From positions 372,001 to 436,000 of the forward strand of contig OZ237741.1 of assembly GCA_965178125.1 (NCBI GenBank): DNA of 64,000 nt, in the 5' to 3' direction. A model generated the notes under the pieces. That model was given only the letters and a program-made list of their open reading frames with translations. It searched no databases and was not told the DNA's origin. Both the position numbers and the translations under genes were made by a program. The DNA comes from Bilabrum cf. latius. Taxonomy: Eukaryota. Numbering within the stretch: position 1 is the stretch's first letter; each line of letters begins with the position of its first letter. Below are positions 1 to 64,000 of this stretch, piece after piece.

Positions 1-1
1 C

Positions 2-1558
2 GGCGCTGTGCACCGAGCCCTCGTGGTGGGAAGCGGCAAACAAGTGGCAGTGAAGCGCATCATGCTGCCCGAACAGTTCAGGAAGCAGTGGCGGGCGGCT
101 ACGGCAGCAGGCTCGGAAAAGCCTGAACTGGGCGCTGCTGCTGAAGTGAAAGCGGCCGAGTAGCTACGATCTATGCTGGAGTAGCAGATGGACAGTGCGC
201 GTGGTTCGGCAGGAACGGGCTGGAGTCCAACCTCATCTAGGAGCACCCCATCCACAGGGCCGACCGCGAGGCAACCCTCGGCCACTACTTCGGACAGCAA
301 GTCTCTTTGGATTGGTGGCAGGAGTTCAACATATGGAAAGAGCCTGAAAACAAAACATGCTGGCGCTACCGGCGATGACAATGACCACAGAGGCAGGTCT
401 GATTCGCGGGAGACGACCCCGAGCACGCTGCACGCACTCAAGCGCGTGCTGAAGACCAGCGGGTCGGCCGCTGCCACGGAAGTCCGCGAGATTTTGCGAG
501 AGGTTGATATGTTGCGCAGGCTGAGACACCCCCACATCGTGCAGTATCTTGGTGCTCGCGTGTCGAGCGATGGTGGGCACCTGGATTTGGTGATGGAGCT
601 CGTGGACGGTGGGACCGTGTCATCCATGCTCAAGGACTACGGCCCCATGGATGAGCAGCTCGCATCTGCTACCACCAGGCAGCTCTTGCTGGGCCTGCAG
701 TACTTACATGACAGGTGCATCATGCATTCTGACCTTAAGCCAGCCAACGCGCTGCTGACTTCGGGAGCTGTGGTGAAGCTCGCGGACTTTGGCTGTGCCA
801 GGCGGATTGACGGCCTGGTCAACGGCACTCTATCATCCACTTCTTCCAGCGAGTTGTCTGAAAGCAGGGCTGGGACCGGTGCGAAGAGTTCTGGGTCAGA
901 GTCGGGGAAGGCCTAGACGAAGCCAAGCTCGCGGTCTATTCGGGGCACGTTGCCGTACATGGCGCCAGAGGCAATCCGGGGCGAACTCACTGGACTTCCT
1001 TCCGATATCTGGGGCGTGGGTTGCACGGTCCTCGAGATGCTGACCGGCACTATGCCATGGATTGACCAGTTCGACAACCGCATCGCGCTGATGTTCCATG
1101 TCGGGCACACCAGCAACCATCCTCCTATTTCAGACGCGATCTAGGGCCAGGCGCGTGACTTCCTTGAAGTGTGTATGCGCGCCGATTCCAAAGAGCGGCC
1201 GACCGTCAGCACGCTCCTTGAGCACCCTTGGATCCGCAAGTATGCCAGCAGCTCACGGCAGGGGCTGCGCTCGGTCCTGTCCTTCAAATCTACCGGTTCA
1301 TCGGTACATGGCTCGGAGGCCGTCGGGTCGAAGGTTACGCGAGGCTCGCCCGGATCGTCTGGACAAGCGGCAGCGCATCTTGACGAAAGTCACGTTGATG
1401 TCGGGGCGGTGCCAGCCCTCAGCCCGGGAGCTACTTCAACCGAGGCCGGAAGTTGGAGCCCTAGGTCGCTGCTGGCTGTGGCGAGCATGGTCCGGAAGTT
1501 GCGTCGAACAAGACGCCGGAGAGGTGCTTCGCCCGTGTCACAGGAGTCACGTGGATAA
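2..1558 (+). CDS. Ser/Thr protein kinase, STE11/MAP3K-like (5'-partial; TAG=Gln)
   Basis: One frame from nt 2: GAVHRALV..QVAVKRI, REVDMLRRLRHPHIVQYLG, HSDLKPAN, VKLADFG, GTLPYMAPE, SDIWGVGCTVLEMLTG, ERPTVSTLLEHPW. Interrupted only by TAG at 161, 182, 914, 1142; ends TAA 1556-1558. Confidence 0.9.
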
Positions 1559-1706
1559 ATAGTCAGAGCGAAAAGTTGTTTTTAGATCTAACCACAATTA
1601 GGAACAGATCTGATTAGAAAATAACCTCGCAGTGCACTTAGTTTCAGGCCTATGCTAGCTGATCACATATGGTCACTTCCCACGCAAACCCAAACATTTC
1701 CAAAAC

Positions 1707-4700
1707 TTATTGCTAGTCTTGATCCTCCTCCTCGCGCTGCCTTCTATTGAGAACACCAAGCGGCCCTGAGGGCTCGAACTCGTACCTGGACGGGTCCAAG
1801 AGGATGCTTGACTGACGTCTTTGCATCCCGCTCTGCTGTGGGGCCGGCGGGTCCGAGGCGGAGCGCCCTGGCCGCACAGCCGCACTCCCCGCTCCTCCGC
1901 TGTGTCCGCGCTACTCACCCTCTAAATCTCTCACGATAATGATCCCGTTGTTGGCAAGGAAGTGCCTCACGTCGTCCACCTCCCCGTCCCTCTCACCACC
2001 AACGACACCACTGGCATCACTGTCGGAGTATCCAGCTCCAATAGCGCCCGCTGCCCCCGCACCAATCACAGAATGCGCACCTCCTCGATGCATCTCTACC
2101 AGGCGCTGTTGCTCCCTAGCCAGTTGTCTCTGTCGCACCGCTTCGGCCATGCTAGGTGTCTCTCGGATGATCTGCTCGTCCGTCAGCTCCCACGGTGACC
2201 GGATCGCGAGCATGCTTCGAGTGCGCCCGGCACATCTACCCGGAGTAGATGGCGCGGACCGCACGCCTCCTCGCGCGCTGTCCGAAGAATGCTGTCCCAG
2301 GATAGAGCTCGTTTGAGCCTCTGCTCCCGGCTTACTCCCTGCCGTGGGCAGCTCAGACTCAGTAGGTTGAGAGTCTCCGTCGGTCGTGCCGACGTACATG
2401 GCGGCACCGTCTTCTTGCACAGGGGTGAGCGTTCTCCCTCTGTGCGCGAGTCGGCCTGGAAGAGCACTGTGCCTCCTGGATCCCACCATGCCTGGCCTGG
2501 ATGCAGTCCCCGCAAATCCAAGGTACTGCATCGTGTTCTCGTCTAGGTCTCGAGACGACATGACCCTTGGCATTGAACGTCGCTGTCGCTGCCCCACGGG
2601 AGGCTGCATGAGATCGTCTTCCGTAAAAAGAGCCACTTCTGTGCCGGCTGCAGAGGCATCGCTGGATGCGGACTGGCGCCGGGATCTGTCTCCCTAGTCG
2701 GGCGCCGCGCCTGTGTCCGTGCGCCCTAATGCGGCACCGACCGGCGCTGTCCCCTTGCGCAAGTGATGGAGGTCTGCGCCGCCTGCAACGGCAACACCAG
2801 CAGCATTGGCACTTCTCGCGGACAGCATCTTTCCAATGGAATCGTCCGGCATGTCCGCTGTGTGCCCGTGTTGGTGCCGCCGAAGCACAGCCGTCGAGAA
2901 CCCACCGAATCTCCTGCTCTGCAGTGGCGCGATTGCAGCAGAGTCCTCTGGAGATTCAGACCTAGGTTCTGCTCCATCGGAAAGTGGCAGCGACTGGGAG
3001 TCAGCGCGAGCTGTTGCGGGTGGAGGAGGGGTCATGGACGAAGGGCCACCTTGGACCGATGCCACCACGCCCGCCTCGTCGTGGACTGAAGAGGGACCGT
3101 CAGACGCAGACGTACCCAGCGCTAGCGGGGGCACTCTTGGAGTGCCATCCGAACTGCCTGCTCGGCTGTGGCTATCGGCGTCTTTGCCGAACTGTGGCAG
3201 GAGCTGGGGTGACAGCCCAAAGTCGTTCACCTCTAACGTCGACGGCGGTCGCTGCGCCTCCGATGCTAGCTTGCTGTCTCCGGAAGACGGCGAAGCGTCA
3301 GCAGTGAGATCGGGGCGGATGCCAAGCCTCGTGCGGTCTCTGTCCCCCGCAGGGGCCGTGTCCAGCCTGCCTACCTTCGGCGGTAGCTTGCCACCGGTAG
3401 CAGCATTCTTTCCGGTTGGTCGCTGCTGGGAGTCTGAACGGGACCGACCCAGCTCAGTCAGCTGCACTGGCCCCTTGTCTTCCTTCGCACTCGGGTCGCC
3501 TTCTGCAATTGGCTTCTCTCCAATGATGGGCTCGGTAGCTTGAGTGTCTCTTGCACTCACACCAGCACCAGACACAAGCGCGGATCCCTCCGCACCACCA
3601 GCGGCAGATCCAGCTGGTGGTGGCACGGCTCGGGGTGGAGGTCTCGGGGGATTGATTGGACGTGTTGATCTGTGCGAGTCCCAATGCCCGATCGCCCCTC
3701 CGATATCTTCATCTCTAGAGGACTCATCCTCGTGGTGCCACAGCTGCACGACGCTCTCGTCGTCCTTGGTGTTGATCGTGCTGTGGCCGTCGCTGTTGGT
3801 ACGTCGCGCCCGACCTGGGAATTCGCCAGGCGCGCTGCTTGCAGCAGCTGCTGCAATGCCGCCAACGCTGCTCTTCGCTCCCATCTGTTCGTCTCTCCGA
3901 ATGAACTTGCCGAGCCCAACCAGTCCCGTGGGCAGCTCAGAGGCAGGCACGCCGCCCATCTCGTCGTCTCGAGCATGGTCCACAAACGAGTCCCCTGCTC
4001 CACCCCTGCGCAGCCGACTGCCCATGGCAGAGCCACGATGCCTGCCAATGCTTTGCCGAACAACTGCACCATCCCTCGGCCGCTTGCCAGGATATTCTGC
4101 CGCGTCGCTGCTGACCCGGGCCCTGGCTTCAATGTCAGCCGCGGGCTTGCGGTCGCTCCGCCAGCCAGGCTTTTCGTCCCCATAAAACCGCATGCTCTGG
4201 TTGCGCCAGAGCTGCCGACCTGGACCACCACCCGGCACTGCGCTCTGCATGCGCCGCATGCGGCCAGCAGCACCGCCACCCTCCATGCTAGAACCCCCTG
4301 CTGGTCGCATTGACAACATGGTGGCCCTTCGGGCGAGATCGCTCGGGGACTTCCTGTCGCCATGGCCCAGGAGACGCTCGTTCTGGCGGTTTCTGTCCAC
4401 CCACGGCTGGCTCACCATGAGATCCGACGCCAGGGCACTGGCAGCAGCGCCACCTAGGGTGTGTCGCCTTGCCTTGCCGCTACCTTCGTTGCTGTTGCCT
4501 CCCCAATCGAGAAGTTGGCGAATTCCACTCGCAGTACGGGTCAACAGCAGCCTACCATGGGCAGCGATGGATCCTTTGCTTGCCGCAGCCTCGTCCATTC
4601 TCCTCTACAGCCTGTGCTCTGCCTCCTCTTCCTCTTTGGTTGGTAGCAAGCCCCTCCTCTGCTGGTGTTCAATCCACTGCGCCATTCCCAGAATGTACCG

Positions 4701-6119
4701 CTCCACTACTTCCGTCTCCCACTCAGACTCGTCCAAATCGATGAAACTCTGAGCCAGCTTCTGCCGCAAGCTGGCCAGGATGCGGGTGATACGCATCAGC
4801 GGCTTCACGACGAAATAGCGAGTCTCTCTGTCAGACAAGACTATCGATAGCACCAACACCACCAACACCACGGATACATACACCAGGTTGAAGACCGACC
4901 TGGCGTCAGACTCCGACTTGATGTCGAACGTTATCTCGTCGCGCATGCCCAGCTGCTCGATATCCACTCGGAACAGGTCGGAGCATCGCACATTCTCGAG
5001 GTTCGCGTCTCGGTACTAGGTGCCGTTCAGTCTCACTCGCATAAAATCGATGCCAGTTATTGAGTCAACCGTACTGATAGCGTTGTCGATCGACCCCAAG
5101 TCGATCGCAGGCTTTCCAGCCATGAAAGCAAGGAGGCTGGCGATGGATTCCTTCCCCCGAATGCTCTGCGTCTCGTTGACAGCAAACGGTAGCGTAATTG
5201 ACAGCAGTAGAATGATGTAGACCACACGAACACTCGATAAGAAAGCCAGATGCCTTCCAATCCGCGTGGCCTGCGTGCTCTTGTCGGCAGACAGCTCGTC
5301 CCCCATGGCCTCGTCCAGCCTCTGCTCCTTCTCCTCCTCTGCATTCGGTCTGCACCACTGTGTGACCACTCCGAAGGCTTTAACGAGAGCGACGAGGCGG
5401 AGGGCGCGCACCACCCGGAGTGCTCTCCCGCCTTGGCGGACGAGCCGAAGCGTGCGGCCCGCTTGCGTCACAAAATCGTTCGATTCCACCACGCTCTCCG
5501 CACCGCAATCGCCACCCCCGCCGCCCTCAAACAGGTCACCGTATGGGATAGCAATGGCGATGGAGACGGTAGCAACAAGGTCAAGGACCCAGAAGAAGGA
5601 CAAGAAGTACCCACGGCGAGCGAGCGATGCCAGTACGATCTCGACAGCGAACACGCAGACGCAGATGAGCAGCAGGGAGTTCACAATATCGTCAGACCGC
5701 CGATCTGAGGCCAGTTGCGCGATGTCTGGAGCAAGCAGGGACACAAGGGTTGCGCATGAAGTACCAATGACTACCCATTGCTGATCAAGTACGTCCTACA
5801 GGCAGTTTCGGGACTCGGCAGACAGCCAACTGGTGCTGCAGATTGCCTCGGATACACCAGCAGCGCCGCAATCACAACAATCATCATCCCCTGACGAACT
5901 CCGAGCTCCAGTCATATGTTTAGTAGTCTTCGTATTCAAAGCCTGGCTTGCAACCCACCTGGCACTGTCCTACCTGTTTAATAAGACGTCAATGTCAGGG
6001 CTCTGTGCAGGCCGGTTTGCCAATGGCATCTTAGCTGGCTATGATGGTTGCTGCTCGCGAGTGGCAGCCGTACCATCCTTCTATTCACTGGACTGGCTGC
6101 TCGTTGTAGCCTGTTTCAT
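1707..6119 (-). CDS. Membrane protein with voltage-sensor-like ion-transport domain resembling the N-terminal half of protist ion-channel/adenylyl cyclase fusions; long low-complexity C-terminus (~1470 aa; TAG=Gln)
   Basis: ORFs 5016-5744, 4605-4991, 2694-4598, 1911-2636 are in one frame joined by TAGs; ATG 6119, TAA 1707-1709. Motifs VFAVEIVLASLARRGYFLSFFWVLDLVATVS, Arg-rich S4-like RTLRLVRQGGRALRVVRALRLV, VVKPLMRI, WETEVVE. Start codon uncertain. Confidence 0.7.
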
Positions 6120-6415
6120 GTCATAAAGACGCACAAGTCGCGGGGAGTTTTTGGTGCCCACCGGTCGATTCGTAGCTAGTAGTTACAAAATGGGCCTCGG
6201 AAAGCGACGCACCTGAACGAAACCACCACTGCTTCGGAGATCGATTATTCCAAACCTTTCAAACAACGGATTGGTGTTATCAAACAACCTATTGCTCTCA
6301 ACTACAGCGACAATTCTGATGCGTAGATTTAACCGGATTTCGATGGTTCACGTAGTAACGAGTAGTTAGAAGCGAAGAATGGAACTTCGCCCGCACAAAC
6401 ACTTTAATAGCATTT

Positions 6416-9400
6416 ATGACAGATGCGGTCGACATATCGTTATCAAGTATGTCTCAATAGCTCTCGGTTGGCAAAGATCCGTGTATCTCGACTCGATTCA
6501 ATCGGTACGTAGTTTCAACGTCCGGCAGCACACCACTCTTGACTGCGCTTAGCGCTGGCAACAAAGCGGCAGCCTCGGCCCTATTAAAGCATGGCGCAGA
6601 CCCATATATTCTTGGGTCTGACCGGCTGTCTGTAGTTCACGCGGCTGGAACTGGTGGTCTGCTGGAACTGCTCGAGCAGTTGCAGTTGCCGGCAACTTTT
6701 ATTCAGCTGCAAACTGTCGCCGGGAACACGCCACTTCATGCAGCGTGTTCTTCGAATCAGCTTCACTCTATCGACTGGCTGCTACGGAAAGGCGCAAATC
6801 CCAACCGAGTAAACAGAAAGTATAATACTCCACTGCACATTGCTGCGGCAAGCGGACACTCGTCCGCAGTTGCGATGCTTGTGCAAGCTGGGGCGAACCC
6901 TCGGGCCATTGGAGAGCATGGGCAAACTGCAATGCATATGGTTTCGAAGAAGGGTTCGGCAGGTGATGTCATCGGTGTTCTGAAAGGTTTGCAACAGAAA
7001 CAGCAGATTGAGGAGGCTGCCAGCGGTGCTTCTCAACAGGCTGTTGCCCAGAAGGGCCTGGCACTGGCAGTGGCCAGGGCAACCAATGCTGATACAGCAT
7101 GTGCGTTGCATCTTCTGAGTGTCCGAGACGACTATGGATGCACGCCGCTGCAGGTTGCTGTGGAGGCTCACAACATAGCTGCGGCAGGCGCCATCATCGA
7201 CGCAGCTTTAAGCTGCCGCCCCGTGGTATCTCAATCGGGCGGACGAGCCCCCGACCCCCGACCCACCGATGCATGGACAACTGCTACCGACACGAATGGT
7301 GGATCAGATGGTGGGGACCCGCTTACGGTCCTTGGCATGATTGGAGCAGCACCCACGGGTCCCGCTGCCATCATCTCAGCCGCGGCCCAGCAGAGCACCG
7401 CCAAGCTCACATCGACGGACTTTCCGCTCGTGCGCCCTGGACTAGACCGACTGCTACACACGCTGTGTCAGTCGTCTGCAGCCAGTGCGGTGCGAGACAT
7501 GCTAAGGCAAGGAGCCGACCCCTTCACCGTGTGCGAGCAAGGCACCTCGCCGCTGCAGAAAGCGCTGAGCCTAGGGCACGGGAGTGTGGCTGATGCCGTG
7601 GTCGACTGCATGGTAGCGGGAGCCAAGACCGACGCAGACAAAAGAGACCGCTTGAAGCAGCACATTGAATCCTCGATTGAGTCTGAGGGGGGCGGCAGAG
7701 AGCTGCTGGCTGTTGCGATTGCGCACATGTCGACCAGCCTGGTGAGGTATCTTCGTCAGCTAGGCGTGGGCCTGGAGCCGCCCGACTGCAAGGTGGTCCT
7801 TCCAGCCAGTAAAATGAGGTCCAAGAAAATCCTGCGGAAGTCACGCAAAGGCGTTGTTCCAGCCAGTGCTGGTGAAACCAGGAAAAAGAGACCGTTAGCT
7901 GCCTAGGATGGTTCTCTGGCTGCAGGTCTGGGCGAGCGCACGCACTTTTGCACTGTGTGCAGCAAGCGGTTTAGGGACGCAGCTCGTCTCAATAAGCACA
8001 TGGCTTTGGTGCACAAAGGCGCACCTCAGTAGGGTGGTGGAAAGTTACCATCCACATCGAAACCTGGACCAGCGATCGTGCGCCCTTTACGCAAAGGAAT
8101 GGGTATACAATCGAGGGTATTGGGTGGGCCTGAATCTGTGCACAGATCCCAGAGAGCCGCAAAGCCACTGCGAATTGACCGATCGGGATGTGGTACGGAA
8201 GCACCGGAAACGGTAGTTGGCCGCAAACTTGACGCTAGCCCCATCTCTAGCGACGAATCAGCAGACCCGAATCCATTCTCGCAGAAATCTGCCGATACCC
8301 AGCCTTCGCATGGCCCGCATGAGTCACCGTCATAGAAGGAGCCAGTTCCTGCCACGTGTGAGCTCGACATGAAGGTGCTAGCGCCAGCACCTTCGCATGA
8401 TCACGAGGCTTGGAATAACTTACTACCTGCACTATCTGTCGTACAGAATAGATCAGTTCGGACCAAAGGGCCCCTTCAGACTGCTTCAGACTTGGATCGG
8501 CTGTCCTCGTGGGAGGCCCAGCCTCCCACTGACGCCAATGGCTCATCGAACACGGTACGCGTCGAGGACGGGTGGGTAGACAAGCAACTCGCTGGCATGC
8601 TTGGGACTGGCATTAGGCAATCGGCATTCATTCATGCTATTGGAGGCAGCTCCCTTGCTGTTCTCAAAGCGTTGCTCGAGTCAACGTGCGCGAGCGCTTC
8701 CGTCGATTGGGTGCAGGTCCTCCTGGCGCGACCTGGAAAAGAAATTGGAAGGGGCTGTTGCCACTCGATTGCGCGAACCACTCCACTCGATTTTGCGGTG
8801 CAGATAGGCCGCGCCGAGGCCGTCAGAGTTTTGCTCGACTCGATAGTAGGCAACGGCGCAGGATCACAAGCTGCCAAACCGCAAGGTGGATCGCAGATCA
8901 GCATAGTTACTGGGATCGACAACTCCGACAAAGTAGGCCCAAGCAGCGGTGCAGGTACAGGTGGTGGGCAATCATCGTGTGGATCCGCAGTAGCCGGGCT
9001 GGATGCATTGGAATCAGAGCGTCGTGATAGGCTTCGCTGGTCAGCTTGGAAGTGCCTCGCACAGCAGAACAGAAGCGAGTGCTCACTTGTGTTCCTTCAA
9101 TTTCTAGGCGACGAAATTAAGGAATTAAAGGGGGGAAGTGACGGTGGTGTCCCTGCACTCGCAGCTGCGGTTTGCGGGGGACAAAATGCCACTGTGCGGG
9201 CACTGCTGGATGCAGGCGGTGTATCGGCCATTCGTGCTGCGCGGGAGGGCTTGTACGGAGGGTTCAACTTGCTGCAGCTCGCTGCTCGGTGCAAGCAGTG
9301 GGAGACATTGGTCTACCTCGTGGAAAAGCTGGAAGCTGTCGACATGCTCTCCGTGCCCATGACTGGACTTGGCCCGTACGACCGTGCTCCGCCCACGCAA

Positions 9401-10348
9401 TTCGTCACTGAGTTCGATTCGGTCCCAATCGATGCCAAGGCTCCGAGGCCGACGCCCGGCAAAACAAAGAGGAAGGCAAGGTCGAAGAGAGCCGCGGCGT
9501 CGAAGAGCAAGCTTGCTCCTGTGGAGCATCTGTCGCATCAGGAGCGGGAGATGGTCGCAATGAAGACGACCCCCCTAGGCATCGCTCTCATCACCTTGGA
9601 ATCCAGGGCAAAACAAGTGCCATCGGAGCTGATCTGGCTCGCAAAGAAAATGCCTGTAGTAGGTCCGCAGCTTGTCCACTTCACCATCGAAGGGCTGTAC
9701 AGGTCACTGAAGTCGTTATAGACAAGACACACTAGAAGCAAGGTGCGTGGGTTGGCCAGCTGGGCCAATTTGCTGGCTGTTCTTCTTGGCAAGGGCACGG
9801 GGCTGCATCCTTTTTACGACGATGGAGTGGACTAGTACTAGCCTGCCCATCTTGCTGAGGTGCTGTGGAGGATTAATGGTCGGGGTGTGGGGTCAGCTCT
9901 ATATCCTGTCTTGGACTCGTATGGGGAAGTTGCCTTTGTACCCGAGGCGTTTATGGGCACGTCAGTAAGTGCATTAAGAGCTGCAGGCGCGAGTGTCGAT
10001 GAAGTGCTAGATGAGACCAATAAGCTGAAGAATGTGAAGGTGAAGGAGGAGGAGGAGGTGAAGGAGGAGAAGGAGGAGGAGAGGGAGAGCGAGAGGGAGA
10101 GGGAGAGGGACGGCAAACTGGACGAGGCCAAGGGCAGTGCATCTGCCAGGGACCGCGGAACTGGACCGCCGGCCACCGTAGTAGCTCGCTTGCAAGATCC
10201 GCTTCCTGCTCTGTACGCCATGTGCGGCCCGTCAAAGTCCGGCAAGCTTCGGTTTGGGTAGAGGGTGGCTGCTTTTGCCGAGAGGGAGCTGGTGCGATTG
10301 CGCGTGCGTGCGATGGTGCGCTTTGCTGCTGCAGCAAGATCAGTATGA
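6416..10348 (+). CDS. Ankyrin-repeat protein with internal C2H2 zinc finger (~1310 aa; TAG=Gln)
   Basis: ORFs 6539-7906, 8078-8335, 8369-9721, 9860-10261 share a frame, joined by TAG; ankyrin motifs GNTPLHAAC, NTPLHIAAASGH, GCTPLQVAV; FCTVCSKRFRDAARLNKHMALVH at 7946-8014; first ATG after upstream TAA is 6416; TGA 10346-10348. Confidence 0.8.
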
Positions 10349-10430
10349 TGGATGCTGCCACGGATCTATCAACATTGCATATTAAAGAGTTTACAATTAT
10401 CTGTGCACGGAACATCCCAACGTGTCGCAG

Positions 10431-11031
10431 TCACTCTGCGTCGTCGCTGCCTGAAGCAGACTTTGCTGCCGTTTTTCTGTCATTTGCAGTGCCGAACCCC
10501 AACCAAGACCATCGTTTCTTCATCGCTCCTAGATGTGACATGCCTGCTATTCTCTTCTTGACCCTCGGTGCATCCTATTCGACTACTGAGCTGGGGTCCC
10601 GCATTGGAACCACTTTTGAATCCTTACCGAAGCCCAACGTGGATAGATCCTCGGGAGCCATAAGATTTCTTTCCATTCTACATTTCAAGTAAATCTTGCT
10701 TTGCTCCTTACATCGGTGATAAATGTTATCATTCTCCGCCATGCATACCATGAAGTCCTGTGCGGTATGGCATCAACACGTACGAGTGCGAGAGATGCAC
10801 AGGGTTTAATTTCCAAATAAAACTGAGTATACGAAGCGCTTACATGTTTGAACTACGTGCACTGCCCATGGTGATCGAGGGGAAATGCACCCCTTGCTAC
10901 GATTTGGTTATGATGGCAAGGTGACGGACACAGTGGGGTAAAATAGGAAAATACATTAGAATCAGGGAAAAACAATAATAATAAAAAATCGTACCTGGTG
11001 CAGTTGCGGGTAAAGCTCTTTGAGATGGCAT
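10431..11031 (-). CDS. COX19: Cytochrome c oxidase assembly factor COX19 (138 aa; exons 11031-10995, 10896-10844, 10757-10431; TAG=Gln)
   Basis: Spliced product MPSQRALPATAPARGAFPLDHHGQCT[TAG]FKHDFMVCMAENDNIYHRCKEQSKIYLKCRMERNLMAPEDLSTLGF...: FPLDH signature, twin CX9C, YLxCRMExxLM and LGF motifs. GT-AG introns 10897-10994 and 10758-10843 keep frame; TGA 10431-10433. Confidence 0.92.
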
Positions 11032-11146
11032 GTTTTGGAGTACTTCCAGTTGACGTGTTTTCGACTATCACTACAGTGCAATGCAACTTGGATGCACTGC
11101 ATGCATGCGTACGCATCAATTCCCATTTGCAGTGCAAGGGAAGAAA

Positions 11147-13402
11147 ATGGCAAGGCACGTTCGTCTTGGAGCGAAAACGAGTTGTTCGAGGGTGTGCCTC
11201 ACGGCAATGAACCTCTGCTTTGCGCTGGCCTTTGCTATGGTGCTCGTCCTAGCTGCCATGGACTGGGCACACACCTACTACCAAATGGATGCACACACTG
11301 GCTGGAAGGTGTCGCAACTGCTGTCAGAACCAACAGACAGTACTGATGAAACGGTGGTTTCTGTGAGCGTGGACCAGTTTCGCGCATCAGGTGTAGGTCG
11401 GTGCCAAGGGAACGGTGCGGCTCGGCCCCTGCCGAACGCCGCAGGGTCCAACAATTGGCACAGGGGGATGCTTGAAGCTGATTTTGCCTTCATGGAAAGT
11501 GTAGGATGCTCACTAGATAACGGGACTAGCTCTCAGCGGCACTGGTCGGATGCAATGGCAGGCATGCCGCAATACCAAGCCAAGATTGATGGCGAGCTAG
11601 TTCACTTCGCGTGGATCCGCGGATTGCAAGTAAGCCGCGAGCAAGTGGCTCAGGCAGGGTCTTCCCTATAGGATCACGCACAAGACCACTGGCCGGGCAA
11701 GATTCACGACGCTGACAGCCCAATTCTCAACGAAGGGCAGGCGGACAGCACAACCGGAACTGCACTGATGCTCGTGCACGGGTGGCCCGGTTCGGTCCTC
11801 GAGTACGTCCCCATGGCGCGACTGCTCATGAAGTACAGCGCACAGAACGAAAAGACGGGCGCGACCCCCGCCCTGGTGGTTGACCTGGTCATCCCGAGCC
11901 TACCCAGGTTCGGCCTCGGAGGCAGCTCCAGCGAGGCCTCCGACCGCGGCGCCGCAGAGGCTCCGGATGGTTCCGCAGGCAAGGCTGGGGAGGCTGCTGG
12001 CGTGCCAACGAATCGTGACAGGCTGGGAACGGGCGCTCACAGGCTGGCAGCTGTCCTTGCTAGGCTGATGTGCCGGCTGGGGTACTGCATGGGAGGCGGC
12101 TCCGACATTGCGCCGGTTCAGGACGGTACGGTGCCCACAGAGGAGACCGCGGGCAGGGGCTATGCAGTGGCCGGAGGCGACTGGGGTGGGATCATCACTC
12201 CGATAATGGCCCAGATTGACCCCTGCTCCGTCAGGATGGTGCACACTGCCCTGCCTGTCTTGATTCCCCGCCCCACCCAGCTTCTTCGCTTCATGGGCGG
12301 CGCATTCATCGACACCCTTCACGGGCTGCACATTGAACCGAGTGAGCGGCCATCCATTGGCAAGTTCATGGCCAGCCTGATCGATCGATCCGGTCTGTCC
12401 AAGCTCCTCTTCATGACTCCCGAGGAGCGTCGTGCCATGCGACTGCCAATGGCGCAGGCAGGGCGCCACATCTTTGACCAGTCCGCCTACATGCACGAGC
12501 AGATCACTCGGCCTTACACCCTGGGCAGGGTCCTGCAGTCTAGCCCAGGAGCCATGCACGCGTGGACAGACGAGAAGGTGCTGTCGTGGACAGGCTGCGG
12601 TGCCGCGCTGCAGTCGAGGTGGGCAGCTTGGGTGAACTCGACGGGGGGTCCGGTAAATCAGGACGAGAGTATACCCGAGAGCATGGTGGAACAGTTTCTA
12701 GCCGGGAAAGAAGGCGAGCGGGGTCCGGACGGTGCTCCCAGCCGCGCACTGCAGCAGGCACTGTCTTGCTACGCCGATGCGGCCAGAATCGTGTTTGGCA
12801 ACGAATAGGATATGCACGCAGACGGGGGCAAGGGCGTGCCTGGCTTGCAGGACAGTAGCAGAAGCATCCTCTTGGACAAGGAGCAGTCTGAGCTGGCCGC
12901 TGCCTTCGTGCACGCCATGTCCCGGATCCACATCGACGGCGGTACGGAGGGCTCCTGGCTGGAGATCTACGCCGACTCATTCCTTAGCAGCATGTTCTGG
13001 GGCCTGCATATGGCCCACGTGGACGTGCCTGCCATCATCTTGGACAACCCTGGCGAGGTAGTGGCCAGGGTGCCTCGCCGCTGGCAGAGAACGAGGTTCC
13101 GCTCGCTGGTGCGGACAACCACGCCTGCGCACGATGGGATGGGGAATCCTGCGGGCCATTTCTTTGCCATGGAACGGCCCAGGCTGTTCATGGAAGAAAT
13201 GATCCGGACACTCGCGCTCGATGCCTCTATCGATACCGCCCGCAGCTCGCTCTTCAAGGATGCGGTCGCGCGCCGGACCAAGGCGTGTACCGTGGCGCTA
13301 CCATACTTGGAGCGCGTCCATGGGGTCATTGCGGAGGATGTCGGGAGCGAAGGGGAGGGTAGGACTGGCACCGAGGCAACGCGCGCCTCGGAAGAGCTGT
13401 GA
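11147..13402 (+). CDS. Microsomal-type epoxide hydrolase (EPHX1/JHEH-like alpha/beta hydrolase), 751 aa (TAG=Gln)
   Basis: N-terminal hydrophobic anchor; PQYQAKIDGELVHF, LMLVHGWPGSVLEY (oxyanion HGWP), GGDWGG (nucleophile Asp), GHFFAMERP (catalytic His). TAGs at 11669 and 12806; TGA 13400-13402. Confidence 0.88.
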
Positions 13403-13558
13403 TAGCCCATGCCGCAGCGAATCCGGGACGGATCTAGTGAACCGATTCAGGGACTGCAAAGTAGATTGTAGACCAGCACCTCAGGAACATTCGTTGCTCT
13501 GTGCATTTCATGGAGCGGCCATGGCCTATCATCAATCATCGTATCAAATCTGGGTCCT

Positions 13559-16300
13559 TCACTGCCTCTGCCGAGCAGTCTCGTCGGCTTCTGCTTCCTC
13601 CTCTCCACCCGGGGGCGAGTGTATCCTGACCACCGCACCGGCGTGCTGCTGCCCTAGGCTCACCTAGAGGACCTGCAGCTCGCGCCTGGCAGCATCACCC
13701 TCGAAGTATTGCACCGGAATAGGCTCCAGCGAGTGCAACCCGGACTGGCCGTCCTGGCCGCCCGTGACCGTAGCCTCACGCGCATAGGATGTCTATGAGT
13801 CGACTGTCCCCTCGAATTGAGCTGCCGCACCTCTGTCTCCTGCTAGCTCTCGTGCGTGCTAGCCCCACACAAACACCCTTCCTCCCAAAACCACCATCCC
13901 ATTTCGGTACCCGGCATCTACGGTAGTGATTGGACCTCGGCCGAGTTCAATAGCGATGCGGCTGCTGTCGTGGCCAGCTGTAGGGTTCAGCGACACGATA
14001 CATGACCATTTCCCGCGCTCGCACACGATTTCAAGATCAACCCTGGCACCAACAGCGACTCCATTGGGCAACTTTGTCCGAATGACCTCCGAGACCCTGT
14101 CTGCCACGGCCTCCGCCGCTGCACCCAGCAGCGCCGGCAGTGGCCTTGCCTTCGTCCAAGCACCCGCAGACTCACTGTTTCCGAGAGCCCCTCCAGTGCA
14201 AGAGCCAACCGCGAATGCAATCATACCGTCAGACATGATGGCATGGCAATCGCCCGCGGCAAGGTGCTGGATGAACGGTCTCGTGATACCCTGGGCCTCG
14301 CTTGTGACAGCCTCTGACTCCTTCACGACTGGGCTTCTGGCGACGGGTCGGTCGACTCCCAAGACCCTGCGAATCGAAGAGAGCGCGCCAGATACAAAGC
14401 TACGTGACCCTTTTGGATGACCCGCCTGTGGTTCGTTCTCAGTCGTGTGCTCTGACTGCAGCGATGACCGCACCTTGTCCAGCACCAAGGCCTGCAGGGT
14501 TGCGTGTGCATCGGCCACTCCGTCAAACTCGAGCGGGACGGGCGTGCTTGTCTGCTGATTCTCATCCCACCTGGGCTCATCAGCATGCGTTCTGAGCTTC
14601 AGTGGTTTTGGAGAGATGTCGTCGGCACTAACGCCACCGACGGCTGGTCGCGGTCGCGTTGCTTGCTGCGCGGCTAGCAGCGGATTCGGCGTAGAACTTG
14701 AGCCAGACCGGCTCGAGCTGCCCACGTCATCGCTCTGAGTCTGAGAAGGGATGCTTACCATCGTGACCTTACCTCCCCTCGCAGTCGATCCAATCCTGCC
14801 CGACCAAAGCACCGAGCCGTCATCCAGCCCGTACACCACGAACGTGTTGCTGGCAGCCGCAGACCTGACACGCAGGTTCTCTAGAGCCTCCACCCTGACC
14901 GGCTCCATGGTCGCGCTGATGGGACCCAAGCCAAGCGCGCCGCTGAAACTAGAGCCACTCACCCACACACTCGTGCTCTTGGCACCATGACTAATAACAG
15001 CTGATTGTTTCTGAAAAGTGGCAGAATCGGGTGGTGGCTTATCGGATGCACCACCTTGGCTTGCGTGGGCATCGGCCTCGCTTGATGCGGGGGTTGCCTG
15101 CGCCCGAGCTTCCCTTGCCTGTCGCTCCAAGTCGTCTACTACCTTCACTGGCGATGAGTCTTCGTTCTCTCCACCGCGCTCCCCCGAAACACCACTGCCC
15201 TCTTCAGCGGACTCCCTGGTGAGACCGGATGTGATCAGAGAGCCAGCATGGGGAACAGAACCATCCAAGTGTGACGAGCCCTTCGTGATCACAACCGAGA
15301 CATACTTGCTCGTGGCCACCTGTAGCACCTCCAGCCCCCTCTCCCGGAAGAAGCCCACCCCGAGCGGCCTGCTCACGCTCTGCAGCTGACCCCCACCATG
15401 GTAGGAGCCCTGGGGCCCGATCCCCCCGCCCTGCATCAGCTGGCCCTCTGTTCCCTGGCCCATCACTCGAAGGCTGCCGTCCTGAAGGAGCACAATCGAG
15501 TGCTGGTCGCCAAACTGCACGTCACTGGCACGGTCAGACTGGCTGGCGCTGACGGCCGCGTCGGGCGATCCAGCCGACTCTGCAGCAACACCCTCAGAAT
15601 GTCCCGCAGATGCTGATGCTGCCGCCTAGACGGACCCTGCCTCGTCTATACCAAGCGTGGCTGCTTCAACCTGCTGAATTTCTCTGGTGGAGTCGTGTCC
15701 TGGCTCAGTCGAGTCGCTTGCCAGACCTGCCCAGTCAGCTGTCTCCGATTCGACGGGAGGCGCACCGTGATCAACCGCAGAACGCTGCGTCGGATGCTGG
15801 GTAGGCTTACCGTGTGGCTGGATAGATTCACTTTCAGGCACGAAGAAGCTGTTGTCGTACCCATGCTGATCGCTTTCCAGAGCTTGTTGCTGAGGCGGCC
15901 CTGCCTCCTCGCTCGACAAGGCTACTGGTCGAGGAGTTCCGACCCGCGGCACCCAGGGGCCCAGTCCTAATTCCCCTGATTGACCAAGCCCCATTATGTA
16001 CATGATTCCCGATTCGTTGACAACGGCCGAGCTGTTCCTGCCGCACCGTATCAGTCTTGCACCGCCGAGCTCGTGGAGCACTCGCGGACCGAGCGCCTAG
16101 GCATGAGTCTCAGGATCGTTCGGTTTCTCTCCCCGGATGCCTTCCTGTACTATTGTTCCTAGCTAGCCCTCTGCCGCCCTGCCCCAAACTACAGCTGCAT
16201 CTCGGCTGCCTCTTGCATTGGCGCTGACGTGGAGGGATCTGGAGGCAGCGTTCGCCCATTTTCGGACTGAATGCCAACTCACGACCCGCATTGGCTACAT
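13559..16300 (-). CDS. RCC1/BLIP-II repeat protein, possibly mitochondrion-targeted (TAG=Gln)
   Basis: RCC1 motifs VVWGRAAEG[TAG]LG, IRCGRNSSAVV..MGLGQSGELGLG, QFGDQHSIVLLQDGSLRVMGQGTEGQL, VL[TAG]VSLGQQHAGAV; TGA 13559-13561. Start is ATG 16300 or 16291; N-terminus is Arg/Ser/Ala-rich. Confidence 0.8.
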
Positions 16301-16441
16301 TATAACAATTTCGTCCTGGGTAGTAAGTACTGTTGGATTTTTGCTGGCAGTGGGAAGGAAAAATCGACAAGAAAGCTTGTACGGTGTGATGAGCAGTTCC
16401 AGCACGGCCTATTTTCTGGCAACTTTATCGTATTTGGCGCC

Positions 16442-17770
16442 ATGCCAATCTACGTAGCTGTACAATGTGCAGATTGTGACTAGTACCAAGCGATACAGAA
16501 GCCAAAGAATCGAAAATGGAAGTGTAGAACCTGCTCGAAGAAGCAGAGTCTTGTTAGGGTGTACGCTTAGTCAGACAAGGGCAAAGACATACGTCCGATT
16601 GTGCAAGGCCTAAACATGAGCCGAGCATGCGGAATCAATGAGGCTGCTCGACCTGAAAGTGCGCAGGAATCCGCTGTAGCTGTGGAGTTGGCAGGTGTGG
16701 CTCCATCAGCTTCGGTGGAAGATGCCCCGAATTCAAAATGGGGACAGTTTATGGACCAATCTGACATGGAAATGGAAGTAAAGATTGGCGAAGTGTTGCT
16801 AGCCACGAGTGATCAGGCCCACAGTAATCCGGCTGCAATGCAGCTGGGGCAAGCCAGAAGTGGCAAGCGGAAACGACAGAAGGCGCAATATCCCTCCAGC
16901 CAAAGAGAGGTTGCTAGTAGCCCCCCTTAGAGAAATACAAAGAGATCGCGTGTTGCTACGGAAGGGAAACGAGGCCTTAATGAGTATCATGGCGCGTCGT
17001 CTCAACGGCGGGCGAGCGAAGCAGATGCTCCGATTGTGACCGCGAGCGGAGCAAGGTAGGATCGAGGGCCGCATCTGCCGTCCCTGTCATCCCTCGGGGT
17101 GAAATACAGCTCTTCTTCTACTACTCAAACTGGTCGGGGTATAGGCGCGTCCACCCTCTTACCCAGCGCCAATGGGACTGCTACCAGCACCTTGAGTGCA
17201 GCAGCAAGGGGCGAGCGAGCGCCAAGTCCCAGCAGTATCATGATTCCACCCGGGCAAGCATACGGGCAACCGCCGCCTGCACAGGCAGCAGGGAGTTTAG
17301 AAGACCAACGCTTCCTGCGAATTCGGTCGGGGCTTTCGACAGCCTAGATCTAGGGCAGGCGGGTTGCGGCAGCTGCGACCAGTGGTGTCAACCCCTCGAC
17401 GCCAACGGGCGGGGCCGTCATCCAGCTTCCGGGGGGGAAAGCAACGGGGCGGTTATTAGGCCAGCGCAGTGCGCTATCTGGGCTCAAGGACGCATCGGCT
17501 GGACAGTCTTCGTCTTCATATTTGGACGGCAGCGAGACAGCTGGGGGCCGTGTTGGCCCGTCGTTAAGCCCTGCAGCGAGCGCATCGGAGGCGGTCTTTG
17601 TGACAGACATCGACATGCTGGGAGATGACAGCCTCGATACCAGCGGAAGAGGCGCATTGGAGCGTGACGGGGCAGCACAGGCTACAGGCAAGGCGCCAAC
17701 AGCGAGTGGTAGACGTGCCGATGGAGTGCCGCAGCCGAGCAAGCCCTCCGCATGGGACGACTTCTTGTGA
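16442..17770 (+). CDS. MRNIP: MRN-complex-interacting protein (MRNIP/C5orf45)-domain protein, 442 aa (TAG=Gln)
   Basis: N-terminus MPIYVAVQCADCD[TAG]YQAIQKPKNRKWKCRTCSKKQSLVRVYA[TAG]SDKGKDIRPIVQGLN matches the MRNIP CxxC..Q..Q.K....W.CxxC..KQS....Y......D.R..VQ.LN pattern; low-complexity tail; TGA 17768-17770. Confidence 0.8.
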
Positions 17771-18032
17771 CCTGAGATGGTTGCCTGCTGTATAAACGTG
17801 GGTCAGCAAAGCGCATTGGTGCCTCAGATGACTGCAACCCAGTTGGATCATTCATTCATAGCCAGCCTCGATCGCGGCGGCGTCTGCTTCAACTTGAAGC
17901 TGCGGAACCGCCACCGTGACGGTTCAAACCATGTTCATCCATTTCTACCGACTTGAGTATTTCGATCCGAGTTGCTTGGTACGATTTTTACAATTATAGA
18001 AGCAGGCTTTTGCGAATCGCAGTGTTATTGGC

Positions 18033-21000
18033 ATGGTATCGACTAAGATTGAGGTTGAAGCAAATGGCGACGTGGCATCACAAAGGAGCTGCTGCGGATG
18101 CCGTTGTTTGGAATATGACGTGCGCGAGAACCACTAGGTCCATTCCGTCAGTGATGAATGGGACGCCAATATCCTGTCACACTGGACGTTCCAGTGAGAG
18201 AGCGTGCACAGTGTGCTACGTGGATCGTTTGGCAGCTGCAACTTGGTCACTACATCAATTGCCTGCCCTTGCGCCACGCCAAATCATCTGCCGCAGGTGG
18301 CTTCAACCATTGGTAAACCTTGGTGCCACGCGACCGTTGGAGTTCGAAGATCTGGGGGAGCTGTCAGTACTTGACAAGTCCGATCGCCTCAGGGGCCAGT
18401 TTCGCGAAGCGCTAGATGCTGAGAAGGAGCTGCCTCCCGAGAATAGGTCTCTCTGGAGAGCACTACGCGTCTCATTTGGCGACTTATTGTACCCAGCACT
18501 ATTTGCCAAGGTCCTCGGCGACCTCTTGGCGTTCGTGCAGCCTCTCGCACTGGGCGGGATCATCGACTACATTGCTGCAGTTTAGGATGGATCAGAGGGC
18601 GACAGCGAGCTCGCGGGTCTGGGCTACGGCTGGTGGTGGACCATGGCGCTGGTCGCATCGGCTATTCTGCAGAACGCGCTGCTGCAGAACCACCACCACC
18701 TCGCGATGCGGGCAGGTATGCGCGTGCGCGCTGCCATCCAAGCCGCCGTGTACAGCAAGACGCTGACCATCGCGTCGGCTGCGCGCGAGCTTGCCGGGGT
18801 CGGCAGGCTGGTGAATCTTGCCTCTACCGACGCGGTAACCATCCACATGGTCCCTTACTTTATCTCCTACGTCGTGGCCTCCCCTATGCAGATCATCCTC
18901 ACGGGCGTGCTGCTGGTACTGGAGCTGGGCCCTGCCGCCCTGGTAGGGATGGTCACGCTGCTCCTCCTCGTCCCCGTACAGAGATACTTGGGGGGAATCA
19001 TCAAGGCTCTATCCTCTGAGACGCTCGCCAAGTCCGACTCGCGGGTCAAGCTGGTCACAGAGATCATCCAGGGGATCAAGCTGCTGCGGATGTTCGCGTG
19101 GGAGGACTCGTTCGACAAGAGAGTGACAGAGGCCCGGGACCAGGAGCTTGTGGCCAAGCGTTCGGCTGCCATGGTGACTGGTTTCAACGCTTTCATCACG
19201 GACGCCGCCCCCGTGATCGTGGCACTGCTGTCTTTCATCACGTATTCGTACACGTCAGACGAGGACCTGAACGCGAGGCAGGCCTTCACTGCTCTCACGC
19301 TCTTTGGACTCCTCAGGCTGCCACTCCTTGTGCTTCCCATGTTAAATGATGCTGTGTATAGGGCACAAGCATCGGTAGATCGCGTGCAAGGATTCCTTAA
19401 TCTGCCCGATTCAGAGCAGTATGTCACCTACAAGCGGGACCTGCCCGCGTCTGGCTTGGGCTCCTCCAAGGACTCCGAAGGCAGTGGCAAGTCGTCCGAG
19501 GATGCTGCTTCTTCAGATGCGCCAGCGCCCGCACCAGAGGCATTGGCTAGCAACGAGTCAGCACCGCGTGTCGGCATTGAGTTCACCGGTGCAGAGCTGG
19601 CGTGGACCGTGGAGCAACTGCGACAGATGAAGAAGGATGGAATCGATGTTCTTACTGGCTAGAAGGCAGATGCTCCAGCGGAAAGCAAGCCGAAGGGGAG
19701 TGCGGGCAGCGAGGACGCAGCCAAGGAGGGCGGGAAATCCTCGGGACCCGACTGGGACTTCAAGCTCAAGGTGCCCTCCCTGGCCATGCCTGCCGGCAAG
19801 CTCACTACTGTGATCGGCTCCATCGGCACCGGCAAGTCCAGCTTGCTGGCGGCACTTCTTGGCGAAATGACCCTAGAGAAGGGCTCTGTAATTGTACATC
19901 TTCCAGTTGAAAGCAGCTCTTCAGGTGGAGCAGCAGCAGCTTCGATCCCTGTAGCAGGCTTGCCAGCGAGCAACGAGAAACGCAGGGCATACGAGATGGC
20001 CTACTGCGCACAATCGGCGTGGATCATGAGCGGTACCATTCGCGACAACATCCTGTTTGGACTCCCATTTGAGCAGGAATGGTACGACGAGGTGATCGAC
20101 GCGTGCTGCCTCCGCAGCGACCTGGAGAAGAACTTTGTGGCGGGCGATGAGACCGAGGTGGGCGAGCGCGGGATCACGTGCTCTGGCGGCCAGAAGGCCC
20201 GGATTTCGCTGGCACGCGCGGTGTATTCACGAGCTCCTGTGGTGCTACTGGACGACGTGCTGAGTGCGGTAGACGCTCATGTTGGGTCGCGGATGTTTCG
20301 CGACGCGATCTGCGGACTTTTGAAGGGACGCACGGTGGTGTTCGTGTCGCATCAGGTGCAGTTCTTGCCCATGTCTGATTACGTCGTCCTTATGCATGAC
20401 GGCAGTCCCATGGCGTCTGGCACGTACCATGGGGTGATGTCCACCAGCGAGGAGGTGGCCAAGATCATGGATTTTGCGAGGGTGAGGGACAGCCAGGAGT
20501 CCGGTACCGCGGGCAGCGCTGATGCTAGTGGACAGGAAGAGCAAGACCGCGGTGCTGATGGTGCTGCTGGTGAAGAGATCAAGCCAGCAGACGCAGATGA
20601 CGTGAAGATTGAAGCCGAGGCCGCTGCTACGAGCAGCAAGCCGGTTGCTCGGCCCACCGAGCCGGCAGCAGCTGCTGCGGTTGCACCAGGCAACCCCACC
20701 AAGCCCGATGCGAGTGCTGCCACCCAGGTGAAACCGTCCTCAGCGCCCGGATCTCTCACGAAGAAAGAGCACCGTGAGCGTGGCGAAGTGGCGGTGTCCG
20801 TGTACTGCTCCTACCTGACTGCCATGTCCTACATCGGAGTCACCCTCATCTTTGGCCTGCTCATCTTGCTCAACGCCCTTCGTGTTGCCACTGACTGGTG
20901 GTTGACCCGATGGTCCACAGATGCACTGGACGAGACACTTGGAATTTACGCCAGTATCTACGCCGGCCTTGCCGCCGGCAATGTGTTTAGTATCCTGGCG

Positions 21001-22533
21001 TACGAGCTGATGTGGGCGTGGGCGGCTATGGTCGCTTCGCAGCAGCTGCACAGCGACATGTTTCGGCGGGTGATCAAGGCGATCGGTAGGTGGTTCGACA
21101 TCACTCCGAGTGGCCGCATCCAGAACAGATTCGGAAGCGACGTGGAGGTGGTGGACAAGATGCTTCCGCTGGCGTTTTCGAACTACATGAAGTTGGCGGT
21201 GCAGATCTCCGTGACGCTGATCGTTTAGGCTGTGATCACGTGGCAGGTGGTGCTCGGCTTTGCCCCGCTCTTTGTGGTGTACTACTTCCTGTAGGATTTC
21301 TATCGCAAGTCGAGCCGTGAGTGCAAGCGGCTGGAGTCGATCAGCAAGAGTCCAATCTACAACCACCTGCAGGAGACCCTCGGCGGGCTCGAGACGGTGC
21401 GGTCGGGAGGGCATTCCAAGAGGTTTGAGCGGGAGATGACGGGCCGCATCGACAACAACAGCGTCGCATTCTTCAAGCTGAACCTCATGAATCGGTGGCT
21501 TGGGCTCAGGTTGGATGTGATCGGCGGGATCATCGTGGGCATCACTGCCGTGACGGGAGTGGCCACGGCAGGCGACATCGACCCGGGGCTGGTCGGCCTG
21601 TCGATCACGTATGCCTTCGCTGTTGTTGTGCAGTTGAACTGGCTGCTGCGCTTCTCAACCGACACGGAAGTGCACATGGCTTCCGTCGAGCGCATGCTGG
21701 AATACTCCGAGGTCCCCATCGAGAAGCCGCACGTGTACCATGCTGGCGACACTGGCGGCGCACCTGCTCCGCAGGGTTGGCCCTCCCGCGGCAGCATCGA
21801 GTTCAAGGACGTGCGCATGAGGTACAACGCAGAAGACCCTGAGGACCCCCTTGTGCTCAAGGGACTCAGCCTGTCGATCCCAGCGGGGTCCCGCGTGGGC
21901 GTTGTGGGACCCACGGGTGCTGGGAAGAGCTCCATCCTTGTGGCTCTGTTCCGGTACGTGGAGCTGGCGGGTGGCAAGATTGAGATCGATGGGGTGGACA
22001 CGAGCACGATTGGCCTGAGGGAGCTGCGCCGGGCCATCACGGTGATCCCATAGGACCCCGTGCTATTCCACGAGACAGTGGCGTACAACCTCGACCCTAC
22101 CGGGAGCAGCAGCAAGCAGGACATGATGCAGGCCGTGGAAACTGTCAACCTCGCCGAGGCGGTGCAGCGGCTTGGGGGTCTGGATGGCATCGTCACTGAA
22201 GGTGGTAAGAATCTGAGTGCGGGCCAAAGGCAGCTGTTCTGCCTCGCGAGGGCACTGCTGCGCAAGAGCAAGGTGCTGGCGCTGGACGAGGCCACGAGCA
22301 GCATCAGCAAGGAAGACGACGAGCTTGTGTAGCGTATGCTCCGGGACCAGTTCCAGGGCGTGACCACCATCACGATTGCTCATCGAATCAACACCATAAC
22401 CTCCTCGGACTACATCCTGGCCATGCGGAACGGCAAGATGGCCGAGTTTGCGCCCCCCTAGGAACTGATGGAAAGAGAGGACTCGCTGTATCGGTCTCTT
22501 CTCATGGAACAGGCCAGGACGGAGTCTAGATGA
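18033..22533 (+). CDS. ABC transporter subfamily C (MRP-like), full TMD-NBD-TMD-NBD; intron 18194-18296 (TAG=Gln)
   Basis: Splicing GTGAGA..CCGCAG gives [22 protein letters not shown]1 [29 protein letters not shown]2 [11 protein letters not shown][TAG][33 protein letters not shown]; 8 in-frame TAGs; TGA 22531-22533. Confidence 0.95.
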
Positions 22534-22613
22534 AAGTCTTTCTATACGCGAGAGTTGGACAACATGACAGCATCGTGGGGGCTGGCAGGCACTGCGGGTA
22601 CGTGTTGGAGGGT

Positions 22614-22728
22614 TGCGCATGGTCCACCGATGGTGCACTGGCGGATTGTGTGCGCATGGTCCACCGATGGTGCACTGGCGGATTGTGTGCGCATGGTCCA
22701 CCGATGGTGCACTGGCGGATTGTGTGCG
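22614..22728. repeat. Tandem minisatellite, 3 identical 37-bp units (TGCGCATGGTCCACCGATGGTGCACTGGCGGATTGTG) plus 4 bp
   Basis: Units start at 22614, 22651, 22688 with no spacers; lies between the convergent 3' ends of ABCC and ADAT3. Confidence 0.95.
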
Positions 22729-22814
22729 GGGGGACACCGCATGGTGCGGTCACACATATTCGGCTTGACGAGATCCGGATCCGTGCAATCTAGGAATGCA
22801 AACACTCATCTAAA

Positions 22815-24887
22815 TCACGCTTCGCTCCCTAAAGGCCCCAGCAGCGGCGTGGCAGCCCCCCTGGATGCCGCCTGCAGCTCGCCGTCTTGCTTGCAACGAT
22901 ACACTGCGTACTTGTGGTTCATGCGCTGCACTTCCTGCAGTCTCATCCTAGAGAACAACGCGCCCTGGTCTGGGTCTGCACACCCCACGAACACGCGCCG
23001 CACCCGCGCGTGCACAAGCGACATGCACTCCATCGGCGCGGGTTCCACCGTGCAGTACACGTCGTAGCCCGTGCACAAGTACTGCTCTGGCAACGGCAGC
23101 CCTGTATCAGTCCCAGGCTGAGGTATGGGCTCGAGCACCTACGAGGCAGTAAACAGGTAGTCCGTGGCAGCCGCAGCGTCGCTGTGGCCCCGAGCCACTG
23201 CAGACGCGGGTGCCATCCCGACCGCTTTGGAGGGCGGTGTCATAGCCGTGGTACCACGCGCTGCACCAGTGCAAGCAGCCGCGTGGTTCTAAAGAGTACT
23301 AGACGACGCAGCATCAGCAATCCTACCAGCAGCACCGTTCGGCATGGAGGACATACGAGCGCCACGGGGTTCGCCGAAGCGTATGACGCGATCTGATCCA
23401 ATGGCAGGAGCGTCAAGCAAACCGCCGAACGGGCGACCACTACCAGAGGATGCGGATGCGTGGTCACCAGCTGATTCAGATGCAGCGGACGACGAGGAAG
23501 AAGACGATGCGGGAGTGCGGGCCGTGGCGACACTTTCCACACCTGCTGCTACTCCTGCAGCGGCAGCAACGCTGGATCTGGCCGAGTCCTTTACGAGCGC
23601 GCTTACAGGCTTGTACACCCTTGCTGACGGCAGAACAACCGCTCTTCTCCGCGCCCTGTCAGCAAAGGCGATCTGTTCCAGCGCAAGGAGCGTGGACGTG
23701 TGCAAAGGGTGCGCATCCGCTCCAAGGGCCTGCTAAACGCCGGCCTTGCCTGCCCCAGGACCCTCCACATTCCCACCGTCTTCCTTCCGATCGATGGTTG
23801 TACCTGATGATATGCCACTACTAGCTGAAGCAGCCGTGTCTTGACCCGAGTCGACCCCTCTACTGCTAGCTGAAGCACGTTCACCAGCTGAGGCAGGGCC
23901 GCGGGCCTGCTTAGGGAACACAGCAGGGCTTCGGTCCATGCCCACGGCACGCACTGTGTCGCTCTCTGGATCCACGATGACCACCCCCGTCCCAGCGTAG
24001 CCCATCGACCTGGACTTGCGAGCCAAGGCGATGGCGGCCTGCATGTGCTTCATAGCAGTTGCAGTTTCCTCCTCTGTCAGGACCAGTGCGTCCTGCGCCG
24101 GGCCAGCGAAGGGCTTGAGCGGCCACCGGTCGGAAAGGAGGGCGTGAACGTGCTTGTTCTGGCCGGGCCTGCCCGCCGCGGGCTGCCGCACCCACCTACC
24201 TGGGAAGGACCTGAGCTTTTCCACGAGGTCCGGCTTGGCCTCTGCCACGTCGTGGATATCTGCCATCCGGCACAGGACGATGCGCACCACCTGCTCCACC
24301 ATGCTGCCGTCCTCATCGGTGATGGGCCGTACCTAGGGCCCGAGCCAGCCATCGGGTGGGCGGGCCTCCTGCCCAGCCGAGCTCGCGCTTCCACACTGCA
24401 TTGGTGCACACTCTGAGCCGCTGGCACTCGCCTCAACTCGAGCTTTCTTGGAGGGGGGGGCGCCTGACGGACTTGTTGACCGGCCTCGAGACTCGCCCAG
24501 TCGGCCACTTTCTGGATCATCCAGTCGCTTGCGATCAGGCAGAGAAGGAGGAACCTACTAACTGCGAGCTGAACTCGTGCTAGCATCGGACCGTTTGCGG
24601 ATGTCTGCCGCAGGTCGGCCATACTCATTCGAGTCTTCCAGAAGAGCTTCCTCCAAGTCAATTTCATGAGATTCATCGGCCTCTTCCTGGATCATCCAAG
24701 CAACACGGCGTAAATGGCGATGTGCACCAACTACAGCTGCAATACTGTTGCCTAACTTAACCGCTGTGGACGTCATACGGGGTTCGGTGTCCACGGCGAG
24801 AAAATCCTCCATTAATGGGGACACTGAACGATCCCATTTATCGTCCTCCGGGAGCACATGGGAAAATTCATGCGACTTCGTATCCAT
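22815..24887 (-). CDS. ADAT3: tRNA A34 deaminase non-catalytic subunit ADAT3/Tad3, 690 aa (TAG=Gln)
   Basis: N-terminal HRHLRRV, RWPL, HMQAAIALA..GVVIVDP, HPLH, C-terminal YLCTGYDVYCTVEP..M..MSLVHARVRRVFVG..GALFS...MNHKYAVY; four ORF fragments in one frame joined by 6 TAGs; TGA 22815-22817. Confidence 0.88.
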
Positions 24888-25073
24888 TAAAATATACCAC
24901 GCCCTAAGATTTATTATTTATTGCTTTGGGGCGATATTGGGGATCGCCAGTTCCATGTGCTGGTCTGGTTTTCATATAAGCACACGTAACCATACAGAAA
25001 TGTCGGGGAAGAGTCCAGCGAACTGTCGAGCCAGACTGCCTTTGCCAGGTTAGTTACATTCCGAACAACAAGC

Positions 25074-26702
25074 ATGTGTCTCGGTTTAGCGTGCTGCGCT
25101 GGATCTTGCTGCTGTTCATTGGCACGTTGTTGCACGTGCCGGGGCGAATTTGCATCCAACAGTACTTCAAAGCTGATCTATGTGGCAGTCATGGCGCTGG
25201 GTGCTATCATTGCAGCTTTGCTGCGGTTTGGTTTCGGGCAGCAATTGGAATCTCAGTTTTATGCCTTCAGAGTCGATTGCGAAGACGACTCGTGCGTGGG
25301 CATCATTGCGGTGTACAGAATTAGTCTCGCTCTGTTCGTATTCTTCGCGATTATGACTCTGCTCGTGGCTGCGAGCCCCGTGGCACACGTTGGCGCGTGG
25401 ATGATTAAAATAATTGGCTTCCTCGTGCTGGTGGCGGCATCCTTCTTCGTCCCGTCCGATGCCCTGCGCAACTTCTCCTAGTTTGCGAGGGTTGGATCGG
25501 TTTTGTTCCTGCTGGTGCAAGTGCTCGTCGTGATTGATTTCGCGTTTGATGCCCACGAATATCTAACAAGGAAGATGTCCGAGTTCGTGCAGAGCTGGTA
25601 GGATCAGCAGACCGGATTTTCGGACGAGAAGTCTGTCCCGGGTATCTGTCAGAATCCTTGGGCAGTCACTTACATTGTGTCCACCGTGGCCTGCTCGCTT
25701 GGTAGCGTTCTTACCATTATTTTGCTTTGGGTGCCCGGCATCGGCTTCCCGCAATGCGGCCTCACGAATTTCTATCTCGGCGAGACTCTCCTCTTCGGCA
25801 TCGGTTTCGCGCTGGTGAGCATGCTGGAGCAAGTCAACCAGGGCGCGCTCCCGCCAGCCATTCTGTGGGTGAACAGCGTGTTCCTTGCGTACGGAGCGAT
25901 CAGCAACAACCCGGATGAGAGCTGCAACCCCCTAGCCGGCGAGACGCAGTGGGGGACGATCCTCGTCTCCCTCATCTTCGCCGCCGTGGCTCTCGTATGG
26001 ATGGCGTTCCGGGCCGCCAGCAGCGGATATGACATCCTCTGCCCGGGGGCCTACTCCACCCTTGTCCCCGAGAAGAACGCAGAGGTGGACCAGAGGCGAA
26101 AGGAGGCCGCGGAAGACGCCCTAGAGGCTAGGGAATCCGCGGGCGTGGGTGTGGCAAGCGCTTCGGGCGCGTCTCCGACGGTCAAGGAGTGGGGATCCGG
26201 GGACGTGGAGGCGGCCCCGTCTGCCTCGGCGGGTGCAGCAGCAGCCGCCTCCGCCCCCGCCCCGGGGCCGGGGAGTCGCTCCACCGCGCTGGTGGAGAAG
26301 GACCAGACCAACCCTGTGGTGGGCGCTGGGACCGGCGAGGCGACCCAGAGCACGTACGGGTCCACACCAGACGCTGGAGGCCGGGGTCGGTTCGAGGCGG
26401 GGCGACAGGAGGACCCAGAGGCTGTGCAGCAGCAGGAGCAGGAGGCGCTGGATTCTGTCGAGGGGCAGCCGTGGGTCTTCCATCTGATCATGGCGGCAGG
26501 CGGGCTCTACCTGGCCATGGTGATGACGAACTGGGGGTATGCAACCGAGGAAGGTGGCCAGTCGGTCGCAGTGGAAGCCTCCGAGATCGCCATGTGGGTG
26601 AGGGTGGCCTGCCAGTTCGCCGTCCACGCCATCTACTCGTGGATCCTCATCGCTCCCGCTTGCTTCCCGGATCGCTCGTTCGGCGCACGAGACGACTACT
26701 GA
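25074..26702 (+). CDS. SERINC: Serine incorporator (SERINC/TDE/TMS1) family membrane protein (TAG=Gln)
   Basis: Cys-rich N-terminus, CVGIIAVYRISLALFVFF, HVGAWMIK, GSVLFLLVQVLVVIDFA, FHLIMAAGGLYLAMVMTNW, WVRVACQ...YSWILIAPACFPDRSF; TAG at 25479 and 25599; TGA 26700-26702. Confidence 0.92.
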
Positions 26703-26924
26703 ATCACGAGACGGCTACTGAATGGATTCTTGCGCAATGATCTGTTGCGTCTGAATTGTTGAATCTCGAGATTTCTCGGTTTTAGAAGCATCTACGCCAA
26801 ATCGTTCGATGTATCATTATCCATGCACGAAATTACAATGCACACCCAATGGATCCTCACGGTTCCACTGCAATGTACCGCACCTACATCTCAATCGCCG
26901 CTAGCCGCTGCATCTTGAGGTTGC

Positions 26925-28888
26925 TCAGCCGAGCAGACGGTTGATCGCGAACTGCACGTTGCCGTGCGTGGCCCTAAGCGCTTCAAGGTTTCGGGCATCG
27001 TCTGTAAAGCCAAGCTCCCGCATCTGGCGCATCTGATCGGCAAACCGGACCGAGTCATCCACGGCAGGCGCCGCTGGCGCGGGGGCCGGAGATGCAGCGG
27101 GGGATGCAGCCGGCGCTGGCGCCGGGGATGAGGCAGCCGGGGAGGGTGCAGGGGCCGAAGCCGGGGCCGGGGCCGGTGCCCCGGGCATGCCGGGCATACC
27201 GGGCATGCCACCGCCCATGCCGCCCATGCCGCCCATCATGGCAGCCATCATTGGGTTCATGCCGGGCATGCCAGGGGCCGGTGCTCCCCCGCCCGACGGC
27301 GGTGCGCCAGCGTCTCCTCCCATGCCGGGCATGCCGGGCATTCCGCCGCCCATGCCGCCCATCATGGCAGCCATAGGGTTGCCGCCTGCCCCACCGGCAC
27401 CTGCCATGCCAGCGGCCATGCGCATCATCTCCGGGGACATCATCCTCCTGATGGTCTCGGGGTTGGAGAGCATCTCGCGCATGGCGGGGTTGGACTGCAG
27501 CATCTGGCCCAGCATGGGGTTCATGCGAGCCATGTTGTCGATGAAGCCGGGAGAGGACATCATGTTCACCATCATCTCCCTCATCGCAGGATTCTCCATC
27601 ATGGCGGCTGCGCCCGCCAGCCCGCCCGGAGGCATCCCGCCCGGCATTCCGCCGCCCATACCACCGGGCATCCCGCCTGGCATTCCACCTGGCATTCCAC
27701 CCATGCCCCCCATTCCGCCCATCCCACCCATGCCGCCCATCATGGCAGCGAAGGGGTTCGCGCCGGGAGCTCCAGGCGCCGGGGATCCAGCTGCGGGTGC
27801 TCCAGCAGGTGCTGCGGTGACAACAGGGAACATCGGCAAAAGCAAAAGGCAATGCACTGGGAGCATGGCATGGCTTGCGCTTAGACAACGAACGAGGCTC
27901 GACACGAAGACACACGGCAGATGAAGAAACCTGTGCGAGACTCACCGCCAGAGCTGCCAGCACTGTCGCCTCCAGGCACAGCACCGCCAGCCCTGGCGGC
28001 AGACGGTGCCGCGCCTCCAAAGGCCGCGAATGGATTGAAACCGCCGCCCATGCCCATCCCGCCCATGCCCATGCCGCCCATTCCCATGCCGCCCATTCCC
28101 ATGCCACCGGCAGGAGGAGAAGGCCTGCCCCACGGGTTGGGCAAGGCAGAGGCCCTCACGGGCCCCTCCCTGTCCATCGCCGCGTGCCTGCGTGCCTCTT
28201 CCGCCTCCCTCACCGCCTCCTCGTGCGTAGAGGGCGCGGAGCCTACCGTCTCGTCCTTGCCACGGGCAGCGTCCGCCTCGTCAGCGTACCTGGGACCCAT
28301 GGAATCCCTCCAGAAACGCTAGAGTGCGGCTTCGCCGCCCTCGTGGGACATGAGTCTCTGCATGGCTTGGTCGGCGCTCTGCATGAGCTCTGCCTTGTAG
28401 GCGGGGTCCATGGCAGCGCGCATAGCTCTCTGCATGTTGATGGGGTCAAGGAGGGCCTCGGCCATCTCGGGGCGGGACTCGAGCATGCGCCGCATGTCGG
28501 GGTGGGCTTCCATCATGGTTCGCATGAGGTCTCTGTTTCCCATCATGCTTTGCATCATTGGGTTTTCGAACATGGAAGAGGGGTCCGCTGAGCCGGCCTC
28601 ACCTGGGGCTGGAGCGGCAGCGGGGGCAGCCGCAGGGGCCGCCCTCGGTGCCGCCGGAGACTTGGCCTTCTTAACTACCATGTGGACTGCCATGCCGTCC
28701 TCGATGCCGCAAGACTTGAGCGTTTGGTCATCCTTGAGAATCTTGCCGCGGAAAACGATCTTGAGGTTCTCCGGAGGCGCACCTGCGTCAGGGCTAACTG
28801 TTTCTTTTAGATTCAGGACAGTAGGATCGTCTTCCTTAACGACCACATCGTACTATCCTCCACTGATCGTTTTAACCTTGATATTCAT
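26925..28888 (-). CDS. DSK2: Ubiquilin/Dsk2 (UBL-STI1-UBA); intron 27812-27945 (TAG=Gln)
   Basis: UBL MNIKVKTISGG[TAG]YDV..LKIVFRGKILKDDQTL..GIEDGMAVHMV; STI1-like Met-rich repeats, LPNPW; UBA RFADQMRQMRELGFTDDARNLEALRATHGNVQFAINRLL; GTGAGT..CCGCAG intron restores frame; TGA 26925-26927. The ATG is preceded by CCCCGCAG, so an upstream exon is possible. Confidence 0.92.
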
Positions 28889-29475
28889 CTGCGGGGATTC
28901 ATAGCGGTGATTGACACATCTGGTTCCGGTTCGGTGACACTGCGTTCCCTCCCGACCTCGGAAAGCAAGTGTTAACACTAACAACGAAAAATTCAATACA
29001 CATTTAGTCCGATTCTGTCGATAACTGGCAGTAGGCAGTCGTGCGTACTGAACACCAAGAAACACTACGACGACGTGGCGAGCATGTTCTGGTCGCCAAA
29101 CCACGATTGAGATTGCATGAAGTAGTAATTCAACTCAACCGATCAATCATTTGAACATGAATACGTCAAAATAGTCACACCAATCATCCACTGCTTGCTC
29201 GCAGCGAGCTATACATGAGGCCAATGCCAGCTGGGATAGCAGCACCGACAACAGCATCGACCAATCCACTATAATCCGGGTCAAACAGGGGTGAAAACGC
29301 ATGATAACAACCAATGAACTCCCAATAGAAACCCAAGAACTGCTCACACTTGCTATCGGTACCTCAGTGAAGCCGAAAATGGATGCAGGCGACCAAAGCT
29401 ATGAAACAACACGTTATTAAATTCGAATTGGGATGCATTTTATACAAATTTTGCTCGTCTGCAAGCTGTCTTGCG

Positions 29476-31884
29476 ATGGCGGCTCATGACTTGGGATAGT
29501 TTCGATACTCAAATAGCCCAAAAGGTCTATCATCCAGCAAGACTTCCCCCCGACCTTCAAAAAGCACCGCAGAGGCTGAGAAGCACACGCCTCCAACGGC
29601 AACTGCAAGGTCGAGCAGTATTGCTTGCCATTACATCCCCCAATAGCTTGTCTCGCCACACCAAGGAAGCTTGTATCGGGATAAGCTTGCCAGTGTCTGT
29701 CAGATTTGCAGAAGAAAGCATTCGGTTCCGTGCAATCACTGGCCCGAAATACCCCTGCGGGCCATTATGCTTGGGCACAACCCCTCTGAGACTGCATGGC
29801 GAACAGGGCTCGCATATGGCCACCCTGCAAATCGCATGACATAGCTACTTTCATCATCGCGGTGCCAGCCGAAGTGGATGTCACTGCGCGAGCAAGATGC
29901 GCTACCAGCCGCCTGTGGCGTGGGGTTCTTGGACACTTGCTCCCTGCCCGGCAACATGGCCAGTGACTGGTCTCCTCACTAGATGGCAGCAGTTTGGAGA
30001 CCACAAGCGTTTGCACGGCTGCGATGGCACATGATACGGAGCAGGATTCTTCTGGATGCTCGGTTCCGGCGGTCTTTGGCGCACGAGGCTGCACGTGCTC
30101 TGCTCGCAAGCACCGCGCGAGAAAGTTCCGGTGTTCCCATTGATGCAGTAAGCAGTAAATCTCAGATCCAATCCATGCCTGAAACAGAGGCGCTGTTTTC
30201 TTCTGGGATTGCCTCTTCTCGCCCTTAGGAGAAGGGTGCCACTGGCATCGAATAGACTGGCAACAGCGAGCAAGACACGGCTGCGTGCCTTGCGTTGGCT
30301 GCCGTCAGGTCAATGGCAGCGGCCGCTAGGCAGGCGCATAGCAGGATAGAATTTTTGCGCTCGGTGGCATGGCCAGGGCCAGCATACCCAGACAATACAG
30401 GGCCAGCATATCAAGACAAAACAGCCAGCAGCGATTCAAGCGCACAACTTGCTCGCGAGTCGTAGGTCGCTGCTGCGTCTGAATAGCAATCAAAGGGAGA
30501 TGATGTGTCAGTGTCATTGAAATCTGCATCTAAATCCGGAGCCTACAGCACAATAGCAAGCGGAACTATGGTGCCTGGGGATACCGAAGCTGCCGGCATT
30601 GCTGCTAGCCGGCCAAGCAGAATTGCCGCCTCTACTGATAGGTCTTCTCGAGATGCACAGGCATACAGATCAAGAATTGATCAGCATGCAATTTTCAGCG
30701 TTGATAGGCTTCTGCTTGAGGCTGCGCCCCCGTTTGTGTTTAGTGGAAGGGGTGGGGTGGGCACCGCCACATCGAGCACTGCAGCAGCAGCTGCATCGGT
30801 GGCAGTAGCCGGCAACAGTGAGAAACATGTCATCAGGACGGCGCCTGAGTCTCCCCGCTAGACGGTGCTTGGAGAGAAATCAAAACGATCACGTTCGCTA
30901 GGGTACTTTGCTGATAGTTCAGGGGAGGGAACGGCTCCAAACAAGAGACCCCGTGTCGAAACACAGCCTTCACGTAGATCAGCATCAGTGGCAGGTGCTC
31001 CAGAGTCGGATTGCGACCGAGTTGGCGGCACAGATGCACAAATTGCTGCGTTCTTGTAGCAGTGCGTCGCGATTTTAGACAAAGTTGATACGACAGCGCC
31101 GGAGTGGAGGAGCTATGCGCCACGAGTGCTGGCTGTCACCGGGCGAAAGCAGTTTCTTGACATCTTCGCCAAAGCATCCGCAGCAGCTCGCAAGCCCAGC
31201 TCGACTTCTTCGCGTCAAGACCATCGAGCTGCCTCTACCGGGGGGCGGACCGAGTCATCGACGACATCATCGGCGAGCAAAAGTAGCAGCAGCAGCAGCA
31301 GCAGCAGCGACTCGGCATTAAGGGACGGTTCCTCGTCCATGTGCGGCCACAGCAAACCCACATCTGGCGCGCCAAGTGCCTGTTCCCTACCCCTAAATAG
31401 CCCTGGAGCACCGTCTAGAGCAGCACTCACAGCTGCGCTTGGGAAACCTTTCACGCCTTCGCAGGGGACAAGGCCCAGCGCAGCGAGCGTGCGAGACTCA
31501 ACGGTCGTCGAGGTGATCCATGGACCAGCTGGATCTACCGTGCCGTCCTCGGCTGCAAGCTCAAAAGCCGCGACGAAGCATGCATTCTCACGCCCAGACC
31601 ATCCAGCGTCGGCCGAAGATCAGGACGAAGTAGTGGATCTGCTGTCGAGCTAGGAGTCTGGCAAGGACTCGGATGCAGGCGAGGACAGAAGTCGGGACCT
31701 CCGAGCGAACAGCCGCATACAGGTACCAGCGCCGCCCGGGTGGCCGTTTCCGCCGAACAGCTGCGTCGTCCTATCGTTGCTGTCATCCTCAGGCCGGGCT
31801 AGTGCTTTTTCGCAGCATCGCGATTTACAGTTTTCACTGTTAGCAAGTATGGTCAATGGATCGCCGTGGCCTCGGGGAGAGTGA
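29476..31884 (+). CDS. G:U/G:T mismatch DNA glycosylase (MUG/TDG, UDG family 2)-like protein with large insertions (TAG=Gln)
   Basis: Single frame with 11 TAGs: LRAIMLGHNPSETAWRTGLAYGHPANRM (motif 1 GxNP at 29773), GVGFLD, APRVLAVTGRKQF (~31120), PPGWPF..LLSSSGRA (motif 2, ~31780); TGA 31882-31884. Alternative ATG at 29401. Confidence 0.78.
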
Positions 31885-32656
31885 GACGCACGGCAGGGTC
31901 AGTGGGGGCGGTGGGCATTTCACTTTTATAGCGCCACATCAATGAGCAGACACCGTCTTCAGGTTGATGCTACAGCCCAGTGCTTCGGGCTGACACGATT
32001 GGCGCGTCATCTGCGTGGTGGGTAGTGCCCTATGATACCAGGGAGTATGACGCAGCGTGGTAGCTGGCAGTGGAAAGTACGCGCAAGTATTGCTACATCG
32101 ACCTGCTGCATTGTTCTAGATTGGATGTCTTCAAACTTCAATCATGGATCTCTGGATCTCTGGATCTCAGTAGCATGGCCAGGACAGAGTCCAGGCCATA
32201 GTACCCTGCACCGCACAACAGCTACACGAGCAACGTGCGAGCACCTTCTAGCGTTGTTCCTTGATGAACTTTGGGGCCGTATTGGGTACAGCGTCACTGG
32301 TGAGATCGCGCAATGCCAGATTCACGAAGACTACAGCTGTTCGCAGCGATTTTCTTTGGGGAGGTCGCACAGTCTGATGGGCATCCCATTCCATCGGCCA
32401 CCCACTGAGCATGATTTTCCCGCCATGGCTACATGGAGCCGTTCTGGATGCTGTGTGCTGGCCCACAATGTATGCAAAGTCATAACATTTGGCAAGAGAG
32501 ATCTCATGCTTAGGCTTCCCATAGTCGCAGAACTGCACCCCTTGCACACGCAATAAGCACACTGCAACAAATAGGCCCACAGACACTGAAAACTCTGAAG
32601 GTGTCGTTTTCCTTCGTGCTGCATCGATCTTGCTTCACCACCAGCTTGGACACGAC

Positions 32657-33235
32657 TTAGGTAGTTGCGCTGGATGACGCGGCACTTGCGCCTGAGCTGG
32701 CTGCACCGCCGGATGCTGGGCCACTTGTACTCGCATCAACAGTTGGCGGTGGTACCAACGCTTCCGCAATAGGGTTGGAATGAATGGTCACGCCTGAGAT
32801 TTCAATATCAACCGTTGGCTTGTACTTCTTCCCTTTCACCGGCACTCGCTCCAGCGCGTCCAAGACTTCGATACCATCGATCACGTTACCAATAACTGTA
32901 AACTAACCATCAAGATGAGACTACGGCGCGTACGTGATGTAAAACTAAGAGCCATACTGCTTCTTGACCTTGGCGAGTGCAACGCAGCCGCGCTTGTCGT
33001 GCTTCAGACCGTCTTCAGTTTCCAGCTCTTTGCCATTCCATGTGCTACCGCCTTTGCCTGTTCCAGTAGGGTCCCCACCCTGGATACAAAAACCTGCTAG
33101 GTTTCTGTGGAAAGATGACTTGACGTAAGTCCCCATTCCACAGTGAGCCAGAAAGTTGGAGCAGCCGTACGGTGCTTTGTCACAAGCAAGCTCTAGCTTG
33201 AGGTCACCAAGAGTTGTATGAAGGGTAACGCTCAT
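32657..33235 (-). CDS. PPIL3: Cyclophilin-type peptidyl-prolyl isomerase PPIL3/Cyp10, 192 aa (TAG=Gln)
   Basis: MSVTLHTTLGDLKLEL..NFLAHC..FHRNLAGFCIQGGDPTGTGKGG..GS[TAG]FYITYAP[TAG]SHLDG[TAG]FTVIGNVIDG..GVTIHSNPIA; TAA 32657-32659. Confidence 0.95.
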
Positions 33236-33406
33236 GGCAAGCAATTTTAATTTATTGCGTCAGGGATGGTGTCTTTCAAGGAGTGAAATGATCAAGTTCA
33301 TGATTGGCACAGCAATGCACTGCACCTTTCCTGGGCAAGGCCAAAAAAATTGTAGCTGCGGTTGAATGCGTCCGAAGAAACTTGTTGACGACGCCCTGGC
33401 GTTTTC

Positions 33407-36400
33407 TCATCCCCTCGACGAGAAGAGGAACTTCATGTCCTCCTCCGTGAGCCGCGACATGGCTGCCTGGTCCCTGCCCACGGTGGCCTCGAACACGAGG
33501 CTCTTCTTCTCCTGCAGGGCCAGCACCCGCTCCTCCACAGTCCCAGCCATGACGAACCTAGTCGCCGTGATGGGCCGCCGCTGGCCCAGCCGGTGGGTCC
33601 TATCCAGGGCCTGGGCCTCTGCTGCAGCACTCCACCAAGGGTCCAGGAGCATGATACGCGAGGCCGCCGTCAGGTTGATCGCCACACCCCCTGCCTTGAG
33701 CGAGATCAAGAACGCCGTGATGGAGGGGTCCTTGCTGAACGCCTCGATGATCCGATCCCTCGCCTTCCTCGACATCCTGCCGTCCATCTTGACGCAGCGC
33801 ACCCCTGCGTAGCTCAGCCTATGCTCCACGAGGTCGAGCATGCTCACGAACTGGGAGAACACGATGCACTTCGCGCCGGGCTCCTCCCGCTGCATGTTGT
33901 AGATCTCCTCCAGCAACGCCTCGATCTTGCTGCTGCTGCGGAATGCGCCGCCTACTCTGTCTCTCGGGATGCGGTTGATGATGCTGCTGCGGGCGACGCC
34001 AACCACGCGGGAGCTGGCAGCCGCGGCTGCCTCATCGCCAGCATCACCAGCTTCAAGCGCCTGCCTGGCCGCCGTCGTCGCCGCTTCGTTGATGTCGATG
34101 GCTGCCATGCATGCCGGGCAACTGGGCACCTCGTCAGCAGATTCCTCCCCGCTGTCCTCCATGGTGGCAGCGGAGGCTGCTGCTGACGAGGATGACGATG
34201 AGGATGCAACCGGTGATTTTGATGGCGAGGACATAGCTGAAAGATCCACAGCCACGCCATTCACACGACTTGTGCCGGGCGCGGGGCTGCCTGCTCGCCC
34301 AGTCGACTTGCCTTTCTTCCCCTTCCCCTTCTTCTTCCCTTTCGGGCTGGGTGTGGCAGCAACCGAACCTGCAGCAGAGCCGCCGCTAGGGCCTGCCTCG
34401 CCGTCAGTTTCATCTACCTCGCACACGGCAGGGACAGCATGGCCAGAGGATCGGAGCAGGTCCGCGAGGCAGCCGGCACAGAAGGTGTGCCGGCACCTCA
34501 AAATCACAGGCGACTCTGCTGCTTCTCTGCACAGCCCGCACACATCGGTAGTGCCAGTCAGGGCGCGGCCCGCCGACGAAGCGGCGGCATCTGCCGCTGC
34601 CTCTCCTCCCGCACTCTGCGTCCTCGTGCCGTGCAGCACGAGGTACGGATGATCGCACGCTTGGCGCAGCCGCATGAGCAAATCGAAGATGTGGCTGTAG
34701 TTGTGCTTCATGGTGCCCCGCTCCGAGTACGCCTCGAATTTCGTCTTGGATGACGTGTACAGCGACTTGTAGAAATCGTTCTCGTACTGGTCGAGGGTAT
34801 CTCTCCGCAGTCGCACCACGCGACAAGGCAGTGCGAGGTCGGCTGACCTGCTCGCTTTCGTGCGTCGCAGCAGGAGATTCTTGAGCACCTGGTTGCGCAG
34901 CACCATCATGGCGGCTCGACCAGGGCCCTCAAACCCGTAGCTTGCGATAGGCGTGGCGACGTACTTGTTCCACCAGCAATAGTGCCGCAATGGGCTGTGC
35001 CCGCACAGGTCACAGGACCGCTGGTCGGCGCCGAACCGGTAGTCCAGGCTCTTGCAGGGGCAGTTCTTGCAGTAATAGTAGGCGAAAGGGTCGATCCGAA
35101 GGAACCGAATCAGCGAGTACAGCTCCGCCACACGATTCTGCAAAGGCGTGCCCGACAGGCACCACCTTCTCTCCGCCGTGAGAGCGAAGGCCGCCTTGGA
35201 CGTGCCTGCCCTCCTGTTCTTGATTGCGTGGGCCTCGTCCAAGACCACTCGCCTCCAGAAGATCCTCTGTAGCACGCTCACGGGACCGACCCCCACACCC
35301 CCATCGCTGGCTGGGCTATCATCTTCTTCGTTATCGTCATCTTCATCATCGCTGTCGATCATGATCATGGCGCCCTACTTCTTTTTCGCAGCATTGCTCT
35401 TCGTGGCGCGCTTGCCGGGGCCTCCTTTCGGGGGGCGACCGCGACCGCGCTTCTTGAGCGACACTGACGCTGATGCCTTGGGTGAAGCACCGCGCTTCTT
35501 GCTGTCCGCCGAGGCGGCATCGTCCTCATCATCTGAGGAATCGCTGGACAATTCGATCACCTGATCGCTCGAGGAGTCCGACTCTTTGCCGCTGCCCTCG
35601 CCCTCGAAGTCGCCATCGTCACCGTCACTGCCGCTGTCAAGGTCACCAGATTGGAACGCAGCTCTGGATTTCTTGGCGGAGGCAGCTGCAGACGCACGTT
35701 TTCGCCCGGCGATGCTATTTCCAGGATCAGTTGCTGTCGTCCTGCTGCTTTGCTTTTTACTTCTGCTGTTGCTCGGGGACTACAAAGCAGCTCGTCCAGA
35801 TGCAGTGGCGCGCGCCCCACCCCATGTGGTGCCCTCATCACTATCAGAGTCACTGTGGTCCTTCATGCTAGCGCTACCCTTCTTGCCATTCTTGGCATTC
35901 TTGGGGGAGCGGCCGCTGCGAGGCGTGCTGCTTGCCTTGGAGGCAGATGCAGATGCTGATGCTGAGCGAGCGGAAATGGATGACTTTGCACCCCCTTTGG
36001 ACTTGCCACTTGCCTTTCCCTTCGACTTCGATGAAGGAGACGCCGCAGCAGAACCCCCCGACCGCCTCTCCGTCTTGCTCTGGGCCTCGGTGCGCTTGGC
36101 GTTCGGACCGCAAAAGTACCTGAGATGGATAGCAAGCTTCGATTCTAGAAACAGCTTGCCGCACCAGGGACACTCTTGCTTGGCCGGCTCCACCATTTTC
36201 CGGAACTCGGCTTCCAGTACGGAGTACGTAGTCAGCACCACGTCGTGCTTCAGCAGCTCGGCAGGGTCGGTCGTGCGCTTGGGACCGTGGTGCTCATACA
36301 CCGTGACCGACCCCGGTGCGCAGCGCTTTTCGATTTCCTGCCTCCACTAGCTGACCGCCACCACGGGACACACCACGAGCGTGCACTTGGTGGGAGGTCC

Positions 36401-38119
36401 CTGCGGCGCGGGCGCATAAAAGGCGGGGTTTTCGCTGCGACCCAGAAACGTCTTGTCCAGAGTCGGTTTGGTCCCTTTGGTTCTCCGACCGGTGAGCACC
36501 GTCTTCGTGGCTGACTCTGGGAGCCTCCCACCCGCAAAAATGAATTTTAATGGGGCAGACGGGTCATCCCAGCGCACAGCGCTCGGTGCTGCGGCGGCCT
36601 CATCGTCCTCGCCCTCTCCGGTAACGAGGCCACCGGCGCTTCCGACCGCAGAGGCCACTGTCGCCTTGGCCAACTTGTGGTTGGCATCATCGATCTCCAC
36701 CGCAAGGGCACTCACCATGGCCTTACGAGATGGCTTGGGGGCTGTTGTGGTACTACTGCTGGACGAGCTGGATGCATGACCAGTACCACCAGTACCGCTG
36801 CTAGAGGAGGCCGCTTGACCGGCAGCTGCCACCGCGTCGCCTGGAGCAGGCGGAAGTGCATGCGATGCCGCTGCTATCCGGAGCTTCGGCTTAATGACCG
36901 GACTTGATTTTGATGCTGGCACTGCATGACCCCGCTCTGCGCGCCGCTTCTTGCTGGCAGGTGCTTCGACTGCGCCAGCGTCCTCTCTACTACCAGGTTC
37001 TTTCACTGCAGAGCTTGCATCTGCCTCTGCCTGCAAGTCCTCGAAGCCCTCCATCCCACTGCTTGAGGTCGCACCAACGGTGGTGCTCGCGTTGTGCCCG
37101 CCTGCCATGACCCCAGCTGCAGCCTCGATCGCATCCAGCTGCGCGTCAGCTGACATGGCCAGTGACGTGCTGCCGGCACTGGGCTTGCTAGCACCGGCAG
37201 GGCTAGAGCTAGGGCCAGCTGATGCCGACGATGGCGCCGAACTGGAGGCTACCTCCTCTGGGCTGAGAAGAATGGGCGCATCCTCGTCTAAGTCTGCTGC
37301 GCTCCTTTGCGACAACCTTGGCTTCGGGGATTGCTTCGGGCTTGCGCTGCGCTTGCGCTTGTTGCCTGGGGATGGAGACTTCCTACCCGTGCCGCCTTTC
37401 TTAACAGCACGTTTTGCTGCCGCCTTGGCCGCCTTGGCCGCTGCCTTTTGCGCTCTCGCTTCTTTGCGGGCCTTCTTCTTCCTGAGTTTCTCTTCCTCCT
37501 TTGCCATGAGCATCCGTTCGCGGTGAACTCCCTCGCTTACATACGGGCTGAAGCCTCGAGGGATCTGCCGCTCCGCGCCACGTGGAAGCTTTTCGCCCCT
37601 AGAAAGGGCTGCAAGCAGGTCTGGTCTCAGTCTGTACTGCGGCAGCGGGTCAGATTCGTTGGCAAGCATGACTGCGATGGTTTGCAGCGTTTTTCCGAGA
37701 CCCATCTCGTCCGCCAGGATGCCGCCTCTAAAGCCACTGTGTTCTTGGTGACACATCCACGCGAGTCCTTCCATCTAAAAGGGTAGTAGCTGTGCCCCTG
37801 TAAGCTTCGCTGGCTGCGCCACGGCGGGGGCAATGGCTCTAAGCCCACCTAAGTCATCAACTTCATTCGCTATGCCCAATGCCTGCGCTCCCTGCTGCAC
37901 GACATCGCGCATCTCTTTGGATCCGTACGCACGGAATACCTTCTGCGGCTTGGAAGCACTCTATTCCTTCTTTGCGGACGAGGAAGTTGCTGACGGTTCC
38001 TTCTTGTCAGGGGTCTGCGCCGCCGACGTGGCCAGCTCATCGCGGTCTATCTGAGCATCCTCCTACTCGATAGGTCCATCAGAAGGAGCTTCAAAGTCAG
38101 AATCAGATTCACCCGACAT
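33407..38119 (-). CDS. RAD16: RAD16/RAD5-family SNF2 helicase with RING finger, ~1570 aa (TAG=Gln)
   Basis: LLPF[TAG][35 protein letters not shown][TAG][88 protein letters not shown] 33407-33409. Confidence 0.92.
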
Positions 38120-38280
38120 GATAGTAGTAGGGATTGCGGCAGGTGTCGCAATTCGCGCCTTCTACTGCACTGGAAAAAGTGCAAAGCAACTGTGCCGCAC
38201 GGGGGTTCGCTTGTCTATGCAGAACGTTCCGAACAGCGAAAGGTCAATGCACAAGAACACATAAAATACGGAACGCACAG

Positions 38281-39948
38281 TCACGCAAGTCCAGCCACGG
38301 CCTATCCAACACTTTCTTTTCCCTTTGCCGCCTGCACCGCAGCCAGCATAGCGCTTGGAATTGTGACTGGCATCGACTGCCCCAGGCCGTAGTCGAAGGC
38401 AGGCCCGGCCTCCTCGGCGCCTGCAGCTGAGACGGGCCCTGCCCCAGGACCCATCTCCTGCTCGTCTCCATGCGCACTCATCACACGTTTCCCAGAAGCG
38501 GCGCTTGCGACCGCAGCTCCCCTGCCCCCCAGGTTCCTTAGGGACCATTGGGCCCCCGTGGCGAAGCTGCCCACCATCAAACCGGAACTGGCACCGGCTT
38601 GCCGCCGCCGCTATCCCCCCCCCTCCCCCTACCTGTGTCCAGCCTATGCCCCTGATTGTTCCCTGGATCCCGCCATGGGAGGCAGGCCCCCAGTGGCCAG
38701 ACTCATTGCAACTCGCATGGGCGGCATAGTTCCGGTTAGGTCGCTCTGGAGCTGATCCTGCTCATCCGCGTACCCAACAGGATTCGCGCTACCGTGCTGC
38801 ACCCCCCAGGCATCAGTCACCCTCCCCCTCCCTTCACCTCCTTCGAGATGCGCCCCTGTGCCCGTGCCCGTGCCCAGCCGGCTCGCCCATGCTTGCGCTC
38901 GCCTGCTGCGGGTCCCTAGGCTGCTGGCAGTCACGCTGCGGCCTACCCGCCCCGCCCCAGCCACAGTAACATCACTTGGGTCCCCTCCCCTCCATCCCCT
39001 GTTCCCCAGGAGGCCTTCTAGTCGCGAATCTGCGACCGATTCTCGCTCTGATCTGCCAGTGGACCGCACCGCACCCGTGAGTCCAGATATAGAGCCCGAG
39101 CCGGAATCAGTGCCAGACTGGACGCCGTCGTTGCTTCCAGTGTTAGCGGTTGCGCGATTTCCTTCATTTGTTTCGATGCTCTTTTCCGGCGGAGGCGGAA
39201 GGCTGTCTTCTGAATCGTACCCGCTCGCGACCTGCTCCTCCACTGCAGATAGGTGTCCATCATGATTACGAGCGGAGAATGACTACCAATTCGCATCGTG
39301 CACAATTCCTGATGCAGCAAACCCCTCGGATCCGGCAGAATCGGTCGCAGGGGCTGGTCTGCTCTCTGGCAGTCCAGATTCAGATATGCTTTGTCCGTTC
39401 ATAGGCATGGCTCTGATACGCACACCCATTGAGCCAGGTTCCATTGATGCATTATGAGATCCTGTAAAGCTAGACGAGCACTCGTCCCGGTCTTCAAGCT
39501 CAGCAGTGCCTGCAACTTCGTGAGTCTCACGAACTTCACTACCGGACCCCTTTGACGGACTGCCCAGCCCGGTCATAGGCACAGCAAGGGGCGACGCTTC
39601 GCTTATCTTATCACGAAATCGCGAAAACTCCTTCACTTCGTCGGAATGCAGCGCATCGACAAGAGCAGCTGCATCCGTTCGAAGCGCATCCACCTCCCCG
39701 GCCAGCCGTTCGCGCTCCTCCGCCAAGAAAGCTCGAATTCGGTCCTCTGACTCGCGCTCTTTAATCTAAATTGCAGCTGCGGCCGCATCCACCACCATAT
39801 CTTCGGCAGAAGACGTGTCAGACCTGGAAACGAGAACGAGCAGGTTCGACCAGTCGAGATCCAGTTGTTCGGACCAGCGCTTGCAGTTCTCTTTCGTATC
39901 TTGTGCCATAGCTTCAACTATCAAATTATCATTGGTGAACGTGCTCAT
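38281..39948 (-). CDS. Hypothetical protein, ~555 aa, N-terminal coiled-coil then low complexity (TAG=Gln)
   Basis: ORFs 39766-40101, 39283-39726, 38644-39243, 38302-38580 share a frame joined by TAGs only; likely ATG 39948; TGA 38281-38283. No family recognised. Confidence 0.6.
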
Positions 39949-40140
39949 ACATGCCTGGCGAGGCGGCTTTGTACTGGTCGGCAAGTCGTGCGCATACCAG
40001 AAGTACACACAACCAATCTTTGGATCGCACACGATGGACTTCAAAAAAATGATAACAGCAAAATTTTGAAGAAATGAAATAACAAATTGTGGTTGGCGCA
40101 ATATGATGGTATGCGGAAGCTTGCGGATTTGCTGCTGTCT

Positions 40141-43100
40141 TCACTCCGGGCCTTCGGCTGTCCAGTCGTTCGTCTGCGCCGTGGTGATTCCAGACGGTGA
40201 GTGCAGCTCGCAGCCTATCTCTTTGAGACTAGACGCAAGCACAGACCGGGCCTGTGACATAGAATCCATTTGCGACGCCGAGCACCCGAAGTATGTCTGC
40301 ACCATAGTCTCCACACGCCGCCTGTACTGCTGGGGGGGCTGCACGGTCGCGTTGGCCTGGTAAAGGTTCTTGAAGGCGCTTTCCATCACTTTAAGGGCAT
40401 CGTAGCGCCTCATGTAGTCGATCAGACCGATGCAAATCTGCCCGCTCTGGCGATCAATCCCCAGAAGCAGGCTGTAGTCCATGACTTCGCATTCCTCTAG
40501 GAGGTCGAGGTCGGCGGCAAGCCCGTCCTTCAGACGATCCAGGGCATCCACAGTGAGGATGAGCGGATGCCCGCCCGTGTATACCTTCAGGTCGTCGTCC
40601 ATCAGCACGGGACGGAAGCCGTTGTCGTTACGCTCGGCGGCACGCAGCCGCTTTCGCAGGTCAGACGGGAACAGCTGCCTTTCGGTTGTGAGGGTGGTGT
40701 CCGTGGTGCCTGCAGAGGACACCCGCCTTCCTGCAGCGGGAGCCATGGGGTCGGGCTAATTCCCACCAGTACCGCTGCCGCCACTTGCTGGGTGGGCAAG
40801 CCTGCGTGCTGGCTGGATCTTTACCAGCGGGTGCGGGGCAGGCTTACCCGCGGGACTGCCAACCCTGAGCATGGGCAGGGGCACGGGCATCGCCGTCTTC
40901 TTTGGGGGCGAGCCCGAGCTGGAGGAGCTAGCCCCGTGCACGCTCGATGGCCCCTGGCCCGCTCGCCTGCTCGACCCTGCGATACCAACTAAAGGAGACG
41001 GCTGCGCCGCACCGCTGGGCTCCGCCTTACCACTTGGCGACATTCCGCTTGATTCGGCGGCAGTAGCCGGTGCGTTCAAATTGGCAAGGGGCTACCCGGT
41101 TGACTCCACTGCGGATGATGCACTGCCCGACTCGCTGCTAAAGTGGCGAGATGCTGAAGGTGGTTCGGCTGGATGCTGCAGGGCCACGGAATAGTCGTCT
41201 TCGCTGCCAAGGAGCTGCCTGACCAGGCTAGACGCCTTGAGCTGCGAGTCCTTGTGGTCTCGGTCCCTGGCCTTAAGAAGCTGCTTGGTCTCGGTTGCTG
41301 TCAGCTTCTGATGCCTGCCTTGGATACCCTTGAGGTCAAAGCGGAGGTCGTTCGCCACCTTTGAGCCAAAAAATAGGTCCTCCATGAGGATGATGTGACG
41401 CACCTGTGGCTGCCCATCGCTGGTTCGCACCTCCACCTTGAAGAGCCCAAGCACCTTGACAAGGAAGGAGGTGCGATACCTCCTGTTGAGGAACAGAAGC
41501 CTGGCTTCGTCCTCAGTGAGAGGCTCGTCGGGGGAGATTCGCTCAATGGCAGCATCTGTGCCCTGTTGCTTGCCGACTGCATCTTCGGTCCAAGGCACGC
41601 CGCACAGCACCTCGCGCATACGGTCGAAGTAAATCAGGGCGGTGGAAGCAAAACTGGCGTACTCTACCTCATGCACGTGCTTAGCGATGAACCGACCGTC
41701 TGTAGATCGCTCGAATCCCGCCCCAGACTTGCCTCCAGTCGCGTTCCACATCGATGCACTCGCTAGTGACTCAACCACGCTCTGCTGCGAGCCGCAGTAC
41801 AGCTGCCTCAGGGCATGGAACTGAAGCGCCCAAGGGATGGATATCTCAATCTGCACCTTGCCATCTGGGGTGGATGAATTCACCATGGTATCGGTCTTGA
41901 CCGGTGACATGAGTAGCTCGGCAGGGGTCAGTGGCAGCCGGGCCCCAAAGCAACCGTTGTGCGCTCGCTCAGTCTCTTCCCGAACGAGCGCGCCGAGTGC
42001 CTCCGATATCTCTTGAGGAAGCCCTCGCTTCTGCTGGATCGACTATTTTCGCTTGAAACTGCCATCCTTGATTGCCCCGGGCTGCGGCTGCGCCTCGTTC
42101 TGGCCAGAGCCGGGGAACGCGAATCTCTTCGGTGTACCTGCTGCCGTCACACTACCGGGTGTGAGTAAGTCCTCGATGGCACTGGATAAGAGTCTCAGCC
42201 TGGACTTTCTCTTGCTAGACGTGGCAGACCCCTTCCTTCCGAAGATAGCTGCGTGGCTCGGCAGCCGAGTTCCTCCCAAGCTCAGCCTGCCGCCCTTGGG
42301 CGACTATGCCGCACGACCCCCGAGAGCCCCTCCGGATTGAAGCTTGCGCATCGCATTCACATCAAGCGACAACCGCTTGCTGCTGGAGTCTGCGTGTGGT
42401 GCGGTGGACTGGCGAATGGCTTCACCCTGCTCCATGTCCTGGCTCTATAAACCACCCCCACTGGACTAAGTCTTTTGACCCGCAGGAGTTGTGATCTTCG
42501 CTGGCTTGGCTACATCCTCGCCCTCCTCGGCACTGGCCACCGAGGCATACTCGTCGATAGCATCGCCAAAAAAGGTGATGGAATTCCTGCCGGTTTTAGG
42601 TCCGCTCGGACTAGTGAGGGCGATGCGGGTCCGAATCCGCTTCATTGCAGCGCGCATCGACATCTGCGACTGCCGCCTCGCGATCAGCCTGTCCTGCCGC
42701 GTGTTCGCACGGGATCGGAATCGAGCGAGAAACCCTTGAGATGTGCCTTGAGAGGAAGACGGCTGCTGCCGCATGGCGTCCGCCTTGCTTTCAAAGCTTC
42801 TAGGATTTCCTCCGTTTGTCGTTCCCTCGCCTGCCCCTGAGCTCGGCTCTGCAGAGGATGCTTGGGGATCTGCCGCTCCATCTGCTGGATCAGATACGCC
42901 AGAAGGACGCTGCTAGATGTCTGCATCATCAATGCCAGGTATCTCAAAGAGCGTGACTGACTGCTGAATGCCATCAGGAGACACCTTGGTGGTGGTTGTA
43001 CCGGCCCCGCGGTTGCCTCGGAAGGTGGGCACCAAATCCCCGATCCCAACAACTCGCTCGCTGTCGCTATCAAAGTCGTCGTTATCCCCCGTCGTAGCGT

Positions 43101-46100
43101 TGCTGCTCGCGCTCGTGCCGGAATCAGAATCCACCTCCTCGATGAAATCTGCGTCCTGACCGCCTGTAGACGTACCGCTGCCAAGACGTTGCATTCTTGC
43201 TTGATTTGAAATCGCACCGCCACCCAAGTCTCCATCCAACTGCGGCATAGCCGGCAAAGATGCAGCTGCTTCCTGCCCCGAGGAAGAATGCCCTCTAGAC
43301 TGGCGGGAGCCACTGCGTTGCTCGCCCGACTGACGCAAGTCACCGCTGCCCTCTGCCTCCGCCGGGCGCATGCGACGTCGTGAGGAGGCCCACCTGCTGG
43401 CTAGGCCAGGGCGCAAGGACGGAGAGGCAGCCAGGTGCCTCGAAGAGGAGTCCATCCCTGACTGGATGTCAGCGACTGTGCTGGTACCAGACCGGAGTCT
43501 CGTCGCGTGCTCTCGGGCCCGCGCAAGAGACACGCGCGCGCTGGCGAGCCAGCTCGCCTACTCTGCTTCCACGCTGCTGACGATACTTCCGCGAAATGCG
43601 TCGCTTGAGCCCGGCGACCCTGCCGAATCGCTGATAGCAGCGATACCGCTGTGGGTTCCTCGCCGGGGAAGCGACCTGTTCAGGGAGTAGTCTGTCCCGG
43701 TGCGCGTCCTCCTGTGGCGCCTGCCCTTGCCGGCAGACCGCCCAAGCGGGATGGGCCTGGTCCTTGGGGTCAGGCCATCCGCGTCATGGCCAGTCGGATC
43801 TCTGGGAGAGATTTTGTTTGCTTCCCCTGTGACCGACATGCCCTCGGCTGCGGAGCCCCGGCTTGGACGGCCTCCCCGGCTGCCTGACGCGGAGCTCCCT
43901 GCAACAGCAGCGCTGACCATATCGGCTGGAAAAGGCATCACGACGATGAGATCTGACGCGGTGCGCTGCAACTTTGCCCTTCTCTTTCGCCTGAAGTCCT
44001 GATCTGCTCGCCTGAGGTCATCCATAGAGGTGATGGTGCGAGAGGCTGGAGCAGCCGACAAATCATGCAGCTCGTGCGCTGCGATGGAAGCAGCTCGGCG
44101 GCGTTTTGCAGCCACGTCTGTCTTCGCGCCTCTCTCACGACTCATCATCTCCTTAGCTCCATCAGGCAATTCGCCGCTGCCGCTTGATCCACCCACCAGC
44201 CTGAGTCTGTCAGGCGTGGTAGTGACCTGAATCGTGGTGCTTCGGGGCCGCGGACTCCTCGGTACCACAATGGAGGTCTACCCGATGGTTCTATCCGGAC
44301 TTCTAACGCGCGTTTCCTGTTCGTCGTTCGGTACACTTCCATTGGGAGGCGAACTCAGATTCTCCTCGCTCTGCTGCCCCTCCTTGGTGTCGAGCATTCC
44401 GGCTGCCTGGGCACCCCCTTCGTCTGCGCGGGTCTGCTCCATCTCGTCCTCCGCCTGCATTTCAAAGTGGCGAAAAGCAACTTCTGCGTTCTTCTGCAGC
44501 TCCTCCCAATAGAGCCGTGAGGACAAGAAGTATGCCATGATCGAACTTGAGTTCGCAGGGTCGACATGGACCACCCCACCGTTCATGCCAACTGGAAACT
44601 GCAGGCTGCTATCGATGGCTTCATCGCTTGCAATCTCAAGCCTAGTCTCCAGATCTTGGATGGATTCCCGCGACAGATCGAGGGTACCGCTGGAGTCTTG
44701 CTTGGGTTTGCCACTGAGCTTGGTCGGCGTATGCACCGCTGTTCCGGAGGTGTGGCTGCTAGGAGCACCTTCGACATGCAGAGGCACAGGCGACTCCCTC
44801 CCACCCTATTGCTGACCTTGTGGCGACGAAACCAAGGCAGTCGATCCTGCTGCACTTTGTACGCCTGCACCGTTTGAAGCCACGAGTCTCATGGCCTCGA
44901 TCGGGCCAGCCGCCCAAGACCTCCGCCTGCCTGCCTTGTCCCTGCGCGTCACGGCCTCCCTAGCACCGATCAGCCCGGCACCGGGTCGCGGCTATGCCGG
45001 TGAGCCCTCATCAATTGACTGCGACCGGCTCCGTCCGGACGATTCTTGCTTGCTGATGGCGCCAGACGTGTCCGCCTGCCCAGCCGTTGGATCCAGCCAC
45101 TCGGACGGCAACGTCCTGCGCTGACGGCTCCGTTTACCACCGCCGCGGCGTGACTGCAGCCTCCCAGCCACCTAGGCTGGATCAGTGGCACCGATAGATG
45201 CTGCCATCACCGCAGTATCGATACCGACGACATCATCATCCAATTCGGCCGGCACGCCAGCCACAGATGCAGGTCGCTTTCGCGCCGGCGCCTGCGCCTC
45301 TCTCACGGCAGCAACCCTCTCCAAGTTGTGAAGGATGACTCTCGTTTCCTCATTCAGAGCCTAGAAGGTCACCTAAAACTACCTTGCCTTGCTATTGACG
45401 TCGAGAACGGATGTGCTGTTGATCTGCGCCTCCCACTTATCAGCTGCTGCGCTGCTCAGCACCTGGGCATGGGTTTCCAGCTCCTCGGCACTCTTCGCCC
45501 TTCCGCCGTCAGTCTCCGCGAGCGCTTTCCGAAGCGAGTTCGTGCTCGCGTGAACCAGCCTGCCGTCGATCTCCACCGATGGCAGGACGATCGCAGTCAC
45601 CTTGTCGACCAGGTCTTCCAGCCTCGCGATGATGCCGAGGATGCCTACCTGGGCGTCCCGCTGCACCTCCTCCATCTCAACGTGCATGACGGCGTCAAGA
45701 GTTTGCCGCAGCGTGGAAGAAGCATCCCCTGCCTTGGCAAAGAGCTGCTTGTGCTTTGGAGTTGGAGGCATAGCAGCTAAAACGGCCCCGCTCCTCTACT
45801 TCTCCCTTGCATCCAAGTAGGCCTGCAGCTGGTCGTAGCATCCCACTAGCTGTGCGGACTCTCGAAGCACGTCACGGAGGTTGTCCACTACTGCGAGCCT
45901 CTAGTGGAGGAAAGCGACCTGCCGGCCAACTACTTTGCGCACGCTGTGCTGGTCTGTCTCGAGTCGTCGGTTCACCCTCACATCCAGCACTCGGATGGGA
46001 TGCACGGTCATGTAGGCCTTCCTGCCTCCCATGCAAAACACCCTCTACACGTGGCGATTTCCCACAATGCCTCGATTTCCTTCCGTCGCCGTGGCGGGGT

Positions 46101-49100
46101 GATCAGACCCGCTCGAGTCCCTAGACCTGATGAAACCGACTGGCATGTCCTGCTGGCCCTGGCTCCCCCGTGAGCTCGAAGATATCCTCCTTGCGCCGGC
46201 AGACGTTGACTGTGCTCTGGTTGGGCTGGCCTGCACCCGCAGTCCGTGTCCCTGTTCCTCTGGTCCGTGACCTTGCTTCGACCTGTCCACCCAGATTGGG
46301 TGAACCCCGAACGGGGAGTCCAGGCCTGCCTCAGGCCACACGTCTCCTGCCGTGACCATGCCATGGTTGTGGAAGCACCCTTCTAAGAACAGTGAAATCG
46401 GTGCCTGCAGCGTAGCTTTGCTCGCCAACACAGGAGGAGACAGCTGCTGGCCCGTCATCACGTCGCGGGTGTACGTGACGACTTGGGAGTCCATGGCGTG
46501 GCTTGGCTTCTCGACGGCAGCGTCACCGCTCGTCGCAGTCCCTGCGGCAGCGGCCGCACCTGCAACATCACTTGCGGTGCGAAGTAGCGCTGCCTTACCG
46601 AACGCCCCGCTCGCTGCCCTTTCAAGAGCTTCGTCGCCGGGCCCAAACTCGAGCTCAACGATACGCCGAAGCGCCCGGGTAGTTGGCATGGGGCTCAAAG
46701 AGCCGGCCAGCAGAATACCCGTGACAGGGGCAAATTCAGGCGAGTGTAGGCCAGGTAAATCGCCAGCATCTCGCGATTCCACGGTGGCGCCAACCCCCCG
46801 CAGCAGTTTTGCGGCGGTGCGAGCCTGCTCCAGCCTCAGAGAGTCCATGGGGATTGGCCTGGACTCCTTGACGCGGACGTCGACTCGCCACGCACCATGA
46901 AAGTAGGAGCAGGTGGCCTTGGTGGCTTTCACTGTCTGCTGGCCTTCGCACATCAAAGGGTCCACGGGAAGTCTAGCATCTCCAAAGCACGTCTGCACCA
47001 GGAACTCCTGTAGAGTACGATCATTGCGTGAGAATGCTCGCACCAGCCTGCGGTTGTACTTTGTTGCCTGCTGCGGCACTTCTCCGTTGCGCGATAGAGC
47101 CACATCGTGTGTTACTTTTCTCTGAGTAGTAGTAGATGAAAGAAAAGCCACGTGCGACAGGGTGGCGAATCCAGGCATCAGGGGGAGGATTGCAGGCATC
47201 TCTGGCTCGATGACTTCGTCGTCTTCAGGGGTGATCAGCCTGGCTAGCCGTTCTCTCCTCTCTTCGGCCCGAACCTCACGTTTAGACTTGGGGGCGCCGC
47301 TCGCATCCGCCGCGCCCTTTGCCGCCTTAGAGGACGAAGAAACCCGCCTTGGCCCCAGCAGACTGCCTCGGGACCCTCCTCCTGCTGGTGCTGCCATCTG
47401 CATGAGCCGGCTACTAGCACCGCCTGGTTGCGTGAGAGCGAATAGCTGGGAGGATATGGATGGCTTGGATGCCCTGCCTCCCTCAACCAGCGACTGCAAC
47501 CCGGATACCCCTTTGCCAGCGACAGCTGCAGGCTGCGACTTGGACGCGGCTTCGCTTCTGGGTGCTCCTAGCTTGGCATCGAGAATCAAGTCACCTTCGT
47601 CACCATCCTCGAGGCTTCGGTAGATCGTTGGCATCACGTAGTCCGGCAGTGCCCCGGTTGCCGCGATTGCAGTTGACCAGTGCAGAACGCTGCCGCAAGC
47701 GTCGGCCGCATCCGCAGTGACATCAACAGCGGGCGACTGCCGCTGCTCCCCATCGTGCGGCCTGCACCAGCCCAGCAGCTTGCACAGCGCGCCGTCTGGT
47801 TCGGGTTCATACTGCGCCTCCTCAAGAAACGACTTGGCAACGCGTGCTAGCTGGCGCCCGCCACCTCGCAGCACGGTGGCCAGCATGGCCTCGAGCAGCA
47901 GCGCGAGCTCCCCGCTCACTGGAATCGACAGGGCGTCATTGGGTGGCACCGCGTCGGGCGCCAGCAGGCCTGGCCACAGGCATACCGATGCGATCGTGAC
48001 CATCGATGCGACGCTATTCTGCCCCGTGTAACCGCTGGCACCACCTGTACTTGGTGCGGTCTCCCTGCCAAGAGCAGCCCGGATGCCCTCCAGCACGTGC
48101 CTCTCCACGAGTCGAAGAGGCACGCCGTGCGCGAGGCTGCGGCATAGGGTAGCACAGTACCAGCGCCTCCACTGCGCAGTGCCAGGCGAAGCAGGCCGAG
48201 AAATCATCCACTCCTGCAGGGAAAGCAAGACTCGCTTTCCGGCAGCCGCGGGTTCAGGAAGTCTCGCACTCACCCCCGTTCCCGAAGAATTCTTTGGTCG
48301 CAGTGCGGCTGTTTCCAAGATTGACCGCAGAGCTTCTGAGAAAAGCGGATGGACGGGGGCGTCTGTGCCGCCAGATGCGCCCTCTGACTCAGATCGAGTG
48401 CGGAAACTTGGACTATGGCTGCCAGCTGCAGCTAGCATTGCCACCGAGCTTGACATTCGCTGCCTACCCAGCGGGCTGCTTGGAATCGTAGGAGCGGTCA
48501 GGCTTCCAACATACAGGCTGCTTCCATCGCCGTTGCTGCTGGAATCATCTCGCGATTCTATGCTTTCAGCTCCGCTTCCCAGGGGCGCGTCTACTGCGAT
48601 GCGACCATCGCTGCACTCTCGCAGAATTGCGCTCGCCCACCTTGCACCCGGGGCCAGCCCAGCGTCAAGAAGAGTTGCATTGCTAAGCCGAAGCTGGTAC
48701 GCCACCAAAATGGCCCACTGCAGAGTGGCCTTGGCAGTCTTGAGGATGCCAGGCCCGCCCCGCAAGAGGATCGTGATGCCCCTGCTCGCCTCGCAGCCCT
48801 CCAGCACGAGCAGCGTCCTCCGCGCAGCCCGTGCTCGCTGCCGGAGCTCCCGCTCTGCCGCCTGCAGCCCGCCCGTGGCTTCGAATCCCCGCGCCACGAA
48901 CGGCATCGAAGCTCCAGAGGTGTGCCGCTCGGGTGATCGCCCAGCATCCCTTGGCTCCATGCGCGTGATGGAGGGGCGAGAGACAGATTTTCGAGGTCCA
49001 GAGGAGCCAGCAGCAGATTGTCCACGGGCCTAGCTGGCGCGCCTGGGTAGAAGTGACATCTGAACCATTCTGAACTGATTGCACCTGCCCAGCGCGAAAG

Positions 49101-51007
49101 ACTTACGCACTTTGGAGGCGTAGTCTGCGGACGGCAGGATTAGCGCCCCTGTCATGCGACTCGCCCGACATAGGTTCTTACTGGACACGTTGGGGACGAC
49201 AGTGACCCCGCAGCTGATGAGCAGCTCCATGGCCTGCGCTGATATTGGCCCTGAGCACATGATTACGTCGGGCTGAAGCTGCAGCAGGCGCTACACGATC
49301 TCCCTTTCGTAAGCCGCAGGGGCCGCCCGTTCCAAGGCATCGTCGGCGAGCACTATCCTCCTCTGGGCGTCCTGGCCGATCTCGTCGTCCACAAGCAGGA
49401 TGGCAGGGTCAGAGATGGACGATCGCATCTGCTTGTGCGGGAGCTGCTGCCTCCATGCCACGCCATCAACCACGCCACACTTTCCGATCCAAGTCTTGGG
49501 TGGTGGCCGGCTCATCGTCCCGCCCTTGCCAGCACTCGGGACTCTATCCTCGCTTTTGCCTGCTGCTTTTTGAACAGACTCTGGTGGCCGGGCGGCAGGC
49601 GAATCTGGGTCCGTTTCCGAGTCATACTCCGCGATGGGGCCGTTGGAGAACCGGGATGAACCCGGTCCAGGCATGGCCTTGTCGTGCCGACGGGGCACAG
49701 ATGACCCGGCTGCCTCGTTCTCTACCGCATTCGCGATGAATCCAGCCAGGCCTGCAGCCTGCGCCACGGACCATATTTCACTGGGTAAAGCCTCCTCTCC
49801 TCCCCTGAGACACTTGATTTTCACGTAGGGCCTTACGTCTTTTCCATCTCCGATGCTCGGATCTGGCTGCACGGTGCAGGCAGCGTGTCTCGCAAGCATC
49901 ACGATCATTGACACCCAGGCCCTCAGTCGAGCCACGCCAGCTTCCCTCATGACAGGAGATGTCGTGAGCAGACGGACGACCACGTGACCTGCGATGAGTA
50001 GCGTTGCAATCGAGGTCGTGCGGGCCGTAACGGGGAGGTAACGGGGCTTTCAAGTCAACGGCCAAAGGACTCGGCCACGCACGGGCTGACAGCAGGAAAC
50101 TACGATCAAGGACAAACGCGACGGCCGCGTCGCACACTTTTCTCACAAAGGTGTCTTTCAGCTCTCAGTCGCAGCCTTGCAGCGAGAAGAACTTCCTGTG
50201 GCCGGACGGGGGGCCGCAGCGCAGTGAGCCCCTGTCTTGACCCAGTCACGCTCGAGCTGAAGGACCGGGTGAGGCCTTGCACGCTGTACCTGAGGTCTTT
50301 GCCGCTAGCGATTGCTCTAATGCTTCTCAGATACGATCTCGTCTGCTGCTCAGCACTTTGGCGCGTGCTGCCTCCAGAGGTGGTGCCGGATGCAGCAGGC
50401 ACGTCGTCCACCGCGGCCACCTGACTGCCAATCCCTGCTCCAGCAGTCGCATCAGGTGTAGATGCAGGTGTCGCCGGGGATGTGTGTAGCAACGGTGATC
50501 TTTGCTATTGAGAGCTTGCAGTCCCAGACAACTTCTTGGCTGGTGGCCTTATCCTGGGAAGGCTCGGTGGCTGAACATCCTTGGAATCTAGAGCCGAGAC
50601 GTGCTACTACAGCTTGCTCGCAGTTTCCCGCCGTTCTGCAGCACTCATTGCTGCCAGCCTATCATATCCAATCAGGTTTGTCCCGTCCGTACCACCGTAA
50701 CTCTCTTCAAACTTGACGCAACGCCTGCAGGCTCTCTCGGATTGGGACAATCCATGCAGCGTCCCATCTAGTCTCTCTGCACTGCAATTGCTGCAAAATA
50801 TCTGCGAACAATATCGATGATATAGAGTAAGTCGACAACACAGTGGAACTTATCTCACGTGCCGCGAGCACCCGAGTTGCACCTGCTTACTCTACCACAG
50901 AATCTACAGTGATGTTTTCGGAAGAAAAACGTAAAATCCGTCCCACAATCCATGCATTTGGAGCAAAGAGAATCGGGCATCCAAAATGCGTGCAGAGGGT
51001 CGCCCAT
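40141..51007 (-). CDS. FAB1: 1-phosphatidylinositol-3-phosphate 5-kinase FAB1/PIKfyve (FYVE, Cpn60/TCP1-like, PIPK), ~3540 aa; introns 50802-50890 and 49989-50146 (TAG=Gln)
   Basis: FYVE FWMPDSLCSKCMDCGTDFTFFFRKHHCRFCGR|IFCSNCS..RACRRC restored by splicing; DVRPYVKIKCLRGG, TLLVLEGC..GITILLRGG; kinase QFHALR, GGKSGAGF, FDLKG, MDYSLLLG, GLIDYMRRY; ~23 TAGs, no TAA/TGA; TGA 40141-40143. Confidence 0.92.
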
Positions 51008-51189
51008 AACGAATCAGATAGAGGTCAGGAGGGCAGTTTTTTGGGCCCTTGCTTGATTGCACTCATCACACTGCAACACTCATCACACCAAGAATTATTT
51101 ATCACATACACGTTACTTTCGATAATACTAAATCGGAGTACCTCGCCACGAGCATATCCTTGCTTCGACTGGCGCAGGGAAGTTGGAAC

Positions 51190-54100
51190 ATGTCGTCAGA
51201 GAAGCGCGCATTGCTTGGAGAAGATAATGGAGCTGCCGCTGGTGGCTCTCACGGAGGGCACGGAGACGAGAAGCAACGCGAGCAGGCGATGTTTGAGCGT
51301 GTAAGTAGCTTTGCCTCCAATCACCAAGCATTTGGTCTTCCGCATGTGACTGCGCCGCCCTTTGAGGCTGCAGGGGTGCTTCATTTGTTTTAACGTTATG
51401 TTTGAACTGCGCGAGACCCCTGTTTGGGTTGGCTTTCACAGTCGGTGACGCTGCGTTGATGTGCCCTGAGATTATGGATCGGTTCAGCTGGATCTGCTCC
51501 TCGAGCCGTGTTTGCACCTGCCCTTAACGCAAGCGTGTCCCCAGCTGGAAGCATCAGTTAAGTAATTTATCCAAATTCCATATTTTCCGCAGGGAAACAA
51601 CTTGAAGGAGACAGGGCTCTCAACCGGTGAGATCGATGGACTTCGCGAGCAGTGGGGCTTCAACGAGCTTGAGGAAGAGGAGATCAACCCTTTCCTGCAG
51701 TTCCTGGGCTACTTCTGGGGACCCATGCCCGGCATGATTTGGGCCGCTATCATCATCGAGCTGGCCAAGGCTGCCTCTGGAAACGGTGGGTGGGAGGACT
51801 TCGGCGTGCTGATGGTGCTGCAGATCGTGAACGGCACCGTGGGATACATTGAGGAGATGAACGCTGGCAACGCCATCGCTGCCCTCAAGGAGAAGCTCAA
51901 GCCCCAGTGCACCGTGGTGCGCGACGGCCGCGCCTTCAAGCTCGACGCCAAGGAGCTCGTGCCCGGCGACATTGTCGAGATCAAGCTGGGCGACGTCGTC
52001 CCCGCTGACCTCATCCTCCTCGGAGACGTCAACGACGTCGAGGACCAGCTGCAGGTGGACGAGTCCGCCCTGACGGGCGAGTCTCTCCCCGTGACCGTGC
52101 ACGCCTCCAAGAAGCTCAAGATGAGCGCCATGATCAAGCAGGGCGAGGGGCACGCCGTCGTGGCCTACACGGGCAAGCACACCTTCTACGGCCGCGCCGC
52201 CGAGCTCATGAAGATCTCCGACGCGCAGGGGCGCTTCCAGAAGATCCTCTTCCGGATCACCCTGGGCCTCCTCTTCCTGTCGGTCGTGCTGTGCATGGTC
52301 ATCCTCATCAAGCTGCTCGTGGCCACCAACTCGGGGCAGAAGGCCGGGGAGTCATCGCTGGATTCGGGCCGCAAGTCGGACCGTGTGCTCGAGGCCATCT
52401 CCATCGTTGTGGTGCTGCTGGTCGCATCCATCCCGATTGCCATGCAGGTCGTGTGCACGTCCACCATGGCCGTGGGATCGCGCCGCCTGACCGAGAAGAA
52501 GGTCATCGTGGCTCGCCTGTCAGCCATCGAGGAGCTCGCCGGCATGACCGTGCTGTGCTCTGACAAGACCGGAACCCTGACCAAGAACATCCTGACCCTC
52601 AACGCGCCCATCATCTACAACAAGGACTGCACCGAGGACCAGCTCAACTTCTGGGCCGCCCTCTCTGCCAACTTCCGCTCGACCAACATGGACGCCATCG
52701 ACAAGTGCGTCGTGGACCGCGCCGGTATCCAGAGCGCCCCTCTCAACCTGGCCACCATCAAGGACTCGAGCAAGTACCAGATCACCAAGTACATCCCCTT
52801 CAACCCCACCATCAAGAGGACGGAGGTGCAGTGCAACACTCCCAATGGATTCCTGCGCGTCACCAAGGGCGCCCCTCAGATCGTGCTCAACATGGCGCTC
52901 GACTCCAACCCGAACAATGACCCCGCTCTCGGCGACACCGTCCGCGGCCAGATCCAGGACCTGGCGGAGCGCGGGTACCGCGCCCTGTCCCTCGCCATCT
53001 CTCGCACCCCCGAGGGCCAGGAGCCCGTGTGGGAGTTCCAGGGCCTCATCTCCATCTTCGACCCCCCGCGTGACGACACTATGTCCACCATCAAGGAGGC
53101 CGTGGCCGGCGGCGTGGAGGTCAAGATGATCACCGGTGACCAGAAGGCCATCGCCGTCGAGACCTGCAGGCAGCTCGAGATGGGTACCGAGATCTTCACC
53201 ACGGACGTGCTTGACGACCCCTCCGTCTCGCCGCAGGTCATCAGCGAGCGCATCTACCACGCCAACGGATTCGCGGAGGTCATGCCCGAGCACAAGTTCA
53301 ACATCGTGCAGGCCCTTCGCGAGCGCGAGATCGTCGTCGGTATGACCGGTGATGGTGTGAACGACGCCCCCGCCCTCAAGCGCGCCGACATCGGAATCGC
53401 AGTGGAGGGTGCCACTGACGCCGCCAAGGCCGCCGCCGACATCGTGCTGACCGAGCCTGGTGAGATCATTAATTGTTTCGCATGACGTGCGTGCGCTGTT
53501 CGCTTGCCCGATGCGCTGGCATCCACCGGGAGGATGAGGCTTCACGATCGTGACTAGGCTATCCGTCGGGCGCATCTCTTATCAACTATCAACTAATCGC
53601 GCCCGACGATGAGCCCCTCACACCTTGGAGAACTGACCGGATGTCGGCTGCTGTTAAGCCTGCATGTTGCTGGGAGTATCTATGCACAATCAGTGCACAC
53701 GTGTGCCATGCTCTCCTTACTACCCTTGTTTGTGCTTGTTAGCGTCTCGCAGGCCTGTCCGTTATCATCGACGCCATTCTGCGATCCCGCAAGATCTTCC
53801 AGCGCATGAGAAACTACGCCATTTACAGGATCGCGTGCACCATCCAGCTGCTGTTCTTCTTCTTCTTCGCCGTCATCTCCATCGTGCCCACACAGAGCAC
53901 TTTCTACGGTAGCCAGGCCGGCACCGAGGCGGAGGGCTACCCCATGGCGGCTGGCCCCGCCTTCTCCCTGCCCGTGATCTCGCTGGTGATCATCACCATC
54001 CTGAACGATGGCACCATCATCACCATTGCCCACGACAAGGTCATCCCCGCCAACACCCCCCAGAAGTGGGACCTGTGGGAGGTTCTCGTGATCGCCTGCG

Positions 54101-54855
54101 TGCTCGGCCTCACCGCCTGCGCCGGCTCTATGATCCTCCTCGTGTTCGCCATGAAGGCCAACTTCGCGGCCACTGGATAGGCCTACGGTGGAACTGGCCC
54201 GCACGGCGTCGAGGGTACTGGACAGGAGGACGAGAGCTTCTTCCGCCACGTGCTGGGCAGCGGCCAGACCCACTGGATCACGTACGGGCACGTGCAGACG
54301 ATCATGTACCTGAAGATCTCCCTGTCGGACTTCCTGACTGTGTTCGCCGCACGCACCCGCGGCTGGTTCTTCGAGAGGCGCCCCGGGTACGCTCTGGCCG
54401 CCGCGTTCGTGTTTGCCACCTCCTGCTCTACCATCCTGGCCGCCTTCTGGCCCTTCAAGGAGTCCTCCAAGAGCGCCGCGAGCAAGGGGCACTACGAGAT
54501 GCAGCCCCTCAAGGACAGGGCCTTCGCCATCCTGACCACCTGGATCTTCTGCCTCCTGTTCTTCCTCGTGCAGGATGCCATCAAGGTGGCTACCTACTGG
54601 GTGCTCGACCAGCTGGACGAGAACCGCCAGCGCATCGCCGAGGTGGAGCGCAGGGCTGCCCTCACCAACATGGCCGCTAGCGAGGCCCGCGGCCAGGGAC
54701 TCATGACCGTCGGTGGCGCCGGCGGCGCAATCTCCGCGGGCGCGGCCAAGAAGTACGACGACCGCATCAGCAAGCTGGAGCGCGAGATCCAGCAGCTCAA
54801 GGGCATCCTGCAGCAGCAGGCCGGGGGGGGTGCCGCCGCCGCCGGCGGGCACTGA
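51190..54855 (+). CDS. PMA1: Plasma-membrane H+-ATPase (P3A P-type ATPase), 1026 aa; introns 51301-51592 and 53460-53752
   Basis: FWGPMP, LVPGDIV, DESALTGESLPV, IPIAM, LCSDKTGTLT, TKGAPQ, DPPRDDT, MITGD, MTGDGVNDAPALK, spliced TEPGLSVIIDAILRSRKIFQRM, ILNDGTII; single TAG 54178; TGA 54853-54855. Confidence 0.96.
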
Positions 54856-56214
54856 GGCAGTCGCTTGTTCACCGCAAGCGACGCGGGGGCAAGGGTCTTC
54901 CTGGATCCTTCTTGATTGCCGTTTGGTATGGCGCGGGTGCCTTGCGTGTGATGGGGTGCTTCCTGTGGTGCGGGCTCTCTCGCTCGGCGCTTGGTCGAGT
55001 GTGGGTCCCGCCCCCATGGAATGGCACTGCGCGGCTGGCTACGCCTAGGTGGGCAATCGAGCGGGGGTACAGTGGGCCGGTTTATGCTAGAGGCGGGCCG
55101 TCTCGGATCAAGCTGCAGGCGTGCACTGGGCTTGATCGCGAGGAGGCGGCAAGGGTGTGATCAGGTGCGACGCGGCGGCGCTGCAGTGCGGTGCACTGTC
55201 GTCCCCAGGTTGTAGGCCAAGACGGCGTTGGCTGAGGCGGCGGGACTGCCGTGGAGGTGCTGCAATGCAATGCACGCATCTCCCGGGTCCCGCTCGCCCT
55301 CGTCTTGTCCTGTCGATGGCTGTCAAGCTTCGCGGCCCGCCGACTGAAACGAGCTGTGATTGATACCTCGGTCTTTCCTCCAAGCGAGGAGAGAACGAGT
55401 TGACGTTGTGGTGCCATGCCACGTAGCAAGTGTTTTGCTTGCATCGTGGTGTTGCAAGGTCGGGGGATTACCGCGAATCCTGAGGCGGACGATGGCAAGT
55501 GGGCGCAAGGGTCTGACGGTGTGCTTTTTGCTGAGCTGCACGAGGTGGACGTTCAGCCTGGCAATAGTTGCGCCATGTATCACGTGTATGAAGTTTATCG
55601 ATAAGATGAGAAAGCAATCTGACTTTGTAGCAAGGCGATCAGTTGGGACGTCTATTCTAATCATACTGCTTCCTGGGCGGGGTACGTGCACCACGGCCAG
55701 TTTCTGCGCTATCGTTGTAGCACTCTTCGCCAGCAAGTTTCAGTAAGCAGTCAGTACAATCGCTCTCGGTCAGTACTTGGCTTTCCCAATCGCGTGCTTG
55801 CCTGATGCAACCTGCGCGGCTTTGCCAACAGCTGCTGCTGATGGCGACGCAAGTTTCTTCTGACCATTGCCCTCTAGCTTCCCCTGCGCAAGAAACGGGT
55901 ATTCTATCTTGATTCATGGCCCGACTGCGCATACATCACGTATATCCAAGGGAGGATACTAAATACAAGACGCTAGCTTACCATTAGGTTGAACTCCTCC
56001 TGCATCGATTTCGCTGCGCTCCCCACGAGAATGGTTGACACCGCGTCAAGAATATGTGTTAAACTCTCCATTCAAATGGTTACGTCGGACTGATATGCCA
56101 TTGGGAGTGAGAGAGGCCTGGAACGAGGACTGATCGACGGTGGTTCCGCAGGGTGGATCGCGCGGCGCACGGGTGCAGCGCAGCACTCCACTGTGTTGCC
56201 GCGTGCACTACACT

Positions 56215-59200
56215 ATGTCAGCTTATACTGAGGTCAGATACTATAACAGTACTGATGTTGGCTTGAGCGTGAGAGTGTTCGTGTCGCACATGGACACTCT
56301 TGAGTTCGATCGGTTGGTTGATGCTGCGCAGCCTCCTTTACCGAAGCCAGGTTACGTGCTGAAGGATGGATACGCTGGGGATGTTGATCCTGAAGACTGT
56401 CTAGTATCATTACAAATTGATAATGGTGGGATCGGTATGGTCACAACACCGGCTACTACGCAAATATTGCCACGCCGTTTTGCTGGCAGGGTCTGCTGGG
56501 AGCAATGGGTAACCCTGCCATTGAGATTTTCGGATTTGACACGAAGGTCTAAGTTAATAATGACTCTGTGGTCTCCCGGTCCAAGGCTACTTGCTGGAGT
56601 AGTGTTCAGTCTTTTTGACGAAAAGATGCGACTTGCTGACGGAATGAGAAAGCTCATTTGGTGGCCAGTTAGAGCCTCCTTTAAGGAGGCCTACCTCCCC
56701 GAAGCAGGATAGAAAGAAAGTACGACCCACGATCCGGTGGAAGATGTCGTTGAAGCAGCCATGGACGCAACTTGGGCGGGGTATGCCTCCAGGGTGCCGG
56801 ACCACGCCACGGACGAGGAGTACCTGGCTAGCCACATCCTGGAGCTCAGGGACCACGGCCGCATACCGAAGATACCATGGCTGGACAGATTCACACTGCC
56901 CATGTTGGAGCAAATCAGGGCGGGGACTGGGCGCCCCGGGGACCTTCCAATTTCGATCCCCGGCATGGGCGACGGCAATGCTGCTGGTGATGGCCGCAAG
57001 TCTGCAGCTGCGGCAGGCACCCCACCCGCTGATCGTGCGACAGCAGCTGCAGCATCATGTTCAGGCGAATAGAGCACACCTGGCACTGATTCTGAATCCA
57101 AGTACGACCCGGAAGCCACGGCTCGCATGAAGTCGGCCATGGCAGGCCTCAAGCCGCGGCCTCCCTTCGTTCACATTGAGCTTCCGAAACTCCCATACCC
57201 AGTCATCTATTACGATGCCCCCGCGCGGAGACAGGACGACGTGAGGCACAGCGGTGTAGGCACCGACGTAAGAGAGTTCCAGATGGCTGACGTGGCGGAG
57301 GCAGTCGAGGTCATGGCAGACGCGCTCAAGAGGGACCCGGTCGTACCCCCTGCGCTGCTGCCGGGCAACCACGGCGTGCCAAGGGCATCGCCCATGAAGC
57401 CGCTCAGAGGCCTCAACAGGCATCGACGTGGTATCAGAGCCAGTGCGCGGTCGCGCAGACGCCAGGCAGGATCAGGATCAGGATCAGGGGTCGATGCAGA
57501 ATCCGGCGCACCTGATGCGCCCGTTGTGGTTACTGCGCCTGGCGTGCCACAGGGGGCAGCGAGCGCAGCTTCGGGGGCCGCAAGTTCAGAGCTTACGAAA
57601 CCCGTGGCGGGTGCGACGGGTAGCAGTGGCGCTGCGGCGGGTGTCAGCGCCGGCAGAATAGCGCCAGCTGCTGCAGAGGCCAGCCAGAACAGAGCTAGCG
57701 ATCCTGCCAGCGGGAGCGGGGCCGCCCCACGAGAGACGGAAGCTAAGTCAGAAAACGATCAGGTCAGGCGCTACCCCGTCATGTGGAGATAGCGGTACGA
57801 TATCATCGCCGACCCTGAGTCGTACGGCAAGACCCCAGTCGACGCCATGGAGGAAGTGCTGGCTTCGGCTCTTGCTCGCGAGATGCCAGATGTACCAGAG
57901 CACCCATCGCCTTCGCAGCAAAGGCAGATCGAGCAGATCATCGCTGCACAGGGCATTGTAACGGAAACAAAGGACGCGACTCTACTCTGGAGATTCAGGC
58001 ACAGCCTGGTCTCGAACAAGCGAGCCATCGTCAAGTTCATGGAGTGTGTCAGGTGGCATCAGCCCACTGACGCCGAGAGGGCTCTGTCGCTGCTGCCGCG
58101 CTGGGCTGCCATCGACGTGGAAGAGGCTCTTTCGCTGCTCTCTCACAAGTTCAAGCATCCTACCCTGCGAGAGTATGCTGTCAGGGCATTAAATCGCGCG
58201 CCCGACGATGCTATTCAGCTGTACCTGATCCAGCTGGTGCAGGCTCTACGGTACGAGCCCAGCTTGCTGGGGCTTAGCGGACAGGCATCTGTCAGTGATC
58301 TAACGGGTGGTGGTGCAGGAGCTCCAGTGGGTGACCAGGCCAGGCTGGTGCAATAGGCCAAGCACATCCTCGCGACCGAGGGCGTGGTGCCGGGGCAGCC
58401 CGATGGCACCGGCCCCGGGGCATCGTCAGGTGCAGGGGCAGGAGTTTCGCGTGCTGTCGCCGGTGCCGGTGCCGGTGCCGGTGATAGCAACGATGTTAGT
58501 TCATCGGCACAAGATCATGGATCTGGTCAGGCCGCCAGCGGGGATGGCTCGTCAGGCTCGCCCTTGCAACGAAGCCCCCTTGCTATGTTTCTGATTCGAC
58601 GGGCATGCAGGAGCCTTCCTATCGCTACATATCTGCATTGGTACGCTACGGTCGAGACTAGCGACCCGCGCTCAGGCCAGCTGTACAACGATTTCCTGGC
58701 TGCGCTGTTCGCAGAACTCCCAAACTCGGCTGAAGGCCGTGCAATGGAGATGAAGCTAATGAAACAGGCCGAAATCAGCATGATGATTCTTGGTGCGGTA
58801 GCCGAGTGCAAGAAGATGGGACCCAAGTCAGAGAAAAAGAGACGGTTGAACGAAAGCTTGGAGCCGCATGGGTAGTACGGGAAGCACCTGTCAAACATTC
58901 GAGGTGGAGTCCACTTGCCGCTCGATCCCAGGGTAGTCCTGGTCGGTACAGAGCCCGGCAAGTGCAAGGTGTTCAGCAGCGCGATCTACCCCGTCTTGAT
59001 ACCTATGCGCGTCGACCACACCAAGTCCGAGCCTGGGTGGCACCTCACCAGCACAATGCGCTTCAAAGCAGAGGCGAAGGCGAGAGCAGCCGCTGTATCG
59101 GGCCAGGCACAAGGTGGTGCGGCAGCCGGCGGAGCGGCGGCTATGCATGCAAGCGGAGCTGGTAGCGCGGTTGGCAGCGTATCAACGACACTATCCAGGA

Positions 59201-60021
59201 GCACTGGCATGGGCGGCTCTGACTCGGCCTCATTGCCTCCCCCGCCCACCTACGATGTGATCTTCAAGATTGGCGACGACATGCGTCAGGATTAGCTTAT
59301 CCTGCAGCTGGTGGAGCTCATGGACCGTCAGCTGCAAGCGGAGGGCCTCAACCTGGGCCTGACCGTGTACAAGGTCCTCGCCACGAGCCTAACCACGGGC
59401 ATGATGGAGTGCGTGCCGGGGTCTGTTCCCATGGACCAGATCAAAAGCGACATTTTGGGGTATTTCAAGAGCTTTCCTGAGAACGTCGACCCCAGAGAAG
59501 ATCATGGTGTGAAGGCGGAAGTGATGGAGCGGTATGTGGACAGTTGTGCGGGGTACTGCGTCATCACGTACATCCTTATGGTCGGTGACAGGCACTTCGA
59601 CAATGTGCTGGTCAGGTCAACCGGGCACATGTTTCACATCGATTTCGGGTACGTCTTTGGTGCTGAGCCCAAGTCCTTCCAGCCGAAAATCAAGCTGACA
59701 TCCCAGATGATTGACGGGATGGGCGGGCCCAAGTCCAAGTACTACGAGAAGTTCCTGGACAGGTGCTGCCAGGCCTACAGCATCGTGCGCAAGAAGGCGA
59801 ACCTCTACCTTGCCCTCCTGGACCTAATGCGTGACGCCAACATCGAGAACATGGGCCCTGATCCTGACGCAACCATCGCCAAGATTCGAGACAAGTTTGC
59901 CCCGCAGCTCGACGGGGAAGCCGCCGACCGGGCGTTCCTGATGGAGCTGGACAATGCTGTCGCCGCATTGTTCCCGCACTTTACTGACTGGATCCACACG
60001 ATCGCGACTAGGCTCAGGTGA
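56215..60021 (+). CDS. VPS34: Class III phosphatidylinositol 3-kinase VPS34, 1268 aa (TAG=Gln)
   Basis: C2 WEQWVTLPLRFSDL, helical domain LLWRFRH..LYLIQLVQALRYE, kinase VIFKIGDDMRQD[TAG]LILQ, SCAGYCVITYILMVGDRHFDN, FHIDFGY; 6 TAGs; TGA 60019-60021. Confidence 0.95.
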
Positions 60022-60228
60022 TGTGGCGTTGGGCGCTGCGTGCGTGCAGTGAGCATTATGATAGGGGCCTCTTAGGGCAGGTACACGTCGTGGATGCTAC
60101 CCTCACTAGCACGTGCAATGTTGACCTGGTGATCCTAGTGCTGCCGTAGGCCAGAGCAGAGTAGAGCTGTATATAGATTTAGATTCCGGATACTCGACAA
60201 TGCTTGTGGTGCGGTACCTTTTTCTCTA

Positions 60229-60897
60229 TCACACACATCGCGAACGTAGATATACCGCAAGCAGTGCAGCTCCCCCCACGGAGGTGTAGCCCAGCACGTG
60301 CATTGGTCGCATTGGCCGGACGAGTCGAAACCCGCCGCCCCTTGTCCCCCTACCTCTTCTTCCGCAACTTGTCGACCACCTACAGGAACTCAACAGACTT
60401 CTCCCCGATTCCCCCCAACACGTCCACCATAAAGGGTACGACCCGCACGCCACTGCGCACCGCCCCTTTCTGTGTCCTCACATTCCCTGGACACCACTTG
60501 TCTTCTCCTTCGATCCGGACGCCGAGCACTCCGAGCTCGACGGGCCTGCCGTAGCTGACCAGCTTCGTGGCATGCGCGGCCCGCAAAGCAGATCCCTCAT
60601 GCCAGTCGCTGCCAATCCTCCACGGCGAGCGGTCCCATCGGTAAGTTGCCGCAGTAGAATCAACCACCATGACATCGATGAGATACGCCGTCCCCTCGTG
60701 CTCAAAGAACAGGTCGCCTCGTGGCACGAGCGGACCGCGCCGACCCGGCAGCCTGGCCACATGGGCCTCTGGATTGGGCGTCTGCCCGTGGCCTCGTGGA
60801 CCACCTGCTCGAGCACGTTGAGTACCCGGAAGTGACTGCGGCCTGGAGGGTCTCCGCAGACATGCTTGTCCTTGCGCGTGGCGCCGTGGCGAACTGA
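60229..60897 (-). mobile_element. Degenerate 3' fragment of a non-LTR retrotransposon with restriction-like endonuclease (RLE, PD-(D/E)xK)
   Basis: HVC..RSHFRVLNVLEQVV (frameshift) EAHV..PRGDL..YLIDVMVV..A.RAAHATKLVSY..VVPFMVDVLGGIGEKSVEFL resembles the H..C/RH..V/RPD/D/K..KY/P.V.E..G.G order of RLE domains; no RT domain; at least one and probably two frameshifts. Confidence 0.62.
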
Positions 60898-60929
60898 CTA
60901 GGTCAGTTCGACTACCTTGCCCTGCTTCG

Positions 60930-61666
60930 AAGATCTGTGTGTCGCGCCACGCCTCCCCACATGCACCATGCGTTGCCCCAAGAGGTTGGGGGGGACAGCT
61001 GCACGGCTGCGGCCGCGCTGCTGGAGGCGTGTCCAGACCTGGCTGTGATCAACAGGGCCAACACCAACGCCAAGACGGCCCTGACACAGGCGGTGGTCAA
61101 GCAGCATGAGGGCGTGGCTCGCCTGCTGGTGGATGCGGGGGCAGATGTGCGGCAAGCAGGACAGGGAGGGTACACCCCTCTGCTGGTTGCTGCGAAGGTG
61201 GGCAGTATACGGACCTGGTGCGCATGCTGCTGGAGGCCGATGCATCTGTGTGCAGCGTGCCGAACGATCACGGGGAGACTCCGCTGTTCTGGGCCTGTGC
61301 CAAGGGGCACGAGCAGGTGGCGGCCGCGCTGCTGGAGGCGTGTCCAGACCTGGCTGTGATCAACAGGGCCAACACCAACGCCGAGACGGCCCTGACACAG
61401 GCGGTGGTCAAGCAGCATGAGGGCGTGGCTCGCCTGCTGGTGGATGCGGGGGCAGATGTGCGGCAAGCAGGACAGGGAGGGTACACCCCTCTGATGGTTG
61501 CTGCGAAGGTGGGCAGTATACGGACCTGGTGCGCATGCTGCTGGAAGCTGGGGTAGACCCGCGGCATGCTGGGCATCCACAGCTTGAGACGCCGACATAG
61601 ATCGCTGCTAGACGTGGGCATGATGATGTCGCCCAGGCCCTGGAGATGTGGCGGCCTCCCGTGTGA
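60930..61666 (+). pseudogene. Ankyrin-repeat gene remnant, frameshifted, with internal duplication
   Basis: Ankyrin repeats (TALTQAV..HEGVARLLVDAGADV, GYTPLLVAA, GETPLFWACAKGHEQVAAALL, ETPT[TAG]IAARRGHDDVAQAL) lie in three frames, with shifts near 61205 and 61516; no convincing start; TGA 61664-61666. Confidence 0.7.
61009..61545 (+). repeat. Direct duplication of 226 bp (61009-61234 and 61320-61545), 2 mismatches
   Basis: Direct sequence comparison; offset 311 bp. Confidence 0.93.
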
Positions 61667-61972
61667 ACAGCTCGCCTTCTTCACCACAATCGGATGCCTA
61701 TGCCCAGATCTTGACATATTCATTTTTTATTTTATCATCTTGGAAATATTTTCATAAAGTTGAGTGGATTCGTCCCAGTACGAAGCACTGATGGCTGTCC
61801 CTCCGATCACTGCAGGCGGCGAAAGTGAGCCGTGGTATCCTGCCGCGGAAAAGGGTCTATTTCCCCATACTCAAAAGTCCTCGGTCACTTATTTATGCTG
61901 CGGATGCAAACTGTGTCCTGGCGTAGCGAATCACATGGAGACAAGCATGAATTAGGTCCACCCAGCGCCCGA

Positions 61973-64000
61973 TCAATCCAGCACCCCAAGTGCCCGCAGC
62001 TCTCGAACCCGGTCACCGAACCGCTTCTCAAGGAGCTCGTGCAGGGGTGCCATCCGTTCTGGGCGTACCTGGGCGTGCAACTGCAATGATGACTCGGCTA
62101 CCTGCATCTGCTCTCGCAGCGCTAGCCTGAGGCAGCTCACCGCGTCGTCTTCTATGCGTTTGCCTGCTGCTACCAGGGCGTTCACGAGCTCCAGCTTGAA
62201 TCGCATCGCGTCGCTTGCCTCGCTTGCTCGGCTTCTTGACAGCAGTGAAGAACCCATAGCGTAGTTTGGCACCCCGCCACTCTTGCGACGCATCACCACC
62301 GCGCCACCAGTTGCGGCGGATGCCGTGCGTCCGCGGTCCACGCCCAGCGCTGTCTTCAAGGCCGACTGAATCGTCGACTCTCGGGTCAACTTCAACTCGA
62401 TGAAAACCTCAGCAGCTCTACGGACATATGCTCTTGATATTTCAGGAAACATGGACTAGTAGGACTGCTGCAGCATGGCTGGAAACCTGCTCGCCCCGCC
62501 TCCCACCCCTGCATCGATGACCCCTTGCAGCCGCATGGAGAGCGACTCTGCGGCTTCCTTGCCCTTGTTGGCCGCCTCTCTAGTCGCATCCTTCAGACGA
62601 AGGGTGCCGGTGGACACCTGCTCAAGCGCGATATCCAGAGGCGTCAGGAGTTCCTCCTCCACGAGCAGGACAGGCGATCGCCGGCGGCAGCCAGGAAACG
62701 GGTGCATGCTAGCCAAGTGCGTCCGCCGCGCCCACAGCACCAAGAGCTCTTGGGCACCGCGCACGTCTGCTGACAGCGACTACAAGAGCTACCCCTTGAT
62801 CTTGGGCCTCAGCTTGAATGGACGATACACCGTAAACACTCGCGTGCCGCTAGAGATGGCACCATCACGTACTATCTGAGGCAGAAGCGACTCAGAATCT
62901 GGCAGGAGCATGCGGGTAGGAAACATGTCAGGGTTGTATGCAGCTTCATCCGGCCCAGCTGCTTGCGACTGGTCGAAATCAGGGGCTACTGGTGACCCTG
63001 CACCATTCACGTCCTCTTCCTAGTCCTTCTCTATCTTGAGCTCGTCCAGTACACCCTGCGCGATGGCGGCCAACCGGCTGTAGCCAGGCACGCGTGCTCT
63101 CACCTCCATGCGAAACGCAGCGCTCGACTCCTCACGCACCTAAACTATGCCACCTGCAACCAGTCGCTGCGAAGCCTCCAGCAACTCGGCCTCGCTCGCC
63201 CGCTCCGCCGCGTTGTCGTCCATTGCCTCAAGAAGACCCTCAATCCTCCTCCGCACGTCAAGCTCTGCCGGCTCGGTCGACAGGAGCCCGTATGCCAGGT
63301 CACGCCTGGACGACCCGTACTTGCGCGAGCGAATAGACGCGTCACCCTCAGTGGATCCGCCCGATCCCTGGGCTGCCACGGCACCTCCAGCGAGGTGGTC
63401 CGTCCTCGACTCATCCGATGCTCCGATGCGTCCGAGCGCGGCCTGAAACGGTTCTTTCCAGCAGCCCGGCCACCTCTTCTGCAGCCTTTTCTCGAACTCA
63501 CCAATCCTCTCTTCCACAGACCCCTTAAGTATGAACACGCGGCCCTGCACCTGAGGAGGGTACTCATCCCCGCTGAACACGACGATGTAGTATTTGGCCT
63601 ACGCCCTGCGCCTGCCGTAGATCTGCTTGGTCAGGTCTGCCTGCTTGCGCAGCAGCGAGACGACCCTGGCCCCGCTTGGTTCCACTCTCTCATATCTCTC
63701 GCAGAGCGTCCTCGCGATTCCTCTAGCGTGCTCCCAGCACTGCGCCTGCTCCAACTTCGCAAGTGAGACCTAGAGCACAATCTCGAGCCGATCGCTCGCC
63801 GTCTGCTCCGGAAACAGGACGACGTACTAGCTCGTGTCTAGTCGCAGCAGCTGCCGCCTGGACTTTGAAGTCTCTTTCGCTGCCACGTTGATGAGTGCAG
63901 CAGGCAGCCTGTGCTTGGTCCACATTAATAGCTGCGGGATCTCAAACCAGTACCACGGCGGAGGTACCCCGGACACTGCATCGGCAAGCTCCATGAACCG
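61973..64000 (-). CDS. DOCK-family Rho/Rac GEF, DHR-2 domain (5'-partial; TAG=Gln)
   Basis: QAQCWEHARGIARTLCERYE, YYIVVFSGDEYPPQVQGRVFILKG, FTVYRPF, FPGCRRRSPV..EEELLTPLDIALE, LSMRLQGVIDAGVGGG; open to the window end with 8 TAGs; TGA 61973-61975. Confidence 0.85.

Follow-up and report, generated by a model that had tools for sequence, protein, structure and literature searches.

The 64,000 nucleotides analysed here (the window) raise the question of whether UAA and UAG have parted in meaning in this genome, as the initial annotation had proposed. Our reading, based on this one 64-kb window, is that UAG very probably encodes glutamine, making up ~14% of the glutamine codons here, with UAA and UGA as stops (NCBI table 15), and that the source is a heterotrophic stramenopile with a GC-rich nuclear genome poor in introns, its closest named relative being Cafeteria. 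The DNA (GC 0.59) carries spliceosomal introns and housekeeping eukaryotic genes and is cellular and nuclear. In a one-gene placement, the organism would group with Cafeteria-like stramenopiles.

Under the standard code, ORFs of at least 300 aa total 9,373 aa and the longest reaches 995; with TAG read as sense, the total rises to 27,221 aa and the longest to 3,303. With TAA and TGA as the only stops, eukaryotic genes come out at full length, reaching 3,303 codons. Ordinary eukaryotic domains span these ORFs end to end and remain intact across the in-frame TAGs (Pfam). The 17,266 codons of confident coding sequence contain 103 in-frame TAG, no TAA and no TGA. TAG occurs in 17 of the 19 coding segments, the remaining two being exon pieces of genes with TAG elsewhere, and it is spread evenly along the genes (decile counts 14, 11, 6, 7, 15, 11, 4, 14, 9, 10). 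The genes are given below, together with joints seen in contigs of two sequencing runs, X5 and X6. These contigs are transcript-like; their RNA status is the tool's guess, and X5 was labelled 'probably DNA'.

2..1558, plus strand: protein kinase (Pfam Pkinase, E 8e-51), 5' end outside the window; 4 in-frame TAG; TAA at 1556-1558.
1707..6182, minus strand: channel-like gene (Pfam, Ion_trans); 9 in-frame TAG; TAA at 1707-1709, TAG at 1713-1715.
6359..10348, plus strand: first ankyrin-repeat gene (Pfam); 8 in-frame TAG; TGA end.
10431..11050 (upper bound approximate), minus strand: small COX19/CHCH-like gene, named by eye; 1 in-frame TAG; introns 10757-10842 and 10897-10994, with spliced joints CT..AC in run X6; ORF 10431-10772 has a codon score of +0.106, and the spliced form was translated; TGA at 10431-10433.
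11054..13402, plus strand: hydrolase-like gene (weak EHN match, below the Pfam cut-off); 2 in-frame TAG; TGA end.
13559..16570, minus strand: RCC1-repeat gene (Pfam); 8 TAG in the listed ORF; TGA end.
16271..17770, plus strand: MRNIP-like gene (Pfam); 6 in-frame TAG; TGA end.
17920..22533, plus strand: ABCC transporter (Pfam, PDB); GT..AG intron 18194-18296, spliced joint in X5 and X6; TGA end.
22815..24917, minus strand: deaminase-like gene; 6 in-frame TAG; TGA end.
24990..26702, plus strand: SERINC (Pfam Serinc, E 2.5e-65); 2 in-frame TAG; TGA end.
26925..29134, minus strand: ubiquilin (Pfam ubiquitin and UBQLN1), at least 2 exons; TGA at 26925-26927.
29371..31884, plus strand: 837-codon ORF free of TAA and TGA, with no Pfam family match; probably a gene that evolves fast; 11 TAG; neutral codon score; TGA end.
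32657..33235, minus strand: PPIL3 cyclophilin (human PPIL3 from the PDB aligns at E 2.6e-48); TAG codons in frame at 32945-32947 (the Gln of GSQFF), 32921-32923 and 32903-32905; TAA at 32657-32659.
33407..38761, minus strand: RAD16/RAD5-like SNF2-RING gene (Pfam); 7 TAG in the listed ORF; TGA end.
38281..40140, minus strand: gene without an assigned family; 6 in-frame TAG, of which the last precedes the TGA by 7 codons.
40141..50849, minus strand: PIKfyve/Fab1 (Pfam FYVE, Cpn60_TCP1, PIP5K); FYVE exon 50106-50849 and 3,303-codon exon 40141-50049; 20 + 3 in-frame TAG; TGA end.
51566..54855, plus strand: plasma-membrane H+-ATPase (Pfam); exon 51566 to ~53461 (0 TAG, GC3 0.88), intron ~53462-53751, last exon 53752-54855; TGA end.
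56134..60021, plus strand: VPS34 (Pfam); 6 in-frame TAG; TGA exactly at the family C-terminus.
60800..61757, plus strand: second ankyrin-repeat gene, with a tandemly duplicated exon; the last ORF, which may be spliced, has its TAA at 61755-61757.
61973..64000, minus strand: DOCK-family gene (DHR-2; Pfam), 5' end outside the window; 8 in-frame TAG; TGA end.

Across 19 gene ends, the proposed usage of 16 TGA to 3 TAA was recovered, UGA being the main stop. The kinase, channel-like and PPIL3 genes end in TAA, taken as the first non-TAG stop, and the other 16 end in TGA. The second ankyrin-repeat gene (~60.8-61.76 kb) was left out of this tally. The accompanying figure of zero TAG stops is softer, as a TAG lies 2 and 7 codons before the stop in two genes, and it is zero by construction since TAG was read as sense. 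The end of the channel-like gene, GAC TAG CAA TAA, could be read directly on the sequence just as it had been described.

It had also been claimed that the stop follows promptly where a family C-terminus can be recognized, and alignments and translated ends bear this out for VPS34, the RAD16/RAD5-like gene, ABCC, ubiquilin and SERINC, all of which end in TGA with no TAG in between. For VPS34, 116 homologue alignments reach the end, and the median distance from there to the TGA is 0 nt. In an alignment to the RAD5 structure, query residue 296 of 300 pairs with residue 951 of 952, and the ABCC alignments extend to query residues 1472-1487 of 1489. SERINC terminates in ...CFPDRSFGARDDY-TGA, and ubiquilin has its true end, ...AINRLLG-TGA, at 26925. 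A TAA at 27881 closes the first ubiquilin ORF, yet it lies inside an intron. In PPIL3, a Ser/Ala-rich tail of 33 residues extends beyond the conserved end and is followed by the TAA.

These gene ends bear on the possibility that UAG has a dual meaning, being mostly glutamine while acting, depending on context, as the true terminator of some genes, as in the ambiguous ciliate codes. We regard this as unlikely. Indeed, where a TAG shortly precedes the accepted stop, in the channel-like gene (TAG CAA TAA) and the ORF at 38281-40140, a TAG stop and a TAG sense codon cannot be told apart from the window; however, ~0.8 such near-end cases are expected by chance (17 genes × 8 codons × 0.6%), TAG is not depleted towards gene ends, and no gene requires it as a stop, the five checked at their family C-termini included. 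In Condylostoma, karyorelicts and Blastocrithidia, several or all of the stop codons have both roles, as sense codons within frames and as terminators. In the window only TAG is found in frame, and TAA and TGA are never internal, unlike in such fully ambiguous codes.

With UAG read as glutamine, UAA appears to be a working terminator of three genes, although no family-conserved C-terminus lies directly at any of these TAAs. The GC content falls across the three of them (from 0.63 to 0.37, 0.58 to 0.44 and 0.64 to 0.50), with a similar drop at TGA stops. Further TAAs stand close behind two of the three TAA gene ends, and overall 7 TAA were counted in the 680 codons immediately 3' of 17 stops. 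The codon-usage scores 3' of the three TAAs (-0.19, +0.105 and -0.008, versus +0.12 ± 0.13 inside genes) are not clearly non-coding. Downstream of the kinase TAA, in the same frame, come TAA 1586 and 1619 (within 21 codons), and the next TGA is found only at 1748. The X5 contig over the kinase stops at 1620, short of that TGA, which is a weak hint only, as a contig end is not a transcript end.

UAA could instead be unassigned and avoided, leaving UGA as the sole real stop, and the presence of TAA at only 3 of 19 gene ends, none at a family-conserved C-terminus, would fit such a code. It is nevertheless very improbable: ribosomes on three intact conserved genes would stall at an in-frame unassigned codon short of the true stop, the composition shifts exactly at the TAAs, and in the kinase frame three TAAs fall within 22 codons with no TGA before the X5 contig ends.

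The identity of the amino acid was assessed at conserved sites, with tallies counting distinct 17-residue homologue contexts. The TAG in the ABCC Q-loop (22051) faces Q in 68 of 68 contexts, and two other ABCC sites (21292 and 22330) face Q in 53 of 76 and 70 of 94. In VPS34, the TAG at 59293-59295 lies in GDDMRQD-TAG-LILQ (the DxxRQDQL motif), where 81 of 83 contexts have Q and the PDB alignment agrees. The PPIL3 TAG in the GSQFF motif and a second TAG in the same gene also correspond to Q in human PPIL3 (PDB alignment). The Q-loop, VPS34 and GSQFF positions are nearly invariant for glutamine, and all five well-conserved TAG sites are glutamine.

Orthologues of an environmental relative, represented by two loci (L001 and L004) that are syntenic with the window and show 89-93% amino-acid identity in the ATPase, give the same picture. 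Among 12 TAG-containing codon pairs between the window and these loci, 4 pair TAG with CAG or CAA, in both directions and with identical flanks; for example, the PIKfyve TAG at 49291-49293 is CAA in L001 and the H+-ATPase TAG at 54178-54180 is CAG in L004. A TAG of the relative itself, in ...PANTP-Q-KWDLW, corresponds to Q in 71 of 100 other homologues, and its PIKfyve ORF, of 999 codons with TAG as sense, is cut into pieces of 356, 287 and 156 if the standard code is applied. UAG and CAG/CAA are interchangeable in this close relative.

Other residues are also found opposite TAG. At 21226 in ABCC, I outnumbers Q by 60 to 12; the third PPIL3 site has K in human PPIL3 and K or E in homologues; and CTG, TGC, CAC and other codons stand opposite TAG in the orthologues of the relative. 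Such residues are expected at variable positions and add no support. An assignment of UAG to another amino acid, for example Glu, Leu, Ser or Lys, which it has acquired in other reassigned codes, could draw on these variable sites, where I, E, A, K and S are seen in homologues; we consider it highly improbable given that every well-conserved site is glutamine and that TAG exchanges with CAG/CAA in the close relative.

The UAR=Gln code (table 6) is used by many ciliates, hexamitin diplomonads, some ulvophyte green algae and Amoeboaphelidium. It shares with the window the reassignment of a stop codon to glutamine, and passages of PMC5304391 describe it as the commonest nuclear variant code, with tRNA-Gln(CUA) as part of its machinery. 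For it to apply here, TAA would have to be merely rare owing to the high GC, and the three TAA 'stops' would have to be read through to the next TGA. Off frame, TAA is indeed less frequent than either of the other two triplets (270, versus 641 TAG and 1,404 TGA, in 86,254 codons). Even so, it was never internal in the 17,249 internal codons of the 19 confident coding segments, which is what the initial annotation had noted, and the same is true of TGA; CAA was found 141 times and CAG 495 times in these segments. Applying the CAA:CAG ratio to the 103 TAG predicts some 29 TAA in frame, and the off-frame rate (270/86,254) predicts ~54. TAA then returns directly past the gene ends, where GC falls, and a ribosome passing the kinase TAA would encounter another two TAAs and then enter the convergent neighbour before reaching TGA 1748. 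Nor does reading TAA as sense extend the long ORFs (10,549 aa in total for those of at least 300 aa, the longest still 995). Since UAG is sense and UAA is not, on conserved-site, in-frame count and orthologue evidence, the common UAR=Gln code is ruled out for the window, as had been proposed; we give read-through of all three TAAs almost no credence.

The TAGs are also present outside the assembly analysed here. The letters are identical in four runs from different studies. The X5 and X6 contigs carry spliced GT..AG joints and break between genes, and the TAGs are unchanged in them. Over positions 1-20000, the sole letter differing from the DNA is 7777 (G>C, in X6), outside any TAG. One X5 contig (1627-6302) covers the channel-like gene with 0 other letters, and another (11146-13445) lies over the hydrolase-like gene. 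Short introns do exist (in the ABCC, COX19/CHCH-like and H+-ATPase genes), but that the code is unchanged, the TAGs being removed by introns or RNA editing or belonging to pseudogenes or assembly errors, is hardly conceivable with 103 TAGs over nearly all genes and within conserved domains, with letter-identical runs and spliced contigs that retain them, and with the same trait in the relative (L001/L004).

A UAG=Gln assignment with UAA kept as a stop would be explained by a tRNA-Gln with anticodon CUA, which from established knowledge would decode UAG and could not pair with UAA, together with an eRF1 whose recognition of the third-position G was lost or weakened, as proposed for Iotanema in passages of PMC5304391. 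Third-base discrimination by the release factor, as put forward in the initial annotation, would be one half of this; the tRNA-Gln(CUA), which that account left out, is as necessary to the mechanism according to the same source. Within the 64-kb window there were no tRNA genes and, in a Pfam domain search, no eRF1 gene; in 7 related loci, the sole tRNA gene was a tRNA-Arg. The code change would postdate the divergence from the Cafeteria-like lineage and predate that between this organism and the environmental relative.

This type of code is already known, and the window is a further case of it. Nuclear codes that separate UAG from UAA were for a long time believed not to exist, and passages of PMC11687900 count a handful in print, most of them in ciliates. 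The assignment of UAG alone to glutamine is reported for the fornicate Iotanema spirale and the ciliates Hartmannula sinica, Trochilia petrani and Protocruzia tuzeti, and the proposed mechanism combines tRNA-Gln(CUA) with an eRF1 that no longer binds UAG (parts of PMC5304391 and PMC11687900). Their codon table is the same as that of the window; unlike them, the window would belong to another supergroup, with the stramenopiles near Cafeteria (one-gene placement). The stop preference also differs, with UAA dominant in the table-15 ciliates and Iotanema, as far as these sources describe it, versus UGA at most gene ends in the GC-rich window.

In other decoupled codes, the meanings of UAG and UAA differ as they do here, but the amino acid is another one: UAG is Leu in the rhizarian exLh and in ciliate MAGs and Ser in Scotinosphaera, and an oligohymenophorean ciliate has UAA=Lys with UAG=Glu (portions of PMC11687900 and PMC10553269). 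Phages with table-15 recoding likewise read TAG as Gln with TAA and TGA as stops (PMC9523058, in part); unlike theirs, the DNA of the window has spliceosomal introns.

We found in print no stramenopile with a UAG=Gln-only code. Tentatively, this may be the first nuclear code change in a stramenopile, an independent and fairly recent reassignment of UAG to glutamine in a bicosoecid-related flagellate lineage, that extends to at least one sister species from the environment (L001/L004) but not to the Cafeteria-like neighbour L003. A further independent origin, in another supergroup and a GC-rich genome, would test whether tRNA(CUA) and a small eRF1 change suffice, and also which stop codon dominates after reassignment. 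In practical terms, standard-code gene prediction breaks almost every gene here, and table 15 is needed to annotate both this genome and its relatives' environmental contigs. The organism occurs in runs of several studies, and may therefore be in culture.

TAG is a sense codon in the window. Under the standard code, the open reading frames (ORFs) of at least 300 aa total 9,373 aa, with a maximum length of 995 codons. When TAG is read through, the total is 27,221 aa and the longest ORFs have 3,303, 1,785, 1,538, 1,492, 1,330, and 1,296 codons. Two controls were run: reading through TAA left the longest ORF unchanged at 995 codons, and reading through TGA gave many extra short ORFs, none of them longer. 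The 19 confident coding segments, 17,266 codons in all, contain 103 TAG, 0 TAA, and 0 TGA in frame.

The 64-kb window has a GC content of 59% and, according to Pfam, carries dense, ordinary eukaryotic genes on both strands. These encode a protein kinase, an ion-channel-like protein, ankyrin, RCC1, MRNIP, ABCC, and SERINC proteins, as well as ubiquilin, PPIL3, a RAD16/RAD5-like SNF2-RING protein, PIKfyve, a plasma-membrane H+-ATPase, VPS34, and a DOCK protein. Introns are short and sparse, and include the following:

10757-10842: intron, spliced GT..AG joint in two transcript-like runs
10897-10994: intron, spliced GT..AG joint in two transcript-like runs
18194-18296: intron, spliced GT..AG joint in two transcript-like runs
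about 53462-53751: intron of the ATPase gene

Several local features were also noted. Within the acidic tail encoded by the first ankyrin gene lies a low-complexity or short-repeat stretch (10022-10118) at which the contigs of every run are cut. The second ankyrin gene (60.8-61.76 kb) contains a duplicated exon, and a tandem duplication of about 420 bases of an ankyrin-repeat exon lies on the + strand at 60180-61760, with peptide stretches that are found again in minus-strand ORFs. The ORF at 29371-31884 (837 codons) had no family match in Pfam; it contains 11 TAG, twice the usual density, its codon score is neutral, and its TGA is followed by a same-frame open stretch of 223 codons (region 29371-32556). 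The H+-ATPase gene (51566-54855) has a GC3 of 0.84-0.88, compared with about 0.65 in the other genes, and only one TAG in its roughly 1,000 codons. This looks like TAG avoidance in a highly expressed gene, with numbers too small to test.

TAG is glutamine, as the residues found opposite it show. A set of 360 homologues was aligned to the window with TAG treated as a stop, and each distinct 17-residue context was counted once. The TAG of the ABCC Q-loop (22051) faces Q in 68/68 homologue contexts, and two other ABCC sites face Q in 53/76 (21292) and 70/94 (22330). In the VPS34 motif GDD.RQD-Q-LILQ, the TAG at 59293 faces Q in 81/83 contexts, in agreement with the solved VPS34 structures. Among the PPIL3 TAGs, one is at the Q of GSQFF, a second is at a Q of human PPIL3, and a third stands opposite K or E. 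One transmembrane site faces I more often than Q (60 vs 12), and the remaining sites, lying in alignment columns that are variable or gapped, are uninformative both ways.

Comparison with contigs of sequencing runs argues against RNA editing or an artefact at the TAGs. Over the first 20 kb, contigs from four runs, produced in different studies, are letter-identical to the window, apart from a single difference in run X6 (G>C at 7777), which is not at a TAG. All four are compared as contigs, and none of the listed runs containing the stretch is recorded as RNA. In runs X5 and X6, spliced contigs the size of genes retain every in-frame TAG; the RNA nature of these two runs is a guess, X5 being labelled 'probably DNA' despite its spliced contig. 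Since the letters of all four runs agree with the window, no polymorphism was usable. Window positions 1-20000 recur with the same letters in runs under at least four coded organism labels and from several studies; it may be that the organism accompanies others in culture, or that it has been repeatedly sequenced.

The initial annotation had reported that TAA never occurs internally although CAA is used, and had ruled out the UAR=Gln code; our counts bear out both statements. With 141 CAA and 495 CAG in the confident coding segments, about 29 TAA would be expected in frame alongside the 103 TAG under a UAR=Gln code, whereas there are none. The off-frame frequency of TAA (270/86,254) would predict about 54 in frame, again against none observed. 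The triplet is not rare as such, and 7 TAA occur in the 680 codons immediately 3' of 17 stops. Three genes end in TAA, as had been claimed:

1556: TAA, end of the kinase gene, first non-TAG stop
1707: TAA, end of the channel-like gene, first non-TAG stop
32657: TAA, end of the PPIL3 gene, first non-TAG stop

At these TAAs, the GC content declines from 0.63 to 0.37 (kinase), from 0.58 to 0.44 (channel-like), and from 0.64 to 0.50 (PPIL3), resembling the drop seen at TGA stops. Beyond its TAA, the kinase frame meets further TAAs at 1586 and 1619, and the next TGA (1748) lies within the convergent neighbour gene. The X5 contigs break at 1620 and 1627, between the convergent kinase and channel-like genes; this hints only weakly at short 3' UTRs, because contig ends do not prove transcript ends. 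A leave-one-gene-out codon-usage log-odds model, which discriminates weakly between coding and downstream sequence, scored the three TAA ends without deciding either way. Judged from sequence, TAA behaves as a stop and not as a glutamine codon.

Stop usage over 19 resolved gene ends is 16 TGA : 3 TAA : 0 TAG, the same numbers as first tallied; the zero count of TAG follows from reading TAG as sense, and the second ankyrin gene is left out. Where family C-termini are recognizable, stops follow promptly, as the initial annotation had stated. A median of 0 nt remains before the stop of VPS34 (116 alignments), the RAD5 structure alignment reaches residue 951/952, four residues ahead of TGA, and the ABCC alignments extend to query residues 1472-1487 of 1489. 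Ubiquilin ends in ...RLLG-TGA and SERINC in ...FPDRSFGARDDY-TGA. The TAA at 27881 was rejected as the end of ubiquilin, as it is intronic and closes the first ORF only.

It is conceivable that TAG has a dual meaning, being read as glutamine and sometimes as a stop. Two genes have a TAG near their end: the channel-like gene, whose ending GAC TAG CAA TAA was found in the sequence as originally described, and ORF 38281-40140, where TAG lies 7 codons before TGA. Chance alone would give about 0.8 cases of this kind, so these two do not point to a dual meaning, and TAGs are evenly spread along genes (decile counts of 14, 11, 6, 7, 15, 11, 4, 14, 9, and 10). After the TGA of PIKfyve (40141-40143), a same-frame open stretch runs into ORF 38281-40140, with the first Met about 65 codons on and a GC of 0.39 after the stop. 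Read-through was rejected and the two were read as separate genes, because the intervening stretch looks non-coding and is AT-richer. The decoupling of UAA from UAG in the window is confirmed as an observation, and its reading at the level of the code is supported.

From established knowledge, a tRNA-Gln(CUA) would read UAG and be unable to pair with UAA, while eRF1 would have to lose its grip on UAG yet keep UAA and UGA. A tRNA scan found no tRNA genes in the 64-kb window and only a tRNA-Arg, in contig L010, among seven related loci. According to PMC5304391, the eRF1 change proposed for Iotanema is T32G, within the GTS motif, and the one proposed for the rhizarian exLh is an alanine at position 69. 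It is plausible that the release factor separates UAA from UAG at the third base. PMC11687900 and PMC5304391 describe nuclear codes in which only UAG became Gln in Iotanema spirale, Hartmannula sinica, Trochilia petrani, and Protocruzia tuzeti, which the window resembles; in other decoupled codes UAG became Leu or Ser, unlike here. The UAG-to-Gln code with UAA as stop is of a kind already in print, and no stramenopile nuclear UAG reassignment was found in the literature searched (main texts, with few subscription journals among them).

The best named match of the ATPase is Cafeteria roenbergensis (64% identity), with the next named groups near 50%, and Cafeteria and an oomycete rank high among the named VPS34 matches. 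In one scan of metagenome contigs, a close relative was represented by three small ones (L001, L004, and L008), and their ATPases share 86-93% amino-acid identity with that of the window. In a quick one-gene tree, the window groups with L001 (support 100), and this pair is sister to a clade of both Cafeteria paralogues and L003, a 63%-identity neighbour (10 rows, support 100). Given the quick method, the single gene, the long branch of the window lineage, and the two Cafeteria paralogues, the placement near Cafeteria is a lead only.

The close relative also needs TAG as sense. L001 is syntenic with the window for PIKfyve and the ATPase, and the relative's PIKfyve ORF has 999 codons with TAG as sense, whereas the standard code breaks it up, leaving fragments of 356, 287, and 156 codons. 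TAG stands opposite CAG or CAA in 4/12 aligned TAG-containing codon pairs, in both directions and with identical flanks; the other opposing codons are CAC, CTG, TGC, GAT, CCA, GCG, AAG, and TCC, most of them where the sequences have diverged. Opposite the TAG that the relative has in ...PANTP-Q-KWDLW, 71/100 other ATPases carry Q. L003, a GC-72% contig, fits the standard code, with no in-frame TAG in its ATPase (1,060 codons) or in a 2,825-codon ORF, its gene ends being too few to reveal TAG stops. As the L001/L004 organism needs TAG as sense and L003 is consistent with the standard code, the reassignment probably postdates the divergence from Cafeteria-like forms and predates that from the L001/L004 organism.

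A separate environmental ATPase contig (L005:137-3200; 45% identity to the ATPase of the window, GC 0.64) has an ORF of 1,016 codons with TAG as sense vs 460 under the standard code. At its two in-frame TAGs, homologues have S (68/83) and E (86/88) rather than Q, which may reflect a further code variant or sequencing errors.

Follow-up and report, generated by a model that had tools for sequence, protein, structure and literature searches.

TAG codons inside the genes of a 64-kb stretch from a GC-rich protist are very probably read as glutamine

Nuclear genomes seldom reassign stop codons; in eukaryotes such reassignment usually involves UAA and UAG as a pair, and changes of UAG alone have been known only since 2017 and are still few, according to the accessible parts of McGowan et al. 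2024 (PMC11687900) and Panek et al. 2017 (PMC5304391). The same parts list codes with both codons as glutamine (NCBI table 6 type) for many ciliates, Ulvophyceae, Hexamita, Streblomastix and Amoeboaphelidium protococcarum, and the change of UAG only to glutamine for Iotanema spirale, Protocruzia tuzeti and two phyllopharyngean ciliate lineages; an earlier note on this DNA had summarized the literature in the same way. UAG alone has also been assigned to leucine in the rhizarian exLh and to serine in Scotinosphaera (PMC11687900, accessible part), and crAss-like phages with genetic code 15 read TAG as glutamine (PMC9523058, accessible part).

The window, a contig stretch of 64 kb with a GC content of 55-62% and about 19-20 genes in view, very probably comes from the nuclear genome of a GC-rich, intron-poor protist in which UAG encodes glutamine while UAA and UGA are kept as stops. 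This kind of code (UAG only to glutamine, table 15 type) is already known, though rare; the lineage looks new. The table is identical to that described for Iotanema spirale (Fornicata; PMC5304391, accessible part), with UAG as glutamine and UAA and UGA as stops; however, Iotanema is an unrelated anaerobic metamonad, whereas the window's organism is GC-rich and its VPS34 is placed with Cafeteria and oomycetes. The UAG-only change of Protocruzia tuzeti and the two phyllopharyngean lineages, with repeated origins (PMC11687900, accessible part), is identical as well, but these are ciliates. The earlier note had held that the window does not look like ciliate DNA, and this is upheld by about 19 genes on one 64-kb contig (212 kb in the DNA run X1), the GC content and the position of VPS34 with Cafeteria and Aphanomyces.

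The codes of the table 6 type likewise turn a stop into glutamine, presumably via a suppressor-like tRNA-Gln, but they have a sense UAA, and in the window UAA is not a detectable sense codon. The best named match of the ABCC protein is from Amoeboaphelidium with only 38% identity, so the window is not from that organism. The exLh and Scotinosphaera codes share with the window the uncoupling of UAG from UAA and differ in the residue, which in the window is glutamine. Unlike the crAss-like phages, the window is nuclear DNA of a eukaryote, with GT..AG introns of the spliceosomal kind and genes that only eukaryotes have; a phage or prokaryotic origin (code 15, Pyl) was ruled out by the eukaryotic domain content and these introns.

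Reading frames and stop codons in the window

When TAG was treated as a sense codon, the longest stop-to-stop frame grew from 994 to 3302 codons, which exceeds what chance would give, whereas treating TAA or TGA in this way left it at 994. The top three frames went from 994, 655 and 639 to 3302, 1784 and 1537 codons, and the frames merged in this way correspond to full-length Fab1, SNF2, ABCC, VPS34 and others. The genes, with their in-frame TAG codons, are:

2..1558, + strand, protein kinase, truncated at its 5' end where the window begins (Pfam Pkinase 3.6e-51; MAP3K-like PDB matches); 4 TAG; TAA at 1556
1707..6182, - strand, Ion_trans-domain protein, 1491 codons; 9 TAG; TAA end
6359..10348, + strand, ankyrin-repeat protein frame; 8 TAG; TGA end
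13559..16570, - strand, RCC1-repeat protein frame (Pfam RCC1); 8 TAG, one at 16163-16165 in the motif AEG-TAG-LG
18064..22533, + strand, ABCC/MRP transporter, 1489 codons; 7 TAG, that at 22051 in the Q-loop; TGA end
24990..26702, + strand, Serinc (Pfam Serinc 2.5e-65); 2 TAG; TGA end
26925..29134, - strand, ubiquilin-like, two frames (ubiquitin, UBQLN1 and UBA domains); 2 TAG
32657..33259, - strand, PPIL3-type cyclophilin; 3 TAG; TAA end
33407..38170, - strand, SNF2/RAD5-like helicase, 1587 codons; 7 TAG; TGA end
40141..50992, - strand, Fab1/PIKfyve, start not located, at least 3530 codons; 23 TAG; TGA end
51190..54855, + strand, P-type (H+-ATPase-like), 3 exons, 1026 codons; only 1 TAG (54178); TGA end
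55639-56095, - strand, expressed ORF, 67 codons; 0 TAG
56215..60021, + strand, VPS34 (class III PI3-kinase), 1268 codons; 6 TAG; TGA end; transcript contig with 0 differences
61973..64000, - strand, DOCK-family (DHR-2) protein, C-terminal 675 codons; 8 TAG; TGA end

Altogether, 25 non-overlapping frames of at least 150 codons delimited by TAA or TGA, some of them spurious, contain 118 in-frame TAG in 19,422 codons and end in TGA (19) or TAA (6). The 16 confident frames, those with a positive codon-usage score, hold 92 TAG in 16,596 codons. In six CDS that homologues, transcript contigs or both confirm, there are 47 TAG, 0 TAA and 0 TGA in frame (9,092-9,096 codons), and their out-of-frame counts are 53 TAA, 371 TGA and 118 TAG. 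The absence of internal TAA and TGA codons claimed in the earlier note was thus reproduced in the six CDS, and also in a related metagenome contig, L001. UGA remains a stop, with 0 occurrences in frame against 371 out of frame and with 13 of the 16 confident frames ending in it; UGA would also be the commoner stop, UAA the less common one.

TAG amounts to about 13% of the glutamine codons. Its presence in every gene, as stated earlier, holds for nearly all of them, but the 67-codon expressed ORF has none and the H+-ATPase gene has a single one in 1026 codons. The latter gene shows a GC3 of 0.89 and the highest transcript-contig depth of the compared stretch. TAG behaves as a minor synonymous glutamine codon, avoided where expression is highest.

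In codes of the Condylostoma and Blastocrithidia types, a codon is sense within genes and a stop at gene ends, according to context. Such an ambiguous UAG, glutamine inside genes and a context-dependent terminator at some gene ends, is the alternative that survives best, and it is improbable. In its favour, the survey covers no more than about 20 genes, conservation is lacking in some C-terminal tails, and a terminator TAG would stay hidden in frames whose ends were set by TAA and TGA. However, in all genes whose C-terminus is conserved (ABCC, VPS34, SNF2 and Fab1), homology continues beyond the last TAG to the TGA, the H+-ATPase frame extends 224 codons beyond its TAG to a TGA (judged by the reading frame alone), and no gene of the approximately 20 needs a TAG stop. 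Context-dependent decoding was also looked for through the base following TAG (G15, A11, C10, T11), which shows no bias.

Less probable still, and quite unlikely, is that UAA and UAG both encode glutamine, as in table 6, with UAA too scarce in a GC-rich window to appear. TAA is in fact the rarest of the three stop trinucleotides (199 and 223 per strand), and in the accessible literature cited above both codons usually change as a pair. Nevertheless, if TAA stood to TAG as CAA stands to CAG, 10.7 in-frame TAA would be expected in the six CDS and 0 are seen (P of none 2e-5), or 13.9 against 0 when L001 is added (P 9e-7), although the same six CDS have 53 TAA out of frame. UAA is therefore not a detectable sense codon (0 seen, about 11-14 expected). 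Furthermore, 3 of the 16 confident frames end in TAA, with more TAA and TGA codons close behind. UAA probably acts as a terminator, to judge from a small set of three to four genes with unconserved C-terminal tails.

Transcript contigs and the residue at TAG positions

Three runs from two studies (X5, X6 and X7) are assembled contigs whose RNA type was guessed; they were taken as transcript-like from their spliced joints, including X5, which is labelled 'probably DNA' yet has such joints. Run X1, with a contig of 212 kb, served as the DNA comparison and keeps all five GT..AG introns that the contigs of the other three runs lack. These introns measure 89, 98, 158, 292 and 293 nt, in line with the size of about 90-290 nt given in the earlier note. 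Two of them, at 49987-50144 and 50802-50890 in Fab1, are absent from a transcript contig of 10,655 nt that shows 0 differences. The TAG codons are unchanged in the spliced contigs, with 0 differing letters over Fab1 (40100-50992) and VPS34 (56209-60050), and across 19,951 bases a single difference is listed, a C>T in run X6 at position 57161. There are no splice joints at TAG sites, and four runs, which belong to three studies, have contigs with identical TAGs. Runs with the same sequence bear three different organism labels, which may stem from strain names, co-culture or contamination. CAG in the mRNA or splicing at these sites, against which the earlier note had proposed a check, was accordingly not seen at contig level; contigs mask minority variants, so partial editing could go unseen.

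Errors of sequencing or assembly, lesions in pseudogenes, very short introns or editing of the mRNA to CAG are hardly credible as the source of these codons, since they have nothing positive in their favour beyond the low-level editing that contigs could hide, and against them stand the agreement among runs, the joints, the identical Fab1 and VPS34 contigs, the in-frame TAGs of relatives, and the 118 TAG in frames that are free of internal TAA and TGA.

The residue was analyzed with TAG masked as X in three alignments (ABCC, cyclophilin and VPS34) of 120 homologues each. All nine coordinates cited in the earlier note (22051, 21292, 22330, 59293, 37775, 36347, 32945, 32921 and 16163) are TAG codons in the peptide context described there. 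Glutamine is found in 120 of 120 homologues at 22051 and 22330 (ABCC) and 59293 (VPS34), in 119 of 120 at 32945 and 75 of 120 at 32921 (cyclophilin), and in 93 of 120 at 21292 (ABCC). The three alignments contain 16 TAG sites; six of these lie in mostly-gap insert columns and are therefore uninformative, and in the ten columns that are at least half filled, glutamine is the commonest residue at six. The summed log-odds is +16.0 for glutamine and -25.5 for asparagine, the next best residue. As a control, the columns in which the query itself has Q, E, K, L, Y, W or S each gave the right residue. The enrichment of glutamine at TAG columns that had been anticipated was thus recovered, with TAG falling on invariant glutamine columns and glutamine alone having positive log-odds.

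Some TAG columns favour other residues: isoleucine 84 and glutamine 18 of 120, lysine 62 and glutamine 8 of 120 (the third cyclophilin site), and phenylalanine 56 and serine 33 of 120. In PDB alignments, the SNF2 TAG at 37775, in the Q motif, is glutamine in both printed rows that cover the site, and that at 36347 is glutamine in Rad5 and asparagine in 1z63. The PDB alignments of RCC1, the kinase and ubiquilin added little, and any TAG position that they covered was a variable one: a kinase site is serine in two of two rows and a site of the ubiquilin-like gene is threonine in ubiquitin. For comparison with the RCC1 TAG at 16163, the repeat motif G-Q-L-G-L-G is seen in PDB RPGR rows. Distant DOCK homologues are variable at all TAG columns (in one, Phe 53, Tyr 28 and Glu 23 of 138); closer relatives show glutamine at several DOCK TAG sites, or their fragments break there.

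That UAG stands for another residue (Glu, Lys, Leu, Tyr, Ser or Trp) can be set aside as extremely unlikely, despite the leucine and serine assignments elsewhere (PMC11687900, accessible part) and a glutamate at one site of a close relative, because every residue other than glutamine scores -25.5 or less, four columns have glutamine in 119-120 of 120 homologues, and the relative with about 95% identity has glutamine at five of six sites.

Relatives, lineage and decoding

This close relative is represented by the protein fragments P0365, P0366 and P0369 (about 95% identical; 91-97%), which start or stop exactly at the query TAG codons 287 and 515 and carry glutamine at five of the six query TAG sites that they span; one close-relative site is glutamate. 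A more distant relative is L001, a 3.9-kb metagenome contig, the one locus found by scanning with a single DOCK protein, with 366 of 512 residues (71%) identical to the DOCK protein of the window. L001 shows a single frame of 1295 codons with 8 TAG, 0 TAA and 0 TGA. One TAG is common to L001 and the window, and two TAG sites of the window are CAA or CAG in L001; among close relatives, TAG exchanges freely with CAG and CAA. The earlier proposal of UAG as glutamine with UAA and UGA as stops is supported by the invariant glutamine columns, the 0 in-frame TAA and TGA, the TAGs of the spliced contigs and the CAA or CAG codons of close relatives.

In a tree of VPS34 sequences, the query, on a long branch (1.01), groups with Cafeteria and a single metagenome sequence (SH-aLRT 98), within a set of 14 rows that includes Aphanomyces (SH-aLRT 100). 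The tree covers one gene, includes four rows of skewed composition and was sampled without alveolates, rhizarians or other groups; it weakly suggests that the organism is near Cafeteria and the oomycetes. The second-best VPS34 match is a TSA sequence with the prefix GECG01. A search of the ESM Atlas with an ATPase exon returned only generic P-type ATPase clusters, without taxonomic signal.

The earlier note had also suggested an independent, undescribed origin of the code. This is plausible but unproven: no report of a UAG-only change to glutamine in stramenopiles, flagellates or new lineages was met in the accessible literature (subscription journals and supplements lying outside it), and one review on stramenopiles, searched for the relevant terms, gave no mention of the code, but the lineage is read from the tree of one gene, in which the query branch is long. 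We place just short of probable the view that UAG alone came to mean glutamine independently here, in a change not yet reported, within a heterotrophic, GC-rich lineage that is stramenopile-like and close to the bicosoecids, and that the code is shared by a small clade with the congener of about 95% identity and the environmental relative of about 71%.

By analogy with other stop codon reassignments, UAG would be decoded by a tRNA-Gln with the anticodon CUA, or by a tRNA-Gln able to read UAG, and eRF1 would have lost recognition of UAG and kept that of UAA and UGA. Scans of the 64-kb window gave no tRNA gene and no Rfam match, and eRF1 is not encoded in it.

Gene callers that use the standard code split the genes of the window's organism at every TAG. 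The ends of the fragments P0365, P0366 and P0369 fall precisely on TAG sites, and thus proteomes of the organism and of its environmental relatives are mis-annotated in public collections; assemblies or bins with this organism need translation of the table 15 type. Close relatives, among which TAG quickly trades places with CAG and CAA, offer a way to study the spread of a newly captured codon. Every separate origin of such a code is a test of whether UAG and UAA are coupled by a mechanistic constraint from eRF1 and tRNA wobble or by a mere tendency. If the stramenopile-like origin is true, this would be the first such code beyond ciliates and fornicates, and the organism, with both DNA and transcriptome data, would be a tractable system for the separation of UAG and UAA recognition by eRF1.

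Reading frames and gene content

With the standard code, no stop-to-stop frame of the window (GC 55-62%) exceeds 994 codons. With TAG alone read as sense, the longest frames are 3302, 1784, 1537, 1491, 1329, and 1295 codons; with TAA alone or TGA alone as sense, the longest is still 994 codons. The merged TAG-sense frames encode full-length, recognisable eukaryotic proteins:

ABCC transporter, merged frame
SNF2/RAD5-like helicase, merged frame
Fab1/PIKfyve, FYVE exon upstream of the merged frame
51190-54855, + strand, P-type ATPase
56215-60021, VPS34, merged frame
DOCK protein C-terminus, merged frame
Protein kinase, merged frame
RCC1-repeat protein, merged frame
Serinc, merged frame
PPIL3-type cyclophilin, merged frame
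Ubiquilin, merged frame
MRNIP, merged frame
Ankyrin-repeat proteins, merged frames

TAG totals vary with the strictness of gene definition: 118 in-frame TAG in 25 greedy non-overlapping frames, some of them spurious (19,422 codons), 92 in 16 frames whose codon-usage score is positive (16,596 codons), and 47 in six CDS confirmed by homology, transcripts, or both (9,092-9,096 codons). In these six CDS, the counts in frames 0, +1, and +2 are 47, 46, and 72 for TAG, which is thus equally frequent in and out of frame, and 0, 23, and 30 for TAA and 0, 186, and 185 for TGA, which are thus kept out of the reading frame. A position check found all nine TAG coordinates of the earlier note correct, and its claim that internal TAA and TGA are absent holds in the six CDS.

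Conserved proteins contain very long Ala/Ser/Gly-rich low-complexity inserts (56215-60021, 33407-38170, and 40141-50049), which house most of their TAG codons; VPS34 has 1268 residues, and most of its matches about 850-900. Two long frames without Pfam match, 29371-31884 (+; 837 codons, 11 TAG, low coding score) and 38281-40140 (-; 619 codons, 6 TAG), may be either lineage-specific genes or non-coding sequence.

Amino acid at UAG and remaining stop codons

TAG was masked as X in the searches, so that the answer was not presupposed, and the residues of 120 homologues were tallied at each masked column. In cyclophilin, Gln was found in 119/120 homologues at the TAG of the GS-Q-F motif and in 75/120 at the second TAG, while the third shows Lys in 62/120 and Gln in 8/120. 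In ABCC, Gln was found in 120/120 homologues at both 22051 (Q-loop) and 22330, and in 93/120 at 21292; one further TAG shows Ile in 84/120 and Gln in 18/120, and the remaining ones lie in one variable and two insert columns. VPS34 shows Gln in 120/120 at 59293, Phe in 56/120 and Ser in 33/120 at one further TAG, and its other four TAG in insert columns. Across these three proteins, 10 of 16 TAG sites have columns in which at least half of the rows carry a residue, and in six of these ten Gln is more frequent than any other residue. Codetta-like summed log-odds were +16.0 for Gln and -25.5 for Asn, the next residue; as a control, the same log-odds gave the right residue at columns where the query itself has Q, E, K, L, Y, W, or S. 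In PDB alignments of SNF2, both printed rows covering the Q-motif TAG show Gln, and the TAG at 36347 corresponds to Gln in Rad5 and Asn in an archaeal homologue. Less informative sites were found in the kinase (Ser in two MAP3K rows), ubiquilin (Thr in ubiquitin), and DOCK (columns variable in distant DOCK proteins). The enrichment of Gln at TAG columns and the log-odds bear out the proposal that UAG encodes glutamine.

The six CDS contain 264 CAG, 60 CAA, and 47 TAG. Assuming that TAA:TAG usage equals CAA:CAG, 10.7 in-frame TAA are expected and none was seen (P of none 2e-5); with L001, a DOCK-family locus on a metagenome contig of a ~71%-identical relative, 13.9 are expected (P 9e-7). The 16 confident frames end in 13 TGA and 3 TAA (kinase, Ion_trans protein, and cyclophilin), and TAA is also the stop of a small ankyrin ORF. 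In all genes with a conserved C-terminus, homology continues beyond the last TAG up to TGA. Our conclusion is that both UAA and UGA act as stops, as the earlier note held, the evidence for termination at UAA itself being indirect. The kinase and Ion_trans genes are convergent (1556-1709), with their TAA stops 148 nt apart.

Among Gln codons, TAG accounts for 13-15% in ABCC, SNF2, VPS34, and Fab1. The P-type ATPase, whose codon bias is extreme, with GC3 of 0.89 and the highest contig depth (~20x its neighbours), has one TAG and one CAA among 45 Gln codons; its two introns are near-equal (292 and 293 nt). The base 3' of TAG shows no bias. This usage pattern is in line with UAG being fully reassigned and serving as a minor codon, rather than with context-dependent readthrough.

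Transcripts and relatives

Seven sequencing runs (X1-X7) contain at least half of the sampled words of 51000-60021, and X1-X4, which may be the source, contain all. Over 40100-60050, where X1, X5, X6, and X7 were compared, the DNA run X1 shows one unspliced piece. In the contigs of X5, X6, and X7, which come from two studies, five segments with GT..AG ends (158, 89, 292, 293, and 98 nt) are missing, and neighbouring genes differ roughly twenty-fold in depth; these runs, whose type is a guess only, therefore behave as transcript assemblies. The spliced Fab1 mRNA is a 10,655-nt X5 contig and VPS34 is covered by a 4,008-nt contig, both with no differing letters; the sole difference listed over the region is C>T at 57161 in X6. 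The TAG sites are thus retained on splicing and, at the consensus level of these contigs, unedited; a minority of edited molecules could lie behind the contigs. UAG is in frame, expressed, and Gln-equivalent.

A small spliced transcript at 55639-56095 (-; 98-nt intron, X5 contig depth 120) carries a 67-residue ORF that lacks TAG and ends in TGA. Runs with 0-1 differences to 40100-60050 bear three coded organism labels, A (DNA runs), B, and C (transcript-like); a fourth, D, holds about one-fifth of words, as expected of a ~95%-identical relative. The true source may be another organism than the labelled one; possible causes are strain naming, co-culture, and contamination.

When the full library was searched for the DOCK C-terminus, short fragments 91-97% identical to it were found. 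Among these predicted fragments of a ~95%-identical relative, P0365 stops just before query TAG 287 and P0366 starts one residue after it; P0366 stops just before TAG 515 and P0369 starts two residues after it. Gene calling under the standard code would yield such breaks in a relative that also has TAG there. Six other query TAG sites spanned by fragments show Gln (5/6) or Glu (1/6); P0369 also terminates at an ordinary Gln of the window. L001, the one locus from a scan of JGI metagenome contigs, is a 3,888-nt contig consisting entirely of a single 1295-codon frame with 8 TAG and no TAA or TGA, identical to the window protein at 366/512 aligned residues. It shares one TAG with the window; two other window TAG sites are CAA or CAG, and four are AGA, ATG, TCG, and AAG. 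TAG thus turns over with CAR like a synonymous codon, and the fragments together with L001 indicate that TAG-as-sense is a property of a small clade. The open frame of L001 (1-3888) runs off both ends, giving a DOCK-family gene of more than 1295 codons with no intron in this span.

Lineage and known codes

The best homologues are metagenome or Logan proteins, with identities up to 60% (cyclophilin), 44% (ABCC), and 55% over part (VPS34), and no close named sequenced organism was found among the matches of these three proteins. The best named VPS34 matches, an EukProt transcript (GECG01), Cafeteria, and Aphanomyces, rank above animals and fungi. A maximum-likelihood tree of 28 rows (27 of 120 matches chosen, most vertebrates dropped) joins the window to Cafeteria and one metagenome sequence (SH-aLRT 98), within a larger group to which Aphanomyces also belongs (100). 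The query sits on a long branch (1.01), the composition of four rows, Cafeteria included, is skewed, and the matches include no alveolates, rhizarians or other groups. A Bigyra-like stramenopile placement is suggested as a lead, not a result.

According to PMC11687900 and PMC5304391, UAG alone encodes Gln, as in the window, in Iotanema spirale, Protocruzia tuzeti, and two phyllopharyngean ciliate lineages; UAG encodes Leu in a rhizarian and Ser in Scotinosphaera, and UAR encodes Gln in many ciliates, ulvophytes, Hexamita, Streblomastix, and Amoeboaphelidium. The window is clearly not from a ciliate, in agreement with the view of the earlier note that it does not look like one, and in genome style it is unlike Iotanema. 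We found no report of nuclear UAG reassignment in stramenopiles in the literature searched, which covered main texts, few of them from subscription journals, and included a 2024 stramenopile review; since the public runs are from 2025, the code may already have been described, or a description may be under way.

By analogy with other reassignments, UAG would be decoded by a tRNA-Gln(CUA) that probably arose from tRNA-Gln(CUG) through a single anticodon change, and eRF1 would have lost UAG recognition. No tRNA genes and no Rfam matches were found in the 64-kb window. The reassignment of UAG to glutamine is real and its interpretation in the earlier note stands; the code of the window is another instance of a rare, already known nuclear code type, and the weight of the finding hinges mainly on the lineage and on whether the code has already been described.
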